NCBI GenBank assembly: GCA_020632235.1
Contig: JACKFY010000001.1
Coordinates: 93,602-157,601 of the forward strand
Origin: Pseudomonadales bacterium
GTDB taxonomy: Bacteria > Patescibacteriota > Microgenomatia > UBA1400 > PJMF01
Direction of reading: 5' to 3'
Length of the DNA: 64,000 nucleotides
Shown: piece by piece, positions 1 to 64,000 of the stretch
Position numbering within the stretch: position 1 is the stretch's first letter
Layout: each line of letters starts with the position of its first letter
Made by a program: the position numbers and the translations under genes
The notes under the pieces: model-generated
Told to the model about the DNA's origin: nothing
What the model saw: only the letters and a program-made list of their open reading frames with translations
Databases searched by the model: none

Positions 1-268
1 GCTTCCTTTCCCAAGAAGAAAGATTCTCTCACTTTCAGTTATTTTATTAAGAGTGTTGGCATCTATAGGGGTAGATACCGTCTCTTCAATAAATAATTGA
101 ATATTTTCTAAGAAATGGTGATAAAGTTGAACTGATTTTATATTATTATTATCATTCATTATTTAATTTTATTATAAAGCTTGATTGGCAATAAGTCTTG
201 AGTGCAAAACGACTCTTCGCAAGGTAGAAAATTGAGTTAAAATGGCCTTAAGACCTATAACTACCAGA

Positions 269-414
269 GGTAAGTGTCGCGCGGTGAGAATCCCATCGCC
301 TCCGCAACAATCGAAAAGTTCTGATAGACCCGTCTAATACCCTCAAATGGATTGATGGGGCTTGCTAAATTTCCTCATTTTCAACATATTTCAGTTTTAC
401 AGCCGAGTAAGTGC
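269..414 (+). repeat. tRNA-3'-end-like repeat element, copy 1 (degenerate T-arm plus acceptor-3'-strand mimic ...CCTCCGCAA, then about 110 nt conserved tail)
   Basis: About 85% identical over about 110 nt to 26380-26490 and to the reverse complement of 21390-21500. Contains GCGGTGAGAATCCCATCGCCTCCGCAA, which resembles the tRNA-Ser T-arm plus 3' acceptor strand. Confidence 0.6.
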
Positions 415-472
415 TGATTTTTGTAGTTATATCACTCTAGTTAATGACTATTATTTCTCATATACTGACAAC

Positions 473-985
473 ATGAATCAAAGCTATACAACATTATTCC
501 TTTGGATTGGAATCCTTTTATTAGCTAGTTTAGCTATTTATCTTTATAAACTTTTTGCTAAGAAATCAGGTTTTAAGTATAAATCAAAAGGGCCTTTCTT
601 ATTGAGTAAAGGAGAAAAGGCGTTCTTTGATATTCTGATTCAATCGATTTCTCCCGATTTATACATTTGCCCCAAGGTAAGAGTGGCAGACTTAATTGAA
701 GTTGACTTACTTAAAAGTGATAAAAAATTTTGGGCATCTTTTAACAAAATTTCGAAAAAGCATGTCGATTTTGTGTTATGCAATCGTACTGATTTCGCTC
801 CAGTCTTAGTAATCGAGCTAGATGGTGAAAGTCATAAAGTCAGTTCACGATCTCAACGAGATACTTTTGTTGATAATGCTTTTTCTCAAGCGAATATCAA
901 AATTTTACACATAACGACTCAAAGTATGTATGATGTCAATCAATTACAAAATCAAATTGCTGGTACTGTAACTATTCAAGAGTAG
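473..985 (+). CDS. DUF2726-like protein (NERD / PD-(D/E)xK-like putative nuclease fold) with N-terminal TM helix
   Basis: ORF 362..985 in the track. The likely true start is the ATG at 473 (MNQSYTTLFLW...), because 362-472 overlaps the conserved repeat. Motif VDFVLCNR...VLVIELDGESHK is typical of DUF2726. A paralog lies at 33962..34426. Confidence 0.55.
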   Translation: MNQSYTTLFLWIGILLLASLAIYLYKLFAKKSGFKYKSKGPFLLSKGEKAFFDILIQSISPDLYICPKVRVADLIEVDLLKSDKKFWASFNKISKKHVDFVLCNRTDFAPVLVIELDGESHKVSSRSQRDTFVDNAFSQANIKILHITTQSMYDVNQLQNQIAGTVTIQE

Positions 986-1051
986 TTTTGACCCGCTCCC
1001 CTTATAGTTGACACTAATTGTAATTAAAATAGCTGTCAGAAAGGGGGCAAA

Positions 1052-1375
1052 GTGGCAGGAATTTCTAAAGATATTAAGGCCGAAATCATAGCCAAGGTAA
1101 AGGCAGGGCAAAAAGTGGCGGATTTAGCCAAGGCGTATGGAATTAGCACTAAAACCATCTATAACTGGCTGCGAGGTCAAGTAAAAGAGCAGGTGTCTTG
1201 GCGGGAATACAAACGGGTAATGAAGGAAAACCAACAACTTAAGCAAATACTTGGAGTTCTCACACTCGAACTAGAGAAGTTAAAAAAAAGAACAGAAACT
1301 AGTACATTACTTTTGGAAGCACTGCCACATCTGGATAAAACTCTCTTGGCGGATGCTCTTGGTATTTCTAGGTAG
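1052..1375 (+). CDS. IS3-family transposase OrfA (HTH DNA-binding, leucine zipper)
   Basis: 107 aa, typical IS3 OrfA (KAEIIAKVKAGQKVADLAKAYGISTKTIYNW). Ends with TAG at 1373-1375. Confidence 0.85.
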   Translation: MAGISKDIKAEIIAKVKAGQKVADLAKAYGISTKTIYNWLRGQVKEQVSWREYKRVMKENQQLKQILGVLTLELEKLKKRTETSTLLLEALPHLDKTLLADALGISR

Positions 1376-2155
1376 TGGTTGTACAAAACAGATTTTATTC
1401 AGGTAGAAAAAGACAAGCAGTTAAAGCAACAAATTGAGGAGGTGTAGAGTTCTCACCAGAGCAAAGCCAGTTATGGCTACCGCAGGTTAGCAATTGAACT
1501 AGGAGTTGGTAAGAAGCGAATTCGCAGATGTATGAAGAAATATGGCTTGAGGCCATACAAAAGAAAAGCCAGATGGCGAAAAAGAAGAGATGAACAAAGA
1601 AAGCCAGTAGCTTTTGCAAACGAGATTAAAAACCAGTGTCCACTAGTACCCAACCACACTTGGGCTGGAGATTTTACATACTTGCCATTTAAGGGCAAGT
1701 TTATCTACCTAGCTACTTTCATGGATATTTTTACCAGAGAGATAGTGGCTTGGCAAATATCCGATAGACATGACAAAACATTGGTTATGCAAGCCTTTTT
1801 AGATGGCTTAGTTAACCGAGACTTCCAGAAACCAATATACATCCACTCTGACCAAGGAGCAGAATATTGTTCCCAAGATTACACTGACTTAGTGAAGAAT
1901 TTTGGGGTTACAATTTCCATGAGTACCAAGGCTTCTCCCTGGGAAAATGGTTACCAAGAATCCTTTTACAACAACTTTAAAACTGACTTAGGCCTTGAGT
2001 TTGACCGCTTCGACGATGAAGGGCACTTTCTGGAAGCAATACACCACACCCTTTAGAGCTACAACCATGAAAGAATTCACTCTGCCTTGAAAATGCCACC
2101 CTCCAGATTCCATGCCAAGTATTTACAATCCGTGTCTACGAAAAGGGGCGCTTGA
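1376..2155 (+). CDS. IS3-family transposase OrfB (HTH_21 plus rve DDE integrase core), in the same frame as OrfA and interrupted by in-frame TAG codons at 1445-1447 and 2057-2059
   Basis: Frame 2 continues directly after the OrfA TAG. The sequence WLYKTDFIQVEKDKQLKQQIEEV(TAG)SSHQSKASYGYRRLAIELG... matches the conserved IS3 OrfB N-terminus. The DDE core (HSDQGAEY...) lies in track ORF 1532..2056. The C-terminus (SYNHERIHSALK...) follows the third TAG. Confidence 0.6.
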
Positions 2156-2329
2156 CAAGTACTAGTGCTTTCTTTCATTTATTTCTTTTGAAGAGCTTTT
2201 CTGATCATTAGTATAAAAATAGCCGACATAGTGATACTTAAAACTGTGTAAAATAGTATTGTGAGGAGTAAATATATTGACATGATGTAAGTATAGCATA
2301 ATCAAAAATTTCAAGTGTGTTGATATTGA

Positions 2330-2905
2330 CATATAATTCTAATGACGCCACTCCCGCGGACTAAAGTCCGGGGTATCGGCGGTAGCCTTGCAGGCTAGAG
2401 ATACTGGAGCTATTGATTCTTGATGTAGTCTTTTATTACTTGCTCGTTTACTTGTCCTACACTTTCGGCAAAATAGCCATCACACCATAGATTGTTAGAC
2501 CACTCAAATGCTTGAGAGTCTGGGTACTCTTGTTTGATCTTTCTACTGGTTCCACCCTTGAGTATTTGTACAACCTGAGCTACTGACTCTCTTGGCTTGA
2601 TTTGTATCAGAAGGTGGATGTGATCTTCTTGGATGGTTAGCTCTTCTATCCACCACTTATTAATACCACAAGCTTCATAGAACAACTCCTGCAGTCTATT
2701 GGCTATGTTGCCTAGCAAGACTTTCTTGCGCCTCTTTGGTATCCATACTAGGTGGAATCTAAGACGGTGCTTGGTGTGAGAGCCTGTCCAGTATCTTCGT
2801 GCCATAGCTCCAGTATCTCATACTAACCTGATTCGCCATGCTGGCTAGCGCCTACCTGGCTCACAGGTACAAGGCACGATTCATTCCCGGGCTAAAGCCC
2901 GGGGT
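2330..2905 (-). mobile_element. IS200/IS605-family element (TnpA only) with subterminal hairpins
   Basis: Hairpins CCCGCGGACTAAAGTCCGGGG (about 2352-2372) and CCCGGGCTAAAGCCCGGG (about 2887-2905) flank the tnpA ORF. Boundaries are approximate. Confidence 0.55.
2410..2805 (-). CDS. tnpA: IS200/IS605 family transposase TnpA (Y1 HUH)
   Basis: 131 aa with the HUH motif (HIHLLIQIKP) and the conserved Y1 region. Typical size. Confidence 0.85.
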   Translation of the reverse strand: MARRYWTGSHTKHRLRFHLVWIPKRRKKVLLGNIANRLQELFYEACGINKWWIEELTIQEDHIHLLIQIKPRESVAQVVQILKGGTSRKIKQEYPDSQAFEWSNNLWCDGYFAESVGQVNEQVIKDYIKNQ

Positions 2906-2972
2906 ATTCTCGAAGGGGGTATAAGTGTAAACTATAGGTCTACTCAATCATGGAAGTAAGGTTATCCCGAAT

Positions 2973-4039
2973 TCAATTTGGAAATGCACCACTTTGGTCT
3001 AAGACCTTTCTGTAGTGATTAAACTTGTACTTGTTAACTTCTCTCGCCATTGCCTCATTTGGTGTTAGATGGTTCAGACATTTAAGCGGAGCGTTGTTAA
3101 TCCAATTCTCAACTTGCTGGAGATACACTTCACTAACGGTGGTGAGGTCTGTCCCTTTAGGAATAAATCTCCTCACTCTTCCAATCATGTTTTCAACAGA
3201 TCCTTTTTTCCCAAGAATGGTAGGGATAACACACATAACCCTTTGTGCATGTTTTTAGCTAGTTCTTGATGCTGCGTATTCTCAGAGCCATTATCATAGG
3301 TCATTGACTTAATTATGGGATCTCTTGACTTACTCACAGATTGTATCTTTTTTAATGTTTTTTGCATACTTTTTTGCTTGGTTGCAGCTTTCTTATTCTC
3401 AAGCTTTTCAAGTTTGATAAATCTTGTTTTTCTCTCGATATGAGCTGAAACGCTCGCACCTATGCCTCTTGGAGATTCCATCAGATCTGTTTCCCGGTGC
3501 CCGGCTTGCTTGCGGTTGTTTGCCTTTGTGGGGCGATGTTCTATTGACTCCACTCCTTTTATTTTAGATGCTTTTTTAGTCTCAGCACCTGTTTTCTTTG
3601 GTTTTCGTTTCTTGTGACCTCGAACCAAGTAGTGCCACAGCGTATCTCTTCTTCCCAAACCATAGATGTATTGGTAGATGGTTTCATAGCTGATACTTTC
3701 ACCTGGATGATCAATGGGTAATCTTCCCGCTATTTGTTCTGGCGTCCACTTTATCCTTAGTTTCTCTCTTACATACAAAAATACTGCTGGATTTTTGAGT
3801 GGCGCCTGTTGGCGCTGCATCTTTGTCCTCTGTTTGGATAGTGTGTGTGCTTTAACTGGTTTGTATCCCTCATTGCTGAATGGCTTGGAGTTTCGAGACA
3901 GTTCTCGACTGACCACACTATGGTTGCGACCTATTTTTCTTCCAATCCTACGAATTGAGAAGCCTTGTTCCTTTAATTTGTATATTTCCACCCGCTCCTC
4001 TAGAGACAAGTGTGTTCCTTTTTTATGTCCACTTTTCAT
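2973..4039 (-). pseudogene. IS30-family transposase, split into two overlapping ORFs (frameshift near 3185-3236)
   Basis: The N-terminal ORF 3185..4039 has an HTH and the start of the DDE domain (HRETDLM...TYDNGSE). The C-terminal ORF 2973..3236 (LNNAPLKCLNHLTPNEAM) is the IS30 C-terminus in another frame. Confidence 0.7.
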
Positions 4040-4331
4040 CTGCTGATTTTACCAAAGTGGTGCGTTTCGTTTCTGAAGACGGGGCTAGCTTTCCTGAAAA
4101 CTCTGCTGCATGCTTTGAAGTCTTTTTAAGACGTCATTTGAAAAGTAATTCCTTACAGCTTATCGCCATTATTGCAGGCACTCACCAAGAAAGTCGCTCT
4201 CCATATCTAGAGTTTAAATATATTTTGCCTAAGGACAATAAAGAGGCTGAGTAGATAAAAATGTTTCACAAAGAGTTTAGTGAGTATGGAAACTCTGACA
4301 GTAGTAGGTGCTCATACGTCACTTACTTGCG

Positions 4332-5537
4332 TTAGAAATCTAGAATGACAACTGCCTCGGCGTATGGGTCGTTGCTGTGTTTTTTTCCAGTGAACACATA
4401 TGCTGCAACTCTATCTCCCTCAGGACTCCAGCTATTGTCTCCCACTACTATCTTTTGTCTCATAAATTCTGGCGTTCTTCTCTGATTAAAGTAGGTGAGT
4501 CTTTCTTTACCTGTTCCGTCAGCATTCATTCTCCACATCTCAAGTTCGACTCTGCTCAGGTTGGTCAGATTCAAGCTAGTAGGGAGTGAGCTAGTACCAT
4601 CACTTGATACCCAAACCATAGTGTTACCCGCTGGGCTCAAGTGTGCATGCTCATCCCATTCTAAGTTTTCTGTAAGCTGTGTAACTTGTTGTGTTTGGGG
4701 GTCGTATACTCCTATCTCCATGTTTTCGTAGTAGCCATCTCGTGGGACGTAAGAGAATAGTATTGAGTCATTATTGATATAGCCGTGTGTTTCATACAGT
4801 TGGTGATTGTCAGGTTTTAAAACTTGAATAGTATTTAAGTTCACGGGGCCTGTTTGGCGATCTGTTGCCCTATGTAGTGATGCTGTTCTCATTTCCCACT
4901 CACCGGTTCTGCGCATACCTGTGTTCATGTTGTTTCCTGTCATGTGTGACCATAGTATGCCTGTGCCATCTTGATTAAACTTGGGGTGTAGCACACCTTC
5001 GTAATTCCCTACTTCTGTCACCTGCCATCTTTGCTGCCCATCAATGGTCATGATCCAGATGTTGTTATTGAGACCTACTCCAGGAGAAGTAGCGTACTGA
5101 CCAGCAGTGCTAGGCAAGTTGGTGCCAATCGGATTTAGATTCCTATCTTCTTCTTGGTACAAAATGTAGCTGCCCGTGGGGTCTACAGCAGGGTTGCCAA
5201 TATGGTAATCATTTTCTGTTCTAAACGAACAACTAATGCATGTTTCATTTGACCCATCAGGATTCATCCAGTAAATATCGTAGTATCCTTCAGCATTTTT
5301 TTTGTCAAAGTAAATGCGGTTGTTGGCTTTTGACCAGTCAACTCTACCTCCACCATTTGCAATAACAGTATACGATTTTACTTTTTTTCCTGGAAAAACA
5401 GAGCCTTTCATGAGTGAGGCATCACCGCCCTCTCTCCTCCAGCCTTCTGAGCGTATGTCGTGTTGCTGGTAGAGAACTGACCCCACAATGACAACTAACG
5501 AAAAAAGTAATAGTCCGGTAATAAGGGCTTTGTTCAT
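4332..5537 (-). CDS. Secreted or anchored PD40/TolB-like beta-propeller repeat protein
   Basis: N-terminal TM/signal sequence. Repeats of the D-I-Y-W-M-N-P-D-G-S type (PD40-like). 401 aa. Confidence 0.45.
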   Translation of the reverse strand: MNKALITGLLLFSLVVIVGSVLYQQHDIRSEGWRREGGDASLMKGSVFPGKKVKSYTVIANGGGRVDWSKANNRIYFDKKNAEGYYDIYWMNPDGSNETCISCSFRTENDYHIGNPAVDPTGSYILYQEEDRNLNPIGTNLPSTAGQYATSPGVGLNNNIWIMTIDGQQRWQVTEVGNYEGVLHPKFNQDGTGILWSHMTGNNMNTGMRRTGEWEMRTASLHRATDRQTGPVNLNTIQVLKPDNHQLYETHGYINNDSILFSYVPRDGYYENMEIGVYDPQTQQVTQLTENLEWDEHAHLSPAGNTMVWVSSDGTSSLPTSLNLTNLSRVELEMWRMNADGTGKERLTYFNQRRTPEFMRQKIVVGDNSWSPEGDRVAAYVFTGKKHSNDPYAEAVVILDF

Positions 5538-5650
5538 ATGTTATTAGTATATAACAGTTTCAGAGTAATACAAAAGAAGATATCTACAACCAAGATAGTT
5601 TTTGCTTTCATATTCGTGACATACATGCTTTATTTTGGGTCTAGAGAACT

Positions 5651-6340
5651 TTAGAGCGGATTTTCTCTACACTCTTTGAGTAGTATTTGGTACATAGATG
5701 TTCTGTAGTTCCATCGAAACTCACCTTCCTTTAAGTGTAGATGAAACATAGTATCTGTGAGTCCATTAAACTTTGCAAGTCTTCTTTTTGTAAAGCTCCA
5801 GAATGACTCAATACCATTCACATGTGCTTTTCCTCTCACAAACTCATCGTGTGAGTGATACACACGATAGTGATCATAGCCATTAAGGATGAGACCATCA
5901 TAGGCCTTCCATCCATCAGAGTAGATCGTTGATCCTTCTAGCACCTTTCCTTGAATGATGGGGAGTAGCTGTGCTTTGGTGCAGTTCTTTACTATGTTGA
6001 CGTATACTTTTCCTTCTCGTTTTAAGATGCCAAAGACTGGTGTCTTGCCAGCAGCTCCTCTTCCTCTTTTTCCTCTCACTCGTTTTGCCCCAAAGTAGCT
6101 CTCATCAACTTCAAGCTCTCCTAGTTCTGGAGTATTGAGCACGCTCAGTTGTACCATTCTGAGTCGCAACTTGTAGTAAAGAGCATTAATGGAGTTGCGA
6201 CTAACGCCACTCATTTGTGCTGTCTTTGAGGCTGGTTGATCTGCACAAAAGTACCGTAAAATTTCTCGAAACTTAGTCTCTGAAATGTGTGCTCTATAGA
6301 GATACTTGTTTTTCATAGATCTAGCAACGTATTTTAACAC
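5651..6340 (-). CDS. IS1595-family (ISXO2-like) DDE transposase
   Basis: Contains ELEVDESYFGAKRVRGKRGRGAAGKTPVFGILKREGKVY...IYSDGWKAY...HVNGIESFWSFTKRRL, the hallmark ISXO2-like transposase domain. Confidence 0.8.
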   Translation of the reverse strand: MLKYVARSMKNKYLYRAHISETKFREILRYFCADQPASKTAQMSGVSRNSINALYYKLRLRMVQLSVLNTPELGELEVDESYFGAKRVRGKRGRGAAGKTPVFGILKREGKVYVNIVKNCTKAQLLPIIQGKVLEGSTIYSDGWKAYDGLILNGYDHYRVYHSHDEFVRGKAHVNGIESFWSFTKRRLAKFNGLTDTMFHLHLKEGEFRWNYRTSMYQILLKECRENPL

Positions 6341-6589
6341 TTATTGAGTGTTAAAGTTGTCTAGACCCTTGTGTTTAGTGCTTTTCTTATGGTTTTGTCA
6401 CTGGTGGAGAGCATGGCAGAGTACATTATTACCAGTATAAACAAAATTTGGTTTCCAAGCTATACAGTTTCTGTCACAAATGCCAACTGTGGCTGCAAAT
6501 CAGGTATATGGATGTAGCCTGGAGTATTTTGTATAATAGTTCTAAGATCATTCACGATGTCCCGCTGAGTTAAAACGAAGCGGTAAAGA

Positions 6590-6668
6590 TAGGATGAGAA
6601 GTAAGATCCCGTCTGAGTTGTGCTCGAAGAGCAGAATGACAGCGGGAAATCCCACACCCTCCGCCATT
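6590..6668 (+). repeat. Diverged copy of the tRNA-3'-end-like repeat (GGATGAGAAGTAAGATCC...GCGGGAAATCCCACACCCTCCGCCA)
   Basis: Shares the GGATGAGAAGTA..AG.CC 5' block and the T-arm-like plus CTCCGCCA 3' block with 26330-26376. A further fragment (CACACCCTCCGCAA) lies at 7203-7216. Confidence 0.45.
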
Positions 6669-6678
6669 TCTCTAAATC

Positions 6679-7191
6679 ATGGGTTTGATTGAGAAAGGTT
6701 ATGTCCATATATTTGACGGGTCTATTGCTGTTGATTCTGGTGACGATGCGATTAAGGCTATTACCAGCCTTACCGTTGATGGAGGTGTAATTACTGTTAC
6801 CAATAGTGTTGAAGGCATGGAGGCGACAAATATCACCATCAATGACGGAGAGATTACCATCGCTGCAATTGATGACGGCATCAATGCCGTGAGTCAGGGT
6901 TTGGGCGGTGAGGTGTTTATCACTGTTACTGGCGGTAGTGTTAACGTCACTGTAGGCACTGGTGACACCGACGGCTTTGATAGCAATGGTTCTATCACCA
7001 TCTCGGGCGGTACTGTAGACGTGACTGCTCCAGGCATGTCTTCTCTTGATTATGAAACTACTGGCCAGCTAACAGGTGGTACACTGATTGTAAATGGACA
7101 AGAGCTGACCCAAATGCCCGCCTCTATGACGGGTGGACCAGCTGGAGGCGCTGCTGGTAGAGCTGGCGGATTTGACCCCAGCGTGCGCTAG
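6679..7191 (+). CDS. Gly/Thr/Val-rich parallel beta-helix-like repeat protein fragment (probably a remnant of a larger surface protein)
   Basis: 170 aa of repetitive G-T-V-N-G-S-I-T-I motifs with no convincing N-terminus. Bounded by repeat fragments on both sides (6590-6668 and 7203-7216). Confidence 0.35.
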   Translation: MGLIEKGYVHIFDGSIAVDSGDDAIKAITSLTVDGGVITVTNSVEGMEATNITINDGEITIAAIDDGINAVSQGLGGEVFITVTGGSVNVTVGTGDTDGFDSNGSITISGGTVDVTAPGMSSLDYETTGQLTGGTLIVNGQELTQMPASMTGGPAGGAAGRAGGFDPSVR

Positions 7192-7201
7192 ATTGTTTCA
7201 T

Positions 7202-7555
7202 TTACCCACACCCTCCGCAAATCCCAAAGAGTGTCGTGTGATGATGGTTGACACGAAACGAGCCAACAGCGTGCGGCTCTTGATAAGCACACTCTCCTTC
7301 TTCGATACTCCCACACTGGGTACACACCAGGTGGGCGTGGTGATGCTCTCGTAGCTCGTAGGTGGCCTCTGTGGGGGAGAAATGATGACGGCAGATTACG
7401 TCTTCATCAAGTAATTGCTCTAATGCCCGATACACACTGGTTTTGTTATACGATGTCTTATTTTTTTCTAGCAGCGTCAGAATGTCAGACACCGAGAGTA
7501 AGTGGTGTGTTTGTAGCAGTTTTACGAGTGTCTCTTTGAGGGTGCGTTGTTGCAT
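7202..7555 (-). CDS. Fur-family metalloregulator (likely Zur, given the divergent ZIP transporter)
   Basis: 117 aa with HHHAHLVCTQCG and a C-terminal CGGCG. Has the Fur-family winged-helix plus metal-site architecture. Confidence 0.8.
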   Translation of the reverse strand: MQQRTLKETLVKLLQTHHLLSVSDILTLLEKNKTSYNKTSVYRALEQLLDEDVICRHHFSPTEATYELREHHHAHLVCTQCGSIEEGECAYQEPHAVGSFRVNHHHTTLFGICGGCG

Positions 7556-7587
7556 GATTCTGCGATTTAGTATACTCTACGAGCATT

Positions 7588-7610
7588 ATAATGCAACTGG
7601 GTTGCATTAT
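7588..7610. promoter_or_regulatory. Perfect 10-3-10 palindrome ATAATGCAAC-TGG-GTTGCATTAT in the zur/ZIP divergent intergenic region (candidate Zur/Fur box)
   Basis: Read directly from the sequence. Overlaps the track-called ATG of the ZIP ORF at 7591. Confidence 0.55.
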
Positions 7611-7638
7611 TGACCCAAAGCAGCTATACTACTTTGAT

Positions 7639-8514
7639 ATGAGTATCATTCCCAACCAACTTTTTTTATACTTACTCCTCGCCAGTGTGATCGCACTGGG
7701 TGGAGGATTGTTGTTTTTATACGTGCGAAAGCTCTCGACAGTGCTGGAGCGGTGGGGCGTGCCGTTTGCAGCTGGTACGATGATCATTACCGCCCTGGTT
7801 GGTTTGCTCCCCGAGGCAAATCACCTCTTGGGAGCCAGCAGTTTTGCGGTGTTTGCGGTAGCGTTTGTGTGCACGTTTGTCTTTGAGCAACTACTCACAC
7901 AACTACATCACCATGATCACAGTGAGCACTCGCAGGGTAGTACTTTGCAATCTTCAGTTCCTATGGTGTTGATTGGCGATACGATTCATAATTTGATTGA
8001 CGGAGTGGCTATTGCAACAGCGTATCTTGTGAATCCAGGATTGGCGTTTGCGACTGCTGTTTCAACGTTTTTACACGAGGTGCCACACGAGATCGGAGAC
8101 TTTAGTATTTTGCTCAAGGCTGGCTGGAAGCGCGGCAGTATTGTATTGATCAATATTGTTTCAGCACTCAGCACTCTTTTGGGTGGAGTTCTGGTGTATC
8201 AATTTTCTATTGGAGAGGTTGTTCAAGGGTATCTACTGGCCATAACCGCTGGTATTTTTTTCTACCTGGGTGCAATTGACTTTTTACCTCACGCATTTGA
8301 AAAGAAAGAAGGTGAGAACTGGCAGCAGTCACTGCGGGGGGTTATTCCTGTTTTGGCTGGGGCTGTTATTATGCTTGGCACACTTGGGTTGGTTCCCCAT
8401 AGTCACGACCACGGCTATGACCATGTTGAAGAGCGCATTCATGATGAGCATGAGGAGCCAGACCACGACGAGCCAGATGGCTTACACCATGATGAAGCTC
8501 AAGAAGGGCCCTAA
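7639..8514 (+). CDS. zupT: ZIP-family divalent metal (zinc) transporter with His/Asp-rich C-terminal tail
   Basis: Contains HNLIDGVAIATAY...HEVPHEIGDFSILLKAG, the ZIP signature. The start is moved to the ATG at 7639 (MSIIPNQLF...) because the track start at 7591 lies inside the palindrome. Confidence 0.8.
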   Translation: MSIIPNQLFLYLLLASVIALGGGLLFLYVRKLSTVLERWGVPFAAGTMIITALVGLLPEANHLLGASSFAVFAVAFVCTFVFEQLLTQLHHHDHSEHSQGSTLQSSVPMVLIGDTIHNLIDGVAIATAYLVNPGLAFATAVSTFLHEVPHEIGDFSILLKAGWKRGSIVLINIVSALSTLLGGVLVYQFSIGEVVQGYLLAITAGIFFYLGAIDFLPHAFEKKEGENWQQSLRGVIPVLAGAVIMLGTLGLVPHSHDHGYDHVEERIHDEHEEPDHDEPDGLHHDEAQEGP

Positions 8515-8610
8515 TTGTTAGCTCAATTATTGTTGAACAGCCAGAGCTTTCTTCAGGTGCTATTGCGACTGCTATCGTGCAGTACTTGGACAACCGAGAC
8601 CTTTTAGGTT

Positions 8611-9002
8611 GAGTACCGCACAGCCCCCAATAAGCCAGATTCTGTTTTGATAGCAATCTATCTAATGCCCGCGTCTTTATCACCGGCTGGCACGAGTGCC
8701 AACTCGCGAGTGTGTGCAATGCGGTGAAGGTCGTCGGTTGCAGCGGGGAGGATTACCCCTCTCACCACGAGTGGTGAGAGGCCTCCTCTCGATTTCTCGA
8801 GGATCAAAGGCGTTTCACCTCCCTCACACGAATGTGAGGGAAATCGTCACTGTTGCTCTAACTGTCGTCCGATTATGACATCGGACGCTCCACCTTTCGA
8901 TGGACACCCTACACTCTGCTGTCCGGACTTTCCTCCCCTCACTTTACTGTCAAGGTCTGGCCTGGCGCGAAAGTGAGGGGCTGCTATCTGTGAGCTGTGC
9001 GG
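8611..9002 (-). ncRNA. rnpB: RNase P RNA (bacterial type A)
   Basis: The minus strand reads GAGGGGAGGAAAGTCCGGACAGCAGAGTGTAGGGTG... (P4/CR-I), ...GGGAGGTGAAACGCC... (CR-II-like) and ...ACAGAATCTGGCTTATTGGGGGCTGTGC (CR-V/P4 3' strand). The P1 stem is GCACAG...CTGTGC. Track ORFs 8369..8719, 8696..8878 and 8847..9089 are spurious. Confidence 0.85.
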
Positions 9003-9102
9003 CAGGTGTAGTATACCAAGCGTAGCTACAATTTCGCTATGAAGGTTGATTTTATTCGTTTTAATGCCAGTGATGAGGTAGAGCTCCAAGGATGGTTGAG
9101 TA

Positions 9103-9660
9103 ATGAATCAGGGGTCACAGCAGTACTTCATATTCATGGTATCTCTGGCAATGGATATCAAAATCGTTTTCTTGATGCTCTCATTCAACCGGTACGCTAG
9201 TCGTAGCAATAATAATGTTGAAGTCATTACTGCTATTGGCAATACAGATAATGAAACATATAAACTCAATACTAATGTGAGAGGTGAAAAAGAGTTAACA
9301 ATTTATGCAGATGGTAAAAAAACACACATATATACATACACTTACGATCAGAAGGGTGAAATAAGCAATCTTTCCCTCACCATTGGCGAGGGGGCACACG
9401 TGGAAAATGTCCGTGATAATGACGCTCTCACTTCCCTCACCGTCGCCAAGGGAGCACGCGTGAGGAATATCTCCCACAACAAACACCTCACTTCCCTCAC
9501 CATTGGCGAGGGGGCACACGTGGAAAATGTCCGTGATAATGACGCTCTCACTTCCCTCACCATTGGCGAGGGGGCGAGTGTAAAGAGAATATATGACAAT
9601 AAGGTTCGCATCCCAATATTCGAGAGAATAAAATATTTGATGAGATATATTTTGAGTTAG
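9103..9660 (+). CDS. Small leucine-rich-repeat-like protein with about 20-aa tandem repeats (LTSLTIGEGAHVENVRDNDA)
   Basis: Four near-identical 60-bp DNA repeats at about 9360-9590 encode LTSLT-I/V-GEGA-x-V motifs. The start codon is uncertain. Confidence 0.4.
   Translation: MNQGSQQYFIFMVSLAMDIKIVFLMLSFNRYASRSNNNVEVITAIGNTDNETYKLNTNVRGEKELTIYADGKKTHIYTYTYDQKGEISNLSLTIGEGAHVENVRDNDALTSLTVAKGARVRNISHNKHLTSLTIGEGAHVENVRDNDALTSLTIGEGASVKRIYDNKVRIPIFERIKYLMRYILS
9360..9590 (+). repeat. Four 60-bp in-frame tandem repeats inside CDS 9103..9660
   Basis: CACTTCCCTCACCATTGGCGAGGGGGCACACGTGGAAAATGTCCGTGATAATGACGCTCT repeated with minor variation. Confidence 0.7.
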
Positions 9661-9688
9661 AATTAATGAGTGTAATAAAGGATACATA

Positions 9689-10009
9689 ATGCCAAAACAA
9701 TATCTATCGGTTTCTGACTTACGATCGCGTGGCGTTGCTGTGAGTGCTGCATACGAAAAGAAGTTTTGTGAAGGAGTCAATGCTGTTATTGCCAAAGCCG
9801 TAGAAGAAGAATTAAAAACCGAAATAGCAGTTAATCATGGAGAAGACATGCTTGCTCTGTATGCAGAGATGCTAAATACTTATGGTTTCTCTTCCAATCA
9901 CACTCAGCGATGGCTTGAAAGTACTATTCCAGCACTAGGCCAAATTGAAATTGAGTGGAGCGAAATAGCGTTGCATCATAGTTTGACAAAAACACCTCAG
10001 GTATCGTAG
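9689..10009 (+). CDS. hypothetical protein
   Basis: 106-aa ORF with no recognisable motif. Confidence 0.3.
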   Translation: MPKQYLSVSDLRSRGVAVSAAYEKKFCEGVNAVIAKAVEEELKTEIAVNHGEDMLALYAEMLNTYGFSSNHTQRWLESTIPALGQIEIEWSEIALHHSLTKTPQVS

Positions 10010-10252
10010 ATAGAGTACGATGCTGGAGGGTGATGGCCTAGAAATGACACAAGACTCAGAAAATTTTCTGCTATACTACTCCCAGTCACTTTGAAAGCAC
10101 TCGCGATGCTTTTTCTCGCTATAGAGAGTGGCGGTTGCCAAATACAACCCGAGTCACGAGCGAAACTCGTTGAAAGCTTAAAACAGCTTCATAAGTCTAG
10201 CGTTAGTAATGCGCTAGAAAAAAGGGTGGTACCGTTCCTCATACAAACATGA

Positions 10253-12151
10253 GTGAGCCCCTTTGCAGTACAGAGTGTATGTAAAGGATGTATGACCAGC
10301 CACTTACAACAACTTTTTTCCCAAGCTCTCGAAAATCTCGGGATTACTGATCATTCCGCTATTCAGTTGGAACACCCCGCAGACACAACTCACGGTGATT
10401 ACAGCACCAATGTAGCAATGCAGTTGTTTTCTCAGATCAAAAATAAGGTGGAGTACACCAACCCCAGGGAGCTAGCCCAAGGTATTGTGGAGCATGCCAG
10501 CAAGCTTCTTGCTGGTGATGATAGTTTTACTGGTCTCTCAGGCTGTATCAAAGAAATATCGGTAGCTGGACCAGGCTTTATCAATATTTCGTTTCGTGAT
10601 GCTTTTTTTGTGAGTCAGCTCTCTACTATTTTAGAAAAAGGCACTACGTTTGGAACAAACCAGAGTTTGAAGGGGAAAACAGTGGTGGTAGAGTACACCG
10701 ACCCCAACCCGTTTAAAGAATTTCACATAGGCCATCTGTACTCAAACATCGTGGGCGAGAGCATCGCTCGACTGTTTGAAAATTCTGGTGCGACAGTAGT
10801 GCGGGCAGATTTTTTTGGCGATGTAGGCATGCATGCTGCGAAGTCTTTGTGGGGATTACTTCAAAACTTCGCTGATGATGAAATAGATCTAGAAAATTTA
10901 GCGGCAATGCCACTCAAAGAGCGCATCGCGTATCTTGGAAAATCATACGCGCGCGGGGCAACCGCCTATAAAGAAGACGAGGCAGCAGCAGAGTCTATTA
11001 AGCAGCTCAACTTCTTGCTTTTTAAAGCGGCTCAAGAAATTGTCTTGCCGCAGTTTGACGAGCCGCCACAAGTTGATTTTGATCAGTTTATTACCAGCAG
11101 TGAGTGTGACTTTGAGAGCATCAAGCAGATCTACGCCATGACTCGAAAGTGGAGTCTTGATTACTTTGAAGAGATATATGCGCGCCTGGGCACCCGTTTT
11201 GACAACTACTACCCAGAAAGCAGAACGGGTGAAGAGGGCTACCAGATGGTGCTTGCTGGTTTGAAAAAAGGCATTTTTGAAACAGGTGAAAACGGGGCGA
11301 TCATTTTCCCTGGGGAAAAGTATGGGTTACACAACAGAGTGTTTATCAATGCGCTGGGGTTGCCCACCTACGAGACAAAAGACTTTGGACTAGCACTCCT
11401 CAAAGAGCGTGATATTGCTCCTGATTTCTCTATCATCGTGACGGGCAATGAGATCAATGAGTACTTTGCGGTTATTCTCAAATCTCTTGGCCAGGTTGCG
11501 CCTGCACTTGCCCAGTACACGACGCACATCGCGCACGGCATGGTGCGTCTGCCAGAGGGAAAAATGTCGTCCAGGACAGGTAAGATCTTTCGGGGCGAGT
11601 GGTTGCTAGACGAGGCAGTGGAGAGTGCGCATGACCTGCTTACCAGCCCAAGCGCTGACGTTCAACATACTTCAGATTTAGCCGAGCAGATAGGACAGGC
11701 TGCCATTAAGTTCGCCTTTCTCAAGCAAAATGTAGGAGGTGACATAGCTTTTGACTTTGCCGAGTCGGTCAGTTTTGAGGGCAACTCTGGGCCGTACGTG
11801 CAGTATGCTCATGCGCGTACCCAGTCCATCATACGCAAGTCTGGTGGTAGCATCCCGCAGATTTCTGGTGCTGCGTCACTCCTTCCAGCAGAGCGCTCGT
11901 TGGCCCAGCTCCTCTACCAGCTGCCCGAAGTGCTTCTGCAGGCAGCAGAGACGTACCAGCCTCACCTGGTAGCACAGTACCTGTTTGCTGTTGCCCAAGC
12001 GTTCAACAGTTTTTATGCGGCTCACTCAGTGTTGGGTGAGAATGTTACATCAGAGCAAAAACAACTTCGTCTCGCACTCACTATGGCTACGGGTGTTGTT
12101 TTGAAGAATGGCTTACTCGTACTTGGTATAGCAGCACCTGATAGAATGTAG
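10253..12151 (+). CDS. argS: Arginine--tRNA ligase
   Basis: HIGH motif (FHIGHLYSNIVGE). Conserved class-I core and anticodon-binding DALR C-terminus ending ...APDRM, followed by TAG stop. The start may be the downstream ATG (MTSHLQQ). Confidence 0.95.
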   Translation: MSPFAVQSVCKGCMTSHLQQLFSQALENLGITDHSAIQLEHPADTTHGDYSTNVAMQLFSQIKNKVEYTNPRELAQGIVEHASKLLAGDDSFTGLSGCIKEISVAGPGFINISFRDAFFVSQLSTILEKGTTFGTNQSLKGKTVVVEYTDPNPFKEFHIGHLYSNIVGESIARLFENSGATVVRADFFGDVGMHAAKSLWGLLQNFADDEIDLENLAAMPLKERIAYLGKSYARGATAYKEDEAAAESIKQLNFLLFKAAQEIVLPQFDEPPQVDFDQFITSSECDFESIKQIYAMTRKWSLDYFEEIYARLGTRFDNYYPESRTGEEGYQMVLAGLKKGIFETGENGAIIFPGEKYGLHNRVFINALGLPTYETKDFGLALLKERDIAPDFSIIVTGNEINEYFAVILKSLGQVAPALAQYTTHIAHGMVRLPEGKMSSRTGKIFRGEWLLDEAVESAHDLLTSPSADVQHTSDLAEQIGQAAIKFAFLKQNVGGDIAFDFAESVSFEGNSGPYVQYAHARTQSIIRKSGGSIPQISGAASLLPAERSLAQLLYQLPEVLLQAAETYQPHLVAQYLFAVAQAFNSFYAAHSVLGENVTSEQKQLRLALTMATGVVLKNGLLVLGIAAPDRM

Positions 12152-12154
12152 AGT

Positions 12155-12481
12155 ATGACAAGGAAGAAAAAAATTAGCATTGTGTTGCTTTTACTGATTA
12201 CTCAATTTTTTTTGCAGTATCTCTGTAGTGTATTTTCTTCTGGTTGGGATGGAGTGGGTTGTATGGCAGCATCTCTCATACCAGGTATTTTTCTCGCGAT
12301 GGTGACGAATCAGCTTTTTGATATATTTGACTTTGATTTTTTTAGTTACATGGATGTTTTTGAACAGCTGCCGTCTGGTTTGGGTTTAGCTGTCCTACTC
12401 TTTAACTTTATTGCACTGTACTTTTTAGTTTCAGTATTAGACGCGCTTTTTCAGTTTTTCAAAAGAAAGAAGATGAAGTAA
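12155..12481 (+). CDS. small membrane protein, hypothetical
   Basis: 108 aa with 2-3 predicted TM helices. Abuts argS. Confidence 0.35.
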   Translation: MTRKKKISIVLLLLITQFFLQYLCSVFSSGWDGVGCMAASLIPGIFLAMVTNQLFDIFDFDFFSYMDVFEQLPSGLGLAVLLFNFIALYFLVSVLDALFQFFKRKKMK

Positions 12482-12711
12482 TGACTACACTTTCAGATAA
12501 GAAAAGACAAGCAAAAATACGCGACATTGTGTCGTACTTTTTGGACGAGCGCGATGAAAAGATAGGCATGATTGCAGCAGAAGGAGTGCTTGACTTCATG
12601 CTCGATTTACTTGGTTCTGATCTTTATAATACAGGTGTTGAAGATGCGCTCAGAGTTGTCAAGCAACAGCATGAAAGCCTGATTGTTGATCTGGAATTAT
12701 TGAAAGTATGA
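12481..12711 (+). CDS. small conserved protein, DUF2164-like
   Basis: 76 aa. The YFLDERDEKIGMIAAEGVLDFMLDLLGSDLYNTGVEDA pattern resembles the DUF2164 family. Confidence 0.4.
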   Translation: MTTLSDKKRQAKIRDIVSYFLDERDEKIGMIAAEGVLDFMLDLLGSDLYNTGVEDALRVVKQQHESLIVDLELLKV

Positions 12712-12890
12712 GATTACTTCAACTGTTAGTTTCCCAACTATTTTTCATGAGCTGGCTTTTTGACCTATTTTCTAGTGCCAGAGAGTGGAAGACAGATAAA
12801 AAATCTTTGTTGTTGCTGTTTATTGGCCTGCCGATCGGTGCGGTGGTGTTATGCATTGTGACCTTGGTGGTTTTTGAGTTAGTGTGGTGA
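12708..12890 (+). CDS. small membrane protein, hypothetical
   Basis: 60 aa with two hydrophobic helices. Overlaps the previous gene by 4 nt. Confidence 0.3.
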   Translation: MRLLQLLVSQLFFMSWLFDLFSSAREWKTDKKSLLLLFIGLPIGAVVLCIVTLVVFELVW

Positions 12891-12947
12891 CAATATTTTT
12901 TGGATACGATATACTTTGGCATTACAGAAACGTAAAAAAGGGAAAAA

Positions 12948-13406
12948 ATGGCAAAACGACAGGCAGATGCATCTGAAAAAAAAGGTGGGGTTGGTTTGAA
13001 AGCAGGCAAACTGCGTCGTGATAGTAGGTTTCGCCTGGTTGTGATTATCGCGCTGATGGTGATCGTAGCAGCACTGTTTTTCTTTTGGGGAAAGTTTAAG
13101 ATTGCCCTGGCTGGTATTTTTATCCTCCTCATGGTGGCACTGGGTATGGAGAGGAGTGGGACTGACATTGACCTGGGCAAGCTGGTTGAAACAGGGTCTT
13201 TGGAAGAATCGCGTATCACCAAGTCTGATGGATTTTGGGCAATTGGTGATGACTGCGACGGTACGGTTGATTACGACTGTGCTAACTTTGAGTACCAAGG
13301 TGATGCCCAGGCTTTTTACGAGCAGTGTGGTGGTGTCAATAACGATCTGAATGCTCTTGATGGCGACAAAGATGGCGAGGCGTGTGAGAGCTTGCCGGCA
13401 AACTAG
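12948..13406 (+). CDS. Membrane protein with C-terminal Excalibur (extracellular calcium-binding) domain
   Basis: Contains DGTVDYDCANFEYQGDAQAFYEQCGG...LDGDKDGEACESL, the Excalibur DxDxDGxxCE motif. N-terminal TM helices. Confidence 0.6.
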   Translation: MAKRQADASEKKGGVGLKAGKLRRDSRFRLVVIIALMVIVAALFFFWGKFKIALAGIFILLMVALGMERSGTDIDLGKLVETGSLEESRITKSDGFWAIGDDCDGTVDYDCANFEYQGDAQAFYEQCGGVNNDLNALDGDKDGEACESLPAN

Positions 13407-13724
13407 TAGCTCGCCGCTGTCACGTCGACCCGCCGGCTGGCGGAGAGATATCTGCAACTTGCGTGGTGCTACATTCCTGATCGTCCGCAGTGAGGGCACG
13501 TGCCATAGAGCCATTCATCATAGTTACATCGCCACATTTTTCCGCACTCACCACGGTTTCTTGGCATAATTTTTTCCTTCCTAACCAATGGGGAAGGCTG
13601 CTTGCCACAGTTTGGAATAGGTTCTTTTGGTCCGCTTGATTTTGGTATCAAAATACAGTTTTCTTAATTGTTACAACTACCTATATCTTGAGACCCACAA
13701 CTCCAGCACCAGCGACGTACTTCT

Positions 13725-14084
13725 TTAGTCATGAGGGTCGTTACCTACTTGCTTGCACAGAGCAATAATGATGGCAGCTATAGTCCAAGAGGGATAGACG
13801 TCTACGATATCTCCTGGCCCAATAAAAAACCCAGCAAGCTCGGGAAGGAGATTAGCTATAAGTAGGATTTTACCAAGTGGGGAGATGTCTTTTCTAGAGG
13901 TAATGAGCGGTATGAGTTGTGGGAGCGTGGTAGCAATATCAGCTCCAGGAACTAAGCCGATCCCAGCATCAGCAGCATCAAGAGATAAGGTTCCTAAGCC
14001 AACAAAAACAGTTCTAACAGGCCTTTTCCACCAAGATAGATGCTGCTCATTTTCATGTGTGCGACGATCAGGTAAGTTATACAT
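13725..14084 (-). CDS. hypothetical membrane protein
   Basis: 119 aa, hydrophobic, no clear family. Confidence 0.3.
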   Translation of the reverse strand: MYNLPDRRTHENEQHLSWWKRPVRTVFVGLGTLSLDAADAGIGLVPGADIATTLPQLIPLITSRKDISPLGKILLIANLLPELAGFFIGPGDIVDVYPSWTIAAIIIALCKQVGNDPHD

Positions 14085-14175
14085 TCATAAGAATTATATC
14101 AAAATATGCCAAAAATATACAAAAACAATCAATCTACAGAAATAAACACACAATAAGAATGACCTGTGTCTTTAT

Positions 14176-14421
14176 TTATCGACGAAGCATTCTGCCAGCA
14201 GCGATCAAGACACAGGCACCAATAACAGAGACGACCAAAGCACTGATGATACCATCATCCTGAGACAAACCGAGCATTCCAAGCAGGAAGTTACCCACAA
14301 ATCCACCAACAATACCAAGCACGATATCAAAGAGAGTGCCTTGGTTGGCATCGTTTTTCATGATAAGGGAGGCTAGCCATCCAGCAACTCCGCCTACAAT
14401 AAGGGTGATAATAAGGTTCAT
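14176..14421 (-). CDS. GlsB/YeaQ/YmgE family (transglycosylase-associated) stress-response membrane protein
   Basis: 81 aa. MNLIITLIVGGVAGWLASLIM...GIVGGFVGNFLLGMLG is the family signature. Confidence 0.75.
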   Translation of the reverse strand: MNLIITLIVGGVAGWLASLIMKNDANQGTLFDIVLGIVGGFVGNFLLGMLGLSQDDGIISALVVSVIGACVLIAAGRMLRR

Positions 14422-14430
14422 AACTTCTTT

Positions 14431-14964
14431 CTATTGCAACCTATTACTACTCAGACACGTTGGTGTGCAGTAGCGCATTATACTGCATGTTGTGTCTTGT
14501 TGTCTAGTGCTCTGTTGCTCTTGCGCATTCGTAATCGAGGTAATCAGGTCAGCTTGGTCAACTGGATCGAGCACCTGGGCGATCTCTGTAATAGGCACCC
14601 AGCGCCACCCGACAATATTCTCAGCGGCTGGGTTTTGGGTAAGATCAATGCTATTTTCTTGTTCTTGGCTAATGCTGCAAAGATAGCCAGCACACACAAT
14701 GTGAGTCTGTCTGTCGGAGTGAACGCGCATGTAGTCCCAACAGCCAATTGGCCTGATAATATTCGGTGTAATGCCGATTTCTTCTTGCACTTCTCTCACA
14801 AGCGCCTCTGTGAGCAGCTCGCCTTCTTCAATACCGCCCCCTGGCACATCAAACACTATGCGCTTGCCCAGTTCATCATCGACGTGTTCTTCAATAATAA
14901 AAACACTCTCGTTTTTGACGATAATTGCTTTGGCTCCTGGGCGGATTCTGGTTGGCAATGACAT
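14431..14964 (-). CDS. NUDIX hydrolase
   Basis: Nudix box GGGIEEGELLTEALVREVQEEIGI. Confidence 0.8.
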   Translation of the reverse strand: MSLPTRIRPGAKAIIVKNESVFIIEEHVDDELGKRIVFDVPGGGIEEGELLTEALVREVQEEIGITPNIIRPIGCWDYMRVHSDRQTHIVCAGYLCSISQEQENSIDLTQNPAAENIVGWRWVPITEIAQVLDPVDQADLITSITNAQEQQSTRQQDTTCSIMRYCTPTCLSSNRLQ

Positions 14965-14987
14965 AGGCAGACAGTATACTACGCCCT

Positions 14988-15854
14988 ATGCAGATCAAAA
15001 AGGCAGTGATTACCTCGGCGGGCTTTGGGACGCGGTTTTTGCCGGTGACCAAAACAGTGCAAAAAGAGATGCTACCTATTCTCAACAGGCCTCTGGTGGA
15101 TTACGTAGTGGAAGACTGTATCAAGGCAGGCATAGAGGAAATTATCTTTGTTGTCTCGGAGCATAACAAGCAAATTAGGCATTTTTACTCGAAGAATACA
15201 AGATTGCAGGAGTATTTAGAGCGCATGGGAAAGCCCGAGATGTACGCGGCAGTCGAGCACCTCCACTCCCAGGTACAATGTACCTTTGTCGTACAGCCAG
15301 ATGCAGAGCAGTACGGGACGGCCATTCCTGTAAAACTCGCCCGAGAGCACCTGGAAAACGAAGACGCATTTTTGGTGTTCATGGGTGATGATTTTATCTA
15401 TAACGCAGACGGGAGCTCTGAGGCAGAGCGGATGATAGAGCGATTTACCACAACTCAGTCTGTGGCGTTGGCAACCTGTATTGAAAAACCAGCAGAACTA
15501 CTGCACAAGTATGGTGTTGTTAGATTGAATGAAAAAAACGGGGAGAGATACCTGCTTGAAATGGTAGAGAAACCAGCCCTAGGAACAGCGCCGTCAAACC
15601 TGGTAAATATCAGCAAGTATGTATTTACTCCGGCAGTTTTTGACATCCTTGAGTCTCAAGAACTCAACCAAGCATCGGGCGAGCTCTACATCACCGACAC
15701 CGTCACAACACTTGTCGGCCAGGGTGATGTGGTGATCCATACTCCCAGCGGTGAGTACTTGGATGGTGGTTATGTGGCTGGATGGATCAAGGCAAACTTG
15801 ACGGTAGCCAAGAATGATCCCGAGTTGATGCGCGAGCTCGCGCCCTTTGTGTGA
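14988..15854 (+). CDS. galU: UTP--glucose-1-phosphate uridylyltransferase
   Basis: N-terminal AVITSAGFGTRFLPVTKTVQKEMLPI, the canonical GalU motif. Confidence 0.85.
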   Translation: MQIKKAVITSAGFGTRFLPVTKTVQKEMLPILNRPLVDYVVEDCIKAGIEEIIFVVSEHNKQIRHFYSKNTRLQEYLERMGKPEMYAAVEHLHSQVQCTFVVQPDAEQYGTAIPVKLAREHLENEDAFLVFMGDDFIYNADGSSEAERMIERFTTTQSVALATCIEKPAELLHKYGVVRLNEKNGERYLLEMVEKPALGTAPSNLVNISKYVFTPAVFDILESQELNQASGELYITDTVTTLVGQGDVVIHTPSGEYLDGGYVAGWIKANLTVAKNDPELMRELAPFV

Positions 15855-15856
15855 AG

Positions 15857-16963
15857 TTAATCACCAAACAGCACCACGTACATGTTATCAGCATGACGCA
15901 CGCAGACATTCGTAAAGTCAGTGCTCAGCTGTGCTTCTTTGTGACCAGCAGTCGATGAGTCAAAGCACCACTCGATCAGCGCTGTACCTGTCTCTGCCAC
16001 GAATGACTCATTGGTGGTCATGTTTTTACAGTATTGATGGGCTAAGTTTTCTCCAAACCGAGAGCCAGGGTACCCAGCAAGTGATTCTGGAAGGGTGTTG
16101 TTTGCAAAGTCCGCTTTAAATCCAGCATGGCTATCAAGACCGCCCGCAGCTATAAGGTCTTGTGCTCTTTTTTCTGCATAGGTGCAGAGATTTTGGTTTG
16201 TAGTCAGTGGGGGAACATCGTGGGCTTGCCTATATGCATTGAGCGCTGTAATGACTTCGTCATCGGGAATATCGGCAGCAGTTTGCACACCCAATACAGC
16301 ACTACTTGATGTAGCTGGTACTACCTCATTTTCTTTTGGTAGTTGTTTGGTTGTTTGTGGCTGAGCCAAGACATAAACGACCACGCCCATTTGAGCGCCA
16401 TCTAATGTTTCGATCCCAGCAGCAACGCCAATTTCTTGAAAGTCTGGGTTAGTCAAGGTATTTGCCTGATCGTCTTCACTAAATTGTGCCTCAACAATAC
16501 CCTGATTGGTGGTTGGTCCTACCATAATAGTATTACCCACCCAGACATACGTATATCCAACATCTTTCAAAGCTGATTCAAGCTGGTTTTTTTGTACACT
16601 ATCGGTGGTAAAGGCGTGTTGTTTGTACTCTTGGTAGAGTGTTTGGGCGACAGTAGTTAGTTTTTGATTCTCTTTGAGTGCTGCCCCATTGCTGTATTCA
16701 CGTTGGGTATTAATTGTTGCGAGTAACTGTTGCGCGTCAAGATGCGGGGTTTCTTGCGTGATGACAAGCTGCGTACTCTGTTGTATTTGGCTTTCTACAC
16801 CAGCTTTATAAAAGAGATGTTGGGCAAATCCGGGTAGTGCGACTCCCAACTGGGCAAAGAAGAGTGTGCCTAGCGTGAGGTTTAGTCCGGTACAAAAACC
16901 CAAGACAGTAATTTTTCTAATCAACATACCCTCAAGGTACGCTACGCGACTTTCATCTGTCAA
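15857..16963 (-). CDS. Membrane-anchored CAP/SCP/PR1-like domain protein
   Basis: N-terminal TM. The C-terminal CAP domain has the conserved HYTQ-like and C...C pattern (GENLAHQY...ALIEWCF). Confidence 0.55.
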   Translation of the reverse strand: MTDESRVAYLEGMLIRKITVLGFCTGLNLTLGTLFFAQLGVALPGFAQHLFYKAGVESQIQQSTQLVITQETPHLDAQQLLATINTQREYSNGAALKENQKLTTVAQTLYQEYKQHAFTTDSVQKNQLESALKDVGYTYVWVGNTIMVGPTTNQGIVEAQFSEDDQANTLTNPDFQEIGVAAGIETLDGAQMGVVVYVLAQPQTTKQLPKENEVVPATSSSAVLGVQTAADIPDDEVITALNAYRQAHDVPPLTTNQNLCTYAEKRAQDLIAAGGLDSHAGFKADFANNTLPESLAGYPGSRFGENLAHQYCKNMTTNESFVAETGTALIEWCFDSSTAGHKEAQLSTDFTNVCVRHADNMYVVLFGD

Positions 16964-17055
16964 CTAGAGTGTGTGAATGCCTTCAGCAAACGTTCAGCTT
17001 TGGTTGGTAGAGTAGGCGCATAGTACAAAGCAAACTACACAAAAGAAAGGTAGCT

Positions 17056-17571
17056 ATGCAACGAAAAACAGCACGACTCTTGCTCACCGCAGCAGCAGTC
17101 ACCATCTCTGGAGCAGCAGTGCTCAGAGTTTCTCCGGCAGTTCTTGCCCACGGTGGCGGAATGACCAGTGATGACTTGGTACAAAAAATTGCCCAGCGCT
17201 TTAGTTTGAACGAGGCAGACGTTCAAGCAGTGTTTGATGAAGAGCGTGCAGCACGCGACCAAGAAATGCAGACTCGCCTTGAAGAGGAGCTGCAATCACA
17301 GGTTGACAACGGCGAGCTCACCACTGCGCAAAAAGATGCAATCACTGCAAAGCGTCAAGAGCTTGAAGCAGCTCGCTCATCCAAGATGGAAGAGTTTTCT
17401 TCTCTCAGTCAGGAAGAGCGCAAAGCCGCGATGGAGCAAGAACGCAGTGAGCTTGAGGCTTGGGCCGAGAGCAACGGTATTGATATGAAGTACCTGATGA
17501 TGGGGAGAGGTGGCAAAGGTATGCATCATGGTGGTGGTCCTGATGCAGCAGAGTCACCTGCAGATGAGTAG
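17056..17571 (+). CDS. Secreted coiled-coil protein with an LTXXQ motif (CpxP/Spy-like?), upstream of the two-component system
   Basis: Signal peptide, an LTTAQKDAI motif, charged helical repeats and a His/Gly-rich tail. Confidence 0.35.
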   Translation: MQRKTARLLLTAAAVTISGAAVLRVSPAVLAHGGGMTSDDLVQKIAQRFSLNEADVQAVFDEERAARDQEMQTRLEEELQSQVDNGELTTAQKDAITAKRQELEAARSSKMEEFSSLSQEERKAAMEQERSELEAWAESNGIDMKYLMMGRGGKGMHHGGGPDAAESPADE

Positions 17572-17657
17572 CTAATACCCCATAGCTAGAGTACCCCCTC
17601 CGTTTTGTGTGCGAGTTAGCTCGAACAGAAGGGAGGGGGGTATACTACTACTTATAT

Positions 17658-18335
17658 ATGCGAATTTTAGTTATTGAAGATGAAGTAAAACTAGCTACAG
17701 CAGTTAAGAAAGCACTTACTCTTCAATCGTATGCAGTTGACACAGTGCACGATGGTGAGGAAGGATTTGATTTGGCAGTGATGGAGGAGTATGACTGTAT
17801 TATTTCTGACATAATGTTGCCGTCAATGGATGGAGTAGAGTTGTGCAAAAAATTGAGAGAAGAAGGGATAAAAACACCAATCTTACTCCTTACTGCCAAG
17901 GGAGAGCTAGAAGACAAAACAGTAGGGCTTGATATAGGGGCAGACGACTACGTGACAAAACCATTTTCATTTGAAGAGTTATTTGCCCGGGTGAGGGCGC
18001 TTATTCGTCGTCGATATGATACGACTCAGCTCGTCCTTTCGGTTGACAACCTTACCCTTAACACCGCAACCAAGCAAGTTTTAAGCAATGGCGAGAGCAT
18101 TTCTCTTTCAGTCAAAGAATTTGCCATTTTGGAGTATCTTTTACAAAACAAAGGTGTGCCGGTTTCTAAAGAAACGATCATTCAACATGTCTGGGAGTAC
18201 GATACTGATACACTGCCTTCTACCGTAGAGGTGCACATTAAAAATATCCGTGCAAAAATAGACACTCCATCACAAACATCTTTGATTATAACAATCAGAG
18301 GGGTGGGGTACATGATAGAAGAAGCAAAAGGGTAG
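17658..18335 (+). CDS. OmpR-family two-component response regulator
   Basis: MRILVIEDE...D...LLLTAKG receiver, plus a winged-helix C-terminus (ITIRGVGY). The start is moved to the ATG at 17658. Confidence 0.9.
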   Translation: MRILVIEDEVKLATAVKKALTLQSYAVDTVHDGEEGFDLAVMEEYDCIISDIMLPSMDGVELCKKLREEGIKTPILLLTAKGELEDKTVGLDIGADDYVTKPFSFEELFARVRALIRRRYDTTQLVLSVDNLTLNTATKQVLSNGESISLSVKEFAILEYLLQNKGVPVSKETIIQHVWEYDTDTLPSTVEVHIKNIRAKIDTPSQTSLIITIRGVGYMIEEAKG

Positions 18336-18344
18336 TACAGAGCT

Positions 18345-19337
18345 ATGTTTGAGGCAGCACGACTAAAACTGACACTTTGGTATGTAGTGGTCATTATGAT
18401 TGTAACGGGTGTGTTTAGCTCGGCATTTTATTTTTCTTCTACTCGTGAAATCTCTTTGCTCATCAAAAAAATTGAGTCAAATCAAGAGCGAACCATGCTC
18501 CCACCCACCCCCCAACAGCGCATGCACAACTACGCTTCACTCGAAGAGTTGTACGCGCTCAAAGCCCAGTCACTACACTCACTGCTTTTGCTTAATATTT
18601 TGATTTTCTTTTTTTCTGTTTTTTCAGGATTTATTTTGTCTGGTAGAACGCTCCGGCCAATTCAAGACATGCTGGAGCGGCAAAAACGGTTCATCTCAAA
18701 CGCCTCTCACGAGCTCAAAACCCCTGTTGCGGTGATGCGGGCACAGACCGAGGCAGCACTGATGGATGCCAAGCTAACAAAACAAGAGCTCAAAGAGGCT
18801 CTTATCTCAAATCTTGAAGAAATCGAAACTCTGCAAGGCCTCACTGCCTCACTTTTACGACTTACCACAACTGCTGAAAAGCAAAAAACAACATGGCAGC
18901 AGTTTCAACTTGATAAGCTTGTTTCTATGGTGGCACAAAAGCTCCAGCCATTGGCAAGGAAAAAGAGCATTGTACTGCAGACACGTTTGGAGTCGGTGAG
19001 TATGACGGGTAGCAGAGAAGACATTAGTGAGCTGTGCAGTATTCTGATAGAAAATGCCATCAAGCACTCGCCAGAAAAAAGCAGCGTCTCGATTACACTC
19101 AAAAAAGAACGCCGTGGTGTGTACCTATTGGTAGAAGATAGTGGCAATGGTGTAGTACAAGACGACCTACCATTTTTGTTTGACCGGTTTTACCGCTCGG
19201 CCGGTGCTCGTTCTAGCACCGATGGCTATGGCTTGGGTCTGGCTATTGCCAAAGACATCGTGACTACTCACGGGGGGAGCATCTCGGCTCATGCCAAAAA
19301 GGACAAAAAGGGAAGTGTGTTTGTGGTGAGGATGTAG
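18345..19337 (+). CDS. Sensor histidine kinase (HisKA plus HATPase_c)
   Basis: H-box SHELKTP, N-box, and G-boxes DSGNGV...GYGLGLAI. Two N-terminal TM helices. Confidence 0.9.
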   Translation: MFEAARLKLTLWYVVVIMIVTGVFSSAFYFSSTREISLLIKKIESNQERTMLPPTPQQRMHNYASLEELYALKAQSLHSLLLLNILIFFFSVFSGFILSGRTLRPIQDMLERQKRFISNASHELKTPVAVMRAQTEAALMDAKLTKQELKEALISNLEEIETLQGLTASLLRLTTTAEKQKTTWQQFQLDKLVSMVAQKLQPLARKKSIVLQTRLESVSMTGSREDISELCSILIENAIKHSPEKSSVSITLKKERRGVYLLVEDSGNGVVQDDLPFLFDRFYRSAGARSSTDGYGLGLAIAKDIVTTHGGSISAHAKKDKKGSVFVVRM

Positions 19338-19439
19338 GGGTTTGTTTGCGGAGCATGTGGGTGCAGAGTAATCCATTGGCATTCTATGCAATATTAAAAT
19401 AATACTTGAATTTTGCATAAATAAGTATATGATAGAATC

Positions 19440-20639
19440 ATGATCAAAAGAGATATCACTACTAGCATACACAAGCTCAAAACTCAATTTCCAGTACTCG
19501 CGGTAACAGGACCTCGTCAGTCAGGAAAAACAACATTGTTGAGAAAAATGTTTCCAGATTATGCGTATTACAATCTAGAAAATCCAGAAACGTTAGCAAA
19601 AGTAGAGCATGATACCGCTACGTTTATTAGAGAAAACCAAAACCGAGTCATTATTGATGAAGTCCAGCGGGTACCAAAACTTCTCTCATATATTCAAGTA
19701 ACAGTAGATGAAACCAAACAACTTGGAAGTTTTATTATTTCCGGATCAGCGAACTTATTACTGTCAGAAAAAATTGATCAGTCGCTTGCTGGTCGAGCTG
19801 CTTATATCACCTTGTACCCACTCTCAAATCAAGAATTAAAAGCAGAAAAATTGCTCAAACCTACTATGTATGACCAAATTTTTACCGGCTCATACCCTTT
19901 TCTCTACTCACATGATACAGAGACTGTTGGTTATTATAACCAATATATTGCAACGTATGCTGAACGAGATCTTAAAAATATCAGCAATATCATCAACTTG
20001 AGTCAATTTAGAAAGTTTTTTGCACTACTTGCTGGTAGAGTTGGGCAACTTGTCAACCTTACTACTTTGGCAAATGATACTGGTGTTTCCGTTACTACTA
20101 TCGAAAACTGGATCTCAATTCTTGAAGCAAGCTACTTAGTTTTTAGATTGCAACCTCACTTCAAAAATTTTGGTAAACGATACATCAAAAGTCCCAAAAT
20201 TTACTTTACTGACACAGGATTGGCCTGCCGATTACTAGGAATTCAATCTTCAGAGCAGCTCAAAACACATTACCTGCTGGGGGGGCTATTTGAAAATATG
20301 ATGATCATGGAAGTTACGAAATATTTCTCCAACTATGGTTTGCCAGGAAAACTATTTTTTTTCAGAGATAGTAATGGTCGGGAAATCGATTTAGTTATTG
20401 ATCAAGGACTTACGCAGGTACCGATTGAAATTAAATCGAGTGGAACGTTCAATCCAGATTTTTACAGTGGACTCAAGTACTGGCGTAGTCTTACAGAAAG
20501 TTCTCTAGAAACTACTACCAAGCATGGGTTTGTAATGTATGCAGGCGAGCAAACAAGTAGTGGAGATGAAAACTCACTTTTGACTTGGAATAATCTTGAC
20601 CCCCTATTTGCCTTAATAACGAAAACCAATAATGTATGA
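19440..20639 (+). CDS. AAA+ ATPase of the AAA_14/DUF4143 family
   Basis: Walker A GPRQSGKTT. DUF4143-like C-terminal region. 399 aa. Confidence 0.7.
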   Translation: MIKRDITTSIHKLKTQFPVLAVTGPRQSGKTTLLRKMFPDYAYYNLENPETLAKVEHDTATFIRENQNRVIIDEVQRVPKLLSYIQVTVDETKQLGSFIISGSANLLLSEKIDQSLAGRAAYITLYPLSNQELKAEKLLKPTMYDQIFTGSYPFLYSHDTETVGYYNQYIATYAERDLKNISNIINLSQFRKFFALLAGRVGQLVNLTTLANDTGVSVTTIENWISILEASYLVFRLQPHFKNFGKRYIKSPKIYFTDTGLACRLLGIQSSEQLKTHYLLGGLFENMMIMEVTKYFSNYGLPGKLFFFRDSNGREIDLVIDQGLTQVPIEIKSSGTFNPDFYSGLKYWRSLTESSLETTTKHGFVMYAGEQTSSGDENSLLTWNNLDPLFALITKTNNV

Positions 20640-21388
20640 ACTCACCCGATTTTACTCTCGATAAAATTAAGTTTGGCACAGATAAGCGAATGCTCCAAAA
20701 AGCGTTTGAGTTGTACGAAGGTGGTAAGGTAACGCAAGTAAAAGAAGGCGTTCGTTCCTACAGAGGAATTGTTATTGGTACCCAGCCGTACAACGTAAGT
20801 GTGGAAGCTCGTCGTTATGACTATGCTGATTGCACTTGCTACCTTGGAAAAAATGATGAGTTTTGCAAACACATGGTAGCTCTGGCTATTTATGTTGTCA
20901 AAAATGGCGAGCCACTCACTGATGAAGATAAAAAAATCTACCACAGTCCAACTTGTAGTGGAAAAATTGGTGAATTAGGTACGGATGAGTTAAGAGAAAT
21001 AAAAAAAACCATCAGCTACGGCATGCGATATATAAAGCCATATCATGGGCTATCAAGATTGTGGTTTTCTTATCAAAATTCGCTGGCGGAAGGTTGCAAT
21101 CGTTTGGCAAAAGTAGTCAGTGAATTGCCGGTCAGCAAACAAGCAGCTGACCTGTTGGTCAGTGTGATGCTGCGATTAGATAAAAAACTCACCAACGGCC
21201 GTGTGGATGATTCAGATGGGGTAGTGGGTGGATGTATTGAGGAACTCGTTGAGGTGACATTTGAATATGTAAAAATCGAACCAAAATGCCTTAAAGCGGT
21301 TGAAAAACTGCGCAACCAGAATACTTGTTTTGGTTGGGAAGAGCCTCTGGTTGGTTTGCTGGAAAGGAAGAACAATTCTTACACATAA
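20636..21388 (+). CDS. SWIM zinc-finger protein
   Basis: CTCYLGKNDEFCKH is a CxCx(n)CxH SWIM motif. Overlaps the ATPase stop by 4 nt (operonic). Confidence 0.6.
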   Translation: MNSPDFTLDKIKFGTDKRMLQKAFELYEGGKVTQVKEGVRSYRGIVIGTQPYNVSVEARRYDYADCTCYLGKNDEFCKHMVALAIYVVKNGEPLTDEDKKIYHSPTCSGKIGELGTDELREIKKTISYGMRYIKPYHGLSRLWFSYQNSLAEGCNRLAKVVSELPVSKQAADLLVSVMLRLDKKLTNGRVDDSDGVVGGCIEELVEVTFEYVKIEPKCLKAVEKLRNQNTCFGWEEPLVGLLERKNNSYT

Positions 21389-21389
21389 T

Positions 21390-21573
21390 TTTTGCGGTTG
21401 TTAAACAAAAAGGTATTGAAAATAAAAGAAATTTAGTAAGGGCAATCAACCCACTTGAGGATATTAGACTGGTCTACCAGAACTTTTTGATTGTTGCGGA
21501 AGCGGCGGGCTTTCCGCCAGCCGGCGGACTGTACTTCTCATCCCACCTTTCACGCTCATCACTTCGTTCTTGG
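21390..21573 (-). repeat. tRNA-3'-end-like repeat element, copy 2 (inverted), preceded by a hairpin ending ...GCCA
   Basis: The reverse complement is near-identical over the first about 95 nt (GCCAAGAACGAAGTGATGAGCGTGAAAGGTGGGATGAGAAGTACAGTCCGCCGGCTGGCGGAAAGCCCGCCGCTTCCGCAACAA) to 26303-26390, and about 80% identical over the tail. Confidence 0.7.
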
Positions 21574-21696
21574 CAGAGCACCTGGGTCTGGAACCCGTGC
21601 GTCGTTATAACTGTCCCATTCCAGAATCGAGCTTCCAGGGTAATTTTAGCAAAAACGGGACAAATGGGACACTATAAAAAGGGTGTGTCTTTTTTT

Positions 21697-22332
21697 CTAA
21701 CGATCCATTTTGATATATTTAACAAATTCCAAACCAAAAGGTGAAATTCTTACAAATGGAGAATTAGCAGGATGATAGCCACCCCTTGTTCCAGTTGTAT
21801 CAAAAAGTAAACCAAGGTTGACCAAATTATGGATATTTTCTTTTCGATCTGGATTATTACCGTAAATCTGATAATTTTGATCTTCATTTTTTGAAATATC
21901 GACATCTCTTAAAGTCAAAACATCTGTCTGACTGAGTTGGGAAAGTGTATGTGTGAATTTTTCTAATGGGAAGATTGCTTTATCGTTAGCTTGTGAAAAA
22001 CCTAAAAATATATTTCTGAAGATAGTCCTTTTTATCGTATTTCTTTCGGTTAGGTATTTTTCTAAAGCTATTACAAAACCATCTTGAAATGCCTCATCTC
22101 CCAACACTTGTTCAGAAAAATAGGAAGGATTATCTCTCACCATTTCTACCCATTCGAGCACTCGTTGCTGTCTTAATTTCATCCCAGCACCGTATAAGGC
22201 TTTACTTAACTTGTAGGGAATATTAATTAAAGGAATTGATTCCGCAATTGCATCAACAACTGAGTCTGCTGCAATCTCGATAAAATCGTTTACCAGGATT
22301 TTATCCTTTCGATTTATTTTAGGTTTTTTCAT
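21697..22332 (-). CDS. hypothetical protein (gene 2 of an overlapping two-gene module)
   Basis: 211 aa with no confident family. Overlaps the upstream gene by 14 nt. Confidence 0.4.
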   Translation of the reverse strand: MKKPKINRKDKILVNDFIEIAADSVVDAIAESIPLINIPYKLSKALYGAGMKLRQQRVLEWVEMVRDNPSYFSEQVLGDEAFQDGFVIALEKYLTERNTIKRTIFRNIFLGFSQANDKAIFPLEKFTHTLSQLSQTDVLTLRDVDISKNEDQNYQIYGNNPDRKENIHNLVNLGLLFDTTGTRGGYHPANSPFVRISPFGLEFVKYIKMDR

Positions 22333-22846
22333 TGTATTGAACTCCTAGCACTGATTTTCTTCCTCTTTTTACTATTACATTTCCTGGAATATTAGTTCGA
22401 GATAGTTCATGGCATATTGCACCAATGTTAATATCATAAGCTTCCAGTTTTGGCGCATAGGAAACCACTCGTGCAATAGTGTCAGGATGTCGGGAAATTT
22501 CTTGGATTGAGAATGCCCTTAACTCAGGGTTCATTGATAGTAATTTCGCTGATACCGCATTGTGGTTGACATCCAGATCCATTCCTAAATGGATAAGTAT
22601 CAAATACTTTGCTGGCAAGTAGAATTTACCTCCTACTTCACTTAACTTTTCTTCTAATGATTTATTGGGTAAACCCACCTTGTTTTTGCCATAGAATGTC
22701 ATTTCGATTGGCGCAATCTCCTGTGTATCTTCAGAAACTGGCCTCATTAAAAAAGCATCTGGGGAATCATCAATATTATTCATTTGTACGAAGGAAGAAT
22801 GTTCTTGCATAGAATAAAATGTTAGATTTTCCAACGTTGTGTGCAT
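22319..22846 (-). CDS. hypothetical protein (gene 1 of an overlapping two-gene module)
   Basis: 175 aa with no confident family. Confidence 0.4.
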   Translation of the reverse strand: MHTTLENLTFYSMQEHSSFVQMNNIDDSPDAFLMRPVSEDTQEIAPIEMTFYGKNKVGLPNKSLEEKLSEVGGKFYLPAKYLILIHLGMDLDVNHNAVSAKLLSMNPELRAFSIQEISRHPDTIARVVSYAPKLEAYDINIGAICHELSRTNIPGNVIVKRGRKSVLGVQYNEKT

Positions 22847-22862
22847 CTAAATCCCATAGAAT

Positions 22863-23726
22863 ATGGGGAGAAAGGCACACATGCTTCATACCTATACCCA
22901 ACACAAAAATGCTCGTTTGACACCACTTCGTCGTCGAGAGATGGTTGAGCGAGTCTTAAGAAAGGAGTTGTCTCAAGAACAGGCAGCTTCAGAGTATAAA
23001 GTGCATCGCAACACTGTTGCTAAGTGGATCAAGGACCATCAGGAGCAAGGAAACTGGTTGTGTTTGGATAAGAAATCAACTCCGGAAAAACATCGCTTCA
23101 CAAGTGGGATAAAATACATTGAGAAGCTGTCAGCAAAGATACGGCGGAAAGTAGAGCGAAAACGGATGTTATACAACCGAGAACACCTGGGAGAACTAGT
23201 ACATATTGACACCAAGAAAATGCCTTGGTTAAAGGGTGAAACAGCAGCAGATGGTAAAGAGTATCTGTATGTAGCCATAGATGACTGTTCAAGATGGGCA
23301 TATGCTGCCGTTATGCCAGACAAGACAGATGAATCTGCAGCTGCATTTCTTGATGAAGTTCTGACTATCTCACCAGTCCCTATTCAAGCTATCATGACCG
23401 ACAATGGTCGAGAATACAAAGGTAAACTTGATCGAGGTCATGCGTTTGAGTGTCTACTTGATGCAGAGCACATCAAACACATCTACACTCGAGTCAAAAG
23501 ACCACAAACCAACGGGAAAGCTGAACGTATGATCCGAACCATCATAATGTGGCACAAATCTATCAAGTTTCGCTCAAGGGAAGAAAGGAGCTACGCTCTG
23601 ACTGACTTTATTAGTTGGTACAACACCCAAAAAGCTCACTCGTCTCTCAAAAACCAGACGCCGTTTGACTTTATGGTTGACCACTACCAAAATTGTACTA
23701 ATTGCACACAACGTTTAGGAAACTAA
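22863..23726 (+). CDS. IS481-family-type DDE transposase (rve integrase core)
   Basis: Contains HIDTKKMPW...YLYVAIDDCSRW...TDNGREY...TNGKAERMIRT, the DDE triad context of IS481-like transposases. Confidence 0.75.
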   Translation: MGRKAHMLHTYTQHKNARLTPLRRREMVERVLRKELSQEQAASEYKVHRNTVAKWIKDHQEQGNWLCLDKKSTPEKHRFTSGIKYIEKLSAKIRRKVERKRMLYNREHLGELVHIDTKKMPWLKGETAADGKEYLYVAIDDCSRWAYAAVMPDKTDESAAAFLDEVLTISPVPIQAIMTDNGREYKGKLDRGHAFECLLDAEHIKHIYTRVKRPQTNGKAERMIRTIIMWHKSIKFRSREERSYALTDFISWYNTQKAHSSLKNQTPFDFMVDHYQNCTNCTQRLGN

Positions 23727-23772
23727 CACTTTAAGTAACAGAAAAATCCACTTAATAAAGTAAAATAAATAT

Positions 23773-24423
23773 GTGAGTAAAAAAAATGCTAAATGTCTAC
23801 TGAGAATAAAGATTAACAATTTTAATTTTCTGCAATTGAAGCTAATCAATAACAAAGATTTTATTTTTTCAATTCCAAAAACCAATGTTGCGAATCAGCA
23901 ACTGAACACGCATTTTACTTTGCATACAGAAACTGATGTTGTGACATGGAAAACAACATCATTTGTTAAAAATGGAAAAGATCTGATGAACGACATGCTC
24001 CAAAAGGTTGAAGAGTCTGATTATAAACATCTATCTGTCCCAGGTAAAAAAGAACTTAACATGTTGTATGGTAAAAAGTTTGATTTTTCTGACAGTAAAT
24101 TGTTAGTGAATCCTCATACAAATGTTTCTCTTAATTTAATAAATTCCTCTATGAGTAAGTTGTTTGTAAATAAATCAAAAACATCAGACATATCATCTGA
24201 TAAAGTAGTTAACTTTAATGTTCCTTCTGATAAAACAGGAATTACAATAAAATCATTTATTGGTAAGAACTTTAGTTCAAAAATATCAACTTATATTGAA
24301 GGGTGTGACGATTACTGTGAAATAAGTCATCAAAATCATAAGGGTGAGAACTATTATTTTTTATTTTTGATAAAGTATGAATTTCCAGAAGTAAAGACAA
24401 GTCCTAGCTCAATAGTGATATAA
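23773..24423 (+). CDS. Asn/Lys/Ser-rich low-complexity hypothetical protein (AT-rich, probably foreign)
   Basis: 216 aa of biased composition. Lies between an IS481-type transposase and tRNA-Ser. Confidence 0.3.
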   Translation: MSKKNAKCLLRIKINNFNFLQLKLINNKDFIFSIPKTNVANQQLNTHFTLHTETDVVTWKTTSFVKNGKDLMNDMLQKVEESDYKHLSVPGKKELNMLYGKKFDFSDSKLLVNPHTNVSLNLINSSMSKLFVNKSKTSDISSDKVVNFNVPSDKTGITIKSFIGKNFSSKISTYIEGCDDYCEISHQNHKGENYYFLFLIKYEFPEVKTSPSSIVI

Positions 24424-24579
24424 AGCTTAGAACCAACGACTTTTCCTTCTAAGCGTTTTTAGGCGATTTTCTAGCTTACAGGCCTATTTTGTTATCCTCA
24501 TCAATTATGTGGATAATTAAGCAAGTAGCATCAATCTATTTGATAGTAGGTGATGGGTCTTGGAGCAACCAAGGGTGTT

Positions 24580-24666
24580 TGGCGGAAGCGGCGGGATTCG
24601 AACCCGCGAACCGAAGAACGGTCACGCTTTCCAAGCGTGTGCAATTGGCCACTATGCGACGCTTCC
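24580..24666 (-). tRNA. tRNA-Ser (anticodon GGA), type II with long variable arm
   Basis: Minus strand: GGAAGCGTCGCATAGTGGCCAATTGCACACGCTTGGAAAGCGTGACCGTTCTTCGGTTCGCGGGTTCGAATCCCGCCGCTTCCGCCA. The anticodon loop is TTGGAAA. CCA is encoded. Confidence 0.85.
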
Positions 24667-24727
24667 TTTCTATTTACAACTTATGCTTCAATGTATCTCT
24701 TCCAATGCCTGATTTATAAAATGTTTC

Positions 24728-25258
24728 TTGTATCGACCACCATACCCGCTTCCTGTTGTTTCTAGACCAGATTGGTTGATTGTACTATACTACAGAGTAA
24801 TTATGGTGCTACTTACACTACTGTACTCGATTTCTCAGGTCATGGTAATCGTCGGCCTTCTGCTCATTCTTCTTGAACTATTTATTGGCATTGAGGCAGG
24901 GTTTGATCTTGTTTTAATTGGCAGTATTCTTATTATCAGTGGTTTTGCAGGCATAGCGTTTGATAGCTATCTGGTTAGCACTATTTTGGCTATTATTTTG
25001 AGTTTTTTGTACATTGTTTTTGGCAGGCGATTTGTCAAACAAAAGGTAGTTAGTTCCACTCATAGCACGAATGTTGACAAGTTGATTGGTGCCCGGGCAG
25101 TTGTGGTGCAAGATATTACTAAAAATAATCCTGGTAGGGTAAAACTAGAAGATGAAGAGTGGCGAGCTACAAGTGCAAAAACAGTATCGGTTGGTGAGGT
25201 AGTAGTAGTCGAGAGCATTTCTGGCGTGACGCTTGGAGTAGTACAAAAAGAGAAATAG
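24728..25258 (+). CDS. NfeD-family protein (short form, membrane plus C-terminal OB fold)
   Basis: TM helices followed by an NfeD beta-barrel (VVVQDITKNNPGRVKLEDEEWRATS). The true start is probably a later Met. Confidence 0.7.
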   Translation: MYRPPYPLPVVSRPDWLIVLYYRVIMVLLTLLYSISQVMVIVGLLLILLELFIGIEAGFDLVLIGSILIISGFAGIAFDSYLVSTILAIILSFLYIVFGRRFVKQKVVSSTHSTNVDKLIGARAVVVQDITKNNPGRVKLEDEEWRATSAKTVSVGEVVVVESISGVTLGVVQKEK

Positions 25259-25268
25259 AAAGACACAT

Positions 25269-26117
25269 ATGGTTACTTTCACTACAGTTATTTTGGGTAT
25301 TTTACTGCTTATTGGACTGTATGCATTAGTGCGTAGCGTTCGTATTATTCGCCAGTATGAAAAAGGTCTTATAGTGCGTCTGGGAAAGTACCACGCAACG
25401 GCAAACCCTGGTCTCACGTTACTCATGCCGTTTATCGATGATCTGATTCGCGTTGATATGCGTGAGCAAGTTATCAATGTGCTGCCACAATCGGTCATTA
25501 CTCAAGATAATGTGGTGGTAACAGTGGATGCGGTGATTTACTACAAAATTGTTGATCCAGTCAAGGCAGAGTTTGAGATAGAAAATTTTTCGCTGGCGGC
25601 CACTACACTGGCTCAGACAAATCTGCGCAATATTATTGGTGATAAACAGCTTGACGAAACACTGACTGCTCGTGACAGTATTAACGCTAGTTTGCGCACC
25701 ATTCTTGATGAGGCAACAAATGCTTGGGGCGTGAAGGTGACCAAGGTAGAACTACAAAAAATTGACCCGCCAGCAGGGATCATCGAGGCGATGTCCAAGC
25801 AGATGAAAGCAGAGCGAGAAAAGCGCGCCAACGTGTTGGAAGCACAAGGTTTGAGAGAAGCAGAAATCTTACGGGCAGAGGGTGAGGCAAAGGCTATTAC
25901 TTTGCGTGCTGACGCCGAGGCCTCGGCTGTGCAGATGGTAGCTGATGCTGCTGAAAAGTATTTTACTGATAGAGCGATGAAGCTCAAACAACTAGAGGTA
26001 TCACAGGTGGTTTTGGCCAGCAGTGGCACCAAGTTTGTCTTGCCAACGTCGGGCGAGCTAGTGAATGTGCTTAATCTTGATGGAGAGCAGTCCGTAGTGC
26101 CAGTCAAAAAGAAATAA
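25269..26117 (+). CDS. SPFH/band-7 (stomatin-like) protein
   Basis: SPFH domain (RIIRQYEKGLIVRLGKY...VTVDAVIYYKIVDP). Classic nfeD-stomatin operon. Confidence 0.85.
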   Translation: MVTFTTVILGILLLIGLYALVRSVRIIRQYEKGLIVRLGKYHATANPGLTLLMPFIDDLIRVDMREQVINVLPQSVITQDNVVVTVDAVIYYKIVDPVKAEFEIENFSLAATTLAQTNLRNIIGDKQLDETLTARDSINASLRTILDEATNAWGVKVTKVELQKIDPPAGIIEAMSKQMKAEREKRANVLEAQGLREAEILRAEGEAKAITLRADAEASAVQMVADAAEKYFTDRAMKLKQLEVSQVVLASSGTKFVLPTSGELVNVLNLDGEQSVVPVKKK

Positions 26118-26217
26118 CGCCCTTTTTGTTTCTTTTGTGATATACGACTACCATTGTGTATTTGAGTTGCTATAATCTCTTGCATAGCTTGAAGGAGTAA
26201 AAGACCAAGCAAAGAGT

Positions 26218-26306
26218 GGAAGCGTCGCATAGTGGCCAATTGCAACAGGTTGCTAACCTGTACCGGTTTTTCTGGTTCGCGGGTTCGAATCCCGCCGCTT
26301 CCGCCA
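26218..26306 (+). tRNA. tRNA-Ser (anticodon GCT), type II
   Basis: GGAAGCGTCGCATAGTGGCCAATTGCAACAGGTTGCTAACCTGTACCGGTTTTTCTGGTTCGCGGGTTCGAATCCCGCCGCTTCCGCCA. The acceptor and T arms are identical to the GGA isoacceptor. Confidence 0.85.
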
Positions 26307-26490
26307 AGAACGAAGTGATGAGCGTGAAAGGTGGGATGAGAAGTACAGTCCGCCGGCTGGCGGAAAGCCCGCCGCTTCCGCAACAATTGAAAAGTTCTGA
26401 TAGACCCGTCTAATACCGCAAAATGGGTTGACAGGGCTTGCTAAATTTCCTTGATTTCAACATTTTTCAGTTTAACAGCCGTGTAAGTGC
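26304..26490 (+). repeat. tRNA-3'-end-like repeat element, copy 3, directly abutting the CCA of tRNA-Ser(GCT)
   Basis: Contains GGCGGAAAGCCCGCCGCTTCCGCAA, which mimics the tRNA-Ser T-arm plus acceptor 3' strand GGGTTCGAATCCCGCCGCTTCCGCCA. The tail is conserved with copies 1 and 2. Confidence 0.7.
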
Positions 26491-26566
26491 AAAAAACCTT
26501 TGTTATAAAGTCTTATTTATCTCGAAAATCTCGATTATAAAATAACTCTTTTTCCTCGAATATAAG

Positions 26567-27646
26567 TGAATAAGGCACGATACATTCCGGAATGGGAAGG
26601 TAATCGTGAAAGCAGGTGAATCGACGAGGATTAGGAAAAATATCGAGATGTTTGGTGGCAACAGCCAGTATGATTGGCTGATGAAAACACTTGAGAATTC
26701 CTTGGCTTTTGACAAGTCAGATCCGGCAAAATTTAGACTGCATGTGTTAGAGCACTACTACAAGTATGGCTGGAAACCTACTGTAGAAGCATTCAAAGTT
26801 GGTAAATCAACCCCTATATGACTGGAAGAAGCAGTACGAGGGATCTGGTAAAGCACTGTTGTCATTAGTTCTAAAAAGACTCGTCCCAAACGAGTTAGAC
26901 AGATGACAACGGATTGGCGGCTGATTCAATTTATTCGTGAGTTTAGACAGCAATATGGCAACATTGGTCGAGAGAAGATAAAGATATTTCTTGATGAATA
27001 TGCAACAGAACTAGGCATAGATTCAATTAGCCATAGGACCATAACAAAAAGTTATTAAACGCAAGAACCTGTATTTTGACCCACCCAAAAAGAAGAAAAG
27101 AAAAAAACAAGTTCTCTCGAGACAGAACGAGGAAGTCACCCAAAGCAACGAGGCCTGGATATGTCGAGATGGACAGTGTGGTAGTGTACATCGATACAAT
27201 TCGCCACAACTTCATGTGCTGTATTGACATCTACACCAAGTTCGCTCATGTGAGAAAAGTCAAAACACTTTCGAGCCTTCAAGCAAAACTGACGTTTCAA
27301 GAGTTTCAAAACAAGTCACCACATCCAGTCCACACTGTCCAAACAGACAATGGCTCTGAGTTCTTCAAAACATTTCATGCATATCTAGAAGACCAAGAAA
27401 TTAAACACCAATTTATCTACCCAAAATCTCCCAAGATTAATGGTGTGGTTGAGAGATTTAACCGCACCATCCAAGAAGAATTCATCAACCGAAATGATGA
27501 GATCTACTTTGACTTAGAGGCGTTTCAAGTTAAACTATCCGGGTACTTAAACTGGTACAACTACAAACGACACATGCATCACTGGGATATCTATCCCCAA
27601 TGCAATTTGTACAAACTAATTTTCCGAAATGTATATGCCTTTAACA
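26567..27646 (+). mobile_element. IS481-like IS, decayed copy (transposase frameshifted) with 5-bp TSD ATAAG
   Basis: Ends TGAATAAGGCACGATACATTCCGG...CCGAAATGTATATGCCTTTAACA. ATAAG occurs at 26562-26566 and 27647-27651. The transposase fragments are track ORFs 26606..26821 and 27076..27654. Confidence 0.8.
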
Positions 27647-28347
27647 ATAAGTAAATCATTCCTTCTTGAATTAAGATGAACTTCAATTGCGGGGAATGTA
27701 TCTGCCATCCCAAAGTGCAAACTCATGCCATTTGAAAGATACAATTCAAACCACCCACCTTTTAGTATGTACTTTCCAATAACAGGTTTATCTTTTTCGA
27801 GTAGCTCAATAGCATCATCTAACTGGTCGTAGCTATTCATTCTTGAGTCGACCAGCACATTAGCTCTACCTTTTTTATAATCCTGAATGCTCCATGAGCC
27901 ATACGAAACAAGAACTCCAGCTTTGTTTACATCTGCTTCATCAAGATGCATTTGAAAAATAGTTCCATAGACTCGAAATGCTTTTTGTATGCTTGAGCCA
28001 ATCAGTAAATCTAGGTCTTTTGAAGCTTGCTTAATACTTATCTGATGTTTCTTAGTCTTTTGAGCTAATACATGGTATCGATCAAAACTATGTACCAATT
28101 TTCGTTGATCAAGAATTGCCGGATCCCAATTTAATCTTTCTTTTAGGAATTCTCTCAATTTTGGTTCTGCATATTCTTTTTCAGATGCAGGGTAAGAGTA
28201 CAACTCAAACTCACCTTGATTTGTATCAATATAATGACGCCAAATATTCCTTCCAGCACTATCAAAATAGGTTACATCCTCAATTTGACCAATTCCCCAA
28301 TGATCTAAAATTCGTTGTAGTACTTGAATGCTATAAATGCTTTTCAT
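27616..28347 (-). CDS. hypothetical protein (possibly kinase-like), C-terminus replaced by the IS481-like insertion
   Basis: The last about 10 codons and the stop are read from the IS terminus. The original C-terminus (...IFEEKELFYNRDFRDK) can be reconstructed across the TSD on the other side of the IS at about 26513-26561. Confidence 0.4.
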   Translation of the reverse strand: MKSIYSIQVLQRILDHWGIGQIEDVTYFDSAGRNIWRHYIDTNQGEFELYSYPASEKEYAEPKLREFLKERLNWDPAILDQRKLVHSFDRYHVLAQKTKKHQISIKQASKDLDLLIGSSIQKAFRVYGTIFQMHLDEADVNKAGVLVSYGSWSIQDYKKGRANVLVDSRMNSYDQLDDAIELLEKDKPVIGKYILKGGWFELYLSNGMSLHFGMADTFPAIEVHLNSRRNDLLIVKGIYISEN

Positions 28348-28409
28348 TTCTTGTGTAAGTCTTTAGCCAAATGCTCAAAGTTTTTCGTAAATAATCCATA
28401 TCGATCTTC

Positions 28410-28898
28410 TTATGGATACTCACTCAATGCACGAGGATCATTTTCTAGGCTAATGATAGAATCCCAGCCAAAATCTTTGCCGCCGGGTCGAATAGAATCA
28501 GTAATTTTTGTAGGGAGTTGAAAGGAATATTCCATGACTTCACCGTCTGGAGTAGCGTATGCCAGTGCCATTTCAAAATAACCGATACGACCTTTGTTTT
28601 CAACGAGACGAAGTAAGTCATCTGGTGGAATGGTTCGTTCCGTATGCGCCATATATGGACCCGGCCAACCCGGAAACGCATGAAGGTAAAAACCATGATC
28701 CTCTCTCATAACAGGATTTCCAGCTTGCTGGGCAGCTATGATTGCACCGTGACGAGCTATTTCTGCGTTGCTATCAGCCTGGATCTCAGGAATATCAAGT
28801 TGTAATGGTAGTATTTCAATACCAAACGGTTGCATTGCTAACTGAGCAGTAGCAATTTTAAATGGATTCCTGGTAAGAAAACGTATTTGTTGAGTCAT
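28410..28898 (-). CDS. Non-canonical purine NTP pyrophosphatase (Ham1/RdgB family)
   Basis: Alignable to RdgB: N-terminal ...TRNPFKIAT..., central REDHGFYLHAFPGWPGPY, C-terminal GKDFGWDSII. Confidence 0.6.
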   Translation of the reverse strand: MTQQIRFLTRNPFKIATAQLAMQPFGIEILPLQLDIPEIQADSNAEIARHGAIIAAQQAGNPVMREDHGFYLHAFPGWPGPYMAHTERTIPPDDLLRLVENKGRIGYFEMALAYATPDGEVMEYSFQLPTKITDSIRPGGKDFGWDSIISLENDPRALSEYP

Positions 28899-29923
28899 AG
28901 GATTTTTAAGGTTTCTGGATCATCAAACGTACACTGATTAACGCCGAGATTGATAGTTTTTTGTAGTACTGCCCGATCAGCACTTTTTAAGTGGGTGTGC
29001 AAGACAATTCCTGCGCGCTTAAGATCAGAAGCTAATTTTTGATTGTACAAGTCAACATCTAAGTGCAATACGTTGGCACCAGATAACTCCAGATGCTTGA
29101 GTATCCACTGCGAAACAAACTCCTGTGTCATCCAGTCTTCAATCAGCCAGCGGTGAAAAATGAGACCTACCAGTGTATTTGGGAAAGCAGCTCGGATGTG
29201 TGGCACAAGTGGAATAACGCTGGTGGTGATTTCAAAGTCTTGAGCCTGATGTTTTTCTATGAGTTGTTTGACTTTTTCAATGGCTTCCAAATCGAGAGTC
29301 TTGATCTCGATCTCGATTCGACCTTTGTGGCTAAACTTTTCTAGAACCTCATCAAGCATTGGATACTTCTTACTACGATCAAAAAAATAGTCATGGACAA
29401 CAATAACCTTACCTTTATCGTTTAAATGTACATCCAACTCAATCCCATCAGCTCCTAGTTCAAATGCTGAAGCAAACGCATCAGGCGTATTTTCTGGATA
29501 ATCACGTGTGTTTCCGCGGTGGGCAATGAGCAGCGGTTGCTTCGGTTGTATTTCAATTGCAAATACCCCATTTTTCATAATTGCCTCTTTGTAACCAATG
29601 ATCGAGTGAATAGATTCAATGCCTCCGGCGACATTCTTTCCACTAGAAAGTGTGCGCTTGGTTCCTTCAGTTTCAAGCAATTCTTGAACTGTTTTGTAAT
29701 GGCGAGTGTCCACAGTTCGTACTTCTAGCGACTCTTTGGTTTCATTGTTGATAAACCGAATAGTGTCACCGGTATGAATTTGGGAATGATCAAAATCTGA
29801 ATACGCTCCGTTCGCCCGTACCTCAATGGATTTCGTGCCTCGCTTCATTGCTTGCCAAGGTCGATTGTTGAGATCGAGCACATGAGTGCCATCAGCAATG
29901 GTGTGATCTTTATGATTCATCAC
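28895..29923 (-). CDS. ASCH-domain plus glycerophosphodiester phosphodiesterase (GDPD) fusion protein
   Basis: The C-terminal IAHRGNTRDYPENTPDAFASAFELGADGIELDVHLNDKGKVIVVHD is the GDPD signature. The N-terminal about 110 aa is ASCH-like. Confidence 0.65.
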   Translation of the reverse strand: MMNHKDHTIADGTHVLDLNNRPWQAMKRGTKSIEVRANGAYSDFDHSQIHTGDTIRFINNETKESLEVRTVDTRHYKTVQELLETEGTKRTLSSGKNVAGGIESIHSIIGYKEAIMKNGVFAIEIQPKQPLLIAHRGNTRDYPENTPDAFASAFELGADGIELDVHLNDKGKVIVVHDYFFDRSKKYPMLDEVLEKFSHKGRIEIEIKTLDLEAIEKVKQLIEKHQAQDFEITTSVIPLVPHIRAAFPNTLVGLIFHRWLIEDWMTQEFVSQWILKHLELSGANVLHLDVDLYNQKLASDLKRAGIVLHTHLKSADRAVLQKTINLGVNQCTFDDPETLKIL

Positions 29924-30608
29924 TAAAAATCTCCCTTACCGTACTGTCCACCAAAATATGCATCGTGTCATAGATAGCTACTGTTGGGTGCGATGGAGTC
30001 GCTAATTGCAAATCGGTGCAAGCAAGCAGAGTGGTCTGTACGCCAGAATCCGCTAGATTTCCGATTATGGTATTGAGGACCTGAGTGTCTTGAGCTGTGT
30101 GTTCATGATTCACTAAACAAGTAATACTCTGGTTGAGTTTTTGCTGAGATTGATTGTCTGGGGTGGTAATAGAAACATTTTTGCTCTCAAGTGGCTGGTG
30201 ATACAACTGTGAGTTGATAGTTGCACTGGTAGCCAAAAGTCCAACCTGATTAATGTCATGATTCTCTAGAAATTGAGCTGTTTCCTCAATGATGCTAAGA
30301 ACAGGGATCTGTGCAATCTTGCGTAGATCTTCAATGAATACATGGACACTATTACAGAGAATGATAATAAAATCAGCTCCACCTGCTTCAAGTTTTTGAA
30401 CGCCTTCTGTGAGCAACTCTAGATAATAATCTTGTCGATCCTCACCCTCAATAAATGCCGATTCCTCTTTAAGATTCATTGGCACATTCCAAATGAGAAG
30501 TGGTGGTCTGTTTTCTGGATCAACTGTTTTTGCTTTTTCAATGACCTGAAGGTAAAACTTTGAAGTAGTATCTGGTCCAAGTCCACCGATGATGCCTGTA
30601 GTTTTCAT
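29910..30608 (-). CDS. Asp/Glu racemase family protein (aspartate racemase-like)
   Basis: MKTTGIIGGLGPDTT..., with conserved Cys sites in ILCNSVH and LACTDL. Confidence 0.75.
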   Translation of the reverse strand: MKTTGIIGGLGPDTTSKFYLQVIEKAKTVDPENRPPLLIWNVPMNLKEESAFIEGEDRQDYYLELLTEGVQKLEAGGADFIIILCNSVHVFIEDLRKIAQIPVLSIIEETAQFLENHDINQVGLLATSATINSQLYHQPLESKNVSITTPDNQSQQKLNQSITCLVNHEHTAQDTQVLNTIIGNLADSGVQTTLLACTDLQLATPSHPTVAIYDTMHILVDSTVREIFSDES

Positions 30609-30748
30609 ACCTTAATTATATCGCTCTTTTAGCCTGGTATCTATGACGGTTTTTCAGTTTTTAGCTCTTTGTTAGCTAAAATGAAGCGAGTTTTTACCAT
30701 CCCCAACGCTTCCCGTCTATCATCTGAACTTCCAGTTTTTAGGATATG

Positions 30749-31914
30749 TGTCAAGCGCCCCTTTTCGTAGACACGGATTGTAAATACTTGGCATGGAATC
30801 TGGAGGGTGGCATTTTCAAGGCAGAGTGAATTCTTTCATGGTTGTAGCTGTAAAGGGTGTGGTGTATTGCTTCCAGAAAGTGCCCTTCATCGTCGAAGCG
30901 GTCAAACTCAAGGCCTAAGTCAGTTTTAAAGTTGTTGTAAAAGGATTCTTGGTAACCATTTTCCCAGGGAGAAGCCTTGGTACTCATGGAAATTGTAACC
31001 CCAAAATTCTTCACTAAGTCAGTGTAATCTTGGGAACAATATTCTGCTCCTTGGTCAGAGTGGATGTATATTGGTTTCTGGAAGTCTCGGTTAACTAAGC
31101 CATCTAAAAAGGCTTGCATAACCAATGTTTTGTCATGTCTATCGGATATTTGCCAAGCCACTATCTCTCTGGTAAAAATATCCATGAAAGTAGCTATGTA
31201 GATAAACTTGCCCTTAAATGGCAAGTATGTAAAATCTCCAGCCCAAGTGTGGTTGGGGTACTAGTGGACACTGGTTTTTAATCTCGTTTGCAAAAGCTAC
31301 TGGCTTTCTTTGTTCATCTCTTCTTTTTCGCCATCTGGCTTTTTCTTTTGTATGGCCTCGCCATATTTCTTCATACATCTGCGAATTCGCTTCTTACCAA
31401 CTCCTAGTTCAATTGCTAACCTGCGGTAGCCATAACTGGCTTTGCTCTGGTGAGAACTCTACACCTCCTCAATTTGTTGCTTTAACTGCTTGTCTTTTTC
31501 TACCTGAATAAAATCTGTTTTGTACAACCACTACCTAGAAATACCAAGAGCATCCGCCAAGAGAGTTTTATCCAGATGTGGCAGTGCTTCCAAAAGTAAT
31601 GTACTAGTTTCTGTTCTTTTTTTAACTTCTAGTTCGAGTGTGAGAACTCCAAGTATTTGCTTAAGTTGTTGGTTTTCCTTCATTACCCGTTTGTATTCCC
31701 GCCAAGACACCTGCTCTTTTACTTGACCTCGCAGCCAGTTATAGATGGTTTTAGTGCTAATTCCATACGCCTTGGCTAAATCCGCCACTTTTTGCCCTGC
31801 CTTTACCTTGGCTATGATTTCGGCCTTAATATCTTTAGAAATTCCTGCCACTTTGCCCCCTTTCTGACAACTATTTTAATTACAATTAGTGTCAAGTATA
31901 AGGGGAGCGGGTCA
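30749..31914 (-). mobile_element. IS3-family IS, copy B (inverted; orfB N-terminal region frameshifted; third TAG replaced by TAC)
   Basis: Same termini as copy A. OrfA is at 31531..31851 (one codon shorter in the A-tract). The OrfB C-terminal part is at 30751..31224 and reads through ...HHTLYSYNHERIHSALK. Confidence 0.8.
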
Positions 31915-32389
31915 GTGGAAAAATAGGATGAGAAGCAAGATTTATAATACCCCCCACATTATTAACTTGGATCAGAGTCAATAAAATTTCTACCCCCAAC
32001 AACATGAGTGAAGAAGCACTAAAAAAAAATTCAAGCTTATAAGCAAAAAATCGATGATAGGCTTAGAAATGAGCGAATACAGTCCATACAGCAGACTATT
32101 CCTACAGTATTTGAGACAGCAGGTTTTCCTAAGGGTGCGTACGAAATCCTCTCAGGAGAGACGCTCTCTCTTGATGGAAGAGGTGAGTGCTTAGAAATGA
32201 AGATTAGACTGATTGAAGGTGAAGGAAGAGTAGGAAATTTGATCAGGGCCTTTGAGATACTCTCGCAAGAGTACCAAGTAGTAGTCGATGATGTTTTGAC
32301 ACTGAGGGTAGACGTGTGACTACTGAACAAAGATAAGAAAAGTTCAAAGTTTTGTTTTGACCATCTTTATGCTATAAAACTCTTTAGAG

Positions 32390-33947
32390 ATGCTTCAAAA
32401 CATACGTAGTGGTTCATGGTTTACTATTTTTCTAACGATCACGCTATGTGTGAGTATTTTTTTGGGCACACTTCATTTTTTTAGATCAGATATTTTATAT
32501 CACACCGATATCGCCCGTGATTTTTTACTTGTGCAAGAAATGGTTGATGAAAAGAAAATTTTTTTAATAGGAGGCAAAACAAGCATTCCTGGAGTTTTTC
32601 ATGGCCCGCTATATTACTGGATGATGTTGCCATTTTTTATGATCTCTGACGGAAATCCTCTTGTAGTAAGTATTTTATGGCTGCTACTCTACTGGAGTTT
32701 TTTAGCTGCCGCTTATTATATAAGCAAAAAACTAGCAGATACTTCTTTTGCCTTAATCACCACCGCTCTTCTTGCAACACTTACTGCCTATCTACCATTT
32801 GGCTTTACTCACACCACTGTAGCAAATTTTTTGACACTACCCCTTGTTTATTTTATTTGGATGTATAAAAAAACCAGCAATTGGTTGTTTTTGGCAATCA
32901 CCGTCTTTACAGCAGGTCTTCTTATTCAGTTTCAAATGGGTTTTGGTATTTCCATCTCTTTAATACTGTGTGTGTATCTGGTATATCAAATCTTAAAAAA
33001 TAAGCAATACAAGCATCTATTGCTAGGGTTCATCATCTGCATTCCACTGAGTACTTTTTTTATATTTGACGTGAGACATGAGTTTGCACAGACTAAATCA
33101 GCTATGGCATACATGGGCGGTGGTAACTCCACAGGCTCTTTAACAGCACACCTTTCAGCTCGTCTTTTTGAGTTTAGTGGTAGTTTTAGATTGATAGATG
33201 GTTCTTTAGATCAGGATCAAAAACCCATAAGTGTATTGGTTTTAGTGTCTTTAGTATGGCTATTTATGCAACGATCTATTCTTAAAAAAGACCCAAGAGA
33301 AATGCTCACTATCGCGATGGTTTTTATCTTTGGGTTTTGGATCGCTCTTTTGTTTTACAAAGGCGCGCTTTGGTCACACTACTATGAACCACTACTACCG
33401 CTGGCTGTTCTCGGTGTTTCTTATTTTTTTATACTTTGTTTTTCCCAGAAAAATTGGATTACTAATTATAGCAATAATTATTGGTATAAACACCTATTAT
33501 AATATCCAATATGGCATGAAGTATATGTCAAGCCCACCTACAACACATGAATTTCACTGGAAATTTTATCGTCAGTTGGCTGGTGATGTATTTTCTAGCA
33601 ACAACCAAGGTGGCTTTTCTTACTTTGCATTTTCTCCCGATCAATATGCATACCAAGCAAAATATGCTATGCGCTATTTTTCCCAGGAACAGAATATACA
33701 AACATTACCTTTTCAGAAAAGCGCCATCACCTACCTGATGATTGCCCCCAATGACAATACAAACCCCTGGGCAAACGAAGAGTGCTGGCAAAAAGAACAA
33801 CTGAAAATAACAAAACAACCAGATTTATTTTGGACGTATAGCACCGACCAATTTGAGAGTTATTCTGTGAAAAAATTTTCCCTCAACCAAGAAGAGATAG
33901 AGAATGAATCAGATCCAAACTTGGTGAATGGAATTCAATTTAGATAG
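32390..33947 (+). pseudogene. GT-C-like polytopic membrane glycosyltransferase-like protein, split into two overlapping ORFs (32390..33502, 33330..33947)
   Basis: Paralogous to the intact 511-aa protein at 36090..37625 (shared DIARDFLL...IPG-FHGPLYYW, QFQMGFGI). A frameshift lies in the 33330-33500 overlap. Confidence 0.55.
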
Positions 33948-33961
33948 ATCAGTATATCGAT

Positions 33962-34426
33962 ATGTACAGACCAACCTTCACCTTCACAAAAGATATAGAG
34001 CAAGAGCTAGAAGGGTACGATCCACAGCGATTTTGCATGACTGAGATGGAGCAGGTGTTCTTTGAGCAACTGATTGACTGGTATGGAGAGTATTGTTATA
34101 TCTTCCCCCAGATGCATTTTAGCTCTCTGTTTCATGTTTCTTCCTCTATTCGCCGTACACACACGCTGCAAAATAGGATTGATAGAAAGTCAGTAGACTT
34201 TGTGTTTGTGGGAAAGAAAAAATTTAAGGTAGTTTTGCTCATAGAACTAGATGATCATTCTCATCGAAGTCCATCAAGAATTGAGCGAGACAAGTTTGTT
34301 AACATGTTGTGTGCCAAGCACAATGTACCATTGTTGCATTTTTCACCTAGTGATGTTGAGTCAGAGGAAGTGGTGAAAAAAGGAATAGACGACATCCTTA
34401 CAGTTCTAACAACGCATCATGGTTAA
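33962..34426 (+). CDS. DUF2726-like protein (second paralog)
   Basis: Contains KSVDFVFVGKKKFKVVLLIELDDHSH and QVFFEQLIDWYGEYCYIFPQMHFSSLF. Same family as 473..985, without the N-terminal TM. Confidence 0.55.
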   Translation: MYRPTFTFTKDIEQELEGYDPQRFCMTEMEQVFFEQLIDWYGEYCYIFPQMHFSSLFHVSSSIRRTHTLQNRIDRKSVDFVFVGKKKFKVVLLIELDDHSHRSPSRIERDKFVNMLCAKHNVPLLHFSPSDVESEEVVKKGIDDILTVLTTHHG

Positions 34427-36089
34427 AAAAAGTTGGATACTACCTCTGTTACTTTGTGCATTTTTAACATTTTTTGTCACTAAAAACTTTTTTACTCACC
34501 CGGGTATTTGGCCGACGCACGACGGAGAGATTCATCTGGTGCGCTCGATGCAGTTTTTCCACGAGCTAGAGCGAGGGCAGTTTCCCGTTCGCGTCTCGGT
34601 AGACCAAGCATACTTTCGCAGCTACCCAGTATTTTCATTTTTCTATCCATTGCCGTACTACACCTCAGCTTTGTTTCAGTTGGCTGGGTTTTCAGCAACG
34701 TTTAGCTGGCAACTTCTACTTCTTGCAAGCACATTTTTCTCATTATTATTTTTTTATGCTTGGATGCGCTCTTACTTTGACCTGTTTGCCAGTAGCGTCG
34801 CGACTGTTGTGTATGCACTGGTGCCCTTTCAGTTTCTCACACTGTTTGTGACAGGCCAGATAGGCGGTTACCTTTCATTGTTATGGGCAAGCGTGCTGGC
34901 ACTGGGCATACACACAACAATCAGAGAAAAAAGTAGAGTGGGAGGCATCTTGGTAGCGGTCGGTGGTGCAAGCATGATGCTCTCGCACGCTATGTCAATT
35001 ATTATTTTTGGCATTCCCTTGGCGATATATACACTGATTGTACTTTGGCAAGAAAATGAGAAAAGTGCACCTTTTCGTTTGCTGATTGGTTGGCTGGTAC
35101 TTGCTTTAGGTCTCTCATCGTTTTATTTTATTCCTTTTTTGTTTGAGCGTGATACTGTCAAGATGGGTCATGGACTCCTGACCGACTACAGAGATCACTA
35201 TACAACAGTCAAGCAGTTACTCTACTCCCCTTGGGGATACTACTACTCCAATCCTGGCCCTGATGACGGCATGTCGCTGCAAGTAGGCGTGACAGTACTG
35301 CTCGCAGCTGGGGTGAGCGCCATCCTACTTCTTTTAAAGAGTGTGAAAAAACAAGTATCTCAAAAAAGCCGAGTGCTCCCTGCAGGTATGATTGCTGTGT
35401 TTTTTTTACTTTGTTTTTTACAAACAGAGCACTCTTCGTTTATATGGAAAGTAGTAGTGCCGCTGCAGTATATCCAGTTTCCCTGGAGACTGCTCGCAGC
35501 CACCAGTTTTGTGGGGGCGTGGTTGGCGGGCTGGAGCATGCAGGAAGTGCGCGGAAAATGCCGATATGCACTCGCTGCATGCTTCATAACCCTCGCTGTT
35601 TGGAACGTGAGAAACTACACCAACCCGTGGCCCCTTGATTGGCGAGTCGACCAAGACTTCAAAGCTAACACGCAAGCATACTACGGGCCAACTGATATTT
35701 TTTGGGAGCTCATGCCAGCGGGTGTTGTTGACGCACCCTCCTATCCTCCAGAAAGCATGCTGGTGTATGAGCCAGCGATAGTTGATGTCACTCGATTGGA
35801 AAATCAGGAAGTAGGTGCGACTCGTTATGCATTTTCTCTGTCTGCCACACAGCAGAGTGTCGTCGAGTTTCTCGTGTGGCAGTATCCATTTTGGCAGATT
35901 ATGCTGGATGGGGTGGAGGTAAAGCCAGAGGTTGGGCAGCAGGGCACGATGATTATCTCTATTCCCGAAGGTGAGCACCAACTTACGGCACAACTGGTCA
36001 CAACTCCTGCCCAAAAAGTAGGAGATCTACTTACTGTGATAGCAGCACTCACTTTGCTGTGGATAGGCGTTCGTTCTACTCGTAGATAA
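34419..36089 (+). CDS. Large polytopic membrane protein (YfhO/PTPS-related-like, putative glycosyltransferase)
   Basis: 556 aa, 10 or more TM helices and a C-terminal beta-rich extracytoplasmic domain. Family assignment is tentative. Confidence 0.4.
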   Translation: MVKKSWILPLLLCAFLTFFVTKNFFTHPGIWPTHDGEIHLVRSMQFFHELERGQFPVRVSVDQAYFRSYPVFSFFYPLPYYTSALFQLAGFSATFSWQLLLLASTFFSLLFFYAWMRSYFDLFASSVATVVYALVPFQFLTLFVTGQIGGYLSLLWASVLALGIHTTIREKSRVGGILVAVGGASMMLSHAMSIIIFGIPLAIYTLIVLWQENEKSAPFRLLIGWLVLALGLSSFYFIPFLFERDTVKMGHGLLTDYRDHYTTVKQLLYSPWGYYYSNPGPDDGMSLQVGVTVLLAAGVSAILLLLKSVKKQVSQKSRVLPAGMIAVFFLLCFLQTEHSSFIWKVVVPLQYIQFPWRLLAATSFVGAWLAGWSMQEVRGKCRYALAACFITLAVWNVRNYTNPWPLDWRVDQDFKANTQAYYGPTDIFWELMPAGVVDAPSYPPESMLVYEPAIVDVTRLENQEVGATRYAFSLSATQQSVVEFLVWQYPFWQIMLDGVEVKPEVGQQGTMIISIPEGEHQLTAQLVTTPAQKVGDLLTVIAALTLLWIGVRSTRR

Positions 36090-37625
36090 TTAGCGGAAAA
36101 ACACGCCAGTATCGAGGTTGGGGTCTATAGGCTGCTCTACTTCTGTTTTTTCCAGAGTGTATTTTTCAATACTATAGCCATTTTCAAAGCTCCAGCTTGC
36201 AACTGGCTGGCTAGTGATGCCAAACTTTTCTTGTATCCACGATCGACTGTTCAAGTCATCTCTGTCTGCGGGAATGGGCTCAATGGTGACAAATGTCTCT
36301 GGTTTTTTTTCAAATGAATAGATATCTTTCTCTGTATGCTGGCGTTTCATGTACAGCAAAGCATACTTTGGCCCGTAGGCATAGATGTCGGGACTATACG
36401 CAAAGTAGCCAAACTCATCTGAAGATTGTGCAATGATGTTGTCTGTGAGTGATTGTTGAAACTGCCATGAGTCAAATGCCGTGCCGATGATAGTCTCACT
36501 CATCTTGATGTGTGCAAAGCTATACTGCGCGAAGTGCAGCAGAATGATGCTGATGATCACTCCACCCACCCGCCAATTGGTCTGTGCCAAGACGCCCGCC
36601 ACCATAAGCATAGAGAGGCTGGTGATGGGAAACCAGTGATGAAACAGCGCATGTCCTGGAAACAAGAGGGTGAGCAGCCAATACCCACAGTAGAGGTACG
36701 CAGCCAAGAAGTAGGTATTTTTTTCTGTTTTTTCTCTATTTTTTACTTTGAAGAGATAAAACCACCCAAGAAGTCCAAACAAAAGGTAGTTGAGTGGTGT
36801 AGCGCTAGCACGAAATACGCCCATACCACCATTGCTAAAGAGTGCCATGCGTTCTCTGAAAACCTCTGTCATGCTGGGAGCATCGGCGCTTTCACCAACC
36901 GAACTGTTCAGCACTGCTCTGAGTTGGGCAAAGTTATGGGTCAGCTCAAATACCACAAAGGTGCTGAGTGGGATTGCGATAACTATTCCTGTTAATAAAT
37001 GTATATACGTCTTTTTTTTGTACACAAAGATGATGAGTGGCAGCAAGCTGAGTAAAAAAAGTGGTATGCCAACTGCCATTTGAAACTGGATGATGCACCC
37101 GAGCAATAGCCAGTAACCAGCTAGCCACCGCCAGTTTGTAGTCTGGAAATAACGAACTAGCGCGTAGAAAGCAATCGGCAGCAGCATGAATGCTCCATGC
37201 GGGTTGATTAGCTGTGCGCCCTCACTAATATAGAGCGCCGAGGTGAGTACAACAAATATACGTGCTGCCCGCTCGTCAAATAAACGCTTGACCACAACAT
37301 ATCCTCCAGCAAGGCTGGCAACAATCATCCCCATCCAGTACCACCCAACCACTACGGGACTTCCCCCTCCCAGCACGTAGCCAGGAAACGTGAGGTAGAG
37401 CCAAAGCGGTCCGTGAAATAAGCCTGGAATGCCACTGGCTCGAGGTCCAAGCAGCATGATGCCTTTTTCCTGTAGCTCTCCAAACAACAGAAAATCTCTT
37501 GCTACATCTGATATAAATCTGATGTCGCTGTGCAGTACGTACCACGAGGCAGCACACAGGTTGAAGACAAGAGTAATAACGAGTAGGTAGGTGATGGTCT
37601 TTGAGATAGCGGTGTGGATGCGCAT
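36090..37625 (-). CDS. GT-C-like polytopic membrane glycosyltransferase-like protein (intact paralog)
   Basis: 511 aa with many TM helices. Paralog of 32390..33947. Confidence 0.45.
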   Translation of the reverse strand: MRIHTAISKTITYLLVITLVFNLCAASWYVLHSDIRFISDVARDFLLFGELQEKGIMLLGPRASGIPGLFHGPLWLYLTFPGYVLGGGSPVVVGWYWMGMIVASLAGGYVVVKRLFDERAARIFVVLTSALYISEGAQLINPHGAFMLLPIAFYALVRYFQTTNWRWLAGYWLLLGCIIQFQMAVGIPLFLLSLLPLIIFVYKKKTYIHLLTGIVIAIPLSTFVVFELTHNFAQLRAVLNSSVGESADAPSMTEVFRERMALFSNGGMGVFRASATPLNYLLFGLLGWFYLFKVKNREKTEKNTYFLAAYLYCGYWLLTLLFPGHALFHHWFPITSLSMLMVAGVLAQTNWRVGGVIISIILLHFAQYSFAHIKMSETIIGTAFDSWQFQQSLTDNIIAQSSDEFGYFAYSPDIYAYGPKYALLYMKRQHTEKDIYSFEKKPETFVTIEPIPADRDDLNSRSWIQEKFGITSQPVASWSFENGYSIEKYTLEKTEVEQPIDPNLDTGVFFR

Positions 37626-37852
37626 TAACCTAGTATAGGATACAGAGGCATAGTTGTATAACGTGATTTCTTTTACTCCTCTTTTCTTACTCTAACATAT
37701 TAGAAATATCTAATATATATCTGTCTGTATTTTTTTCTATTTTTCTGGTATTTTTTGCTACTTGAGTATAACTCGCTCTCCCCTCTTATTTTTGCATATT
37801 TTGCGGTAAATCTTCCTATAACTATGTTGCAGGTGTGATACCATAAAGAAGT

Positions 37853-38104
37853 ATGTTAAAACCACAGTCAGAAGCACTTGCTAGCACGAGTGTCCCTGCT
37901 AGATCACACATGGTGTACTACAAACCAAGAAAAACAGTCTTACTCGATAATTTTTTGGGCGGAGTATTCTGGGGGTTGGGCTCTGGCATTGGGGCAACCG
38001 TTGTGATCGCCGTAGTTGGATACCTACTTGCCCAGACTACCGAGCTGCCGTTTATTGGTCAAATTATCCAGAACGTCATGCGATCGGTCGGCTCATCACA
38101 GTAA
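37853..38104 (+). CDS. small membrane protein, hypothetical
   Basis: Start probably MVYYKPRK... Single TM (GGVFWGLGSGIGATVVIAVVGYLL). Confidence 0.35.
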   Translation: MLKPQSEALASTSVPARSHMVYYKPRKTVLLDNFLGGVFWGLGSGIGATVVIAVVGYLLAQTTELPFIGQIIQNVMRSVGSSQ

Positions 38105-38107
38105 CGC

Positions 38108-38488
38108 TCAGGTTTTAGGGTTTGTTTGTCTTTTTCGTACTTTTTCTAGCGAGTACATGAGTCGTTCATCAAGATTTATTTTTTTGATGCGAGCAAAGCG
38201 TAAAATAGTGACTAGTAAGTCGCCCAGCTCTTCTTCGTACGACTCATCGTGTTGGGCGGCAAGGTTGGAGCTTTTCCTGCCGTGTTCTGCCAGGTAGGCG
38301 CGTGCCATCTCGCCCACTTCTTCTACCAAACTCAAGATAAGAATAGAGCCAAACTCTTGTGAGTACCGCTTACCCTTGTCAATTTCACTCAAGATATTAA
38401 AGTACCCTCGAAATGGGGTGTCGTAGTACTTTTGACTACTTTGCAGGGTTTTTTTCTTGGCAGATTTATCAGGAATGTTTTGGTTCAT
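38108..38488 (-). CDS. MazG-like nucleotide pyrophosphohydrolase
   Basis: Contains EEVGEMARAY...EELGDLLVTILRFARIKKINLDE, the MazG EExxE/D motifs. Confidence 0.65.
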   Translation of the reverse strand: MNQNIPDKSAKKKTLQSSQKYYDTPFRGYFNILSEIDKGKRYSQEFGSILILSLVEEVGEMARAYLAEHGRKSSNLAAQHDESYEEELGDLLVTILRFARIKKINLDERLMYSLEKVRKRQTNPKT

Positions 38489-38557
38489 ATGTCTGTACTA
38501 TAGCATCTTGATCAATACTGCGAATGAGTATACAGTTTGAGTAGGTTGTAAAAGGGT

Positions 38558-40357
38558 TTGAAAAGCACGCGAGGTACGGATATGTCACAGATTCAAACAG
38601 TTAAGGAAGCGAGTAACATTGTTGATGTTGTCTCGGAGCATGTTGTGCTCCAGAGATCAGGGTCATCTCTCAAAGGTCTGTGTCCATTTCACTCTGAAAA
38701 AACCCCATCTTTTTTTGTGAGCGAAGAACTACAGCGCTATAAATGCTTTGGCTGTCAAGAAACAGGCGATGTATTTACGTTCCTTGAAAAAATAGAAGGC
38801 CTGACGTTTTACGAGTCGCTCCAAAAACTAGCCGAGGCAGCAGGGATAGAGCTAGAGCCCACCGCTCGCACCAAGCAGGACGAAGACAGAGAAGCAGTGC
38901 TCACTATTTTAGAGCAAGCCAGAGCGTACTATCACTATGTGCTTACCTCTCACGAAAAAGGAGCTCTTGGGCGTGAGTACCTTACTAATCGAGGCATGAG
39001 CAGCCAGGTAATCAAACAATTTTCACTTGGATGTGTGCCTGCTGGTTGGAGTAATATCTATGACTACTTAGTCAAGAAAAAAAAGCATCCACCAAGACTG
39101 GTAGAAAAAGCAGGACTTATCATGAAAGGCAAGCGTGGTGGATACTACGACCGTTTTCGCTCTCGATTGATGTTCCCTCTTCGTGACCATCGGGGGCGGG
39201 TGGTGGGGTTTTCTGGCAGGTTGCTGGGGGACGACCAAACATCTGCCAAGTACATCAACACTCCCGAGACGCTGATGTATCACAAGTCGCAGTTGTTGTA
39301 TGGGTATTTTGAGTCGCTCAAAAGCATCCGAGAAAAAAAACAGATAGTGTTGGTAGAGGGTGAGTTTGATGTACTGTCCTCAGTGCAGGCGCATGTGAAC
39401 GAGGTAGCTGCTATTAAGGGCTCTAGTGTTACGGTTGAGCATGTTCGTTTGCTCAAACGCGTTGTGCGCAGTATTATTTTGGCGCTTGATACTGATGCAG
39501 CAGGAGTAACGGCCACCAAACGAGCCATTAGTGTAGTGCAGAGCCAAACAGGCATAACCGATGCTACTCCTCTTGATGTTCGTGTAGCAGTACTGCCACA
39601 TGGAAAAGATCCCGACGAGTTGATACACAGCTCTCCAAATCAGTGGAGGGAGACAATCAAGACCTCTGTCTCTGCCTATGAGTTTTTAATAGACACGGCG
39701 CTTGCCCAACATGAGTATACGACACCAGAGGGTGTGCGGGCAGTGATGATAGAGCTATCACCCGTGCTTTCGTTGGTTGCTCACGAAGTAGAGCGCTCAT
39801 ACTACATTCAGCAGTTAGCAGAAAAAATGGGTGTGTCAGAGCCAGCAGTGCGAGCTGATATCACTCGCTATCAACATGCCTCCACCACCCCACCACCACC
39901 TCCAGACACAGAGCACTCTCGCACGAACAGGTCTAGCTTGGAGCGCTATGCCTTTTTTCTTGCCTTCAGACAAAGCAACGTGCAAGACGCATTCGCGCAT
40001 CTGCGTCAGGCAGACATTGCAGATCGAGATCTGTCATCACTCCTCAAGGAGCTTTCTGGTAGTGCTACCACACTTGAAGAGCTGCAGCGTTCACTCAGTC
40101 AAGAAGACCAGTCACTACTTTTTTCTATTTACTCAGCGGATGAGTACGTGCCACTGCTTGAGTCTATCGATGTAGCCAAAGAATGGGCGATGGTGCAAAA
40201 GAAGCTACAGGTTGCATCGGTGACACGTCAGGCTGCCCAGATAGAGCATGAGATCAAGATGCTTGATGCAAAACAAAATCTCACCTCTGCAGAAGAGCAA
40301 CACAAAAACGAGCTGCTTGCCCAGCTGGTAGCGCTCAAGAGACAAACTCCTGCTTGA
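38558..40357 (+). CDS. dnaG: DNA primase
   Basis: CHC2 zinc finger (CPFHSEKTPSFFV...YKCFGCQETGDVFTF), TOPRIM (EGEFDVLS) and a C-terminal helicase-interaction region. Confidence 0.95.
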   Translation: MKSTRGTDMSQIQTVKEASNIVDVVSEHVVLQRSGSSLKGLCPFHSEKTPSFFVSEELQRYKCFGCQETGDVFTFLEKIEGLTFYESLQKLAEAAGIELEPTARTKQDEDREAVLTILEQARAYYHYVLTSHEKGALGREYLTNRGMSSQVIKQFSLGCVPAGWSNIYDYLVKKKKHPPRLVEKAGLIMKGKRGGYYDRFRSRLMFPLRDHRGRVVGFSGRLLGDDQTSAKYINTPETLMYHKSQLLYGYFESLKSIREKKQIVLVEGEFDVLSSVQAHVNEVAAIKGSSVTVEHVRLLKRVVRSIILALDTDAAGVTATKRAISVVQSQTGITDATPLDVRVAVLPHGKDPDELIHSSPNQWRETIKTSVSAYEFLIDTALAQHEYTTPEGVRAVMIELSPVLSLVAHEVERSYYIQQLAEKMGVSEPAVRADITRYQHASTTPPPPPDTEHSRTNRSSLERYAFFLAFRQSNVQDAFAHLRQADIADRDLSSLLKELSGSATTLEELQRSLSQEDQSLLFSIYSADEYVPLLESIDVAKEWAMVQKKLQVASVTRQAAQIEHEIKMLDAKQNLTSAEEQHKNELLAQLVALKRQTPA

Positions 40358-40384
40358 CATAGATACTATACCCCTGTAGGGTAT

Positions 40385-40624
40385 ATGTGTATGAATGACG
40401 ACTCGATTACGCTGCAGCTCAAGCGCATTAGAGGTCAGATTGACGGGATCATCACCATGTATGATGATGAGCGGGCATGCGTTGATATTGTTCGCCAAGT
40501 AGTAGCAGCACGCAACTCTCTTGGTCGAGTTGCCCGCGATCTCTTGACCACCGAGGCAGGTCGTTGTACAAAAGAGCAACAGATAGAAGACCTTGATGTA
40601 GTACTCAAAGAACTCTTTCGCTAG
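40385..40624 (+). CDS. CsoR/RcnR/FrmR-family (DUF156) metal-sensitive transcriptional repressor
   Basis: Contains LKRIRGQIDGIITMYDDERACVDIVRQVVAARNSLGRVARDLL, the DUF156 helix bundle with a conserved Cys. Confidence 0.7.
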   Translation: MCMNDDSITLQLKRIRGQIDGIITMYDDERACVDIVRQVVAARNSLGRVARDLLTTEAGRCTKEQQIEDLDVVLKELFR

Positions 40625-40680
40625 ATTTTTTTGAGCAACGTACTACAAAGTATGTATAAATAGTAAAAAAGAGGATTTTT

Positions 40681-41019
40681 ATGTCAGATACACACGGTGC
40701 AACACACCTAGACACCACTTCATTTCAGAGCACGCTCGATGAGGCTGGAAGTAAGCCAGTTTTTGTTGATTTCTTTGCCACTTGGTGTGGTCCCTGCAAG
40801 ATGGCAGCGCCGGTAGTTGACGAGTTGAGCAGTGAGTACCATGACACCGCTGTCATTGCTAAGGTTGATGTGGATGAAAACCAACCACTCGCTCAGCAGT
40901 ACGGGGTGATGAGTATTCCGACTGTAGTGATGTTTAAAGATGGAAAAGAAGTAGATAGAGTTGTTGGTTTTCCTGGAAAAGATGGATATAAAAAATTGAT
41001 TGATGCACATCTAGGGTAG
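40681..41019 (+). CDS. trxA: Thioredoxin
   Basis: WCGPCK active site. Confidence 0.9.
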   Translation: MSDTHGATHLDTTSFQSTLDEAGSKPVFVDFFATWCGPCKMAAPVVDELSSEYHDTAVIAKVDVDENQPLAQQYGVMSIPTVVMFKDGKEVDRVVGFPGKDGYKKLIDAHLG

Positions 41020-41025
41020 TACGCC

Positions 41026-42099
41026 ATGCAAACGAGCACACAGCACACAGCACTCGCCATTATTGGCTCTGGCCCTGCTGGCTGGGCAGCGAGTGTGTAT
41101 GCATCTCGTGCTCAGCTTTCACCTGTGACCTTTGAGGGTCATAAGAGTGGGGGCCAGCTGATGTGGACGACCGATGTCGAGAACTATCCTGGCTTTTCAA
41201 GCGGTATTGCTGGTCCTGACTTGATGATTGAGATGCGCACTCAGGCTCAAAAGTTTGGTACGCACATTGTTTCTGAGTTCGTCACGGCAGTTGATTTTTC
41301 TAGGCGGCCGTTCAAGCTCTGGACGCAGCTACCTCCCGAGATGATACTTGATGACCTTGAGCACGCCAGTTTGGAAAAAGCAGCCCAGGCAAAGGCGTTT
41401 ACTCAGTCGCTTGAACCCAGCTACACAGCAGACGCAGTGGTAATCGCTACAGGGGCTACCGCCGTTATGCTGGGTATTCCTGGTGAAACAGAGTTGTTGG
41501 GCAAAGGAGTCAGCACCTGCGCAGTGTGTGATGCGGCGTTCTACAAGGACAAACGAGTGTTTGTCGTTGGCGGTGGTGATAGCGCGATGGAAGACACGCT
41601 GGCCTTGACCAAGTTTGCAAAGTACATTACCGTTGTGCATCGTCGCGATGCATTCAAGGCTAGTAAAATTATGCAAGAGCGCGTACTTTCAAATGAAAAG
41701 GTAGATGTGTTGTGGAACTCTCAAGTAACCAAGATATCTGGTGAAGAGTCGGTTCGCTCCATCACTATTCAAACAGAAGACAAGACAGCAGATCATGAGG
41801 CAGACGGCGTGTTTATTGCTATCGGACATCGTCCGCAAACCAGCATTTTTCATGATGCCGTAACGCTTGATGATCATGGTTACGTGATCACCCGTCAGAG
41901 TCCTTCAAAGGTTGGAGTAGACCACGCCCAGAGTGCGTTGACGCAAGCAGGATTGGTAGCATTTCCCACCATGACGAGTGTAGAAGGGGTGTTTGCAGGC
42001 GGTGACAGCGTAGATTTGCGCTACCGGCAGGCTATTACCGCTGCAGCACAAGGTGCTATGGCTGCGCTTGATGCTGAGCGCTGGCTGGAGGGTCAGTAA
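41026..42099 (+). CDS. trxB: Thioredoxin-disulfide reductase
   Basis: FAD site GSGPAGWAA, redox-active CAVC and NADPH site GGGDSA. Confidence 0.9.
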   Translation: MQTSTQHTALAIIGSGPAGWAASVYASRAQLSPVTFEGHKSGGQLMWTTDVENYPGFSSGIAGPDLMIEMRTQAQKFGTHIVSEFVTAVDFSRRPFKLWTQLPPEMILDDLEHASLEKAAQAKAFTQSLEPSYTADAVVIATGATAVMLGIPGETELLGKGVSTCAVCDAAFYKDKRVFVVGGGDSAMEDTLALTKFAKYITVVHRRDAFKASKIMQERVLSNEKVDVLWNSQVTKISGEESVRSITIQTEDKTADHEADGVFIAIGHRPQTSIFHDAVTLDDHGYVITRQSPSKVGVDHAQSALTQAGLVAFPTMTSVEGVFAGGDSVDLRYRQAITAAAQGAMAALDAERWLEGQ

Positions 42100-42125
42100 G
42101 TAGTATAACCTTCAAGAAAGGGCAG

Positions 42126-43421
42126 ATGAGTAATCCACATCAAAATGCAGTAGCACAACTAGAGCAAGTTGCAGCGCTTTTGCGACCAGAGTATAGCGAT
42201 GCCGCTCGTTTTGATGCAGCTATCGAGCAGCTCAAAGAACCAGATAGGGTGATTGAGGGTATGATCTCGGTTGTGATGGATGATGGTAGCACCAAAGAGT
42301 TTCAAGCCTACCGCTCTCAGCACAACAACGCGCGCGGGCCGTACAAAGGTGGTATTCGGTTTCACCCTGATGTCACTAAAGACGAAGTCAAAGCTCTTTC
42401 TACCTGGATGACCTGGAAGTGCAGCGTGACGGACATTCCGTATGGTGGGGGGAAGGGTGGGGTGGTGGTTAACCCAACTGAGTTGAGTCCGGCAGAACTG
42501 CAGCGCTTGAGTCGAGCGTACGCGCGGTTTATCGCACCACACGTAGGGCCGTGGGTCGACATTCCTGCGCCCGATGTCAACACCACGCCGGAAATTATGG
42601 CGTGGATGGTGGATGAGTACGAGCAGGTTGCACGTGAGTGGAGTCAGCAGACAGGTATGACATTCCAAGAAAACCCTCGTGCTACCTTTACCGGCAAACC
42701 AGTTGTATTTGGTGGGTCACAGGGGCGTGGTGAAGCAACGGGCTTGGGCGGGGTGTACGTACTACAAGAGCTGGCTAAGGCTCTTGCACTCCACGACCCA
42801 AGTGAAGTCACCGTTGCTGTGCAGGGATTTGGCAACGTTGGTTATTGGTTTGCCTATCATGCTCACCAGCTGGGCTACAGAGTCGTTGCAGTTTCAGACT
42901 CGCGCGGCGGTATCTACGTGCCAGAAGGTCTTGACCCAGCTGCAGTGCTTGCGTGTAAGAAGAGTGGAAAGCCAATCAGCGAGTGTGATGTACCAGGAAG
43001 TACGATAGTAAGTAATAGTGACTTGCTCGAGCTCGATGTTGCGATCTTGGTGCCTTCAGCACTCGAGAATGTGATCACAAAAGAGAATGCCTCAAAGATC
43101 AAAGCGAAGGCTATCATCGAGATGGCCAATGGGCCGGTTATTCCCGAGGCAGACAGTATTTTAGAAGAGCGCGGGATAGTCTCTATCCCTGATGTTTTGG
43201 CCAACGCCGGTGGGGTGACCACCTCATACTTTGAGTGGGTGCAAAACCTGCAGGGTTACTACTGGACGCGAGATGAAGTTTTGGCAAAGCTACAGCCTCT
43301 TATGACCAGCTCATTTCAAACAATGTGGCAGATGAAAGAAAAACAAAATGTCTCGCCGCGCATGGCCACCTACTTGAGCGCAGTCAAAAAAGTGATAGAT
43401 GTCATGCTCCTTCGCTCCTGA
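42126..43421 (+). CDS. NAD(P)-specific glutamate dehydrogenase
   Basis: KGGIRFHPDVTKDEVKALSTWMTWKCSVTDIPYGGGKGG plus the GFGNVG dinucleotide fold. Confidence 0.9.
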   Translation: MSNPHQNAVAQLEQVAALLRPEYSDAARFDAAIEQLKEPDRVIEGMISVVMDDGSTKEFQAYRSQHNNARGPYKGGIRFHPDVTKDEVKALSTWMTWKCSVTDIPYGGGKGGVVVNPTELSPAELQRLSRAYARFIAPHVGPWVDIPAPDVNTTPEIMAWMVDEYEQVAREWSQQTGMTFQENPRATFTGKPVVFGGSQGRGEATGLGGVYVLQELAKALALHDPSEVTVAVQGFGNVGYWFAYHAHQLGYRVVAVSDSRGGIYVPEGLDPAAVLACKKSGKPISECDVPGSTIVSNSDLLELDVAILVPSALENVITKENASKIKAKAIIEMANGPVIPEADSILEERGIVSIPDVLANAGGVTTSYFEWVQNLQGYYWTRDEVLAKLQPLMTSSFQTMWQMKEKQNVSPRMATYLSAVKKVIDVMLLRS

Positions 43422-43427
43422 GACTTC

Positions 43428-44441
43428 TCAAGTGGTTGAGTACACGACACCTCTGGTTTTACCGTGTTTGGTGACCAAGTGGTTTTTAACCAGAGTGCTT
43501 ACATCATGACTAAGCGTTCGCTTGGGGATGGTGGGAAAGCGACGAGCAATGCTATCCATAGTGATGTGGGGGTGATCTTTGATGATGTAGTACAGCTCTT
43601 GACGCCGAGGCAGTAATGAGCTGATAGGGTCGTGTTGCGCCGTTGGTTGCACAGAGAGTGTGTCTAAAAGAGTATCGAGTGACCATGCTACAGCTTCAAG
43701 AAAAAAGGTGATATAGAGATCAAGGTTTCTGGTGTTTTTTTCTAGGTGGTGATAGTACTTTGACTTGTGTGTCTCAAAGTACTCTTCGATTGGGATGATG
43801 CAGTCCTGAAACTGAGGTACCTGGGACAGTTGGTACTGGAGCAGCACCCTGCCAGTGAGCCCATTTCCATCCAAAAATGGGTGAGTTTTTTCAAAGTAGT
43901 AGTGACACAACCCAATCAAGATCAGTTGTTGTTTCCACGTACGTGTTGGCTGGTTGTGTATCTGGGCGAGCAGCACAGTAAGCATACGTTTCATCTCGTC
44001 AGGATTTGGGGTGATGTAGACCACGTTTCCCCAATGGTCATAGATGGCTGACGCCTCAAAGCGCAGCGAACCTGCTTGGGGGTGGAGCTGATGCATGATG
44101 CCTTTGTGTATATCTTTGAGTGTTTCAAGGGTGGGTGGGAAGGGGAAGTTTGAGAGAGACCCTAGTGTTTTGAGTACGTTACTCACTTCGCGCTTACTGC
44201 GTTCTTGAGGGTTTTGGGGTAGGTGACGTGCTGATTGGAGGGTAAGTTGGTTGCCTTCAATCTTGGCTGAGAACAGCGAGCTTTTCAGGAGTGTCGTTTG
44301 AAAGGCAGTAGCTTTCTGTGTGTCACTGGTAGGTAGGCGAGAAAGTGTTTTGCACAGCACTTCTATGTTTTGTAGCAGCTGTGCATACTGCGTTTGATTG
44401 GGAGTGTGGGGAAATTGCAACATGTTGCTTAATACTGCCAA
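43428..44441 (-). CDS. Fic-family protein (AMPylator-like) with C-terminal winged helix
   Basis: Fic motif HPFLDGNGLTGR. Confidence 0.8.
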   Translation of the reverse strand: MAVLSNMLQFPHTPNQTQYAQLLQNIEVLCKTLSRLPTSDTQKATAFQTTLLKSSLFSAKIEGNQLTLQSARHLPQNPQERSKREVSNVLKTLGSLSNFPFPPTLETLKDIHKGIMHQLHPQAGSLRFEASAIYDHWGNVVYITPNPDEMKRMLTVLLAQIHNQPTRTWKQQLILIGLCHYYFEKTHPFLDGNGLTGRVLLQYQLSQVPQFQDCIIPIEEYFETHKSKYYHHLEKNTRNLDLYITFFLEAVAWSLDTLLDTLSVQPTAQHDPISSLLPRRQELYYIIKDHPHITMDSIARRFPTIPKRTLSHDVSTLVKNHLVTKHGKTRGVVYSTT

Positions 44442-44593
44442 ATATTACGCAATACTGCAAGAACTGATTTCTGGTACTTAAGTAGAGCACTTTGATACTT
44501 GCTCTTACTTGACATAACTGTATAATTATATAGATTGAAAATAGCGTTATCCTCTCTGTTTGTATAGTATGTAGTACTGCATGAAAGCTGGTT

Positions 44594-45697
44594 TTGTTTA
44601 TGTCAAATACGCCTCTTCCCAAAGCACTTCAAAATGATATTGATTCACTTCTGAAAAAAGCCAAAAAACAAGGCTACATTTCCCAAGAAGAGATCTTGGA
44701 GGTTTTTGTAGAGCCAGAAAACTATGTTGAGCGGCTTGACGAGTTATACAGCACGCTGTATGCCCAAAGCATTGATATCTTTGAGTCAGTCGAACAAGAA
44801 GCAAAAAGCGACACCGAAGACGAGCTTTCCCAAGAGATTGAGCTGTTGGCCTCATTTAAAAAATCTGGCGCATCAGACCCTGTTCGCATGTATTTGAAAG
44901 AAATTGGTAGGATAGATCTTCTCAACAGAGAGCAAGAGATACGTCTCGCACAGCGAGTTGAGGCTGGTGACCCCGAGGCAAAGCAACAGTTGATTGATGC
45001 GAACTTGCGCTTAGTTGTCTCGATTGCCAAGAAGTACATTGGTCGCGGTATGACCTTTCTTGACTTGATCCAAGAAGGAAACAAAGGTCTTATTCGAGCA
45101 GTCGAGAAGTTTGACTGGACAAAGGGTTTTAAGTTCTCAACCTATGCCACCTGGTGGATTCGCCAGGCCATCACTCGCTCAATTGCCGATCAAGCCCGCA
45201 CCATACGTATTCCGGTGCACATGGTGGAAACCATTAACAAGTTGATGCGTACCAGCCGCCGCATGATGCAAGACCTCGGGCGCGAGCCAACCCCAGAAGA
45301 ACTCGGTAAAGCACTCGAGATGGATCCTGACAAAGTACGTGAGATCTTCAAGATTTCACAAAATACGACGTCGCTTGAAACTCCTGTGGGTGATGGGGAT
45401 GATGAGAGTACTCTGGGTGATTTTATCGCTGATGATAGCCAAGTGAGCCCGTATGATGCGACCAGCCAGCAGATGCTGCGGGAAAATGTTGAAGAGGTTT
45501 TGGCTGCACTCTCTGACAGAGAAGCGCGCGTTTTGATGATGCGCTTTGGCCTGGGGGGAAACAAGACAATGACGCTAGAAGAGGTGGGTAAAAAGTTTGG
45601 TGTCACCCGCGAGCGCATTCGCCAGATTGAGGCAAAGGCGCTCAGGAAACTCAAGCACCCAAGTCGTCGCAAAAAACTACAAGACTTTTTGGAGTAA
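44594..45697 (+). CDS. rpoD: RNA polymerase sigma-70 factor
   Basis: Regions 1.2 to 4, including [18 protein letters not shown] and [27 protein letters not shown]. Confidence 0.95.
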
Positions 45698-45743
45698 CAA
45701 CCTAGTGACAGTTATTTCTTTTATGAGTACTATACAGTAATCT

Positions 45744-46211
45744 ATGAACAAGTGGCAAGCCTACATAGCAGCTGCATTTTTTATTGCTCTCACCGCCACG
45801 CTGGGTAGTCTGTTTTTCAGCGAGGTAATGCAGTTACCTCCTTGCGTGCTGTGTTGGTATCAGCGCATTGCGATGTATCCGCTGGTAGTTCTTTTGGGAG
45901 CAGCACTGGTATTTGAAGACAAAAGAATATATAGATATGCTCTTCCGCTCTCGGTCATTGGGGCGGTGATAGCGCTGTATCACAACTTACTGTACTACGG
46001 GGTTCTACCCGAGAGTGTCCAACCATGCATTGACGGGGTGTCATGTACGACCAAGTTTTTTGAGTGGTTTGGGTTTATCACCATTCCGTTTCTCTCGCTT
46101 GCATCGTTTGTGGCTATTAGCGTACTCCTTGTTATTTTGATGAAAAATGATCAAAAACAACCACTCAAACAACAGATATTACAATGTGTTAAAACATTGT
46201 TACACCAATAA
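45744..46211 (+). CDS. Disulfide bond formation protein B (DsbB/BdbC family)
   Basis: Four TM helices with CVLCWYQR and C...GVSC cysteine pairs. Confidence 0.7.
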   Translation: MNKWQAYIAAAFFIALTATLGSLFFSEVMQLPPCVLCWYQRIAMYPLVVLLGAALVFEDKRIYRYALPLSVIGAVIALYHNLLYYGVLPESVQPCIDGVSCTTKFFEWFGFITIPFLSLASFVAISVLLVILMKNDQKQPLKQQILQCVKTLLHQ

Positions 46212-46220
46212 ATACAACAG

Positions 46221-47057
46221 ATGGCTCAGTGGAATAAAGTTACCAGCAAAGGAAATGTAGAAGACAGACGGGGTATGACTCCTGCAGTTGTCGGTGGCGT
46301 TAGCCTCACGGGTATTGCCTTACTTTTTGTCTTTAATGCCTTGAGTGGCGGTACAACAGAAGACTTCTTGGGCGATGTGTTTCAAATGGTGCAAGAACAA
46401 CCCACCCAACAACAGGTAGCGACCAATGAGTATGATGGAGTAGATGCCTATGAACAGTTTGCAGTAGCGGTATTGGGGTCGGCTGATGCATTTTGGAGCA
46501 CTATGTTGGCCAGCGAAAGGAGTGAGTATGTTGAGCCAACGCTTATTTTATTTCGCCAGGCTACTACGTCAGCCTGTGGCACTGCTAGTTCGGCCGTAGG
46601 TCCACACTACTGTCCGCTTGACAATCACATCTATCTAGATGAAACCTTCTTTGAAGAGCTAACCAGGCGCTATGGCGCAGAGAGTGGTGATTTGGCCCAG
46701 GCTTACGTGATCGCTCACGAGGTAGGGCATCACGTGCAGAATATGCGGGGCACTCTTTCCCAACTACACAACACTCGTAGCACAGAAGAACAACAGCGCC
46801 TTTCGATTGCAACTGAGCTGCAGGCAGACTGTTATGCAGGGCTGTGGGCAGGATCTTTGAAAGATCAAGGGATTCTAGAGCGGGGAGACATACAAGAGGC
46901 CTTAAGCGCGGCTGCCGCAGTAGGAGACGACAAAATTCAAGAAACGGTTACTGGTCGAGTCAATCCGGAAAGTTGGACGCATGGCTCTTCAGAGCAGCGA
47001 GTAGAGTGGTTTATGAAGGGGTATGAGGGGGAATCGATGGAGGTGTGTGATTTTTAG
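46221..47057 (+). CDS. YpfJ-family neutral zinc metallopeptidase
   Basis: HEVGHHVQN zinc-binding motif and N-terminal TM. Confidence 0.75.
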   Translation: MAQWNKVTSKGNVEDRRGMTPAVVGGVSLTGIALLFVFNALSGGTTEDFLGDVFQMVQEQPTQQQVATNEYDGVDAYEQFAVAVLGSADAFWSTMLASERSEYVEPTLILFRQATTSACGTASSAVGPHYCPLDNHIYLDETFFEELTRRYGAESGDLAQAYVIAHEVGHHVQNMRGTLSQLHNTRSTEEQQRLSIATELQADCYAGLWAGSLKDQGILERGDIQEALSAAAAVGDDKIQETVTGRVNPESWTHGSSEQRVEWFMKGYEGESMEVCDF

Positions 47058-47485
47058 ATGAGCTTTGCTGCATATTGTTCTCGTGCAGCCGCAAACTGAC
47101 TGTGCGTGTTTTCTGGAATTTTGTCTAACGAAAACCAAGCCAACTGGTCAAACTTGTGCGGCTCGTTATTGTGTACCTGGGTTGGATCGACTAGCACTCT
47201 AAAATCAAGCGATACCCAGTGAGTTGACACTCCTTTTTGTTCTCGCAAAACATCTCGGTAGCCCAAAAATTCGTATGAAAGAGGGGTAACGTTGTATTCT
47301 TCTCTCAGTTCGGTCAAGAGCCGGTGTTTCACTGTTTCGCCAAACTCAAGGCTGCCACCACCATTGTCCCATTTTCCATGCTCGTCTCGGCAGTTGTTAC
47401 TTCTCAAAGCAAAAAGATATGTACCAGCGCCATCATGACAGAAGAATGACACAGTGACTTTAGGATAAGTAGCATTCTTGCTCAT
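47054..47485 (-). CDS. NUDIX hydrolase
   Basis: Nudix box GGGSLEFGETVKHRLLTELREEYNV. Confidence 0.75.
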   Translation of the reverse strand: MSKNATYPKVTVSFFCHDGAGTYLFALRSNNCRDEHGKWDNGGGSLEFGETVKHRLLTELREEYNVTPLSYEFLGYRDVLREQKGVSTHWVSLDFRVLVDPTQVHNNEPHKFDQLAWFSLDKIPENTHSQFAAAREQYAAKLI

Positions 47486-47850
47486 TTTTGTAGGTCTTCT
47501 ATGTTTTTGATGAGTGCCGAAAACATGTGGGCACTTTTTGTTGTATCTGCTTGGTCAGTTTGCTTTGTTTGTTCTGCGTCCAGCAGAACGTGTTGTAAGT
47601 GTTCTCTGGCAGCCATGAGGTCGTCTATCACCAACTGTTCTATTACGCGGTTTTTTGTTGTTTGGTTAGAGAGTGTGGTGATGAGTCCATCAAGGTGAAA
47701 TATACTCTTTCTCAACTCTGAAACATCATGTTGTGACAGCAAGCGCGTTGCTTGGAGGTGGGTAGTGAGGGCATGTATTTCCTTGATGGTTTTGGCAATA
47801 CTTGTAGTGTATGCTTGTTGTGTTGCCATGATGCCCAGTATAGCATGAGT
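47482..47850 (-). CDS. small helical hypothetical protein
   Basis: Track ORF 47482..48081. Only the part downstream of the internal Met (MATQQAYTT...) avoids overlap with the convergent cupin gene. Confidence 0.3.
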   Translation of the reverse strand, partial: THAILGIMATQQAYTTSIAKTIKEIHALTTHLQATRLLSQHDVSELRKSIFHLDGLITTLSNQTTKNRVIEQLVIDDLMAAREHLQHVLLDAEQTKQTDQADTTKSAHMFSALIKNIEDLQK

Positions 47851-47874
47851 AGTATTTGCTACAGAAAGAGCACG

Positions 47875-48261
47875 ATGCAGTTTTACATCTCCAATATAGA
47901 AAAAAACACCAAAGAAAATGATGCATTTCGTAGGGTTGTTGCTACGGGGCAGCATGCCCAGGTAGTGTTGATGGCGATTCCTCCTGGAGGCGAGATAGGC
48001 CAGGAAGTGCATGAAATTACCGACCAGTTTTTTCGTGTGGAGGGGGGTGAAGGCACAGTAATTGTGGACGGGCAAGAACATGCCATCTCTGATGGATCTG
48101 CGTTTTTAGTTGAAGCAGGTATGCAACACAACGTTATCAATACTTCCCCAAACACAACATTGCGGTTGTACACTATCTATGCGCCTCCGCATCATACAAA
48201 AGGTGTTGTTCATGCTACAAAGGCAGAGGCCAATGCAGATACCGATGATCACATCGGGTAA
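47875..48261 (+). CDS. Cupin-domain protein
   Basis: Cupin_2 motifs (PPGGEIGQEVHE...G..H...N). The start is moved to the ATG at 47875 (MQFYISN). Confidence 0.65.
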   Translation: MQFYISNIEKNTKENDAFRRVVATGQHAQVVLMAIPPGGEIGQEVHEITDQFFRVEGGEGTVIVDGQEHAISDGSAFLVEAGMQHNVINTSPNTTLRLYTIYAPPHHTKGVVHATKAEANADTDDHIG

Positions 48262-48262
48262 T

Positions 48263-49156
48263 TTACTCAAACAGCAGAACGGTAGGCACTGGCGTCAAGC
48301 TATCGATCTGCTCTGTGTACTCTGGCAGATTAATAGAGATACCACTAGAACCTCCGCCATCTAAGTTGAGCACCTCTACAACTTCAATATCGCTTTCGTG
48401 TATAGCTTTTGTTAGCTCAGATAGCGAGATGTTGGGTTCGTTAGCCAGAAAAAGGTAAACATTACCTACTGCATCTGTGCCAATTGCCGTTCGGCGGGCG
48501 GTTTTATCAGTGGTGTTGTCGCTCAGTACGATCTCTCCATCAGAGATAAGTAAGGGATAGCTTTGTAGCACCGTGTCAAAGCTCTCGCTCGTAGTGGGTG
48601 GGTGGGTGGTGAGATTGCGAATGGTGAGGGCAGCATTGTTGAGAACAACAAGGCCGGTGCCCTCTGGTACAATGCGGTGCGAGTCAAGCCTTGTCCCATC
48701 TATGTAGAATAGGCCAACAGGCTCATTATCTTCTTTGAAAAACCCTGCGTTGATGACAAGAGCGTTGTCTTGCTGCCACTCAGAGATAAATTTGCCTTGT
48801 TGGTCAAATAGAAGGGTTGGTTTTAAAATGGAAGTATCAAGCTTATACACCTCAATATAGCTTGTTCTACTACCCACCTGGTACGAGATGTGCTGTAGGT
48901 CGAGGCCAGCATCCAGAGACGTCCATGCATCAAGTGACAGAGTAGGCGAGGGCGATGGGCCACCTGTAATCAATTGTTTGAGGCTACTTGAGGCGTTGCT
49001 TTGAAGGTCAGATGACTCTCCGCTATGCGGTACAACCAGCCACCAACCAACCACGCAGCTACAGACAAGCACTATAAGAAGTATTTTTTTCATAGCACGC
49101 CGTTCATTGTACCTGATTTTTGGGTAGAGCAAAAACTTTAGGTGAAAATCATGCAC
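48263..49156 (-). CDS. Phosphodiester glycosidase family protein (DUF2233/NAGPA-like), secreted
   Basis: ALVINAGFF...GLFYIDG...NLDGGGSSG, with signal anchor. Confidence 0.65.
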   Translation of the reverse strand: MHDFHLKFLLYPKIRYNERRAMKKILLIVLVCSCVVGWWLVVPHSGESSDLQSNASSSLKQLITGGPSPSPTLSLDAWTSLDAGLDLQHISYQVGSRTSYIEVYKLDTSILKPTLLFDQQGKFISEWQQDNALVINAGFFKEDNEPVGLFYIDGTRLDSHRIVPEGTGLVVLNNAALTIRNLTTHPPTTSESFDTVLQSYPLLISDGEIVLSDNTTDKTARRTAIGTDAVGNVYLFLANEPNISLSELTKAIHESDIEVVEVLNLDGGGSSGISINLPEYTEQIDSLTPVPTVLLFE

Positions 49157-49217
49157 CGTTGTTCTATACTTCGGGAGTTAGCTTTGGGGTAGTAGATACG
49201 ACAGACTGAAAGAACCC

Positions 49218-49616
49218 ATGACAGGAACACCCATTCATTTTGAAATACACGCTGATCATGTAGAGCGTGCCAAGACATTTTATGCGACTGTTTTTGGCTG
49301 GACGTTTGAAGACTATAGCGAGTACACAGGCTCGCCATACTTTGGTGTAACTACAGGAGAAAAGTCAGAACTAGGTATTAATGGCGGATTTATGCTCAGA
49401 AAAGGCGACGCTCCGTCGGCTGAGACTCCTGTGACAGGATTTGTATGTACTATGGGGGTAGAAAGTTATGATCAAGCTCATCAAACAATCTTGGCAGCCG
49501 GAGGTAGTGTTGCTTTAGAAAAATATGCTTTGCCAGGAATGGCATGGCAGGGCTACTACCACGATACCGAAGGAAATATCTTTGGAATTCACGAGCCAGA
49601 TGAAAATGCCCAGTAA
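49218..49616 (+). CDS. VOC-family (glyoxalase/bleomycin-resistance fold) protein
   Basis: HFEIHADHVERAKTFYATVFGW...GNIFGIHEP. Confidence 0.65.
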   Translation: MTGTPIHFEIHADHVERAKTFYATVFGWTFEDYSEYTGSPYFGVTTGEKSELGINGGFMLRKGDAPSAETPVTGFVCTMGVESYDQAHQTILAAGGSVALEKYALPGMAWQGYYHDTEGNIFGIHEPDENAQ

Positions 49617-50028
49617 ACAAAATAAAACAATAGTAACTACCACCTCTCCTGAGGAGTTTTTGCGGACAGTGAGTGAAAAACGGCAACAAGAAGCCGCCGT
49701 TCTTATAGAGATAATGTCTCGTGTTTCCGGTCAATCACCTGTGATGTGGGGGAGCAGTATTATTGGTTTTGGCACCTACCATTACAAGTATGCTTCAGGA
49801 AGAGAGGGTGACTGGATGAAAGTGGGCTTTAGTCCTCGCAAGGCAAAAATCTCGCTCTACCTCAGTTGTAATGCAGACGACTTCGCAAAACAGCTCGAAC
49901 GCCTGGGCAAACATACCCGAGGGAAGGGCTGTATTTATATCAACAAACTTACAGATAGTAACTTAGAAGTCCTTGAAGAAATGGTAAAAATTGCCTACGA
50001 GGGAGCGCAGGATTATGAGGCGAAGTAG
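49600..50028 (+). CDS. DUF1801 (YdhG-like) domain protein
   Basis: Track ORF 49525..50028. The start is moved to the ATG at 49600 (MKMPSKQNK) to avoid overlap. Confidence 0.5.
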   Translation: MKMPSKQNKTIVTTTSPEEFLRTVSEKRQQEAAVLIEIMSRVSGQSPVMWGSSIIGFGTYHYKYASGREGDWMKVGFSPRKAKISLYLSCNADDFAKQLERLGKHTRGKGCIYINKLTDSNLEVLEEMVKIAYEGAQDYEAK

Positions 50029-50046
50029 TAACAAAAAGGAGGAACT

Positions 50047-50460
50047 ATGGAAGTCAATATCTGGGCAGTTTTCGCAGCAACAGTCGCAATATTTGGGGTG
50101 GGCGCATTTTGGTACATGGTGCCATTTGCCAAGATTTGGGGCACCATTCATGGGTTTGACAAATTAAGTAAAGAAAAACAAAAGGAAATGGAGGCCAAAA
50201 TGGGGCCTTGGTATGGTGTGCAGCTGGTGGTAACCATTCTTTCAGCTTGGGTTCTCGCAGTATTGATAGGCGCATTGCCGGAAATGTCAGCATTTTTTGT
50301 GGCATTCCTCGTTTGGTTAGGGTTCGTGCTGCCTACCACAGCCAGCAACATGATCTTTGGTGGTAGCCCTGAGGGGTACGTATGGCACAAAATTGCAATT
50401 ACCAGTGGCGAGGCGCTCGTGCATTTGTTAGTAGCTGCCTGGGTGATTAGTGTCATGTAA
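50047..50460 (+). CDS. DUF1761 membrane protein
   Basis: Four TM helices. NIWAVFAATVAIFGVGAFWY... is typical of DUF1761. Confidence 0.5.
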   Translation: MEVNIWAVFAATVAIFGVGAFWYMVPFAKIWGTIHGFDKLSKEKQKEMEAKMGPWYGVQLVVTILSAWVLAVLIGALPEMSAFFVAFLVWLGFVLPTTASNMIFGGSPEGYVWHKIAITSGEALVHLLVAAWVISVM

Positions 50461-50556
50461 CAAGAGTGGTATGAGAAAATTGGTGGGCACAGACCTCTAC
50501 CGACATGTTACTATTCGTACTGTCAATACAGTGCGAAGTATTGTAGAAAGGATGCT

Positions 50557-51093
50557 ATGAAACATATCGTTATTTTGACAGGGAGCGCCCGACCAAATAC
50601 TGCTGGCAAGCCACTTACAGAACTTGCCCAGACGATGCTAGAGGAGCAAGGAGTGGAAGTCGAAGTAATTGATGTTGCTCAACTTAACTTACCATTTTTC
50701 AACGCCACCATGCCACCTTCTGCAGAAGGGTATGAGATTCCTCACGATAGTGTAAAAGCATGGTCAAAGAAAGTCCAAGCAGCTGATGGCGTGGTGCTGA
50801 TGATGCCAGAGTACAATCATGCCATGAGTGCCGTGCAGAAAAATGCATTGGATTGGCTCTATAGTGAGTGGAGGGACAAACCACTTGCGATTATTGCATA
50901 CGGGTTTTCTGCAGGAAAAAACTCTCTCACAAACTTTGAGGCTATCAACACAAATATCAAAACAGATGTAGTGGGCACAGTCGGTATGCAGTTTCTTCAG
51001 CAGCTTGAAGTAGATGGCTCTATCAAAGATGAGGGTGTTGCACGCCAGATGATTGAACCAACGCTGGCCGCACTCGTTGAAAAGGTGAGCTAA
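50557..51093 (+). CDS. NAD(P)H-dependent FMN reductase-type oxidoreductase
   Basis: MKHIVILTGSARPNTAGK flavodoxin-like fold. Confidence 0.75.
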   Translation: MKHIVILTGSARPNTAGKPLTELAQTMLEEQGVEVEVIDVAQLNLPFFNATMPPSAEGYEIPHDSVKAWSKKVQAADGVVLMMPEYNHAMSAVQKNALDWLYSEWRDKPLAIIAYGFSAGKNSLTNFEAINTNIKTDVVGTVGMQFLQQLEVDGSIKDEGVARQMIEPTLAALVEKVS

Positions 51094-51096
51094 AAC

Positions 51097-51408
51097 TTAC
51101 AAACGCTTCTTTTTTCTCTTGCCTAGGATGTATTTTTGAGAGGCACTCATCTCTTTGTCAGGTCTGTGCACACACCCTATCCAGCAGCACGGTCGGCGTT
51201 GGCCATCTAGCAGTTCTTCGACTGTGCGACGAATGCGCCTCTCTCTCGTTTTTATCTGTTTGCCATCTTCCACCCAACAGATAAACTCGTTTCGTGCCAG
51301 GGGCGTTATGTCGTTCCAGAGCTTGATAAGCTCGTCACTTGCCTCGATTGCTTTTTTGAGGTCATTGGGTAGTGGGTGAACGATATCAAGACCTGCAAGT
51401 ACCTTCAT
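51097..51408 (-). CDS. YdeI/OmpD-associated family protein
   Basis: 103 aa with a conserved C-terminal CxxC region and basic tail. Confidence 0.5.
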   Translation of the reverse strand: MKVLAGLDIVHPLPNDLKKAIEASDELIKLWNDITPLARNEFICWVEDGKQIKTRERRIRRTVEELLDGQRRPCCWIGCVHRPDKEMSASQKYILGKRKKKRL

Positions 51409-51496
51409 GGCTTTATTTTACACTATATGTTCTTGATTTGCATACATACAGCATCCTGTGCTCCTTCATGGCTTTATTTTACACTATATGTTCTTG
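51408..51496. repeat. 36-bp direct duplication (CTTCATGGCTTTATTTTACACTATATGTTCTTGATT x2, 17-bp spacer) at the junction between the YdeI-like gene start and the IS481-like element
   Basis: Read directly from the sequence. The first copy includes the start codon of 51097..51408. Confidence 0.7.
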
Positions 51497-51509
51497 ATTC
51501 ACCCGTTCG

Positions 51510-52588
51510 TGTTAAAGGCATATACATTTCGGAAAATTAGTTTGTACAAATTGCATTGGGGATAGATATCCCAGTGATGCATGTGGTCGTTTGTAGTTGT
51601 ACCAGTTTAAGTACCCGGATAGTTTAACTTGAAACGCCTCTAAGTCAAAGTAGATCTCATCATTTCGGTTGATGAATTCTTCTTGGATGGTGCGGTTAAA
51701 TCTCTCAACCACACCATTAATCTTGGGAGATTTTGGGTAGATAAATTGGTGTTTAATTTCTTGGTCTTCTAGATATGCATGAAATGTTTTGAAGAACTCA
51801 GAGCCATTGTCTGTTTGGACAGTGTGGACTGGATGTGGTGACTTGTTTTGAAACTCTTGAAACGTCAGTTTTGCTTGAAGGCTCGAAAGTGTTTTGACTT
51901 TTCTCACATGAGCGAACTTGGTGTAGATGTCAATACAGCACATGAAGTTGTGGCGAATTGTATCGATGTACACTACCACACTGTCCATCTCGACATATCC
52001 AGGCCTCGTTGCTTTGGGTGACTTCCTCGTTCTGTCTCGAGAGAACTTGTTTTTTCTTTTCTTCTTTTTGGGTGGGTCAAAATACAGGTTCTTGCGTTTA
52101 ATAACTTTTGTTATGGTCCTATGGCTAATTGAATCTATGCCTAGTTCTGTTGCATATTCATCAAGAAATATCTTTATCTTCTCTCGACCAATGTTGCCAT
52201 ATTGCTGTCTAAACTCACGAATAAATTGAATCAGCCGCCAATCCGTTGTCATCTGTCTAACTCGTTTGGGACGAGTCTTTTTAGGAACTAATGACAACAG
52301 TGCTTTGCCAGATCCCTCGTACTGCTTGTTCCAGTCATAGAGGGTTGATTTACCAACTTTGAATGCTTCTACAGTAGGTTTCCAGCCATACTTGTAGTAG
52401 TGCTCTAACACATGCAGTCTAAATTTTGCCGGATCTGACTTGTCAAAAGCCAAGGAATTCTCAAGTGTTTTCATCAGCCAATCATACTGGCTGTTGCCAC
52501 CAAACATCTCGATATTTTTCCTAATCCTCGTCGATTGACCTGCTTTCACGATTACCTTCCCATTCCGGAATGTATCGTGCCTTATTCA
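51510..52588 (-). mobile_element. IS481-like IS, intact copy, with 5-bp TSD GTTCG
   Basis: Same termini as 26567..27646. GTTCG occurs at 51505-51509 and 52589-52593. Single 345-aa transposase ORF 51512..52549. Confidence 0.85.
51512..52549 (-). CDS. IS481-like DDE transposase (HTH plus rve core)
   Basis: DDE context VQTDNGSEF...INGVVERFNRT..., with the C-terminal YNYKRPHASLGYLSP. Confidence 0.85.
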   Translation of the reverse strand: MKAGQSTRIRKNIEMFGGNSQYDWLMKTLENSLAFDKSDPAKFRLHVLEHYYKYGWKPTVEAFKVGKSTLYDWNKQYEGSGKALLSLVPKKTRPKRVRQMTTDWRLIQFIREFRQQYGNIGREKIKIFLDEYATELGIDSISHRTITKVIKRKNLYFDPPKKKKRKNKFSRDRTRKSPKATRPGYVEMDSVVVYIDTIRHNFMCCIDIYTKFAHVRKVKTLSSLQAKLTFQEFQNKSPHPVHTVQTDNGSEFFKTFHAYLEDQEIKHQFIYPKSPKINGVVERFNRTIQEEFINRNDEIYFDLEAFQVKLSGYLNWYNYKRPHASLGYLSPMQFVQTNFPKCICL

Positions 52589-52627
52589 GTTCGACATCTA
52601 GAGAGAACTACGTATAATCTGATCTAT

Positions 52628-53347
52628 ATGGAGTATACAGCCCAAGCATTTACAGAAGCACTCGCAGAGTACGCTCGGCCAGAGCGCGCACGTCACGCGC
52701 AACGATTTTTCAAGACAGGTAAAGGCGAGTATGGTGAGGGCGATGTGTTTATTGGCGTGCGTGTGCCAGAAATTCGCTTGGTTTGTAACCAATTTTTTCT
52801 ATTACCACTTGCTGAAACCGCAAAACTTCTTGAAAGCAGTATCCACGAACATCGCTTGGCCGGAGTCATTATCTTGGTCAAGCAATACAGAAAAGCAGAT
52901 CAAGACCGTCAGCAGAGCATTTTTGACCTTTACCTTGCCCAGCTGTACAAAGGCAATATAAATAACTGGGACATCATTGATGCCAGCTGCCACCAGATTG
53001 TTGGCCAGCATCTTCTTGACGCAGAGAGCACTCAGCTTCTTGTCAGACTGGCGCGCTCTGATTCGCTGTGGCAGCGAAGGGTGGCTATTGTTAGTACGTT
53101 TGCGTTTATTCGCTTGGGTCAGAGTGGGCCAACGATTGAAGTTGCCCGCCTCCTTTTGTATGATCAAGAGGACTTAATTCACAAAGCAACCGGCTGGATG
53201 CTGCGAGAGATGGGAAAACGCGTATCTCTGGAAGATCTTCGTGAGTTTCTTCAAGAACACGTCACTCAGATGCCGCGTACTATGTTACGTTATGCTATTG
53301 AGAGGTTGCCAGATTCAGAGAGACAAGAGTGGTTGCACGCACGATGA
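52628..53347 (+). CDS. DNA alkylation repair protein (AlkD/AlkC-like HEAT-repeat glycosylase family)
   Basis: Family-typical N-terminus (AEYARPERARHAQRFFKTGKGEYGEGDVFIGVRVPEIR) and HEAT-like repeats. Start at ATG 52628, just outside the IS. Confidence 0.7.
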   Translation: MEYTAQAFTEALAEYARPERARHAQRFFKTGKGEYGEGDVFIGVRVPEIRLVCNQFFLLPLAETAKLLESSIHEHRLAGVIILVKQYRKADQDRQQSIFDLYLAQLYKGNINNWDIIDASCHQIVGQHLLDAESTQLLVRLARSDSLWQRRVAIVSTFAFIRLGQSGPTIEVARLLLYDQEDLIHKATGWMLREMGKRVSLEDLREFLQEHVTQMPRTMLRYAIERLPDSERQEWLHAR

Positions 53348-53362
53348 AGGAGGCTCGCAGAG

Positions 53363-53997
53363 CTACTCTTTCATTTGACTTATGTAGGCAAATAGCTCAC
53401 TGGCAATCATACCACCGATTAGTGGCGCAGTGATGTAGAGCACGATCAGACCAAAGTTATCAGCTAGGTTGGCAATATCTACGAGCGCTGGTGAGACACC
53501 AACAGCAGGGTTAAACGCACCACCAGAGAGCGCACCGACACTCAATGCTCCCACCAGGACAATGCCCCCAATAGCTAGGCCGTAGTATTGATTACCCACC
53601 ACCTGTTTTGGCACAGCAACATTAAGTACCACCCAAACGAGGGCAAAGGTAAAGAGCGCTTCAGCTAAGAATGGTAAGAACAGCGAAGTACCAGCAGGAG
53701 CAACTAAGAATGTGCCACTGCCTGCCATAAACACAGAAACCAGGATGCTAGCTACAATACCACCCAGCATTTGCGAGCTGACGTACTTCGTGAGTTCATC
53801 CCCCGAGAGCTTGCCTAGTCGCCAAATAGCGAGGCTGACCGCAGGGTTGAAGTGTCCGCCAGAAATGTAGGCACCTGCATAGATCATAATGCCAAGTACA
53901 GCGGCAATGGCAAGTGGGTCACCACTCAATCCAACCGTTAGAACCAAAAAGAATGTACCAAGAAGCTCGATGAGGTATTTTTTTCATATACCATCAT
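53363..53997 (-). CDS. Aquaporin/MIP-family channel, N-terminus frameshifted in an A7 tract immediately after the start codon
   Basis: Two NPA motifs (HFNPAV, AFNPAV). With one fewer A in ATG-AAAAAAA-TACCTC, the N-terminus reads MKKYLIELLGTFFLVLTVGLS, a canonical aquaporin N-terminus. Confidence 0.7.
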
Positions 53998-54039
53998 TTA
54001 TACCGATAAAAAAAGCAAAGTCAATAGATGGAGGGTATA

Positions 54040-55323
54040 TTAGGCAAACACAGTAATGGCGTTATCTACCATGATATCGCTCTGGGTAATTTCTTTTGTG
54101 AGGTAAAGAGTGTCGAGTGAGCGGCAGCGACTCAGCGCCACGTACGTTTGGCCATGAGCAAACGCGCCTTCATCTAGGTCTATGACAACACTATCAAAGG
54201 TTTGGCCTTGTGACTTATGAATGGTGATGGCCCAGGCAAGTTTTATAGGTAGTTGGCGAAATCGACTCACAATTTCTTGGCTTACCGTGCCGCTTGTTGT
54301 GTCGTAGTGATAGCGAATGCTGTCCCAGCTGACTGGCTCTACTTCATACTCATCTCCATCAATTGCAACGATAACTTGATCTCGGTTTAGGTCAATAATC
54401 TCTGCCAGAGTTCCATTGACCCATCTACCGGCTGGGTCATTTTTAATGAGCATCACTTGTGCGCCCACTTTGAGCTTGAGTACTGCATCGGTAGGGAAGG
54501 CACTCATTTTTTTATCGCCCTTAATTGTTGCTTTGAAGGAGTACTCTTTTCCTGGTAGAGCTGCCAGCTTACTCTTATTGATGTACTCTGCTGTTTTGTT
54601 GCGCGCAGTGAGGGTGATCACCGAGTGATGCTCCGGCGGCTCACCCACTCGACTATTGAGTGTCTGGAGTGCTTCGTCCAAACTTCTATTCGTTCTGACT
54701 GCGTTGAGTGCCGAGATAAAACGAGCATCAGCTTGCCGAAAGTGAGTGGTGAGGATGATGACAGTAGGATTGAGTTCTTTCCAAGCATCTGCATGAAAGG
54801 AGAAGTGACCACCATAGGTGTCGGCAAAGTACTCTTCTAGCTCACTACTTGTTACTACTGGTGGTAGTTGGTGCATGTCGCCAAACATGACAACTTGCAG
54901 CCCTCCAAATGGCAGCGGGTTTTTTCGTGCTTTTTTTAGCAGGTAATCGATGGCTTCTAGTATGTCCACTCGCACCATAGAAATCTCATCGATAATCAAC
55001 ATATCAATGGCAGCCAGGATGTCTTTGGTTTTTTTTGTGAGTCTGAGAGTGGGAAGTACGTCTGGGGTAAGTGCGTTAAATGGCAGGCGGAAGAGTGAGT
55101 GGATGGTTTGTCCGCCTACGGTGAGTGCAGCAACGCCAGTCGGCGCAACTACAACAAAACGTTTATTGGTGGTGTGCCGGATGTACTGCAAGAGCGATGA
55201 CTTACCCGTCCCTGCCCGCCCTGTGATAAAAAATGAGTCGCTACTTTCTTCGATGGCACGTGCGGCGGCAGCCTGCTCTGGACTGAGCGTCAAATCATCT
55301 ATCTGTAGTGGAGCACCAATCAT
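54040..55323 (-). CDS. PIF1/RecD-like ATP-dependent DNA helicase (AAA_30 plus UvrD_C_2)
   Basis: Walker A GRAGTGKSS, motif II LIIDEISMV and a C-terminal RecD-like barrel. Confidence 0.8.
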   Translation of the reverse strand: MIGAPLQIDDLTLSPEQAAAARAIEESSDSFFITGRAGTGKSSLLQYIRHTTNKRFVVVAPTGVAALTVGGQTIHSLFRLPFNALTPDVLPTLRLTKKTKDILAAIDMLIIDEISMVRVDILEAIDYLLKKARKNPLPFGGLQVVMFGDMHQLPPVVTSSELEEYFADTYGGHFSFHADAWKELNPTVIILTTHFRQADARFISALNAVRTNRSLDEALQTLNSRVGEPPEHHSVITLTARNKTAEYINKSKLAALPGKEYSFKATIKGDKKMSAFPTDAVLKLKVGAQVMLIKNDPAGRWVNGTLAEIIDLNRDQVIVAIDGDEYEVEPVSWDSIRYHYDTTSGTVSQEIVSRFRQLPIKLAWAITIHKSQGQTFDSVVIDLDEGAFAHGQTYVALSRCRSLDTLYLTKEITQSDIMVDNAITVFA

Positions 55324-55357
55324 CTTGGTTTAGAGTATACCAGATAAAGTTGGCACG

Positions 55358-55792
55358 TTATTGTTTGAGCGAGCCGATGTTATACTGCGCAAGCGCTGCA
55401 TATGCTTCTGCACTATGGCTGCCCTCGTTTCTTGGTCTGTTGGCAAATAGGTTTTGGTCACTCACTCCACAACCTTGCAGAATCTCGGCACCACCAGGGT
55501 GGGTTCCATCAGCAACATACTCGGTGACATCATAAACATCGCCGTCAACCACAATCCAGCAGTCACTAGCGCTATTATGAGTTGCCACTTCTGCTGCAGT
55601 GAATGAATTGGTTGTTGTTTCTGTGGAGGGAGTAGTTGAGGCCTGCAAAGGCTCAATAATGACATCTGTTTGGGCTTCAGTTGAGACAGATTCTGTTGCT
55701 ACTTCTTGCTTAGGTCGAAGCACCATGTAACCAACTAGAACGGCAATCACTAAGAGTATGCCAATGATAAGAGGGCGGTGAGTAGAGTTCAT
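55358..55792 (-). CDS. Membrane-anchored cytochrome b5-like heme-binding domain protein
   Basis: HNSASDCWIVVDGDVYDVTEYVADGTHPGG cyt-b5 signature. N-terminal TM and a Thr/Ser/Glu-rich linker. Confidence 0.7.
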   Translation of the reverse strand: MNSTHRPLIIGILLVIAVLVGYMVLRPKQEVATESVSTEAQTDVIIEPLQASTTPSTETTTNSFTAAEVATHNSASDCWIVVDGDVYDVTEYVADGTHPGGAEILQGCGVSDQNLFANRPRNEGSHSAEAYAALAQYNIGSLKQ

Positions 55793-56415
55793 ACTATTTT
55801 CTTTCCCACAGTAGTGTGTTTATATACAAGTGATGCTGTCTCTGTGAGAGCACCCAGGCCGACCAAAATAGTTGAGAGTTCGGTTGGCGATTGTAAAAAA
55901 AGATGAAAAAAGAGGAGCCCGATCATAATATAGACCAGCTTGTGCAGTTTTGTCCAGTTTTTTTTAAGCACCTGTTTTGTCCAGTCGCTTGAAGTAAGAA
56001 AGAGCGGTAGTCCCAGCAGCAGCGTGAGGGTGCCAAAAAACTCAAACGGGCGAGTAGCAATGACGCTGCCAAATCCCAAGATTGTTGCGGGGAACACCTT
56101 TAATAAGAAGTAGTGGCATACACCCAGTAGGTACATTGAGATGCCCAGCTCTTTTCGAAATGTCTGTATAATTATCTGTGCGTCAAGAAAAATACCTTTG
56201 AGCTTAAATCTGCGAGAGATTCCTGGATAGATCACAACCAGAAGTAGTAGAGCAGAGAGCGTGCCCGCTTTATCTCCTGTTTCTGTCCAGTAGGGAGCAA
56301 AGCTTGGTTGCACTCCCAAAAAAATTATCACCACAATCATTATAGTCCAACCAATTCGAAAGAAATTGACGATGTTTGGTGCAGATTGGATGATTTGTTT
56401 AGTACCGTTGTGCAC
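55789..56415 (-). CDS. Ferric-reductase-like (YedZ/MsrQ-type) di-heme b transmembrane protein
   Basis: Six TM helices with conserved His pairs (CHYFLL..., LHKLVYIMIGLLFFH). Overlaps the cyt b5 gene by 4 nt. Confidence 0.55.
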   Translation of the reverse strand: MHNGTKQIIQSAPNIVNFFRIGWTIMIVVIIFLGVQPSFAPYWTETGDKAGTLSALLLLVVIYPGISRRFKLKGIFLDAQIIIQTFRKELGISMYLLGVCHYFLLKVFPATILGFGSVIATRPFEFFGTLTLLLGLPLFLTSSDWTKQVLKKNWTKLHKLVYIMIGLLFFHLFLQSPTELSTILVGLGALTETASLVYKHTTVGKKIV

Positions 56416-56449
56416 AGCCCATCAGTATAAAGATGGTGAGCGTTAAAGT

Positions 56450-56692
56450 CTAGACCTGTATGGCAGAGTACTCAAGTGACTCAATCACCGAGCGGATAGT
56501 TTTTGGAGAGGTTTTCTCTTCATCATACACAACGGTAGTGAGCGCCTTTGCGTATGATGTATCGGCTGATATGACTCCGGGAATTTCCTCCAGTTCAGCG
56601 GTAATATTCATACTACAGCTGGCGCAGTGCATGCCATCAATCTTAAACACGACGGTTGTCCCTTGCGGTGTTTTTTTAAAGATGCCAAACAT
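56450..56692 (-). CDS. copZ: Heavy-metal-associated (HMA) copper chaperone
   Basis: MHCASCSMNI MxCxxC motif in a ferredoxin-like fold, 80 aa. Confidence 0.8.
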   Translation of the reverse strand: MFGIFKKTPQGTTVVFKIDGMHCASCSMNITAELEEIPGVISADTSYAKALTTVVYDEEKTSPKTIRSVIESLEYSAIQV

Positions 56693-56707
56693 ACGGTTCC
56701 TTTCTTG

Positions 56708-57826
56708 TTAGGTAACTTCTAATGTGCCGGTGTACATACCCATCGAGCAGGTGTAGGTGTATTTTCCTGGTTTCATAGGTGTGAAAGCAAATGTTTGAGT
56801 GTCGGTAGCCTCCAAGAATGTGTTGATGTCAAATTCTTTGAGGATAAACGCCAGCGCGCAGGTGTAGGTATTGTTGCTTTGCAAGGTCAGCTCTACTGGA
56901 GTGCCAGCTTGCACTTTTACATATTGAGGCGAGTAGCCTTGATTAAGAATATGGATGGTGACGTGCTGCACGCCATCTACGACTTTAGCCATAGGCGCGC
57001 TGGGAGTGCTTGCAAATCGTTCTGATGAGAAAAAGTAGGTCACAGGCTCTGCTACTTTTTGCAACGTGATGGGGGAGTTGGCCACAATAAGCACACCATT
57101 GACGCTATACACAGCCATCGCGATCAATGCGTAGGCAGTAACTTTAGAAAATGTTGTGTACCAGCCTTCACTTAGCTTTGCCGTTGCTACACCTATAATG
57201 GCAAAGAGCGGCATAGTGCCTAGCACAAACGAAAACATAATCAGACCTCCGTATGCGGGGTTACCTGTGTTAATAGCGAGCACCTCCATAGCTTGGGTGA
57301 CACCACAGGGAATAAAGATAGTCAAAAATCCGAGCACTACTGGAGCAAATAATGCTTTGCTCTTACTTGAGTTTCTCACCATTTTTTGAGTGAACTTTGG
57401 TGGCTGGAATGCGACAAAACGAAAGAGAGGGTGTGCGTCTAGCAAGTTCATGGCGGTAGCAAACATAAACAACGCGGTAAAGACCTGAAATGCGAGTCTG
57501 ACCCCCAAGCTCAAGGTGATAGCTGATCCAAGAGCCCCTAGTAAAAATCCAAGAATAGTGTGGGAAACCAACTTTGCACCCAAAAACATCCCTACGGGCA
57601 ACCAGTCCATTTGATCAAATGATTGAAGAGAAAAATTGCTATCTTGCAACTTTTTTAGGTATTTTTTTTTATTTTTTTCTGTCTTAAGTTGTTTTTTTTC
57701 AACAATAGCATCGTGCTCCTGCTCTTTGCCATTGGCCACGACACTTGCGAGCAGCCCACCCTGCATCGCCAGACACGACAAGCCACCAGTCGTTAGCCCT
57801 GTGAGAAAAATGACGAATAAATCCAT
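56708..57826 (-). CDS. CcdA/DsbD-family transmembrane thiol-disulfide transporter fused to a C-terminal cupredoxin-like domain
   Basis: The N-terminal GGLSCLAMQGG plus 6-8 TM helices is CcdA-like. The C-terminal about 100 aa beta domain (...GKYTYTCSMGMYTGTLEV) resembles cupredoxin_1-type domains. Confidence 0.55.
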   Translation of the reverse strand: MDLFVIFLTGLTTGGLSCLAMQGGLLASVVANGKEQEHDAIVEKKQLKTEKNKKKYLKKLQDSNFSLQSFDQMDWLPVGMFLGAKLVSHTILGFLLGALGSAITLSLGVRLAFQVFTALFMFATAMNLLDAHPLFRFVAFQPPKFTQKMVRNSSKSKALFAPVVLGFLTIFIPCGVTQAMEVLAINTGNPAYGGLIMFSFVLGTMPLFAIIGVATAKLSEGWYTTFSKVTAYALIAMAVYSVNGVLIVANSPITLQKVAEPVTYFFSSERFASTPSAPMAKVVDGVQHVTIHILNQGYSPQYVKVQAGTPVELTLQSNNTYTCALAFILKEFDINTFLEATDTQTFAFTPMKPGKYTYTCSMGMYTGTLEVT

Positions 57827-57839
57827 AGCAGCATCCTTT

Positions 57840-60062
57840 TTATACTAGTTTTTTGGTACGCAGCCTGAGAGCGTTACCTACTACGCTGACGCTTGAAAAT
57901 GCCATGGCGGCCCCTGCCATGATGGGGTTAAGAATTATGCCAGCCACAGGGTAGAGTATGCCCATCCCCACAGGAATAAGTATGACATTGTAGGCAAACG
58001 CCCAAAATAAATTTTGCTTGATATTTGTCATAGTTTTTTTGGACAGGTCGAGAGCTGTGGGAACTAAACTAATATCACTTCTTAGTAATGTTATCCCAGC
58101 TGACTCAATTGCTACGTCAGTACCTCCGCCCATAGCAATACTGACATCAGCTGCCGCTAGGGCCGGAGCATCATTAATGCCGTCGCCCACCATAGCAACA
58201 CCCCCATACTTTTTTCTTAATTGGCGGATGAAGTGTTCTTTATCAGCAGGCAATACTTCTGAGCGAACTTCTTTGATACCAAGTTGCTTTGCAATACTCT
58301 CGGCAGTGTGTTTATTATCTCCAGTTACCATGACGGGCGTGATTCTCATTTTTTGTAAGGCAGAGATAACTGATCTTGAGGATTCTTTTACGCTATCTGC
58401 AATACCATACACAGCTGCGTGCGTGCCGTTGATTGCTACATGCACAACTGACTGAGCCTGTTTTTGCCAGTCAGAGGCTGCTGCCACTAGTTCTGGATCA
58501 ACGTGTATTTTTTGTGAAGTAAGAAAGCTGAGAGTGCCAATCAGAACGCTACCTGTACCGACAGTAGCAGAAACACCTCTGCCAGCATGGTCTTTAAATT
58601 GAGCTATCTCTTGCACTTTTTTGTTTTTGGTGGAAGTAAATGCAACAAGTGCTTGAGCCAAAGGGTGATGAGAGAGTGATTCAACAGCCAAGACCGCAGC
58701 ATCAACATCTTTTTTACTACCATTATCTGCGTACTCGCCTTGTTTGACTTCTGGCTTGCCGTCTGTGAGCGTGCCTGTTTTGTCAAACGCAATTACCCTC
58801 ACTTTACCAGCAATTTCTAGTGCTTGGGCGTCTTTGATTAAGATGCCTGACTGAGCTCCACGTCCAATACCCACCATGAGCGAGGTGGGAGTAGCCAAAC
58901 CCAACGCACACGGACACGCGATAATAAGCACATTAATCATACTGACTAGTGCTGTGAGAAATCTTGGTTCTGGTCCAAAAAACCACCAAGCAACAAAGGT
59001 AATTAGCGAAAGTATAATCACTGTGGGAACAAAGTACGACGCGATAGTATCAACAAGCGCCTGAATGGGCGGTCGAGAACCTTGTGCTTGTTGCACAAGT
59101 GTGATGATAGTGGCAAGCATGGTGTCACTACCCACTTTTGTTGCTTTCATTTGAATAGCGCCTGATTGATTGATGGTTGCACCGATCACATCATCACCCA
59201 CTTGTTTGCTCACCGGAATGCTTTCACCCGTGACCATGCTTTCATCAATTGCCGATGAACCTTTCGTAATAACTCCATCAACAGGTACTTTTTTGCCTGG
59301 TTTTATAAGCAACACGTCACCTACTTGCACCTCCTCAAGAGGAATTTGTTTCCAATCTGCGCCCGTTTTAATCCAAGCAGTTGTAGCTTGTAGTCCTAAC
59401 AATTCTTTGATGGCAGATGACGTTTTTGCTTTCGCCCTTATTTCCAAAAACTTTCCCAAGAGAATAAAGGTGATGATGGCTGCTGATGCCTCAAAGTAGA
59501 CATGTGTTGCTACCCCCTGACTGGTCAACCAGTCTTGAAAGAGCACCACCAACGTAGAGAAAAAATAGGCAGCAGATGTCCCGAGTGCTACGAGTGTGTC
59601 CATGTTAGCCGAGAAATTTTTAAGCCCCGACCAAGCACCTTGGTAAAATCGTTTTCCCGCCCAAAACTGCACGGGTGTGGCAAGCGCCCACTGCAACCAA
59701 GGGTTGTGGAGTGCCTCTGGTGCTCCGGGCAACATGCTTGCTATGAGAGTGAGCGCAAGCACTCCACTTACCATGAGTTTTTTCTTGAGATCTGCCAGCT
59801 CTGCTACTCGTTCTTTTTCTGCAATATCGGTGCTGGCAGCCGCACCAATATGTGCAGTGTACCCAATGTCTGATACGGCTTGGGTGATACCAGCAGACTC
59901 TATCTTTGTTGCATCAAAATCAACAGTTGCTTGCTGGTTCGCATAGTTGACGGTTGCTTGGGTTACTCCATCTGTTTTTCTGAGCTTTCGTTGAATGTTA
60001 GTAGCACAGCTGGCGCAGTGCATACCAGAAACATGGAATGAGATAGACTGCTGTTTAGACAT
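57840..60062 (-). CDS. copA: Copper-translocating P1B-type ATPase
   Basis: N-terminal HMA (GMHCASCATNI), CPC (ACPCALGLATP), DKTGT (AFDKTGTLT), HP and GDGINDAP. The start is set at ATG 60062 (MSKQQSISF), overlapping the regulator stop by 8 nt. Confidence 0.95.
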   Translation of the reverse strand: MSKQQSISFHVSGMHCASCATNIQRKLRKTDGVTQATVNYANQQATVDFDATKIESAGITQAVSDIGYTAHIGAAASTDIAEKERVAELADLKKKLMVSGVLALTLIASMLPGAPEALHNPWLQWALATPVQFWAGKRFYQGAWSGLKNFSANMDTLVALGTSAAYFFSTLVVLFQDWLTSQGVATHVYFEASAAIITFILLGKFLEIRAKAKTSSAIKELLGLQATTAWIKTGADWKQIPLEEVQVGDVLLIKPGKKVPVDGVITKGSSAIDESMVTGESIPVSKQVGDDVIGATINQSGAIQMKATKVGSDTMLATIITLVQQAQGSRPPIQALVDTIASYFVPTVIILSLITFVAWWFFGPEPRFLTALVSMINVLIIACPCALGLATPTSLMVGIGRGAQSGILIKDAQALEIAGKVRVIAFDKTGTLTDGKPEVKQGEYADNGSKKDVDAAVLAVESLSHHPLAQALVAFTSTKNKKVQEIAQFKDHAGRGVSATVGTGSVLIGTLSFLTSQKIHVDPELVAAASDWQKQAQSVVHVAINGTHAAVYGIADSVKESSRSVISALQKMRITPVMVTGDNKHTAESIAKQLGIKEVRSEVLPADKEHFIRQLRKKYGGVAMVGDGINDAPALAAADVSIAMGGGTDVAIESAGITLLRSDISLVPTALDLSKKTMTNIKQNLFWAFAYNVILIPVGMGILYPVAGIILNPIMAGAAMAFSSVSVVGNALRLRTKKLV

Positions 60063-60534
60063 ACTTGGCAGGCTCTTTTTTGAATATTGATACACAGCCA
60101 CTCGCACAAAAGTAGTAGTCTTGTGCATCGTGTAATACGTGAAAGCCAGCGGTTTTTGGCGAAACCCGCATACCACATACGGGGTCTTGGACGATCGGCA
60201 CGAGTTCGCTCATACGCAGGAGAAGCTCACCTGCCAGAGGCGTATCTTTGTGTTTCACGATGAGTACTTGGCGCAAAAGGTCAGAAGCCTCCATAATACG
60301 TATGTCGGCAACTTTGTAGTACACCTGCTTGCCTTCACGCCTAGTGATCACAACCCCTGCATCACGCAAGATCATTAAATGTTGACTGACGTTTGCCTGG
60401 GGCAGATCAAGCATGGTGTGAATGTCAGAGACGGGTAGTTCTTGGCCGCGCAGTAGATGGATGATCTCCAGGCGCCTCGGGTGAGCTAAGGCCTTGAGCA
60501 AGTCCGCGTGCAGTTGAAACATTTCTGAATACAT
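60055..60534 (-). CDS. ArsR/SmtB-family transcriptional regulator with C-terminal TRASH/YHS metal-binding domain
   Basis: wHTH (LKALAHPRRLEIIHLL...VSQHLMILRDAGVV) plus the C-terminal CGMRVSP...YYFCASGC. Confidence 0.8.
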   Translation of the reverse strand: MYSEMFQLHADLLKALAHPRRLEIIHLLRGQELPVSDIHTMLDLPQANVSQHLMILRDAGVVITRREGKQVYYKVADIRIMEASDLLRQVLIVKHKDTPLAGELLLRMSELVPIVQDPVCGMRVSPKTAGFHVLHDAQDYYFCASGCVSIFKKEPAKYV

Positions 60535-60554
60535 ATTCGTATATTAGAATATGT
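60531..60554. promoter_or_regulatory. Inverted repeat ACATATTC-N8-GAATATGT overlapping the regulator start codon (candidate ArsR operator)
   Basis: Read directly from the sequence. 8-bp perfect arms. Confidence 0.5.
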
Positions 60555-60730
60555 TTGTGGGTGTGTCAACAAGCAACTTACCCAAACCTATGCCACACTC
60601 CCTCTGACACAACTTCGCTATTTAATCCGTCTGCAATGAGTGATGAGTCATCATCGAGCGCATTACTGATAGTTGCATTGAAGAATCCGGCCGAGGTGAG
60701 GAAGAGCTTCATTTTTGCATTGCAACAACC

Positions 60731-61315
60731 TTAATTGTCGGCGTAGAGCGCCTCACGCTTTGCATACAGCAGTTCAAATTGAGCCCTGCCGTACTCTGTG
60801 ATAAACAAGGGTAGCCTGCGATCTCGCGCCCGCTGCATGTATCTGGCGTTTGAGGCGGCATCAAAACTAGGTTTTGTTTTTCCTGGATCAAGCCCTCCTA
60901 GCGTGTCGGCCTCCATCAAGATAATCTCGTCTGGCTTCGTGAGTACCTGTAGCTTGTCATGGACACCAACCAAGTGCACAATTCTTCGCTTTTGTTCCTG
61001 AGAGAGAAAGTCAAACACATCGTTTTGCAGTAGTGCTTGTATTTTTTCAGCACCAATCTTCATATGAAACTCTTTTGCACTGATCACATCGTCTATTTGG
61101 AGTGGTGAGCCGTTTTGAAATAATCCAGCGTACCCCCAGTCATGAGCATAGGTGGCGATGACGAGCACATCTCTGTTGACTGGTAGATTGGGAGTGTGAT
61201 CAAGAATTTTTTTGGCATACGCCACCACTCGCGGTGTGTGTAATTTGTCCCATCCTGGACGACCAAGTTCAAGCTCTGGAAAGATGGTGGCTCGAAGGAA
61301 TTTTTCGTAGTGCAT
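60731..61315 (-). CDS. HD-domain phosphohydrolase
   Basis: The H...HD...H...D pattern (TYAHDWGY...HLVGVHD). Confidence 0.6.
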   Translation of the reverse strand: MHYEKFLRATIFPELELGRPGWDKLHTPRVVAYAKKILDHTPNLPVNRDVLVIATYAHDWGYAGLFQNGSPLQIDDVISAKEFHMKIGAEKIQALLQNDVFDFLSQEQKRRIVHLVGVHDKLQVLTKPDEIILMEADTLGGLDPGKTKPSFDAASNARYMQRARDRRLPLFITEYGRAQFELLYAKREALYADN

Positions 61316-61348
61316 ACAAACTTTGTTTTTTAAGTTAAAGGTCTATTA

Positions 61349-61735
61349 TCACAGTAATTCCTGGTTCATAAATAGAATCTTTTTTTCTACTGAAGTTTGA
61401 GATGTTTGTATTGACGCCATGGCAATGGCATACTTTGCCACTTGTTCTTCAGAAAAAGGGAGCGTCTTCATATTTAGGGCATAAAATACATCTAGAACTA
61501 TAACTGCAGTTCTTTTATTTCCATCAATAAGTTTATGACCAACACAAATGCGAACAAAGTATTCCGCAGCTATCTGATGAAATGATAAACCTATGGTTGT
61601 TGCTTTGAAATTGATCAACTCTATCAAGCCTACCAACTCTTTGAGTTGCTTCTTTGTTGGCTGGGGAAAGGGTTCAGGGATTTGTTCGAGTAAACTCTTC
61701 AAGTTTTTTGAGTTCAGCAGAATAATCGATGTCAA
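61349..61735 (-). CDS. Doc/Fic-fold toxin-like protein
   Basis: HKLIDGNKRTA matches the Doc HxFx(D/N)GNKR motif. A possible small upstream antitoxin ORF lies at 61674..61910. Confidence 0.5.
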   Translation of the reverse strand: MTSIILLNSKNLKSLLEQIPEPFPQPTKKQLKELVGLIELINFKATTIGLSFHQIAAEYFVRICVGHKLIDGNKRTAVIVLDVFYALNMKTLPFSEEQVAKYAIAMASIQTSQTSVEKKILFMNQELL

Positions 61736-61924
61736 CTTGGCCTTTATCGTATTTTTCTAGAATTTTTAATGTTTTTTTTTGACCAACGGTAATGTGTGTA
61801 GCATCACTAGGCGAATCATACACAAAGGTGCTGGGAAACAGTAGGTTTTTTATGTTTTGAGTTATATTTTTCACACATCCTATTATAGAGAGTAGAGTTG
61901 TAGAATACAACTATCGAGCCTTTG

Positions 61925-62494
61925 CTTGGCGTATTTTATTCTGCGTAGATGGTCACATACTCTCCCTCATTGAGCACAATAATTGGCGTATTCTTATCAA
62001 GAAGTTCGAGTTTCCTTTGTTTTTTTCTTCAATGTTCCAATGACAGAGTGTTTGAATGGGTAGTAGCCCAAGCCCTTGGTGTTTTGTGTCAGAATCTTGG
62101 CAATCAAAAGATAAAACATAGTTTTTTGATGCTAAAAATGCACCCATAGAGCTGCCAACGTACACTTTTCCAGCAAGCTTTTCTTTGAGAAAAGAGAGGC
62201 TTTTGTAGTATGGTTCAAGAAGTTCGGCTTCTCCGCCAGCCACATAGAGCACATCATAATCATCAATGTTGGAAAGTAAATCAGCTACATCTTCAAGAAC
62301 ATGAAACACCACTTGTTTGGCTGTGTTGCTTTGAATTTTGGTCGTGTCTCTGTGGGTGAGTCTTTGCCATTCTTTTTTCTCTCGAGCCCAGTAGCATAAA
62401 AGTATCTTGACCTTGTCTTTTTCAACCAGCTGTGTGAATTGAGAAAAAAACTGAGTGTTTCCTGGTAGATCTTTACCTGTTTCGCCACCGTGTA
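61925..62494 (-). pseudogene. Peptidase S51 (PepE-like) gene. The N-terminus is interrupted by IS3 copy C and the C-terminus is frameshifted in an A7 tract.
   Basis: The track ORF 61953..62312 continues upstream in frame (...KDKVKILLCYWAREKKEWQRL...) up to the IS3 terminus at 62495. The alternative frame after GAAG-AAAAAAA-C gives a PepE-like C-terminus (...KKQRKLELLDKNTPIIVLNEGEYVTIYAE). Confidence 0.5.
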
Positions 62495-62557
62495 TGACCC
62501 GCTCCCCTTATACTTGACACTAATTGTAATTAAAATAGTTGTCAGAAAGGGGGCAAA

Positions 62558-62881
62558 GTGGCAGGAATTTCTAAAGATATTAAGGCCGAAATCATAGCCA
62601 AGGTAAAGGCAGGGCAAAAAGTGGCGGATTTAGCCAAGGCGTATGGAATTAGCACTAAAACCATCTATAACTGGCTGCGAGGTCAAGTAAAAGAGCAGGT
62701 GTCTTGGCGGGAATACAAACGGGTAATGAAGGAAAACCAACAACTTAAGCAAATACTTGGAGTTCTCACACTCGAACTAGAGAAGTTAAAAAAAAGAACA
62801 GAAACTAGTACATTACTTTTGGAAGCACTGCCACATCTGGATAAAACTCTCTTGGCGGATGCTCTTGGTATTTCTAGGTAG
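62558..62881 (+). CDS. IS3 transposase OrfA (copy C)
   Basis: Identical to 1052..1375. Confidence 0.85.
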   Translation: MAGISKDIKAEIIAKVKAGQKVADLAKAYGISTKTIYNWLRGQVKEQVSWREYKRVMKENQQLKQILGVLTLELEKLKKRTETSTLLLEALPHLDKTLLADALGISR

Positions 62882-63661
62882 TGGTTGTACAAAACAGATT
62901 TTATTCAGGTAGAAAAAGACAAGCAGTTAAAGCAACAAATTGAGGAGGTGTAGAGTTCTCACCAGAGCAAAGCCAGTTATGGCTACCGCAGGTTAGCAAT
63001 TGAACTAGGAGTTGGTAAGAAGCGAATTCGCAGATGTATGAAGAAATATGGCTTGAGGCCATACAAAAGAAAAGCCAGATGGCGAAAAAGAAGAGATGAA
63101 CAAAGAAAGCCAGTAGCTTTTGCAAACGAGATTAAAAACCAGTGTCCACTAGTACCCAACCACACTTGGGCTGGAGATTTTACATACTTGCCATTTAAGG
63201 GCAAGTTTATCTACCTAGCTACTTTCATGGATATTTTTACCAGAGAGATAGTGGCTTGGCAAATATCCGATAGACATGACAAAACATTGGTTATGCAAGC
63301 CTTTTTAGATGGCTTAGTTAACCGAGACTTCCAGAAACCAATATACATCCACTCTGACCAAGGAGCAGAATATTGTTCCCAAGATTACACTGACTTAGTG
63401 AAGAATTTTGGGGTTACAATTTCCATGAGTACCAAGGCTTCTCCCTGGGAAAATGGTTACCAAGAATCCTTTTACAACAACTTTAAAACTGACTTAGGCC
63501 TTGAGTTTGACCGCTTCGACGATGAAGGGCACTTTCTGGAAGCAATACACCACACCCTTTAGAGCTACAACCATGAAAGAATTCACTCTGCCTTGAAAAT
63601 GCCACCCTCCAGATTCCATGCCAAGTATTTACAATCCGTGTCTACGAAAAGGGGCGCTTGA
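62882..63661 (+). CDS. IS3 transposase OrfB (copy C), in frame with OrfA and with the same in-frame TAG codons
   Basis: Identical to 1376..2155. Confidence 0.6.
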
Positions 63662-64000
63662 CAAGGTTAGCATTCATGAATGCTTGCTTGGTTGTTTTAA
63701 ACCCATCTATCAGCTCTTGGCTTCTGTGCGCTACGGGATAGTGGATGTCGTTGGTCATGGTTTTGTTACTTTTTTCGTTTAGTTCTGCTCGAGAAATGGT
63801 ATGAATTCGGAAAAATTGACTGGGTCAGCGAGCTGGAGTATCCGGAGTGGACGGTGAAGGAAGTAGGAAGATTCTTGCAATATTGATTGCCCTCCTGCCG
63901 ATTTTGTTTCATACTAAATATAGATGAAAAACCTGCCCAAACTTATTATTTCTGTAATTGGTTGTGAGCTAGTGGGGATTCTGGGGAGCGTGTTTACTGT

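Follow-up and report, generated by a model that had tools for sequence, protein, structure and literature searches.

The repeats in this window, the entire 64,000-nucleotide stretch of DNA analyzed here, very probably represent recombination junctions of small integrative units inserted serially at the 3' ends of two tRNA-Ser genes in an uncultured, probably candidate-phyla-radiation bacterium, and the sequence context points to a large serine recombinase as the most likely mover of these units. Island building of this kind is already known; its unusual aspects here are the type of enzyme and a cassette-like modularity.

In the proposed scheme, units would enter tRNA-Ser genes at their final nucleotides (...CCGC|), with the crossover presumably inside CCGC(A) and the serine recombinase the likely enzyme acting on these sites. 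The left end of a unit would be a body of ~115 nt (AACAATCGAAAAGTTCTGATAGACC...), and the right end a head of ~100 nt whose last ~24 nt would mimic the T-loop, T-stem, and acceptor 3' strand (GGT...AATCCC....CTCCGC). Autonomous units of 7-11 kb would carry a large serine recombinase gene with its 3' end toward the body and terminate in head c, recombinase-less cassettes of 0.9-4 kb with 1-4 accessory genes would end in head b, and very short units would end in head a, the latter two presumably being moved in trans. Insertion would thus yield a tRNA-body junction (attL) and a head-native flank junction (attR), and repeated insertion would build co-oriented arrays with attP-like head-body junctions inside them. 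Because the head mimics the tRNA end, every insertion may regenerate a usable target. The tRNA-like part of heads b and c is the element's own mimic rather than a displaced tRNA fragment.

Within the window, the relevant features are as follows.

200..305 (+): head b, the right end of a recombinase-less cassette to the left, ending in a pseudo tRNA-Ser 3' end, CGGTGAGAATCCCATCGCCTCCGC
306..421 (+): body copy 1, the left end of the next unit; found by blastn, profile match 294-421, E 6e-38
473..985 (+): DUF2726 cargo gene (Pfam match), belonging to the unit that starts with body 1
6575..6664 (+): structured module of head a type, a pseudo tRNA end followed by CCA; 18.1 bits, RNA fold z = -3.76
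7205..7218 (+): 14-nt direct repeat CCCACACCCTCCGC, repeating 6651-6664
21381..21495 (-): body copy 2; found by blastn, profile match 21381-21507, E 6e-28
21496..21573 (-): short head-a unit (CA-AGAACGAAG...GGCGGAAAGCCCGCCGCTTCCGC), 100% identical to 26304-26381
21574..21700 (-): head c, homologous to head c in L007, L015, L017, L033, and L003
24463..24579 (-): body copy 4, diverged; blastn E 2.5e-4, profile match 24463-24593, E 8e-14
24580..24666 (-): tRNA-Ser(GGA), anchor of the leftward array
26218..26306 (+): tRNA-Ser(GCT), anchoring the array that runs rightward
26307..26381 (+): short head-a unit; its last 14 nt, CCCGCCGCTTCCGC, copy the 3' end of the tRNA itself
26382..26497 (+): body copy 3; found by blastn, profile match 26370-26497, E 2e-38
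30662..30754 (-): C-terminal remnant of a large serine recombinase, 31 aa; tblastn 84% identity to aa 377-407, E 2.4e-11
30754..31851 (-): IS3-family element, truncating the recombinase gene

The repeats are real, with three long copies and one diverged fourth. Long copies originally placed at 269-414 (+), 21390-21573 (-), and 26304-26490 (+) were recovered both by blastn of the repeat copies against the window (289-414(+), 21395-21577(-), and 26300-26490(+); 80-87% identity, E 1e-24 to 1e-59) and by a body profile built from 34 copies; the fourth, directly 3' of tRNA-Ser(GGA), had been missed. Each repeat consists of a ~115-nt body (AACAATCGAAAAGTTCTG...) preceded by a ~24-nt pseudo T-loop and acceptor strand. 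Only the latter ~24 nt resemble a tRNA; the body is element DNA and does not derive from one. The original prediction was right that copy 3 starts at the CCA of tRNA-Ser(GCT), 26218-26306, and that a hairpin ending in GCCA precedes copy 2. The tRNA likeness exceeds chance: a weight matrix made from the 24 nt preceding 32 bodies of other genomes scored 30.4 bits at 305(+), 18.1 at 6664(+), and 17.3 at both 21496(-) and 26381(+), and among 30 shuffled windows just one had a best match above 17 bits. Copies 2 and 3 form a mosaic, as 26304-26387 and 21573-21490 are identical at 84/84 nt and from the next base agree in 78/112 alignment columns (70%). The supposed partial copies fared unevenly. That at 6590-6668 is a real relative (6575-6668) consisting of the head part alone, without a body; that at 7203-7216 is the 14-nt direct repeat, which together with 6651-6664 flanks a Cthe_2159 beta-helix remnant (Pfam match); and that at 31921-31950 is a weak case, its similarity to the 6590 copy being confined to the 5' motif (~17/18 nt).

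A single hotspot spanning 269-26490 had been envisaged, with IS elements and cargo dominating between copies. Instead there are at least three separate arrays, and island DNA does not make up most of the sequence from copy 1 to copy 2, which contains core genes (argS, RNase P RNA, Fur, a ZIP transporter, and a two-component system). One array would run rightward from tRNA-Ser(GCT) and one leftward from tRNA-Ser(GGA), and the inner part of a third would lie at the window's left edge. There, head b (200..305) is 80-83% identical to head b of L005, L011, L019, L025, L027, and L029, and together with body copy 1 it makes up an attP-like junction; 6575..6664 is an attR-type junction and probably forms the right boundary of this left-hand island. 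Head c bounds the unit that starts at tRNA-Ser(GGA), head c being the right end of serine-recombinase-type elements. An integrase gene had been thought absent from the window, yet the 31-aa recombinase remnant persists at 30662-30754(-) and points toward body 3, as in intact elements. All three arrays appear to have decayed through IS elements, with just 31 codons of the recombinase left. The IS content comprises IS3, IS200, IS30-like, IS1595, and IS481-like elements; the truncating IS3-family element has a 99% identical partial copy, inverted, at 1415-2157.

Other genomes demonstrate the junction positions and the movement of units between different tRNA-Ser genes. Searching species-representative genomes with the pattern AAGTTCTGNTAGACCNGTCTAATA gave 35 loci, in genomes titled Woesebacteria, Pacebacteria, or Patescibacteria and in MAGs titled 'Pseudomonadales'. 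The body directly follows an intact tRNA-Ser in 19 of the 35 (anticodons GCT, CGA, GGA, TGA, and ACT) and, in one more, a tRNA-Ser(GGA) truncated where the locus stops, and in 11 it lies behind head a, b, or c, three conserved heads with tRNA-Ser-like 3' ends. Body-less tRNA-Ser genes of the same loci end ...CCGC(A) and run on into intrinsic terminators. L025, at tRNA-Ser(GCT), and L033, at tRNA-Ser(ACT), belong to different MAGs; on the left side of the junction they share 59% identity, rising to 98-100% over the ~1200 nt that follow on the right, and the breakpoint is sharp, falling where the tRNA ends. Likewise, the body and DUF2726 unit of window copy 1 recurs at 93.5% identity in L002 behind an intact tRNA-Ser(CGA). 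Where a locus holds additional copies, these point the same way as its anchoring tRNA in 8 of 8 cases (~p = 0.004 under random orientation). Counting against the favored explanation, an exact-match search of IMG/VR with the body pattern gave no match, and a single viral contig, L036, carries the body.

The modularity of the system is equally evident from units whose ends could be followed. Two complete elements have both attL and attR junctions, with head c as the attR end.

L081, 6.8 kb: tRNA-Ser(TGA)-body, then recombinase, Fic-like, and primase-helicase-like genes, then head c and dnaG
L083, 10.9 kb: terminase-like and ParB-methylase genes, ending in head c and then flank

Units of body, cargo, and head b occur in L005, L011, L019, L025, L027, L029, and L031, all co-oriented with the tRNA; one ABC-exporter cassette recurs in at least three contexts, and in L027 and L029 head b lies directly against native flank. 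The sequence shared at most junctions is only ...CTCCGC; some direct repeats are long, reaching 20-26 nt in L006. Also against the favored explanation, neither recombination itself nor an excised circle or isogenic empty site was seen; a look-up of one window protein gave only 1.7-kb contigs.

The linkage to a recombinase gene was seen from both directions. A protein with Resolvase, Recombinase, and Zn_ribbon_recom domains is encoded 0.4-4 kb downstream and convergent with the tRNA in 11-13 of the 35 body loci. An independent search using this protein rather than the repeat as query gave 25 loci (relatives of at least 54% identity with at least 1 kb of flank); 18 had a convergent tRNA, and the nearest was tRNA-Ser in 16. 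Transfer RNAs within 5 kb of the recombinase number 82 on its 3' side versus 1 on its 5' side, and in six loci (L078, L079, L082, L083, L085, and L097) just 79-114 nt separate the body from the aligned recombinase gene end. More distant relatives adjoin tRNA-Gln, Trp, Arg, Asn, and Glu, such that tRNA type varies with recombinase clade. In minimal elements, the body is the sole sequence between tRNA and recombinase gene and diverges along with the recombinase. The best PDB match of the protein is SPbeta SprA/YokA (E 1e-6), which makes it remote to the solved large serine recombinases. Large serine recombinases normally require an attP of only ~50 bp; the ~115 and ~100 nt conserved here count against the favored explanation, and a further oddity for this enzyme family is the lack of conservation in the native right half-site (B').

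Alternatively, the repeats could be att junctions of integrative units moved by another enzyme, for example a tyrosine integrase encoded elsewhere, the serine recombinase being a passenger or an invertase/resolvase. Transfer RNA 3' ends are classic targets of tyrosine integrases, whereas large serine recombinases seldom use them (PMC7192596); the conserved arms of ~100 nt on each side resemble tyrosine-integrase attP arms; and some direct repeats are long, as in L006. Moreover, most recombinase-less arrays were seen in loci of 8 kb that show no recombinase, leaving room for a different enzyme. Nonetheless, this is unlikely, given that no tyrosine integrase was recognized in the Pfam-scanned part of the ORFs of the two complete elements and of the recurrent gene clusters near the repeats, that the short distance from recombinase stop codon to body in minimal elements fits a cohesive int-att module, that tRNA type shifts with recombinase clade, and that ...CTCCGC is the only sequence shared at most junctions.

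Other readings dispense with site-specific integration altogether. The original prediction offered as its alternative a structured non-coding RNA, a 3' trailer co-transcribed with tRNA-Ser and released by tRNA processing. The position directly behind highly expressed tRNA genes, the conservation of body blocks across species of 29-51% G+C, and the good folding of the head-a module (z = -3.76 at 6575-6668, -2.2 in L003) speak for such an RNA. The body itself carries no structure signal: RNAalifold of 34 bodies gave -2.15 kcal/mol with compensatory change in only 2 of 9 pairs, three window bodies folded at z = 0.0, +0.1, and -0.5 (copy 3 minus strand, +1.3), and no Rfam family matched the repeat even at E<=10. 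Many copies also lie behind non-tRNA heads, many tRNA-Ser genes lack a body, and a trailer would leave the recombinase linkage unexplained, making this reading highly improbable. Head and body might also constitute a MITE-like miniature non-autonomous transposon, spread by an IS transposase and only incidentally linked to tRNA-Ser, as an IS-rich window and a short multi-copy unit might suggest. Terminal inverted repeats were looked for in it and none were found, head and body also occur apart, split exactly at ...CCGC| (tRNA-body and head-native flank), and the uniform co-orientation and locus-specific IS families, against a serine recombinase that is the recurrent neighbor, leave little room for it. 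Nor is the body at all likely to be a native conserved flank of tRNA-Ser, copied by duplication or gene conversion, with mobile elements inserting beyond it. Its 3' boundary is indeed sharp (...ACAGCC(G)TGTAAG, with differing sequences and often a -10-like box beyond), but the same genomes hold body-less tRNA-Ser genes with their own terminators, bodies stand behind non-tRNA heads too, body and cargo are shared by L025 and L033 behind different tRNAs, and the body alone separates tRNA from the co-diverging recombinase gene in minimal elements. The lack of structure in the body, taken with the evidence from other genomes, thus supports the integration-hotspot reading and not the RNA alternative. 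Serial recombinase-mediated insertion producing att-type junctions, as first proposed, is supported by bodies at tRNA-Ser genes of five anticodons, recombinase linkage, attL and attR junctions, and the L025/L033 breakpoint.

Among known systems, the closest parallels are the tycheposons of Prochlorococcus, of which 910 of 937 use a tyrosine recombinase and for which tRNA-Ser(TGA) is among the labeled target examples (Hackl et al., bioRxiv 10.1101/2020.12.28.424599). Both are small cargo-carrying integrative elements of streamlined genomes that use the 3' part of a few tRNA genes, with successive insertions displacing older elements outward, scattered partial tRNAs and fragmented integrases, and accessory-metabolism cargo. 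In the present system, by contrast, a large serine recombinase is the enzyme that recurs, the units have in common a long conserved left end (the body) and tRNA-mimicking right ends, many are 1-4-gene cassettes without any mobility gene, and the hosts appear to be candidate-phyla-radiation bacteria. Staphylococcal SCC elements (SCCmec, ACME, and pseudo-SCC) are moved by Ccr large serine recombinases into the 3' end of rlmH/orfX. Shared features are a single conserved housekeeping gene whose 3' end serves as the target, tandem composite islands with repeated att-type sequences, and recombinase-less members moved in trans, but their target is protein-coding rather than a tRNA, their sequences are unrelated, and they are much larger. 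Islands and prophages of the Islander/TIGER type, built by tyrosine integrases, are similarly bounded by an intact tRNA on one side and a fragment resembling a tRNA on the other, with an integrase gene near one end and a target gene that stays functional. They differ in enzyme family, and the shared core here is only ~6 nt; because the junction falls within the tRNA's final nucleotides, attL keeps the T-stem and acceptor strand of the tRNA itself. For large serine integrases, targeting of a t(m)RNA gene 'has not been reported previously' according to a survey that found 14 of 297 cases (PMC7192596). CIME/ICE accretion in streptococci and integron arrays likewise consist of recombinase-less, site-bounded units in one orientation at a fixed chromosomal site, mobilized by a recombinase encoded nearby. 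Integrons rely on the tyrosine recombinase IntI, folded single-stranded attC sites, and a common promoter, and CIMEs are deletion derivatives of conjugative elements; neither these integron features nor such a derivation was found here. Finally, head a also adjoins native tRNA terminators without a body (L006 and L016), for which reason it may belong to the host and not mark the end of an element.

The repeat family first noticed in the window stands. The three long copies that had been claimed were all recovered by blastn against the window at 80-87% identity, and a three-way alignment gives a stretch of about 150 nt common to copies 1-3. A fourth copy, directly 3' of tRNA-Ser(GGA), is a weak blastn match that a profile confirms (24463-24593, E 8e-14). 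The diverged partial copies of the original prediction hold up less evenly: near 6590 the sequence is indeed related (6575-6668), through the upstream part alone (GGATGAGAAG...pseudo T-arm...CCTCCGCCA); near 7203 what lies there is a 14-nt direct repeat (7205-7218) of 6651-6664; and at 31921-31950 the 5' motif matches and nothing beyond it does. Each unit consists of a left end of about 115 nt unrelated to tRNA (the body), cargo, and a right end (head a, b or c) that finishes in a tRNA-Ser-like T-loop and acceptor strand, and such units are laid out in the window, whose G+C content is 43.8%, as follows.

Features of the window arrays and their surroundings
200-305 (head b) and 306-421 (body 1), plus strand: junction at the left edge, then DUF2726, four IS elements and a 401-aa ORF
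6664, plus strand: probable far limit of the left-edge array, a head-a-type junction with CCA
Beyond 6664: beta-helix remnant between 14-nt repeats, then the core genes Fur, ZIP, rnpB, argS, NUDIX and a two-component system
8615-8999, minus strand: RNase P RNA (rnpB), bacterial class A, 116 bits, between the left-hand island and argS
24580-24666, minus strand: tRNA-Ser(GGA), anchor of the leftward array
Leftward array, first part: diverged body 4; four ORFs including an IS481-like transposase; head c at 21574-21700
Leftward array, continued: short head-a unit; body 2; SWIM and AAA_14/DUF4143 genes
26218-26306, plus strand: tRNA-Ser(GCT), anchor of the rightward array
Rightward array: short head-a unit; body 3; rve fragment; Ham1, GDPD and racemase genes; recombinase remnant; IS3
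30662-30754, minus strand: recombinase remnant (aa 377-407, 84% identity, E 2.4e-11), cut by an IS3-family element and the sole remnant in the window

The nature of the body becomes clear from its position in other genomes. An exact-pattern scan with AAGTTCTGNTAGACCNGTCTAATA, one genome per species, yielded 35 loci (the same kind of scan of IMG/VR gave zero matches), the MAGs concerned being titled Woesebacteria, Pacebacteria, Patescibacteria or "uncultured Pseudomonadales" without exception. These titles are also the source from which the taxon of the window was read. The last of them, carried by L001, L002, L005-L011, L018-L020, L024, L025, L027, L028, L031-L033 and L035, probably reflects wrong bin assignment, as the sequence relatives bear one of the other three. 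In 19 of the 35 loci the body lies immediately 3' of a tRNA-Ser that ARAGORN finds intact (anticodons GCT, CGA, GGA, TGA and ACT), in one further locus it follows a tRNA-Ser(GGA) cut off by the locus end, and in many metagenome loci it likewise begins at the ...CCGC of an intact tRNA-Ser. At this junction the tRNA ends in ...CCGCAACAAT in place of ...CCGCCA. Body-less tRNA-Ser genes in the same loci end in ...CCGC(A) and run into intrinsic terminators, which identifies the body as inserted DNA, joined at the last nucleotides of the tRNA. The 3' strands of the acceptor and T-stem differ among isoacceptors, each being complementary to its own 5' strand, so that the junction cannot lie further inside the tRNA; a crossover within the T-loop is ruled out by the same complementarity at attL (tRNA followed by body). 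A pair of loci from different MAGs, L025 at tRNA-Ser(GCT) and L033 at tRNA-Ser(ACT), share 59% identity as far as the junction and 98-100% past it, through body and cargo, for about 1200 nt, the trace that a unit leaves when it moves from one tRNA-Ser gene to another. The same unit is found behind different tRNAs, and body-less tRNA-Ser genes coexist with it in the same genomes. Conservation extends to distal blocks of the body (GGGCTTGCTAAAT and TTTAACAGCC). In the remaining loci the body stands behind one of the three heads, each closing in a tRNA-Ser-like T-loop and acceptor strand, and head c is further found next to native flanks.

Heads and their neighbours at the other loci (L numbers) and in the window
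Head a before body: L003, L006, L012, L030, window copies 2 and 3
Head b before body: L011, L019, L020, L031, window copy 1
Head c before body: L007, L015, L017; also the hairpin preceding window copy 2
attP-like, head c followed by body: L007, L015, L017, L003
attR-like, head c followed by native flank: L081, L083, L033, window 21574

An enzyme accompanies these units. Comparison of the DNA downstream of bodies uncovered a shared gene of about 1.25 kb, encoding on the opposite strand a protein of 415-440 aa, and in the L020 protein Pfam recognises PF00239 Resolvase (9e-21), PF07508 Recombinase (2e-16) and the PF13408 zinc ribbon (2e-7), a domain set by which it is classed as a large serine recombinase. 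Solved structures are only remotely similar to it (SPbeta SprA, E 1e-6). The gene is present in 11-13 of the 35 body loci, and terminase-like and ParB-methylase genes often come next after it. When the protein was searched independently of the repeat, IMG/VR returned 34 contigs and metagenomes more than 548 relatives, 80 of which were kept. Among relatives of at least 54% identity with at least 1 kb of flank, a convergent tRNA gene is found in 18 of 25 loci, tRNA-Ser in 16 of them, and in six minimal loci (L078, L079, L082, L083, L085 and L097) 79-114 nt separate the body from the aligned end of the recombinase gene. Across all loci examined, 82 tRNA genes lie within 5 kb on the 3' side of the recombinase gene as against a single one on its 5' side. 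Distant relatives (45-52% identity; L037-L069 and L106-L149) are likewise convergent with the tRNA gene next to them, which is tRNA-Gln, Trp, Arg, Asn, Glu or Asp, tRNA-Asp being closer than 1 kb in L053, and the close relative L097, which sits beside tRNA-Trp, has kept the distal body. The whole recombinase clade appears to target tRNA genes, with switches of target. An att site inside the recombinase gene itself was suggested by C-terminal remnants that break at codons 377-381 (window, L012 and L020); in the window and in L012 the break is an IS3-family insertion, and the idea was dropped. A direct-repeat search in L039, a contig with tandem recombinases, was uninformative.

Complete elements define the other end. 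L081 is an element of 6.8 kb in which tRNA-Ser(TGA) and the body are followed by the recombinase and by membrane, Fic-like and primase-helicase-like proteins (these three identified by eye), and its right end is head c (...GGTCCCAGACCCACATGCTCCGC), directly before host dnaG; the 10.9-kb element of L083 closes in the same way, with head c against the flank. Since both end in head c, elements that carry a recombinase have this head as their right end (P arm). The head c-body junctions of L007, L015 and L017 could represent tandem or circular forms; neither an isogenic empty site nor a circle was found, assemblies encoding the Band_7 protein of the window giving only 1.7-kb contigs. The attR junction also occurs as head b against the flank (L027 and L029). 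At most junctions the shared core is short (...CTCCGC), and conservation covers about 115 + 100 nt, with some 100 nt on each side of attP. Head c (window 21632-21700, minus strand; L007, L015, L017, L081 and L083) further contains a tandem pair of GTCCCATTT motifs together with a TGTACAAT box that resembles an extended -10 and is directed at the recombination core. About 9 nt separate the attR junction of L081 from the dnaG start codon, so that the element end may supply the promoter for the displaced host gene.

Many units carry no recombinase gene. Loci with several bodies are made of body-cargo-head b cassettes, every one in tRNA orientation, as in the L005 array, where the order is tRNA, body, one gene, head b, body, four genes, head b, body, one gene and recombinase; similar arrays occur in L011, L019, L025 and L031, and L027 holds a single unit closing with head b against native flank. 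One cassette, which encodes an ABC exporter, is repeated in three or more different contexts with about 90% identity. Other accessory cargo includes a methyltransferase, HIT, HAD and alpha/beta hydrolases, an LD-carboxypeptidase, a flavodoxin, a cupin, a GNAT acetyltransferase, DUF2726, Ham1 and GDPD.

Several other identities for the repeat were weighed. A structured non-coding RNA forming a tRNA 3' trailer is not what the body resembles: its consensus fold reaches only -2.15 kcal/mol (RNAalifold, 34-sequence alignment), folding of the window bodies does not improve on shuffled sequences (z = 0.0, +0.1 and -0.5; +1.3 for the minus strand of copy 3, the one folded), and body and heads are without a match in Rfam at the gathering threshold and at E<=10. 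Comparison with Rfam and with motifs likewise gives no support to a group II intron end, a tmRNA piece, SRP RNA or a T-box leader for the body or head a. Neither does the body read as coding sequence on either strand by eye, with its stop codons and non-periodic variation (e.g., TAA/TAG in L010), and promoter or terminator consensus was not found inside the body of copy 3. A MITE or other non-autonomous transposon is contradicted by the lack of terminal inverted repeats, by copies co-oriented with the tRNA and by a unit that splits at a fixed point, while an integron is contradicted by a recombinase of serine type, by head b and body devoid of inverted repeats and by a body devoid of fold signal. 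Three features of a tRNA-inserted integrative element are, on the other side, present: attL at an intact tRNA, a tRNA-like attR, and an integrase gene near one end.

Within the window the body abuts the tRNA directly at 24580 (copy 4), a short head-a unit intervenes at 26306, and attR-type junctions are seen at 21574 (head c followed by CAAGAACG) and at 6664 (head a followed by CCA). From the CCA to ...CCGCAACAAT the two tRNA-anchored arrays (26304-26387, plus strand; 21573-21490, minus strand) agree at all 84 nt, and the bodies that follow are only 70% identical, a mosaic with its boundary at the inferred crossover. Such identity in two divergently oriented arrays points to recent copying or exchange between them. 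A 77-nt unit is too small for movement as a circle. A weight-matrix scan of the window recognised no right end of the leftward array. The class A RNase P RNA at 8615-8999, flanked by the left-hand island and argS, shows that this stretch is core genome. The annotation of the window gains identified island junctions and a distinction of cargo from core genes. Partial IS3-family copies, 99% identical, inverted and about 29 kb apart, lie each within an array (1415-2157, plus strand; 30749-31491, minus strand). The intervening segment could have been inverted via this pair, and such an inversion might account for the orientation of copy 1, which is directed away from either tRNA anchor. A second DUF2726 gene (33962-34426, plus strand) lies about 3 kb past the recombinase remnant, with no recognisable body in front of it.

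Large serine recombinases typically act on short attB and attP sites (~40-50 bp) that cross over at 2 bp and lack a long core in common, integrons combine the tyrosine recombinase IntI with attI and with attC sites that fold as imperfect hairpins, and serial integration at tRNA genes is textbook for tyrosine integrases. The present comparisons establish the positions of the junctions, the modularity of the ends, the linkage to the recombinase and the relocation of units. The serine recombinase would act on the head, body and tRNA sites, and cassettes would be moved in trans. Because heads mimic the tRNA end, attR would resemble attB and attL would resemble attP, and arrays could keep growing. 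A tentative and on balance doubtful generalisation is that of tRNA-anchored cassette capture by a clade of large serine recombinases in genome-reduced bacteria, in which units share a conserved left end and a tRNA-mimicking right end and insertions recreate target- and donor-like sites, so that arrays grow, shuffle and shed without the usual att asymmetry. Under cassette capture the target-like site would be head followed by native flank and the donor-like site tRNA followed by body; units, whether recombinase-bearing or consisting of one to four accessory genes alone, would have the same ends; and growth, shuffling and shedding would dispense with the asymmetry of attB, attP, attL and attR usual for serine integrases. 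If true, a different enzyme family would here underlie a functional analogue of the integron, from which most flexible genes of these lineages might come.

Three aspects go beyond the textbook, namely what appears to be a whole serine recombinase clade at tRNA genes, modular cassettes with a common left end and tRNA-mimicking right ends, many of them without a mobility gene, and a possible use as tools. The small genomes of candidate-phyla-radiation bacteria are thought to have few routes of gene flux, and the cassettes offer a concrete, testable mechanism of gene flux for these bacteria. In the 2020 survey of Mageeney et al., tRNA or tmRNA targets account for 44.5% of tyrosine-integrase elements vs. 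4.9% (14/297) of large-serine-integrase elements, a use by the latter that, as the authors state, had not been reported before (PMC7192596), and Durrant et al., in their large survey of LSRs, nowhere mention tRNA. Literature searches turned up no account of this system from Patescibacteria. The nearest described system in behaviour is that of the tycheposons, but these are overwhelmingly tyrosine-recombinase elements of cyanobacteria; their hallmark gene set in Prochlorococcus, compared here by description, comprises a recombinase, mostly of tyrosine type, together with replication genes, and L081 carries a primase-helicase-like protein, recognised by eye. As the sites are short, defined and placed at universally conserved sequence, the enzymes could interest genome engineers.

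Head a stands somewhat apart. It starts with GGGATGAGAAG, contains a hairpin (CCAAGT...ACCTGG) with compensatory changes as well as GCGAG repeats, and occurs at 6575-6668 of the window, L003 245-340, L006 51-166 and 5551-5657, L012 975-1170 and L035 105-227; the window copy folds at z = -3.76. Enlarging the family by profile gave five members, too few for covariation analysis. Possible identities for head a are a small RNA gene, a secondary target site and the end of mini-units. Elsewhere it lies just past the intrinsic terminator of a native tRNA-Ser and ends by copying that tRNA's 3' end (26/26 nt in L006). At L016 5005-5314, the 'tmRNA' reported by ARAGORN is a false positive, being in reality two adjacent tRNA-Ser genes with a head-a-type spacer between them.

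Follow-up and report, generated by a model that had tools for sequence, protein, structure and literature searches.

The transposase reading frame near the start of this sequence, which is interrupted by three TAG codons, probably belongs to a defective insertion sequence (IS) of the IS3 family that is present in three copies in the window (the whole 64-kb stretch of DNA that was analysed), with the TAG codons being ordinary nonsense mutations rather than a decoding signal. Stated more broadly, it is likely that these copies form a defective, nonsense-inactivated lineage of an IS3 element that used slippage at a run of nine adenosines (A9), and this formulation includes the variant in which inactivation was favoured by selection. 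An earlier sequence-only reading of the same DNA had offered three explanations for the TAG codons, namely expression gated by amber suppression or leaky readthrough, origin in an amber-recoded replicon such as a phage, or a family whose copies went on multiplying although inactivated. The third of these fits best, given that the TAGs are absent from relatives, are derived by single-base changes and are restricted to one clone. The genome carrying the element is that of a CPR bacterium (Patescibacteria, Candidatus Woesebacteria), and the G+C content of the window is 43.8%.

Copy A is a 1169-bp element with 5'-TG...CA-3' ends that occupies positions 989-2157 on the forward strand, as delimited by repeat families and by a three-way alignment of the copies; beyond 989 and 2157 it no longer resembles the other copies or the relatives. 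The left and right terminal inverted repeats (IRL, 989-1026; IRR, 2120-2157; both listed on the forward strand) pair with each other within a 39-nt imperfect inverted repeat (988-1026 versus 2120-2158) that is 74% complementary. The ends read TGACCC...TTGACA and are of the IS3 type (TG...CA), and the end sequence of this IS is TGACCCGCTCCCC. Copy C is located on the forward strand at 62495-63663 and has an ORF identical to that of copy A, with TAG codons at 62879-62881, 62951-62953 and 63560-63562 and a run of eight adenosines (A8) at 62788-62795. Copy B is located on the reverse strand at 30749-31914 and carries TAG at the first two sites (31531-31533 and 31459-31461) and TAC at the third (30850-30852). 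The three-way alignment thereby confirms the earlier statement that the first two TAG codons are present in copies A, B and C and that the third site is TAC in copy B.

Copy B is also damaged in other ways that the sequence-only reading had overlooked. Its adenosine run has seven residues (A7) with a net 3-nt deletion at this location, it has an L220I change, and its segment at 31258-31359 has frameshifting indels of -2, +1 and +1 that scramble about 33 codons and introduce two extra stops. The lesions private to this copy are mostly homopolymer-type indels. Additional inactivating lesions, which the sequence-only reading had named as a finding that would count against its proposal, are therefore found in copy B and are not found in copies A or C.

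Translation of copy A in a single frame from the GTG at 1052 through position 2158 (forward strand) yields 367 codons with exactly three internal stops, all of which are TAG. These are located at 1373-1375 (TAG1), 1445-1447 (TAG2) and 2054-2056 (TAG3), upstream of a genuine TGA stop at 2153-2155. The translation bears out the earlier description of 1052-2155 as one continuous frame broken only by three TAG codons, except that the third had been placed at 2057, three nucleotides from its real coordinate of 2054. When the TAG codons are read as X, the product matches the NCBIfam profile NF033516 (IS3 family transposase, cutoff 160 bits) with a score of 243 bits in one stretch covering model positions 3-367 of 369. 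Thus, the homology to orfA and orfB lies in the same frame, and the full-length collinearity with IS3 OrfAB proteins that had been suggested as a check is observed. A -1 frameshift at the adenosine run was considered and rejected because the -1 frame meets a TAG after 7 codons, and because all homology remains in frame 0 with no restart of OrfB homology in another frame, in agreement with the earlier claim.

The domain content of the TAG-masked product is that of a complete transposase, with the Pfam domains HTH_23, HTH_21, rve (87.7 bits) and rve_3 in the expected order and with HTH_23 and HTH_Tnp_1 matches at residues 5-66. The DDE catalytic core (rve, residues 200-296, positions 1649-1939, forward strand) is intact in copies A and C, and columns in the catalytic region are invariant in an alignment of the window transposase with its relatives. 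From its GTG to TAG1 (1052-1375, forward strand), copy A encodes a 107-aa OrfA-like product that consists of the HTH, a coiled-coil region and 26 N-terminal residues of orfB. This is the sole long product expected from the 5' end of copy A, and the NCBI MAG contains three annotations of exactly this 107-aa protein.

The reason for the single frame became apparent from a collection of 168 related loci drawn from GTDB genomes, JGI metagenomes and other assemblies, most of which are from Patescibacteria. In essentially all relatives with 49-89% amino-acid identity (about 50 distinct relatives in CPR genomes), orfA ends in exactly nine A residues and then a G, with orfB in the +1 frame, and this A9 run is invariant while the surrounding codons vary freely. 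More distant relatives (44-48% identity) have CCC-A7-G with orfB at -1. Removal of one A in silico from the run of five relatives produced stop-free ORFs of about 368 codons that are collinear with the window frame. The window lineage has precisely such a change: an A8 run (1282-1289, forward strand, in copy A) is present in place of A9, an adjacent GAA is also missing, and the A8 recurs in independent assemblies. One 4-nt deletion could account for the loss of both the A and the GAA. The loss of one A from the run means that the OrfA-OrfB fusion is hard-wired in the DNA of the window lineage, where the A8 run that puts orfA and orfB in one frame is a remnant of the transcriptional-slippage site of the clade that the sequence-only reading had missed.

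Accordingly, the missing -1 frameshift is explained by a trait of the whole clade combined with a single mutational step and does not constitute a new architecture. The sequence-only reading was right that no -1 frameshift architecture is present and that a single frame is used, but the departure from IS3 convention is less unusual than it had proposed because the clade as a whole uses A9 with orfB at +1. Precedent for such a design exists. Runs of A9 in IS elements were identified early on as the commonest use of transcriptional slippage, and length variants from A8 to A10 were noted among otherwise identical IS copies (Baranov et al. 2005, PMC1088944). For the IS1447 element of Clostridium thermocellum, 9 of 52 cDNA clones carried A8 compared to the templated A9, and it was shown experimentally that only the change from A9 to A8 gives full-length transposase (Liu et al. 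2018, PMC6211511). By analogy with IS1447, we infer that transcriptional slippage operates in the CPR clade. No consensus hairpin upstream of the A9 run was predicted by RNAalifold on 23 relatives.

The codons found in relatives at the three TAG sites are informative regarding the origin of the stops. The closest relatives (L003-L008 and L095), with 85% nucleotide and 88-89% amino-acid identity, carry CAG, TGG and TAC at these sites, and each TAG is therefore one base change from the codon of its sister lineage. The first site is variable across the family (Arg, Ala, Ser, Gln and others), with Gln (CAG, or CAA in some other relatives) or Arg in the nearest sequences. The second is Trp in the closest relatives and mostly Leu in the rest of the family, whereas the third is Tyr in copy B and the closest relatives and is Asn, Tyr or His in the family. 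Relatives thus have sense codons at all three sites, in agreement with the earlier claim that the TAGs interrupt sense positions of IS3 transposases. No stop was found at residues 108, 132 or 335 among about 125-140 distinct relatives.

Given these observations, the description of the TAG codons as conserved cannot be retained. Conservation across relatives was rejected after the survey of 168 loci from GTDB genomes and JGI metagenomes, since the stops are absent from every diverged relative. TAG-bearing copies from at least nine other samples, recovered by the ENA MEGAHIT, ENA scaffold, Logan and NCBI pipelines, are 99.5-100% identical to copy A, and all have TAG at each of the three sites together with A8. 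Because the TAGs are restricted to a clone whose members are at least 99.5% identical, they are shared by descent and not by conservation under selection. The site-B copy in two other samples has TAG rather than TAC at the third site, and so the TAC of copy B in the window may be secondary rather than ancestral. Among other decayed members of the clade, premature stops are a mixture of TAA (9), TGA (7) and TAG (4), which indicates that there is no bias toward TAG in the clade. From the codon content of the ORF, the probability that three nonsense mutations would all be TAG is about 0.044, and that they would all be the same stop is about 0.13. Thus, the uniform use of TAG is weak evidence on its own.

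We propose that the defective lineage arose in the following manner. Normally in the clade, orfB is read at +1 relative to orfA and the two are joined at the invariant A9, and slippage by RNA polymerase to A8 would then create the mRNA for the OrfAB transposase, as it does for IS1447. The loss of one A and the adjacent GAA from the DNA of the window lineage would have hard-wired this fusion. Afterwards, in an order of events that we infer, three ordinary point mutations from CAG to TAG, TGG to TAG and TAC to TAG would have truncated the fused gene. What the copies could still make would be a DNA-binding protein of 107 aa that resembles OrfA, along with catalytic fragments lacking their N-terminus, and no transposase. 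Addition of an A at the A8 run by RNA polymerase would be predicted to yield a normal 84-aa OrfA ending in KKKNRN, the same C-terminus as that of OrfA in relatives. In contrast, production of full-length transposase would require readthrough of three UAG codons, which should be negligible without a suppressor. The TAGs could be common to all copies either through descent from one mutated ancestor or through homogenisation by gene conversion.

A puzzle that remains is how an element with three stops and an otherwise pristine ORF came to be present at many locations with no intact twin found. In public assemblies, the triple-stop element adjoins at least five different left flanks and at least five different right flanks, and at least five insertion sites therefore exist in the host species. 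Several searches for an intact, near-identical master copy were conducted. Nothing with greater than 89% amino-acid identity was present in a search of 5.8 billion proteins, a 100-nt degenerate pattern had no match in JGI contigs, and protein-guided scans of GTDB genomes and JGI metagenomes found nothing closer. Mobilisation in trans by a compatible relative and gene conversion among older copies are the candidate routes by which the copies spread. No matching pair of 3-4 bp target-site duplications flanks copy A, B or C (copy B is bordered by CAC/CAT), and short-read contigs join the flanks of different IS copies. One observation that bears on help in trans from a compatible relative is that the first 44 nt of copy A are identical to those of relative L003, even though the ORF of L003 is just 85% identical.

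If the three stops are set aside, copies A and C have an ORF that is preserved as well as those of intact relatives. Its dN/dS relative to the nearest relative is 0.077, compared to 0.076 between two intact relatives, and it has one private substitution (G233A) at columns that are at least 95% conserved, compared to a mean of 0.84 for intact relatives. Under neutral decay, every nonsense change should be accompanied by about twelve missense changes. Variation within the TAG lineage presents a different picture, in that the ORF variants include four nonsynonymous changes (L77S, L220I, L220V and I262T) and three synonymous changes, with two independent changes falling on a Leu that does not vary across the family. 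At the dN/dS of about 0.07 that characterises the lineage's past, the probability of at least four nonsynonymous changes among seven is about 0.02, where the counts are small. On these few changes, polymorphism that has accumulated since the stops arose looks relaxed. An IS481-like element whose second copy is decayed and an IS30-like element with a frameshift are also present in the window, and these other broken ISs are disrupted by frameshifts, not by TAG.

That nonsense changes outnumber what the few missense changes would predict, in an ORF that is pristine in other respects, raises the possibility that the stops were selected rather than neutral, which would be a variant of our main explanation. 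Fused-frame mutants of IS3-family elements are hyperactive and OrfA is inhibitory, as is known for IS911, IS3 and IS2. If the A8 fusion were likewise hyperactive, the element might have burst to several sites, after which selection on the host would have favoured nonsense alleles. We consider this scenario unlikely, and are similarly doubtful of its finer details, in which TAG1 would re-create a 107-aa OrfA-like repressor and gene conversion would carry the stop-bearing alleles to all copies. The known behaviour of fused and OrfA products counts in its favour, as does the placement of TAG1 only 26 codons past the adenosine run, such that the truncated HTH and coiled-coil product resembles the OrfA of relatives, which has 84 aa. 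Recombination between copies would be consistent with the contigs that have mixed flanks. However, these contigs were assembled from short reads across a 1.2-kb repeat and could be chimeric, gene conversion is a conjecture, and it is difficult to see why TAG2 and TAG3 would be selected once TAG1 is present.

Another proposal, and one that we judge to be quite improbable, is that the TAG codons are read through by a suppressor tRNA of the host or a phage or by leaky termination, such that full-length OrfAB would be produced at a low rate or under certain conditions, and that the element is autonomous. The suppressor might equally come from a stop-codon-recoded phage or be a host tRNA(CUA) encoded outside the window, and this version of the proposal fares no better. 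Its appeal is understandable, given that all three stops are TAG, that the ORF otherwise bears the signature of strong purifying selection, and that no intact master is known for an element found at five or more sites. Furthermore, the ancestral Gln, Trp and Tyr codons are each one base from TAG, and near-cognate or classic suppressor tRNAs could plausibly insert acceptable residues at these positions. Nevertheless, the evidence argues against readthrough on several grounds. The three sites are free of stops in all of the relatives surveyed, and three different ancestral amino acids are found there. The seemingly relaxed polymorphism since the stops arose, and the continuing decay of copy B, likewise count against it. 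Without a suppressor, and assuming typical readthrough rates, passage through three stops would be expected to generate only about one in a million products.

The manner in which the host uses TAG is also problematic for this proposal. The stops of 64 long, non-overlapping ORFs in the window are TAA in 32 cases, TAG in 18 (about 28%) and TGA in 14, which agrees with the earlier view that the host uses TAG as a stop and that recoding is not genome-wide. The argS gene (10253-12151) ends in TAG, as had been noted, and its alignment extends to the end of the argS model. Only one pair of same-frame ORFs in the window is separated by TAG (17607-18335 and 18345-19337). This pair was examined as a candidate for readthrough and rejected, because the ORFs encode a response regulator followed by a histidine kinase and are thus two genes, with TAG ending the response regulator gene directly before the kinase gene. 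A suppressor tRNA(CUA), for which a search had been recommended, was not found by ARAGORN or Rfam in the 64-kb window, where the RNA genes are tRNA-Ser(GGA), tRNA-Ser(GCU) and RNase P RNA. Our literature search revealed neither TAG recoding in Patescibacteria nor transposases gated by amber codons. Amber suppression as put forward in the sequence-only reading consequently has no positive support, in light of the Gln, Trp and Tyr ancestry of the sites, the TAG terminators of the host and the lack of tRNA(CUA) in the window.

Origin of the element in a replicon with a recoded TAG, for instance a phage in which this codon specifies an amino acid, followed by stranding in a host with the standard code, is highly improbable and already largely refuted. 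The all-TAG pattern is its sole support. In a recoded donor, TAG would be expected to stand for a single amino acid, whereas the ancestral residues are Gln, Trp and Tyr, and the element has just three TAGs, each of which is a single-step derivative of the sister codon. Moreover, the closest relatives reside in CPR chromosomal contigs and have sense codons at these sites, and a scan of IMG/VR for exact patterns of the window IS, which addressed the earlier suggestion to look for recoded phage contigs with the same IS, yielded no match and therefore provides the phage hypothesis with no positive support. An artefact of sequencing or assembly, for example an error of consensus building or polishing that was propagated to every repeat, has a comparably slim chance of being correct: repeats are error-prone in MAG assemblies and the private lesions of copy B are mostly of the homopolymer type, but artefact is contradicted by recurrence of the same TAGs and A8 in assemblies made independently, by several pipelines, for at least nine samples, and the housekeeping genes of the window are intact.

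It seems appropriate to question what value these findings hold. As it stands, a nonsense-inactivated IS whose single frame is one step from a known slippage design matters little. If amber suppression were true, it would represent a novel mechanism in which transposition depends on the translational state of the cell, and it would explain the TAG-only stops, the pristine ORF and the occupancy of at least five sites without an intact master, but the evidence argues against it. The spread of a triple-nonsense element to at least five sites without a detectable intact sibling poses a question of modest value. Also of modest value is the invariant A9 and +1 arrangement of a large CPR-wide IS3 clade, which would extend the transcriptional-slippage strategy of the IS1447 type well beyond Firmicutes and into bacteria with tiny genomes.

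Comparison with known systems places the window IS in the IS3 family by its transposase profile and its ends, while the -1 frameshift usual in the family is lacking, as it is in the whole clade. It resembles the canonical elements IS3, IS911, IS150 and IS2 in its transposase profile, TG...CA ends and domain order. However, these elements employ -1 programmed ribosomal frameshifting at A AAA AAG, and neither the window IS nor its close relatives have the -1 relation. Named plasmid-borne IS3 elements are at most 31% identical to the window transposase. The ISs inactivated by nonsense or frameshift mutations in IS-rich genomes, such as that reported for Amoebophilus asiaticus (PMC3196728), are similar in that near-identical copies occur alongside degenerate IS families, and in that multiple copies exist without evidence of current autonomy. 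The window element differs in that the lesions of copies A and C are stops only, are all of one kind and lie in an ORF that is otherwise pristine.

Further parallels are offered by elements that use slippage. The A9-slippage ISs compiled by Baranov et al. (2005, PMC1088944) likewise have a homopolymer at the junction of orfA and orfB whose length varies, and the lengths observed here (A8 in copies A and C, A7 in copy B and A9 in relatives) can be compared with the A8-A10 variants in that work. Those examples were described as functional, whereas in the window a run-length variant is combined with three nonsense mutations. A likeness also exists between the relatives of the window IS and the IS1447/IS120 subgroup, which share an orfA that ends in nine A residues, an orfB at +1, the formation of OrfAB upon loss of one A, and the order of the HTH, coiled-coil and DDE domains (PMC6211511). 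The clade would thus appear to work like this subgroup, a likeness that is drawn from architecture and that does not place the clade within it. Several differences are evident as well. The inverted repeats of the window IS begin with TG, unlike the TA of the IS1447 subgroup (PMC6211511), the hosts are CPR bacteria rather than Firmicutes, and no conserved hairpin precedes the run in 23 relatives, in contrast to the report on IS1447. Furthermore, the window copies have A8 in their DNA, such that the fusion has already been made. With their A8 or A7 runs and their reading frame in frame 0, the window copies are best regarded as derivatives of the A9 and +1 design rather than as examples of it.

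The copies that carry the in-frame TAG codons at identities of at least 99.5%, which we refer to as the TAG lineage, are not uniform at these codons or elsewhere. At the third site, the defective IS3-family copy at site B reads TAC in the window (30850-30852), and the copy recovered at the same site from two other samples (L093 and L094) reads TAG. These two share the same 15-nt flank, with one SNP in the flank. Judged from these sequences, the Tyr codon TAC in the window may have arisen secondarily from TAG instead of being ancestral. A family-invariant Leu position, codon 220 (window 1709), has three alleles within the lineage: CTA, ATA in copy B, and GTA in seven contigs from other samples.

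Five metagenome contigs (L090, L091, L180, L092 and L179) join left and right flanks that belong to different copies when compared with copies A, B and C. A-left is joined to C-right, A-right to C-left, and B-left to the right flank of a fourth site. Such contigs either are assembly chimeras formed through the 1.2-kb repeat or show that the 61.5-kb interval between A and C has been deleted or duplicated through IS activity within the population. No 3-4 bp target-site duplication is recognisable at the window boundaries 988/2158, 30748/31915 and 62494/63664, or at the related loci L178 and L181. The trinucleotide CAC ends three of the five distinct left flanks, which hints at a target preference.

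Directly downstream of copy A lie an IS200-like Y1 transposase gene (2410-2805, minus strand) and an IS30-like transposase (2973-4039, minus strand) that is frameshifted into segments of 284 aa and 87 aa in different frames; together, these genes form an IS pile-up. An IS481-like (rve) element is also present twice, at 51512-52549 (minus strand) and 26606-27654 (plus strand), with one copy intact (345 aa) and the other disrupted by frameshifts. A repeat of about 125-180 nt occurs in three copies with 85-87% identity (289-414, 21420-21597 and 26280-26490). One of these overlaps the 3' part of tRNA-Ser(GCU) (26218-26306), and the repeat could represent what is left of an integration site, or else a small mobile element. 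The ORF at 9103-9660 contains a tandem repeat (9372-9602) with a period of 60 nt and 66-85% identity, and a bacterial class A RNase P RNA is found at 8615-8999 (minus strand; 116 bits).

At NCBI, the protein identical to GdhA (window 42126-43421) carries two labels, one record naming Candidatus Woesebacteria and another Pseudomonadales. Titles such as 'uncultured Pseudomonadales' or 'Gammaproteobacteria' have been given to many CPR-like MAGs of the genome collection, apparently a case of systematic mislabelling.

Among relatives of the element, the conserved Trp39 codon of orfA (YNWLRG) is TGA in L034 and L037 (both at 1615-1617), two different loci with 47-53% identity. This could reflect independent TGG to TGA decay or be a hint of UGA decoding in the hosts of these two relatives.

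Throughout a large IS3 clade (L003-L174) whose hosts are mostly Patescibacteria MAGs, the orfA/orfB junction is an invariant A9 run with orfB in the +1 frame (for example, L003 1855-1863 and L177 at about 1133-1141, as well as L009 and L095). Remoter members place orfB at -1 behind a CCC-A7-G junction, and in a few members orfA and orfB are fused through A8. This pattern suggests that transcriptional slippage of the IS1447 type is widespread among CPR bacteria.

Follow-up and report, generated by a model that had tools for sequence, protein, structure and literature searches.

The window, the whole 64,000 nt stretch of DNA that was analysed, comes from a Patescibacteria (CPR) bacterium and carries six minus-strand open reading frames where an earlier note had placed a copper-handling operon (Table 1). 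In a Pfam profile search all six gave domains above the gathering cut-offs. The gene set, the domains, the operator palindrome and the two start/stop overlaps claimed for the locus are all real: read from the sequence, the regulator stop and copA start overlap by 8 nt (ATGTCTAA) and the yedZ-like and cytochrome b5 genes by 4 nt (ATGA). The PIF1 gene does lie immediately downstream. Because the minus-strand run extends on through PIF1 and an aquaporin gene, co-directional tight packing is weak evidence in the host genome. Within the gene set there is no convincing internal promoter or terminator that would split it, and consensus matches occur at chance frequency. The locus is a Cu(I) efflux operon with a conserved core of four genes, which upholds the copper-handling assignment.

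Table 1. Features of the copper locus in window coordinates, lower coordinate first
Feature	Coordinates	Strand	Description
Promoter	60541..60569	-	TTGACA 60569-60564, 17 nt spacer, TAATAT 60546-60541; 10/12 matches
Operator	60531..60554	-	Perfect inverted repeat ACATATTC-N8-GAATATGT; overlaps -10 element and regulator start
ArsR-TRASH regulator	60055..60534	-	159 aa; HTH_5 + YHS; ArsR/SmtB winged helix, then C-terminal YHS/TRASH motif
CopA	57840..60062	-	740 aa; HMA + E1-E2_ATPase + Hydrolase; P1B-1 Cu(I)/Ag(I) exporting ATPase, one N-terminal HMA domain (CASC)
Fusion protein	56708..57826	-	DsbD_2 + Cupredoxin_1
Fusion, membrane part	57077..57826	-	aa 1-250; six-TM DsbD_2; predicted N-terminus outside
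Fusion, C-terminal cupredoxin	56708..57010	-	aa 273-372 plus stop; CupA-type, predicted extracytoplasmic
Small HMA protein	56450..56692	-	80 aa; CopZ-like HMA (GMHCASC), no signal peptide, cytoplasmic
YedZ/MsrQ-like protein	55789..56415	-	208 aa from GTG; Ferric_reduct; ferric-reductase-type membrane protein, possibly co-transcribed
Cytochrome b5	55358..55792	-	144 aa; Cyt-b5; membrane-anchored, HPGG + HS heme ligands, predicted extracytoplasmic
Downstream helicase	54040..55323	-	PIF1

Regulation and copper export

The regulator combines ArsR and TRASH modules, as had been proposed (PF01022, 51.5 bits; PF04945, 42.8 bits), and scores 90 bits against NF033788, where the cut-off is 55. Its TRASH metal-binding motif is C120-X22-C143-X3-C147, and among 35 regulator orthologues the DPVC and FCxxGC motifs are at least 95% conserved. 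In archaeal CopR, an HTH-TRASH protein, copper is sensed through the TRASH domain (PMC7830388).

The operator palindrome spans the regulator ATG at 60534 and is the sole perfect match within the window, where 0.31 matches with up to three mismatches are expected by chance. Among 80 related loci, 39 carry its core, ATATTC-N8-GAATAT, exactly once, where the regulator gene begins, so that the proposed operator is both real and phylogenetically conserved. The promoter is the top promoter-like site of the region, and in most related loci TTGACA and an A/T-rich -10 element within the operator spacer are kept. Since the ATG lies just 7 nt beyond the -10 element, the regulator mRNA is probably leaderless. 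The ArsR-type repressor would bind the core repeat, covering the -10 element and start codon of its own gene, and binding of Cu(I) to the TRASH motif would take it off the DNA and derepress a polycistronic transcript.

CopA carries the CPC, DKTGT, YN and MxxSS motifs and scores 597 against TIGR01511 (cut-off 397). The open reading frame as listed opens at GTG 60176, while the true start codon is ATG 60062. The small HMA protein (PF00403, 60.9 bits) would pass Cu(I) to CopA in the cytoplasm, and CopA would export it.

The fusion protein

The membrane part of the fusion matches DsbD_2 (PF13386, 88 bits), and its AF2 model has six long helices. Cys18 in TM1 (codon 57775-57773) and Cys174 in TM4 (codon 57307-57305), the latter preceded by Pro173, are both present in 78 of 78 fusion sequences, down to 40% identity. 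The Pro-Cys motif is confined to TM4, the TM1 sequence being LSCLA, and further invariant soft or polar residues (Q22, M180 and H132-P133) lie beside the cysteines. The earlier note had called this domain CcdA-like, a description that holds at clan level only: PF02683 (CcdA) gave no match to the fusion protein, the family profile matched none of the solved CcdA structures, and hhalign of the family against three CcdA sequences returned a probability of 0.35% (E = 0.17), so it is not a demonstrable CcdA. The DsbD_2 superfamily consists mostly of metal-ion transporters (PMC4608589).

In the structural model the C-terminal domain is a cupredoxin whose copper site is made of Cys and Met, as had been anticipated (PF13473, 52.6 bits). 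Its ligands are Cys323 (56860-56858), Cys360 (56749-56747), Met362 and Met364, and all four residues of this Cys...Cys-x-Met-x-Met site are again found in 78 of 78 sequences, to 40% identity. Searches with the single sequence (phmmer, E = 1e-7) and with the profile (E = 3-5e-14) matched the Streptococcus pneumoniae CopA metal-binding domain (PDB 4F2F) and CupA (PDB 4F2E and 2MRY) with the ligands aligned, and in Foldseek the model superposes on 4F2E with a TM-score of 0.88 (rmsd 1.3 Å). The domain is thus a CupA-type cupredoxin, either a Cu(I) chaperone or a cysteine-based reductant. We also considered a blue-copper electron carrier and rejected it, the site being of the CupA Cu(I) type.

From the positive-inside rule alone, the N-terminus and the cupredoxin are predicted to lie outside the cell, because basic residues are concentrated in three cytoplasmic loops: over the 78 sequences, the predicted inside loops hold on average 5.2, 5.9 and 3.0 Lys + Arg and the outside loops 0 to 0.1. 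This orientation is opposite to that of pneumococcal CupA, whose cupredoxin is cytoplasmic. Stand-alone CupA-like proteins, in which basic residues come after an N-terminal anchor, also appear to face the cytoplasm. These proteins, together with the cytoplasmic cupredoxin metal-binding domains of P-type ATPases (H24, H25 and H28), are what would recommend a reversed topology, in which a cytoplasmic cupredoxin is a tethered CupA-like chaperone for CopA and DsbD_2 an anchor or an unrelated transporter. We regard this as very improbable: the loops show a strong, consistent charge bias, the metal-binding domain of CopA is an HMA rather than a cupredoxin and a matching HMA chaperone is encoded beside it, and the invariant transmembrane cysteines would be left without explanation.

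Gene neighbourhoods and the two heme genes

Loci from 80 species-level relatives were compared. The conserved unit consists of the ArsR-TRASH regulator, CopA, the DsbD_2-cupredoxin fusion and the small HMA protein; copA is directly 5′ of the fusion in 66 of 73 assessable loci and the HMA gene directly 3′ in 75 of 78, so that the fusion is linked to both across these genomes. The fusion followed by the HMA gene is also found on plasmids of Chlorohelix, Mycolicibacterium, Deinococcus and Tsukamurella, and the order copA-fusion-HMA recurs on actinobacterial plasmids. Membrane-anchored DsbA-like genes directly follow the HMA gene in four loci. A TlpA gene of Deinococcus peraridilitoris adjoins a separate DsbD_2 gene and a CupA-like gene.

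The two remaining genes encode heme proteins. Gene callers place the start of the YedZ-like protein at ATG 56340 (183 aa); starting at GTG 56415 restores the full first TM helix and gives an N-terminus in agreement with its relatives'. The protein matches PF01794 (33.7 bits) and scores 39.7 bits against the MsrQ NCBIfam model, whose cut-off is 130. Its 449 relatives, of about 200 aa, conserve three histidines (H101, H158 and H171), and the earlier description as a di-heme protein is not established. The cytochrome b5 (PF00173, 49.4 bits) has as its top PDB match the bacterial cytochrome b5 1CXY, to which both axial histidines align; both of its cysteines also align to residues of the 1CXY chain. 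Its closest homologues bear lipoprotein signal peptides.

The earlier note had suggested that the gene set could form an extracytoplasmic chain that reduces Cu(II) to Cu(I) and delivers it. With all six genes in one chain, the YedZ-like protein would carry electrons across the membrane to the external cytochrome b5, which would reduce Cu(II), and the cupredoxin domain would capture the Cu(I). The heme genes do lie on the same strand 34 nt past the HMA gene with no terminator between, the cytochrome b5 is probably external, and cytochromes b5 of the same kind are paired with FRD-type genes in L086 and L106/L108. Cupric reductases are known among eukaryotic FRD, STEAP and Dcytb proteins (PMC7558416). 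In one other genome (L015) a YedZ-like gene sits just upstream of the regulator, and in the nearest relative (proteins 77-82% identical) the HMA gene is followed instead by genes for a different copper redox pair, a plastocyanin-like protein and a multicopper oxidase. Each heme gene is nevertheless near the module in only one of the 80 loci, and the two are never together there. Elsewhere, YedZ-like relatives are flanked by enolase and LCP genes, with no copper genes nearby, and a search of the window found the operator nowhere upstream of the two heme genes. External Cu(II) reduction would raise toxicity, relatives have an oxidase in this position instead, and the logic of adjacency would equally admit the PIF1 helicase and the aquaporin. 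A six-gene chain is therefore unlikely; the heme genes, being unrelated to copA elsewhere, are local additions outside the conserved system. The pair is a real, separate two-gene unit whose electron transfer is probably directed outward, and for which a copper-specific role is possible but unsupported.

Candidate mechanisms and known counterparts

The fusion is a widespread yet undescribed protein that joins a two-cysteine membrane domain to a predicted outward-facing Cu(I)-binding domain. Our preferred reading, to which we give a probability of about 0.4, is a four-gene Cu(I) efflux core in which the fusion serves as a reducing cysteine relay for an external copper site. The fusion would present a binuclear Cu(I) site (Cys323/Cys360 with Met362/Met364) on the outside of the membrane, where it would catch incoming copper or copper handed over by CopA. 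This site could additionally convert Cu(II) into Cu(I), spending its two cysteines, as CupA does in vitro. The intramembrane pair Cys18/Cys174 would then relay reducing equivalents from a cytoplasmic donor, presumably thioredoxin, and re-reduce Cys323/Cys360.

Nearly as likely is a thiolate metal relay resembling MerP-MerT-NmerA, in which the fusion is itself a transporter of Cu(I) or soft metals and the metal would pass between the external CupA-type site, an intramembrane bis-thiolate at Cys18/Cys174 and the cytoplasmic HMA protein. Running outward, it would be a second chaperone-fed exporter or a metallation route for exported cuproproteins; running inward, it would scavenge metal to be dealt with in the cytoplasm, as happens in mercury resistance. 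No gene is more tightly associated with the fusion than the HMA gene, and the two occur with no adjacent ATPase in Chlorohelix, Deinococcus QL22, L023 and L025. The Tsukamurella order is ATPase-fusion-HMA-merA-MCO, with the fusion and HMA pair directly upstream of merA, and merB/MerR lie near the fusion in Deinococcus QL22. The pair found apart from an ATPase, and its position before merA, are easier to reconcile with a relay of metal than with one of electrons. The invariant Q22, M180 and H132-P133 point the same way, as does a membrane domain that belongs to DsbD_2 rather than CcdA proper, in a superfamily largely of metal transporters. These features of the membrane domain, a TM1 that lacks Pro-Cys and a predicted outside location that inverts CupA count against the cysteine relay. 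Against metal transport, a copper importer co-regulated with an exporter would be a futile cycle, the fusion subfamily has no member of demonstrated metal transport, thiol-redox genes recur as neighbours, and the TM1/TM4 two-cysteine pattern with an external C-terminal Cys-pair domain resembles DsbD.

DsbD has a C-terminal redox domain after its TM core, an arrangement that the fusion is predicted to share. As a cysteine relay, the fusion would be a one-polypeptide counterpart of DsbD-beta to gamma, of ScsB to ScsC/D, and of CcdA to TlpA to CoxB/ScoI. The copper-induced ScsB serves the Cu(I)-binding ScsC and ScsD (bioRxiv 10.64898/2026.05.22.727170), and TlpA keeps extracytoplasmic cysteine-based copper sites reduced (PMC6669012).

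The conserved gene core and its spread

The six closely spaced minus-strand open reading frames of the cop operon are present exactly as the earlier note had them, by ORF reading and by Pfam, and NCBIfam agrees with the copper P1B ATPase and ArsR/SmtB regulator assignments. The overlaps are read straight from the sequence, with ATGTCTAA joining the regulator gene to copA and ATGA joining the YedZ-like gene to the cytochrome b5 gene.

Features of the window and of related loci (L numbers), with coordinates
Feature	Location	Strand	Content
Operator palindrome	window 60554..60531		ACATATTC-N8-GAATATGT
Regulator	window 60534..60055	-	HTH_5 + YHS (Pfam > gathering threshold)
CopA	window 60062..57840	-	HMA + E1-E2_ATPase + Hydrolase (Pfam > gathering threshold)
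Fusion	window 57826..56708	-	DsbD_2 + Cupredoxin_1 (Pfam > gathering threshold)
Small HMA protein	window 56692..56450	-	HMA (Pfam > gathering threshold)
N-terminal region of small HMA protein	window 56692..56650	-	
Promoter-like sequence (rejected)	window 56452-56424		TAGACT-17-TATACT
YedZ-like protein	window 56415..55789	-	Ferric_reduct (Pfam > gathering threshold)
Cytochrome b5	window 55792..55358	-	Cyt-b5 (Pfam > gathering threshold)
PIF1 helicase	window 55323..54040	-	PIF1 (Pfam > gathering threshold)
Aquaporin (MIP) ORF	window 53363-53947	-	covers only positions 47-219 of the Pfam model
Fic/DOC-family ORF	window 61349-61735	-	upstream of operon
Peptidase_S51 fragment	window 61953-62312	-	truncated; upstream of operon
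IS3-like transposase, split	window 62558-62881, 63038-63562	+	HTH ORF + rve integrase-core ORF
RNase P RNA	window 8615-8999	-	bacterial class A, 116 bits
tRNA gene	window 24583-24666	-	
tRNA gene	window 26218-26303	+	
Lipoprotein and multicopper oxidase	L001:8372-10278		149 aa and 486 aa
NOX-like protein and cytochrome b5 homologue	L086:1926-3728		433 aa and 164 aa
YedZ-like/cytochrome b5 gene pair	L106:120-997		
YedZ-like/cytochrome b5 gene pair	L108:6432-7471		
Fusion and merA gene cluster	L092:3360-10421		Tsukamurella tyrosinosolvens plasmid
CupA-type cupredoxin	L093:990-1367		Hymenobacter, 125 aa; CupA type putative
CupA-type cupredoxin, tandem	L094:4431-5342		Nostoc sp. PCC 7120 plasmid beta
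CupA-type cupredoxin	L095:3250-3630		Deinococcus peraridilitoris, 126 aa

Relatives of the fusion were collected by a pattern scan over one genome per species, which gave 576 confirmed matches and 80 retained loci, in which genes were counted by tblastn and jackhmmer; relatives appeared with an alignment-based contig scan, and a single-fusion-protein query gave none. The fusion family travels with CopA (copA lies directly 5′ of the fusion gene in 66 of 73 assessable loci) and still more tightly with the small HMA protein, whose gene is directly 3′ in 75/78, while an ArsR-YHS regulator gene precedes copA in 37 of 59 loci. The linkage of fusion, copA and HMA gene that the earlier note anticipated is thus kept, but that of the heme genes is not: a YedZ-like gene is found in 1/80 loci, upstream of the regulator (L015), a cytochrome b5 gene also in 1/80, on the opposite strand about 1.5 kb off (L022), and PIF1 in none of the 80. 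Genes 3′ of the HMA gene are otherwise heterogeneous; four loci encode a DsbA-like protein there, membrane-anchored and of the thioredoxin fold. The same position in L001, the nearest relative, whose proteins are 59-82% identical to those of the window (77-82% for regulator, CopA and fusion), is occupied by genes for a plastocyanin-like lipoprotein and a multicopper oxidase, so that an oxidative pair of copper accessories stands at the site of the window's YedZ-like and cytochrome b5 genes. The L001 lipoprotein has a plastocyanin/azurin-type copper site, and its gene has a 4-nt overlap with the oxidase gene.

Flanking synteny is conserved in no relative, and nothing in the base composition hints at a recent insertion of the heme genes, PIF1 or the cop genes. 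The split IS3-like transposase upstream of the operon places a mobile element about 2 kb from the cop promoter. Beyond PIF1, the aquaporin ORF probably has a listed TTG start that is too far downstream, or the gene is N-terminally truncated.

The fusion family is large and widely distributed, with at least 576 matches in the genome collection and more than 5,900 protein clusters. Full-length homologues outside CPR lie on plasmids and are annotated “sulfite exporter TauE/SafE family protein”. The fusion gene precedes a small HMA gene on plasmids of Candidatus Chlorohelix and Deinococcus sp. QL22, the order is ATPase-fusion-HMA in Mycolicibacterium aubagnense and ATPase-fusion-HMA-merA-multicopper oxidase in Tsukamurella, and in Streptomyces the small gene that follows, annotated “cation transporter”, may be an HMA gene. 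On the Tsukamurella tyrosinosolvens plasmid, fusion and HMA genes occupy the place expected for merT and merP. The literature searched, which was limited in coverage, contained no description of a DsbD_2, cupredoxin and HMA arrangement. The labels of identical and near-identical proteins place the organism among the Patescibacteria (CPR). Many public MAG records with the CPR-type locus are labelled “uncultured Pseudomonadales” or “Gammaproteobacteria”, and proteins of the window are named both “Pseudomonadales bacterium” and “Candidatus Woesebacteria”; the Pseudomonadales and Gammaproteobacteria labels on such loci look like taxonomy-mapping errors.

Taken together, the gene arrangement that drew attention is confirmed and its first interpretation is partly supported. 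Most valuable is the four-gene core, above all the DsbD_2::CupA-type fusion and its HMA partner, while the heme “redox partners” should rather be regarded as unlinked, with a role as accessories specific to the lineage at most.

Copper site, topology and possible action of the fusion

The C-terminal 100 residues of the fusion match the metal-binding domain of Streptococcus pneumoniae CopA (4F2F; E = 1e-7 with the single sequence, 3e-14 with the profile) and CupA (4F2E/2MRY; 4e-5 and 5e-14), and the Cys and Cys-x-Met-x-Met ligands align residue for residue with those of the CupA/CopA cupredoxins. In an AlphaFold2 model of the fusion (mean pLDDT 83, pTM 0.73), the domain superposes in Foldseek on the CupA/CopA structures with TM-scores of 0.86-0.88 and an rmsd of 1.3-1.4 Å. 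The fit to CupA (4F2E; TM-score 0.88, 1.3 Å) therefore bears out the earlier proposal that this domain is a cupredoxin. Residues C323, C360, M362 and M364 are present in 78/78 sequences, down to 40% identity. From the modelled fold and these ligands, the domain is predicted to be of the CupA type, with an S1 bis-thiolate and an S2 Met site. The copper site of Cys and Met that had been anticipated thus holds, though as a CupA-type binuclear Cu(I) site and not as a His-Cys-His-Met electron-transfer centre. No histidine occurs at the Cys/Cys/Met/Met ligand positions, for which reason a type 1 blue copper centre was rejected, as was a CuA-like or nitrosocyanin-like one; CupA is matched much better than nitrosocyanin, CuA or AcoP.

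The membrane part matches PF13386 (DsbD_2) at 88 bits. PF02683 gives no match to it even at E≤10, the family profile matches no CcdA or DsbD chain among solved structures, and hhalign against three annotated CcdA sequences is insignificant (probability 0.35%, E 0.17), although its local alignment pairs the TM4 Pro-Cys of the two. The description “CcdA-like” therefore holds at the level of the clan and not as family membership. Cys18 in TM1 and Pro173-Cys174 in TM4 are invariant in 78/78 sequences; the TM1 cysteine follows a serine (S17-C18), with no proline. Across these 78 sequences, Lys+Arg means are 5.2, 5.9 and 3.0 for the three loops on one side of the membrane and 0 to 0.1 for the N-terminus and two loops of the other, an unusually clear bias that by the positive-inside rule places the N-terminus and the cupredoxin outside the cell. 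This predicted outward orientation is the DsbD/CcdA topology and the opposite side from canonical CupA. The fusion does not have the CupA layout of a single N-terminal anchor, a cytoplasmic domain and a cupredoxin on CopA; its cupredoxin is C-terminal to six TM helices and predicted outside.

P1B-1 ATPases are marked by a P-type core with DKTGT, CPC in a TM helix, an N-terminal HMA domain with CxxC, and YN and MxxSS motifs in the final helices. The CopA translation contains CPC, DKTGT, AYN, MAFSS and CASC, its metal-binding domain is HMA, and it scores 597.5 bits against TIGR01511 (cut-off 397), so that it is a predicted P1B-1 Cu(I)/Ag(I) ATPase. The small HMA protein has no signal peptide and so would sit on the cytoplasmic side. 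Membership in the MerT/MerP families was rejected, as this protein scores below cut-off against the MerP model (40 bits, cut-off 92.6) and the MerTP fusion model (59 bits, cut-off 180), and the fusion has no MerT match in the NCBIfam search. Small HMA proteins of Paceibacteria-type loci share an N-terminal M-F-x-(I/F)-F-K-K-K before the ferredoxin-like fold, missing from Microgenomates-type loci; this extension could be a docking or membrane-association peptide.

Two readings fit this anatomy, and both are cysteine relays that would join the cytoplasm, Cys18/Cys174 and the external Cys323/Cys360. In the one that we tentatively favour, reducing equivalents would pass from the cytoplasm through Cys18/Cys174 to Cys323/Cys360, and the TM1/TM4 cysteines with an external Cys-pair domain copy the DsbD beta-gamma layout. 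This reading draws on the known need of cysteine ligands in external copper sites for a dedicated reductant, a role that TlpA fills towards ScoI and towards CoxB, in its cupredoxin-fold CuA domain (PMC6669012). Copper-induced ScsB likewise serves ScsC and ScsD, both of which bind Cu(I) (bioRxiv 10.64898/2026.05.22.727170), and CupA can use its S1 cysteines to reduce Cu(II) in vitro, their return to the reduced state being ascribed to an unidentified source (PMC5646241). Thiol-redox genes also recur beside the module. Nearly as likely, in our estimate, is that Cu(I) itself is passed along the cysteines across the membrane. A relay of metal would fit the near-obligatory HMA partner, kept even without an adjacent ATPase, the merA or merB gene that adjoins the fusion on two plasmids, and the superfamily of the membrane domain, which consists mostly of metal transporters (PMC4608589).

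We propose, with a probability of about 0.5, that the fusion is an undescribed, self-contained transmembrane device, either a thioredoxin-driven, cysteine-based surface cupric reductase and Cu(I) trap or a three-station thiolate relay of Cu(I) to or from an HMA chaperone. On this proposal hundreds of monoderm and CPR species would have it, always beside a small HMA gene, and in CPR its expression would be governed by ArsR-TRASH copper sensors that form a new class in bacteria. If the reductase version is true, the missing reductant proposed for CupA would be identified.

Regulator and heme genes

The regulator scores 90.1 bits against NF033788 (cut-off 55) and 51.5 against PF01022, as a predicted ArsR/SmtB metalloregulator, and 42.8 bits against PF04945 (cut-off 30.3). 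Its C120-X22-C143-X3-C147 fits the TRASH/YHS pattern C-X19-22-C-X3-C, and the three cysteines of DPVC and FCxxGC are at least 95% conserved in 35 orthologues, which points to a TRASH/YHS domain with a predicted metal site. The ArsR winged helix with a TRASH motif (PF01022, PF04945) is thus as first described. So is the operator, a perfect palindrome with no second copy in the window. Its core, ATATTC-N8-GAATAT, is shared by 39 related loci, each with a single copy placed at the start of the regulator gene. Aligned upstream regions conserve TTGACA, with an A/T-rich -10 within the palindrome spacer and the ATG about 7 nt past it. An operator placed over the -10 and the regulator start implies that the regulator represses its own gene by occluding the promoter; the mRNA is probably leaderless, with a start inferred from the -10/ATG geometry. 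The regulator ATG of the window lies about 7 nt past the -10 hexamer with no Shine-Dalgarno sequence, and most of the 39 loci have the same geometry, which suggests leaderless translation of the regulator across CPR lineages. The ArsR-TRASH protein and ATATTC-N8-GAATAT would make a ready-made regulator/operator pair for uncultivated CPR bacteria.

Stand-alone proteins of some 200 aa, grouped in about 450 clusters, make up the family of the YedZ-like protein; they conserve three His, the first in TM3 and the others in TM5 at a spacing of 13 residues, an arrangement that follows the YedZ-type pattern. The YedZ-like protein scores 33.7 bits against Ferric_reduct (cut-off 28). An MsrQ identity was rejected, since it is below the cut-off of the equivalog NF003831 (39.7 bits, cut-off 130) and its neighbours are the cytochrome b5 and HMA genes, with no MsrP adjacent. 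A degenerate DNA pattern for P-x-F-x-TSNDWS returned 33 loci, nine of which encode relatives. None of these nine metagenomic loci has copper genes near the YedZ-like gene, which directly follows enolase in five; an LCP-like gene is its other neighbour in four of these five. The order enolase, YedZ-like gene and LytR_cpsA_psr gene is that of three loci apart from L106/L108. Word-indexed searches found the YedZ-like protein itself and nothing else, and 13 matches to the cytochrome b5; neither had a tblastn match on plasmids. The neighbourhoods of cytochrome b5 homologues are mostly on contigs too short to inform, and one (L087) looks eukaryotic.

The cytochrome b5 scores 49.4 bits against PF00173 (cut-off 23.7), and its axial His (HPGG, GSHS) align to those of 1CXY and 3NER, so that it is a predicted heme binder with both axial ligands. 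Its best solved match is 1CXY (E 5e-12), with both of its Cys aligned to Cys of that chain. Lipoprotein signal peptides are found on its closest homologues, which makes an external heme domain probable. Pairing of an FRD-type gene with a cytochrome b5 gene recurs in two other places. In L086, 7 nt separate a NOX-like FRD-FAD-NAD gene from the gene of a cytochrome b5 homologue downstream of it, and in L106/L108 the YedZ-like gene is convergent with a cytochrome b5 gene. A unit that moves electrons outward is thus plausible for the heme pair. The L086 proteins, one with Ferric_reduct, FAD_binding_8 and NAD_binding_1 domains and the other an exported cytochrome b5 homologue, are a possible case of NAD(P)H-to-external-b5 electron export in an uncultivated bacterium. 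The L106 and L108 genes stand tail to tail within about 30 nt, directly after enolase, on contigs of about 250 kb from related samples.

As to expression with the core, the palindrome search of the window found no operator copy before the heme pair. A candidate internal promoter before the YedZ-like gene was rejected, its 9/12 match being no better than chance. No terminator was found between the HMA gene and the heme pair, so read-through is possible; none was found before PIF1 either, and read-through into that gene is equally possible. The striking idea of a heme-based copper reductase chain is unsupported, its link to copper being the gene order of a single genome.

Comparison with known systems

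Archaeal CopR of Sulfolobus, Pyrococcus and Thermococcus is the closest characterised relative of the regulator. It likewise fuses an HTH to a C-terminal TRASH domain, is encoded with copA and binds a (semi-)palindromic site at the cop promoter, and its TRASH domain mediates the copper response (PMC7830388). The window protein differs in its bacterial host, its ArsR/SmtB module where CopR has an Lrp-like one, and its gene, which is co-directional with and overlaps copA. The position of its operator, over the -10 and start codon of the regulator gene itself, points to simple autorepression rather than to the octameric activator/repressor mechanism put forward for Pyrococcus CopR.

The YedZ-like protein shares a Ferric_reduct domain of about 200 aa and six TM helices with MsrQ (YedZ) and with the eukaryotic metalloreductases of the FRD family (Fre, STEAP, NOX), but its partner is a membrane-anchored cytochrome b5, with no MsrP. 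This cytochrome resembles the bacterial cytochrome b5 of Ectothiorhodospira vacuolata, cytochrome b558 (1CXY), in its axial His and two Cys. Cytochrome b558 is soluble and periplasmic, and its two Cys form a disulfide, whereas in the window protein an N-terminal TM helix serves as the tether, with a linker rich in Ser and Thr.

With MerT/MerP (and NmerA) the fusion has in common paired intramembrane Cys in a membrane protein and an adjacent small HMA gene. It differs in that it has no sequence homology to MerT, its HMA protein lacks a signal peptide, its external station is a cupredoxin instead of an HMA domain, and the accompanying pump is a Cu(I) exporter. DsbD, CcdA and ScsB belong to the same Pfam clan as the membrane part. 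The fusion resembles them in an essential-looking Cys in each of TM1 and TM4, the TM4 one as Pro-Cys, and in its predicted N-out/C-out orientation, and it places a Cys-pair domain outside after the TM core, where DsbD has its gamma domain. There is also a copper-stress link, through ScsB, and a precedent in TlpA, which keeps Cys ligands reduced in the cupredoxin-fold copper site of CoxB. The fusion differs from DsbD/CcdA in matching PF13386 and not PF02683, and in having a cupredoxin where these have a thioredoxin-fold partner.

The CupA/CopA cupredoxins of S. pneumoniae share the fold, the ligand set and a place in a cop operon beside CopA. According to reviews, CupA works at the cytoplasmic membrane, trapping copper after cell entry, and a 2020 review confines it to a few streptococcal species. 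The CupA-type domain was found here in CPR, Actinomycetota, Deinococcota, Chloroflexota, Cyanobacteriota and Bacteroidota, and Cys...CGMxM cupredoxins of this type are common outside streptococci. In Deinococcus and Nostoc, stand-alone CupA-like proteins start with a membrane anchor, after which come basic residues. In Deinococcus peraridilitoris an N-anchored one is encoded between an ATPase and TlpA, and on the Nostoc plasmid a tandem two-domain form directly follows a P-type ATPase. A Hymenobacter “cupredoxin domain-containing protein” that matches the cupredoxin of the fusion adjoins a nos (N2O reductase) cluster, and in some actinobacterial ATPases (H24, H25 and H28) the metal-binding domain is of the CupA type. 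The anchor of CupA is a single N-terminal one, and its partner is a cupredoxin domain on CopA; the window domain, unlike CupA, is C-terminal to a six-TM, two-cysteine domain and predicted to face outward, and the accompanying CopA and soluble chaperone are of the HMA type. Little is understood of how copper is handled at the outer surface of the cytoplasmic membrane in bacteria that lack an outer membrane. Sites of the CupA type are widespread, and one large family joins such a site to a two-cysteine membrane domain, apparently facing outward, which makes the fusion a concrete candidate for a device that handles Cu(I) or reduces Cu(II) at the cell surface.
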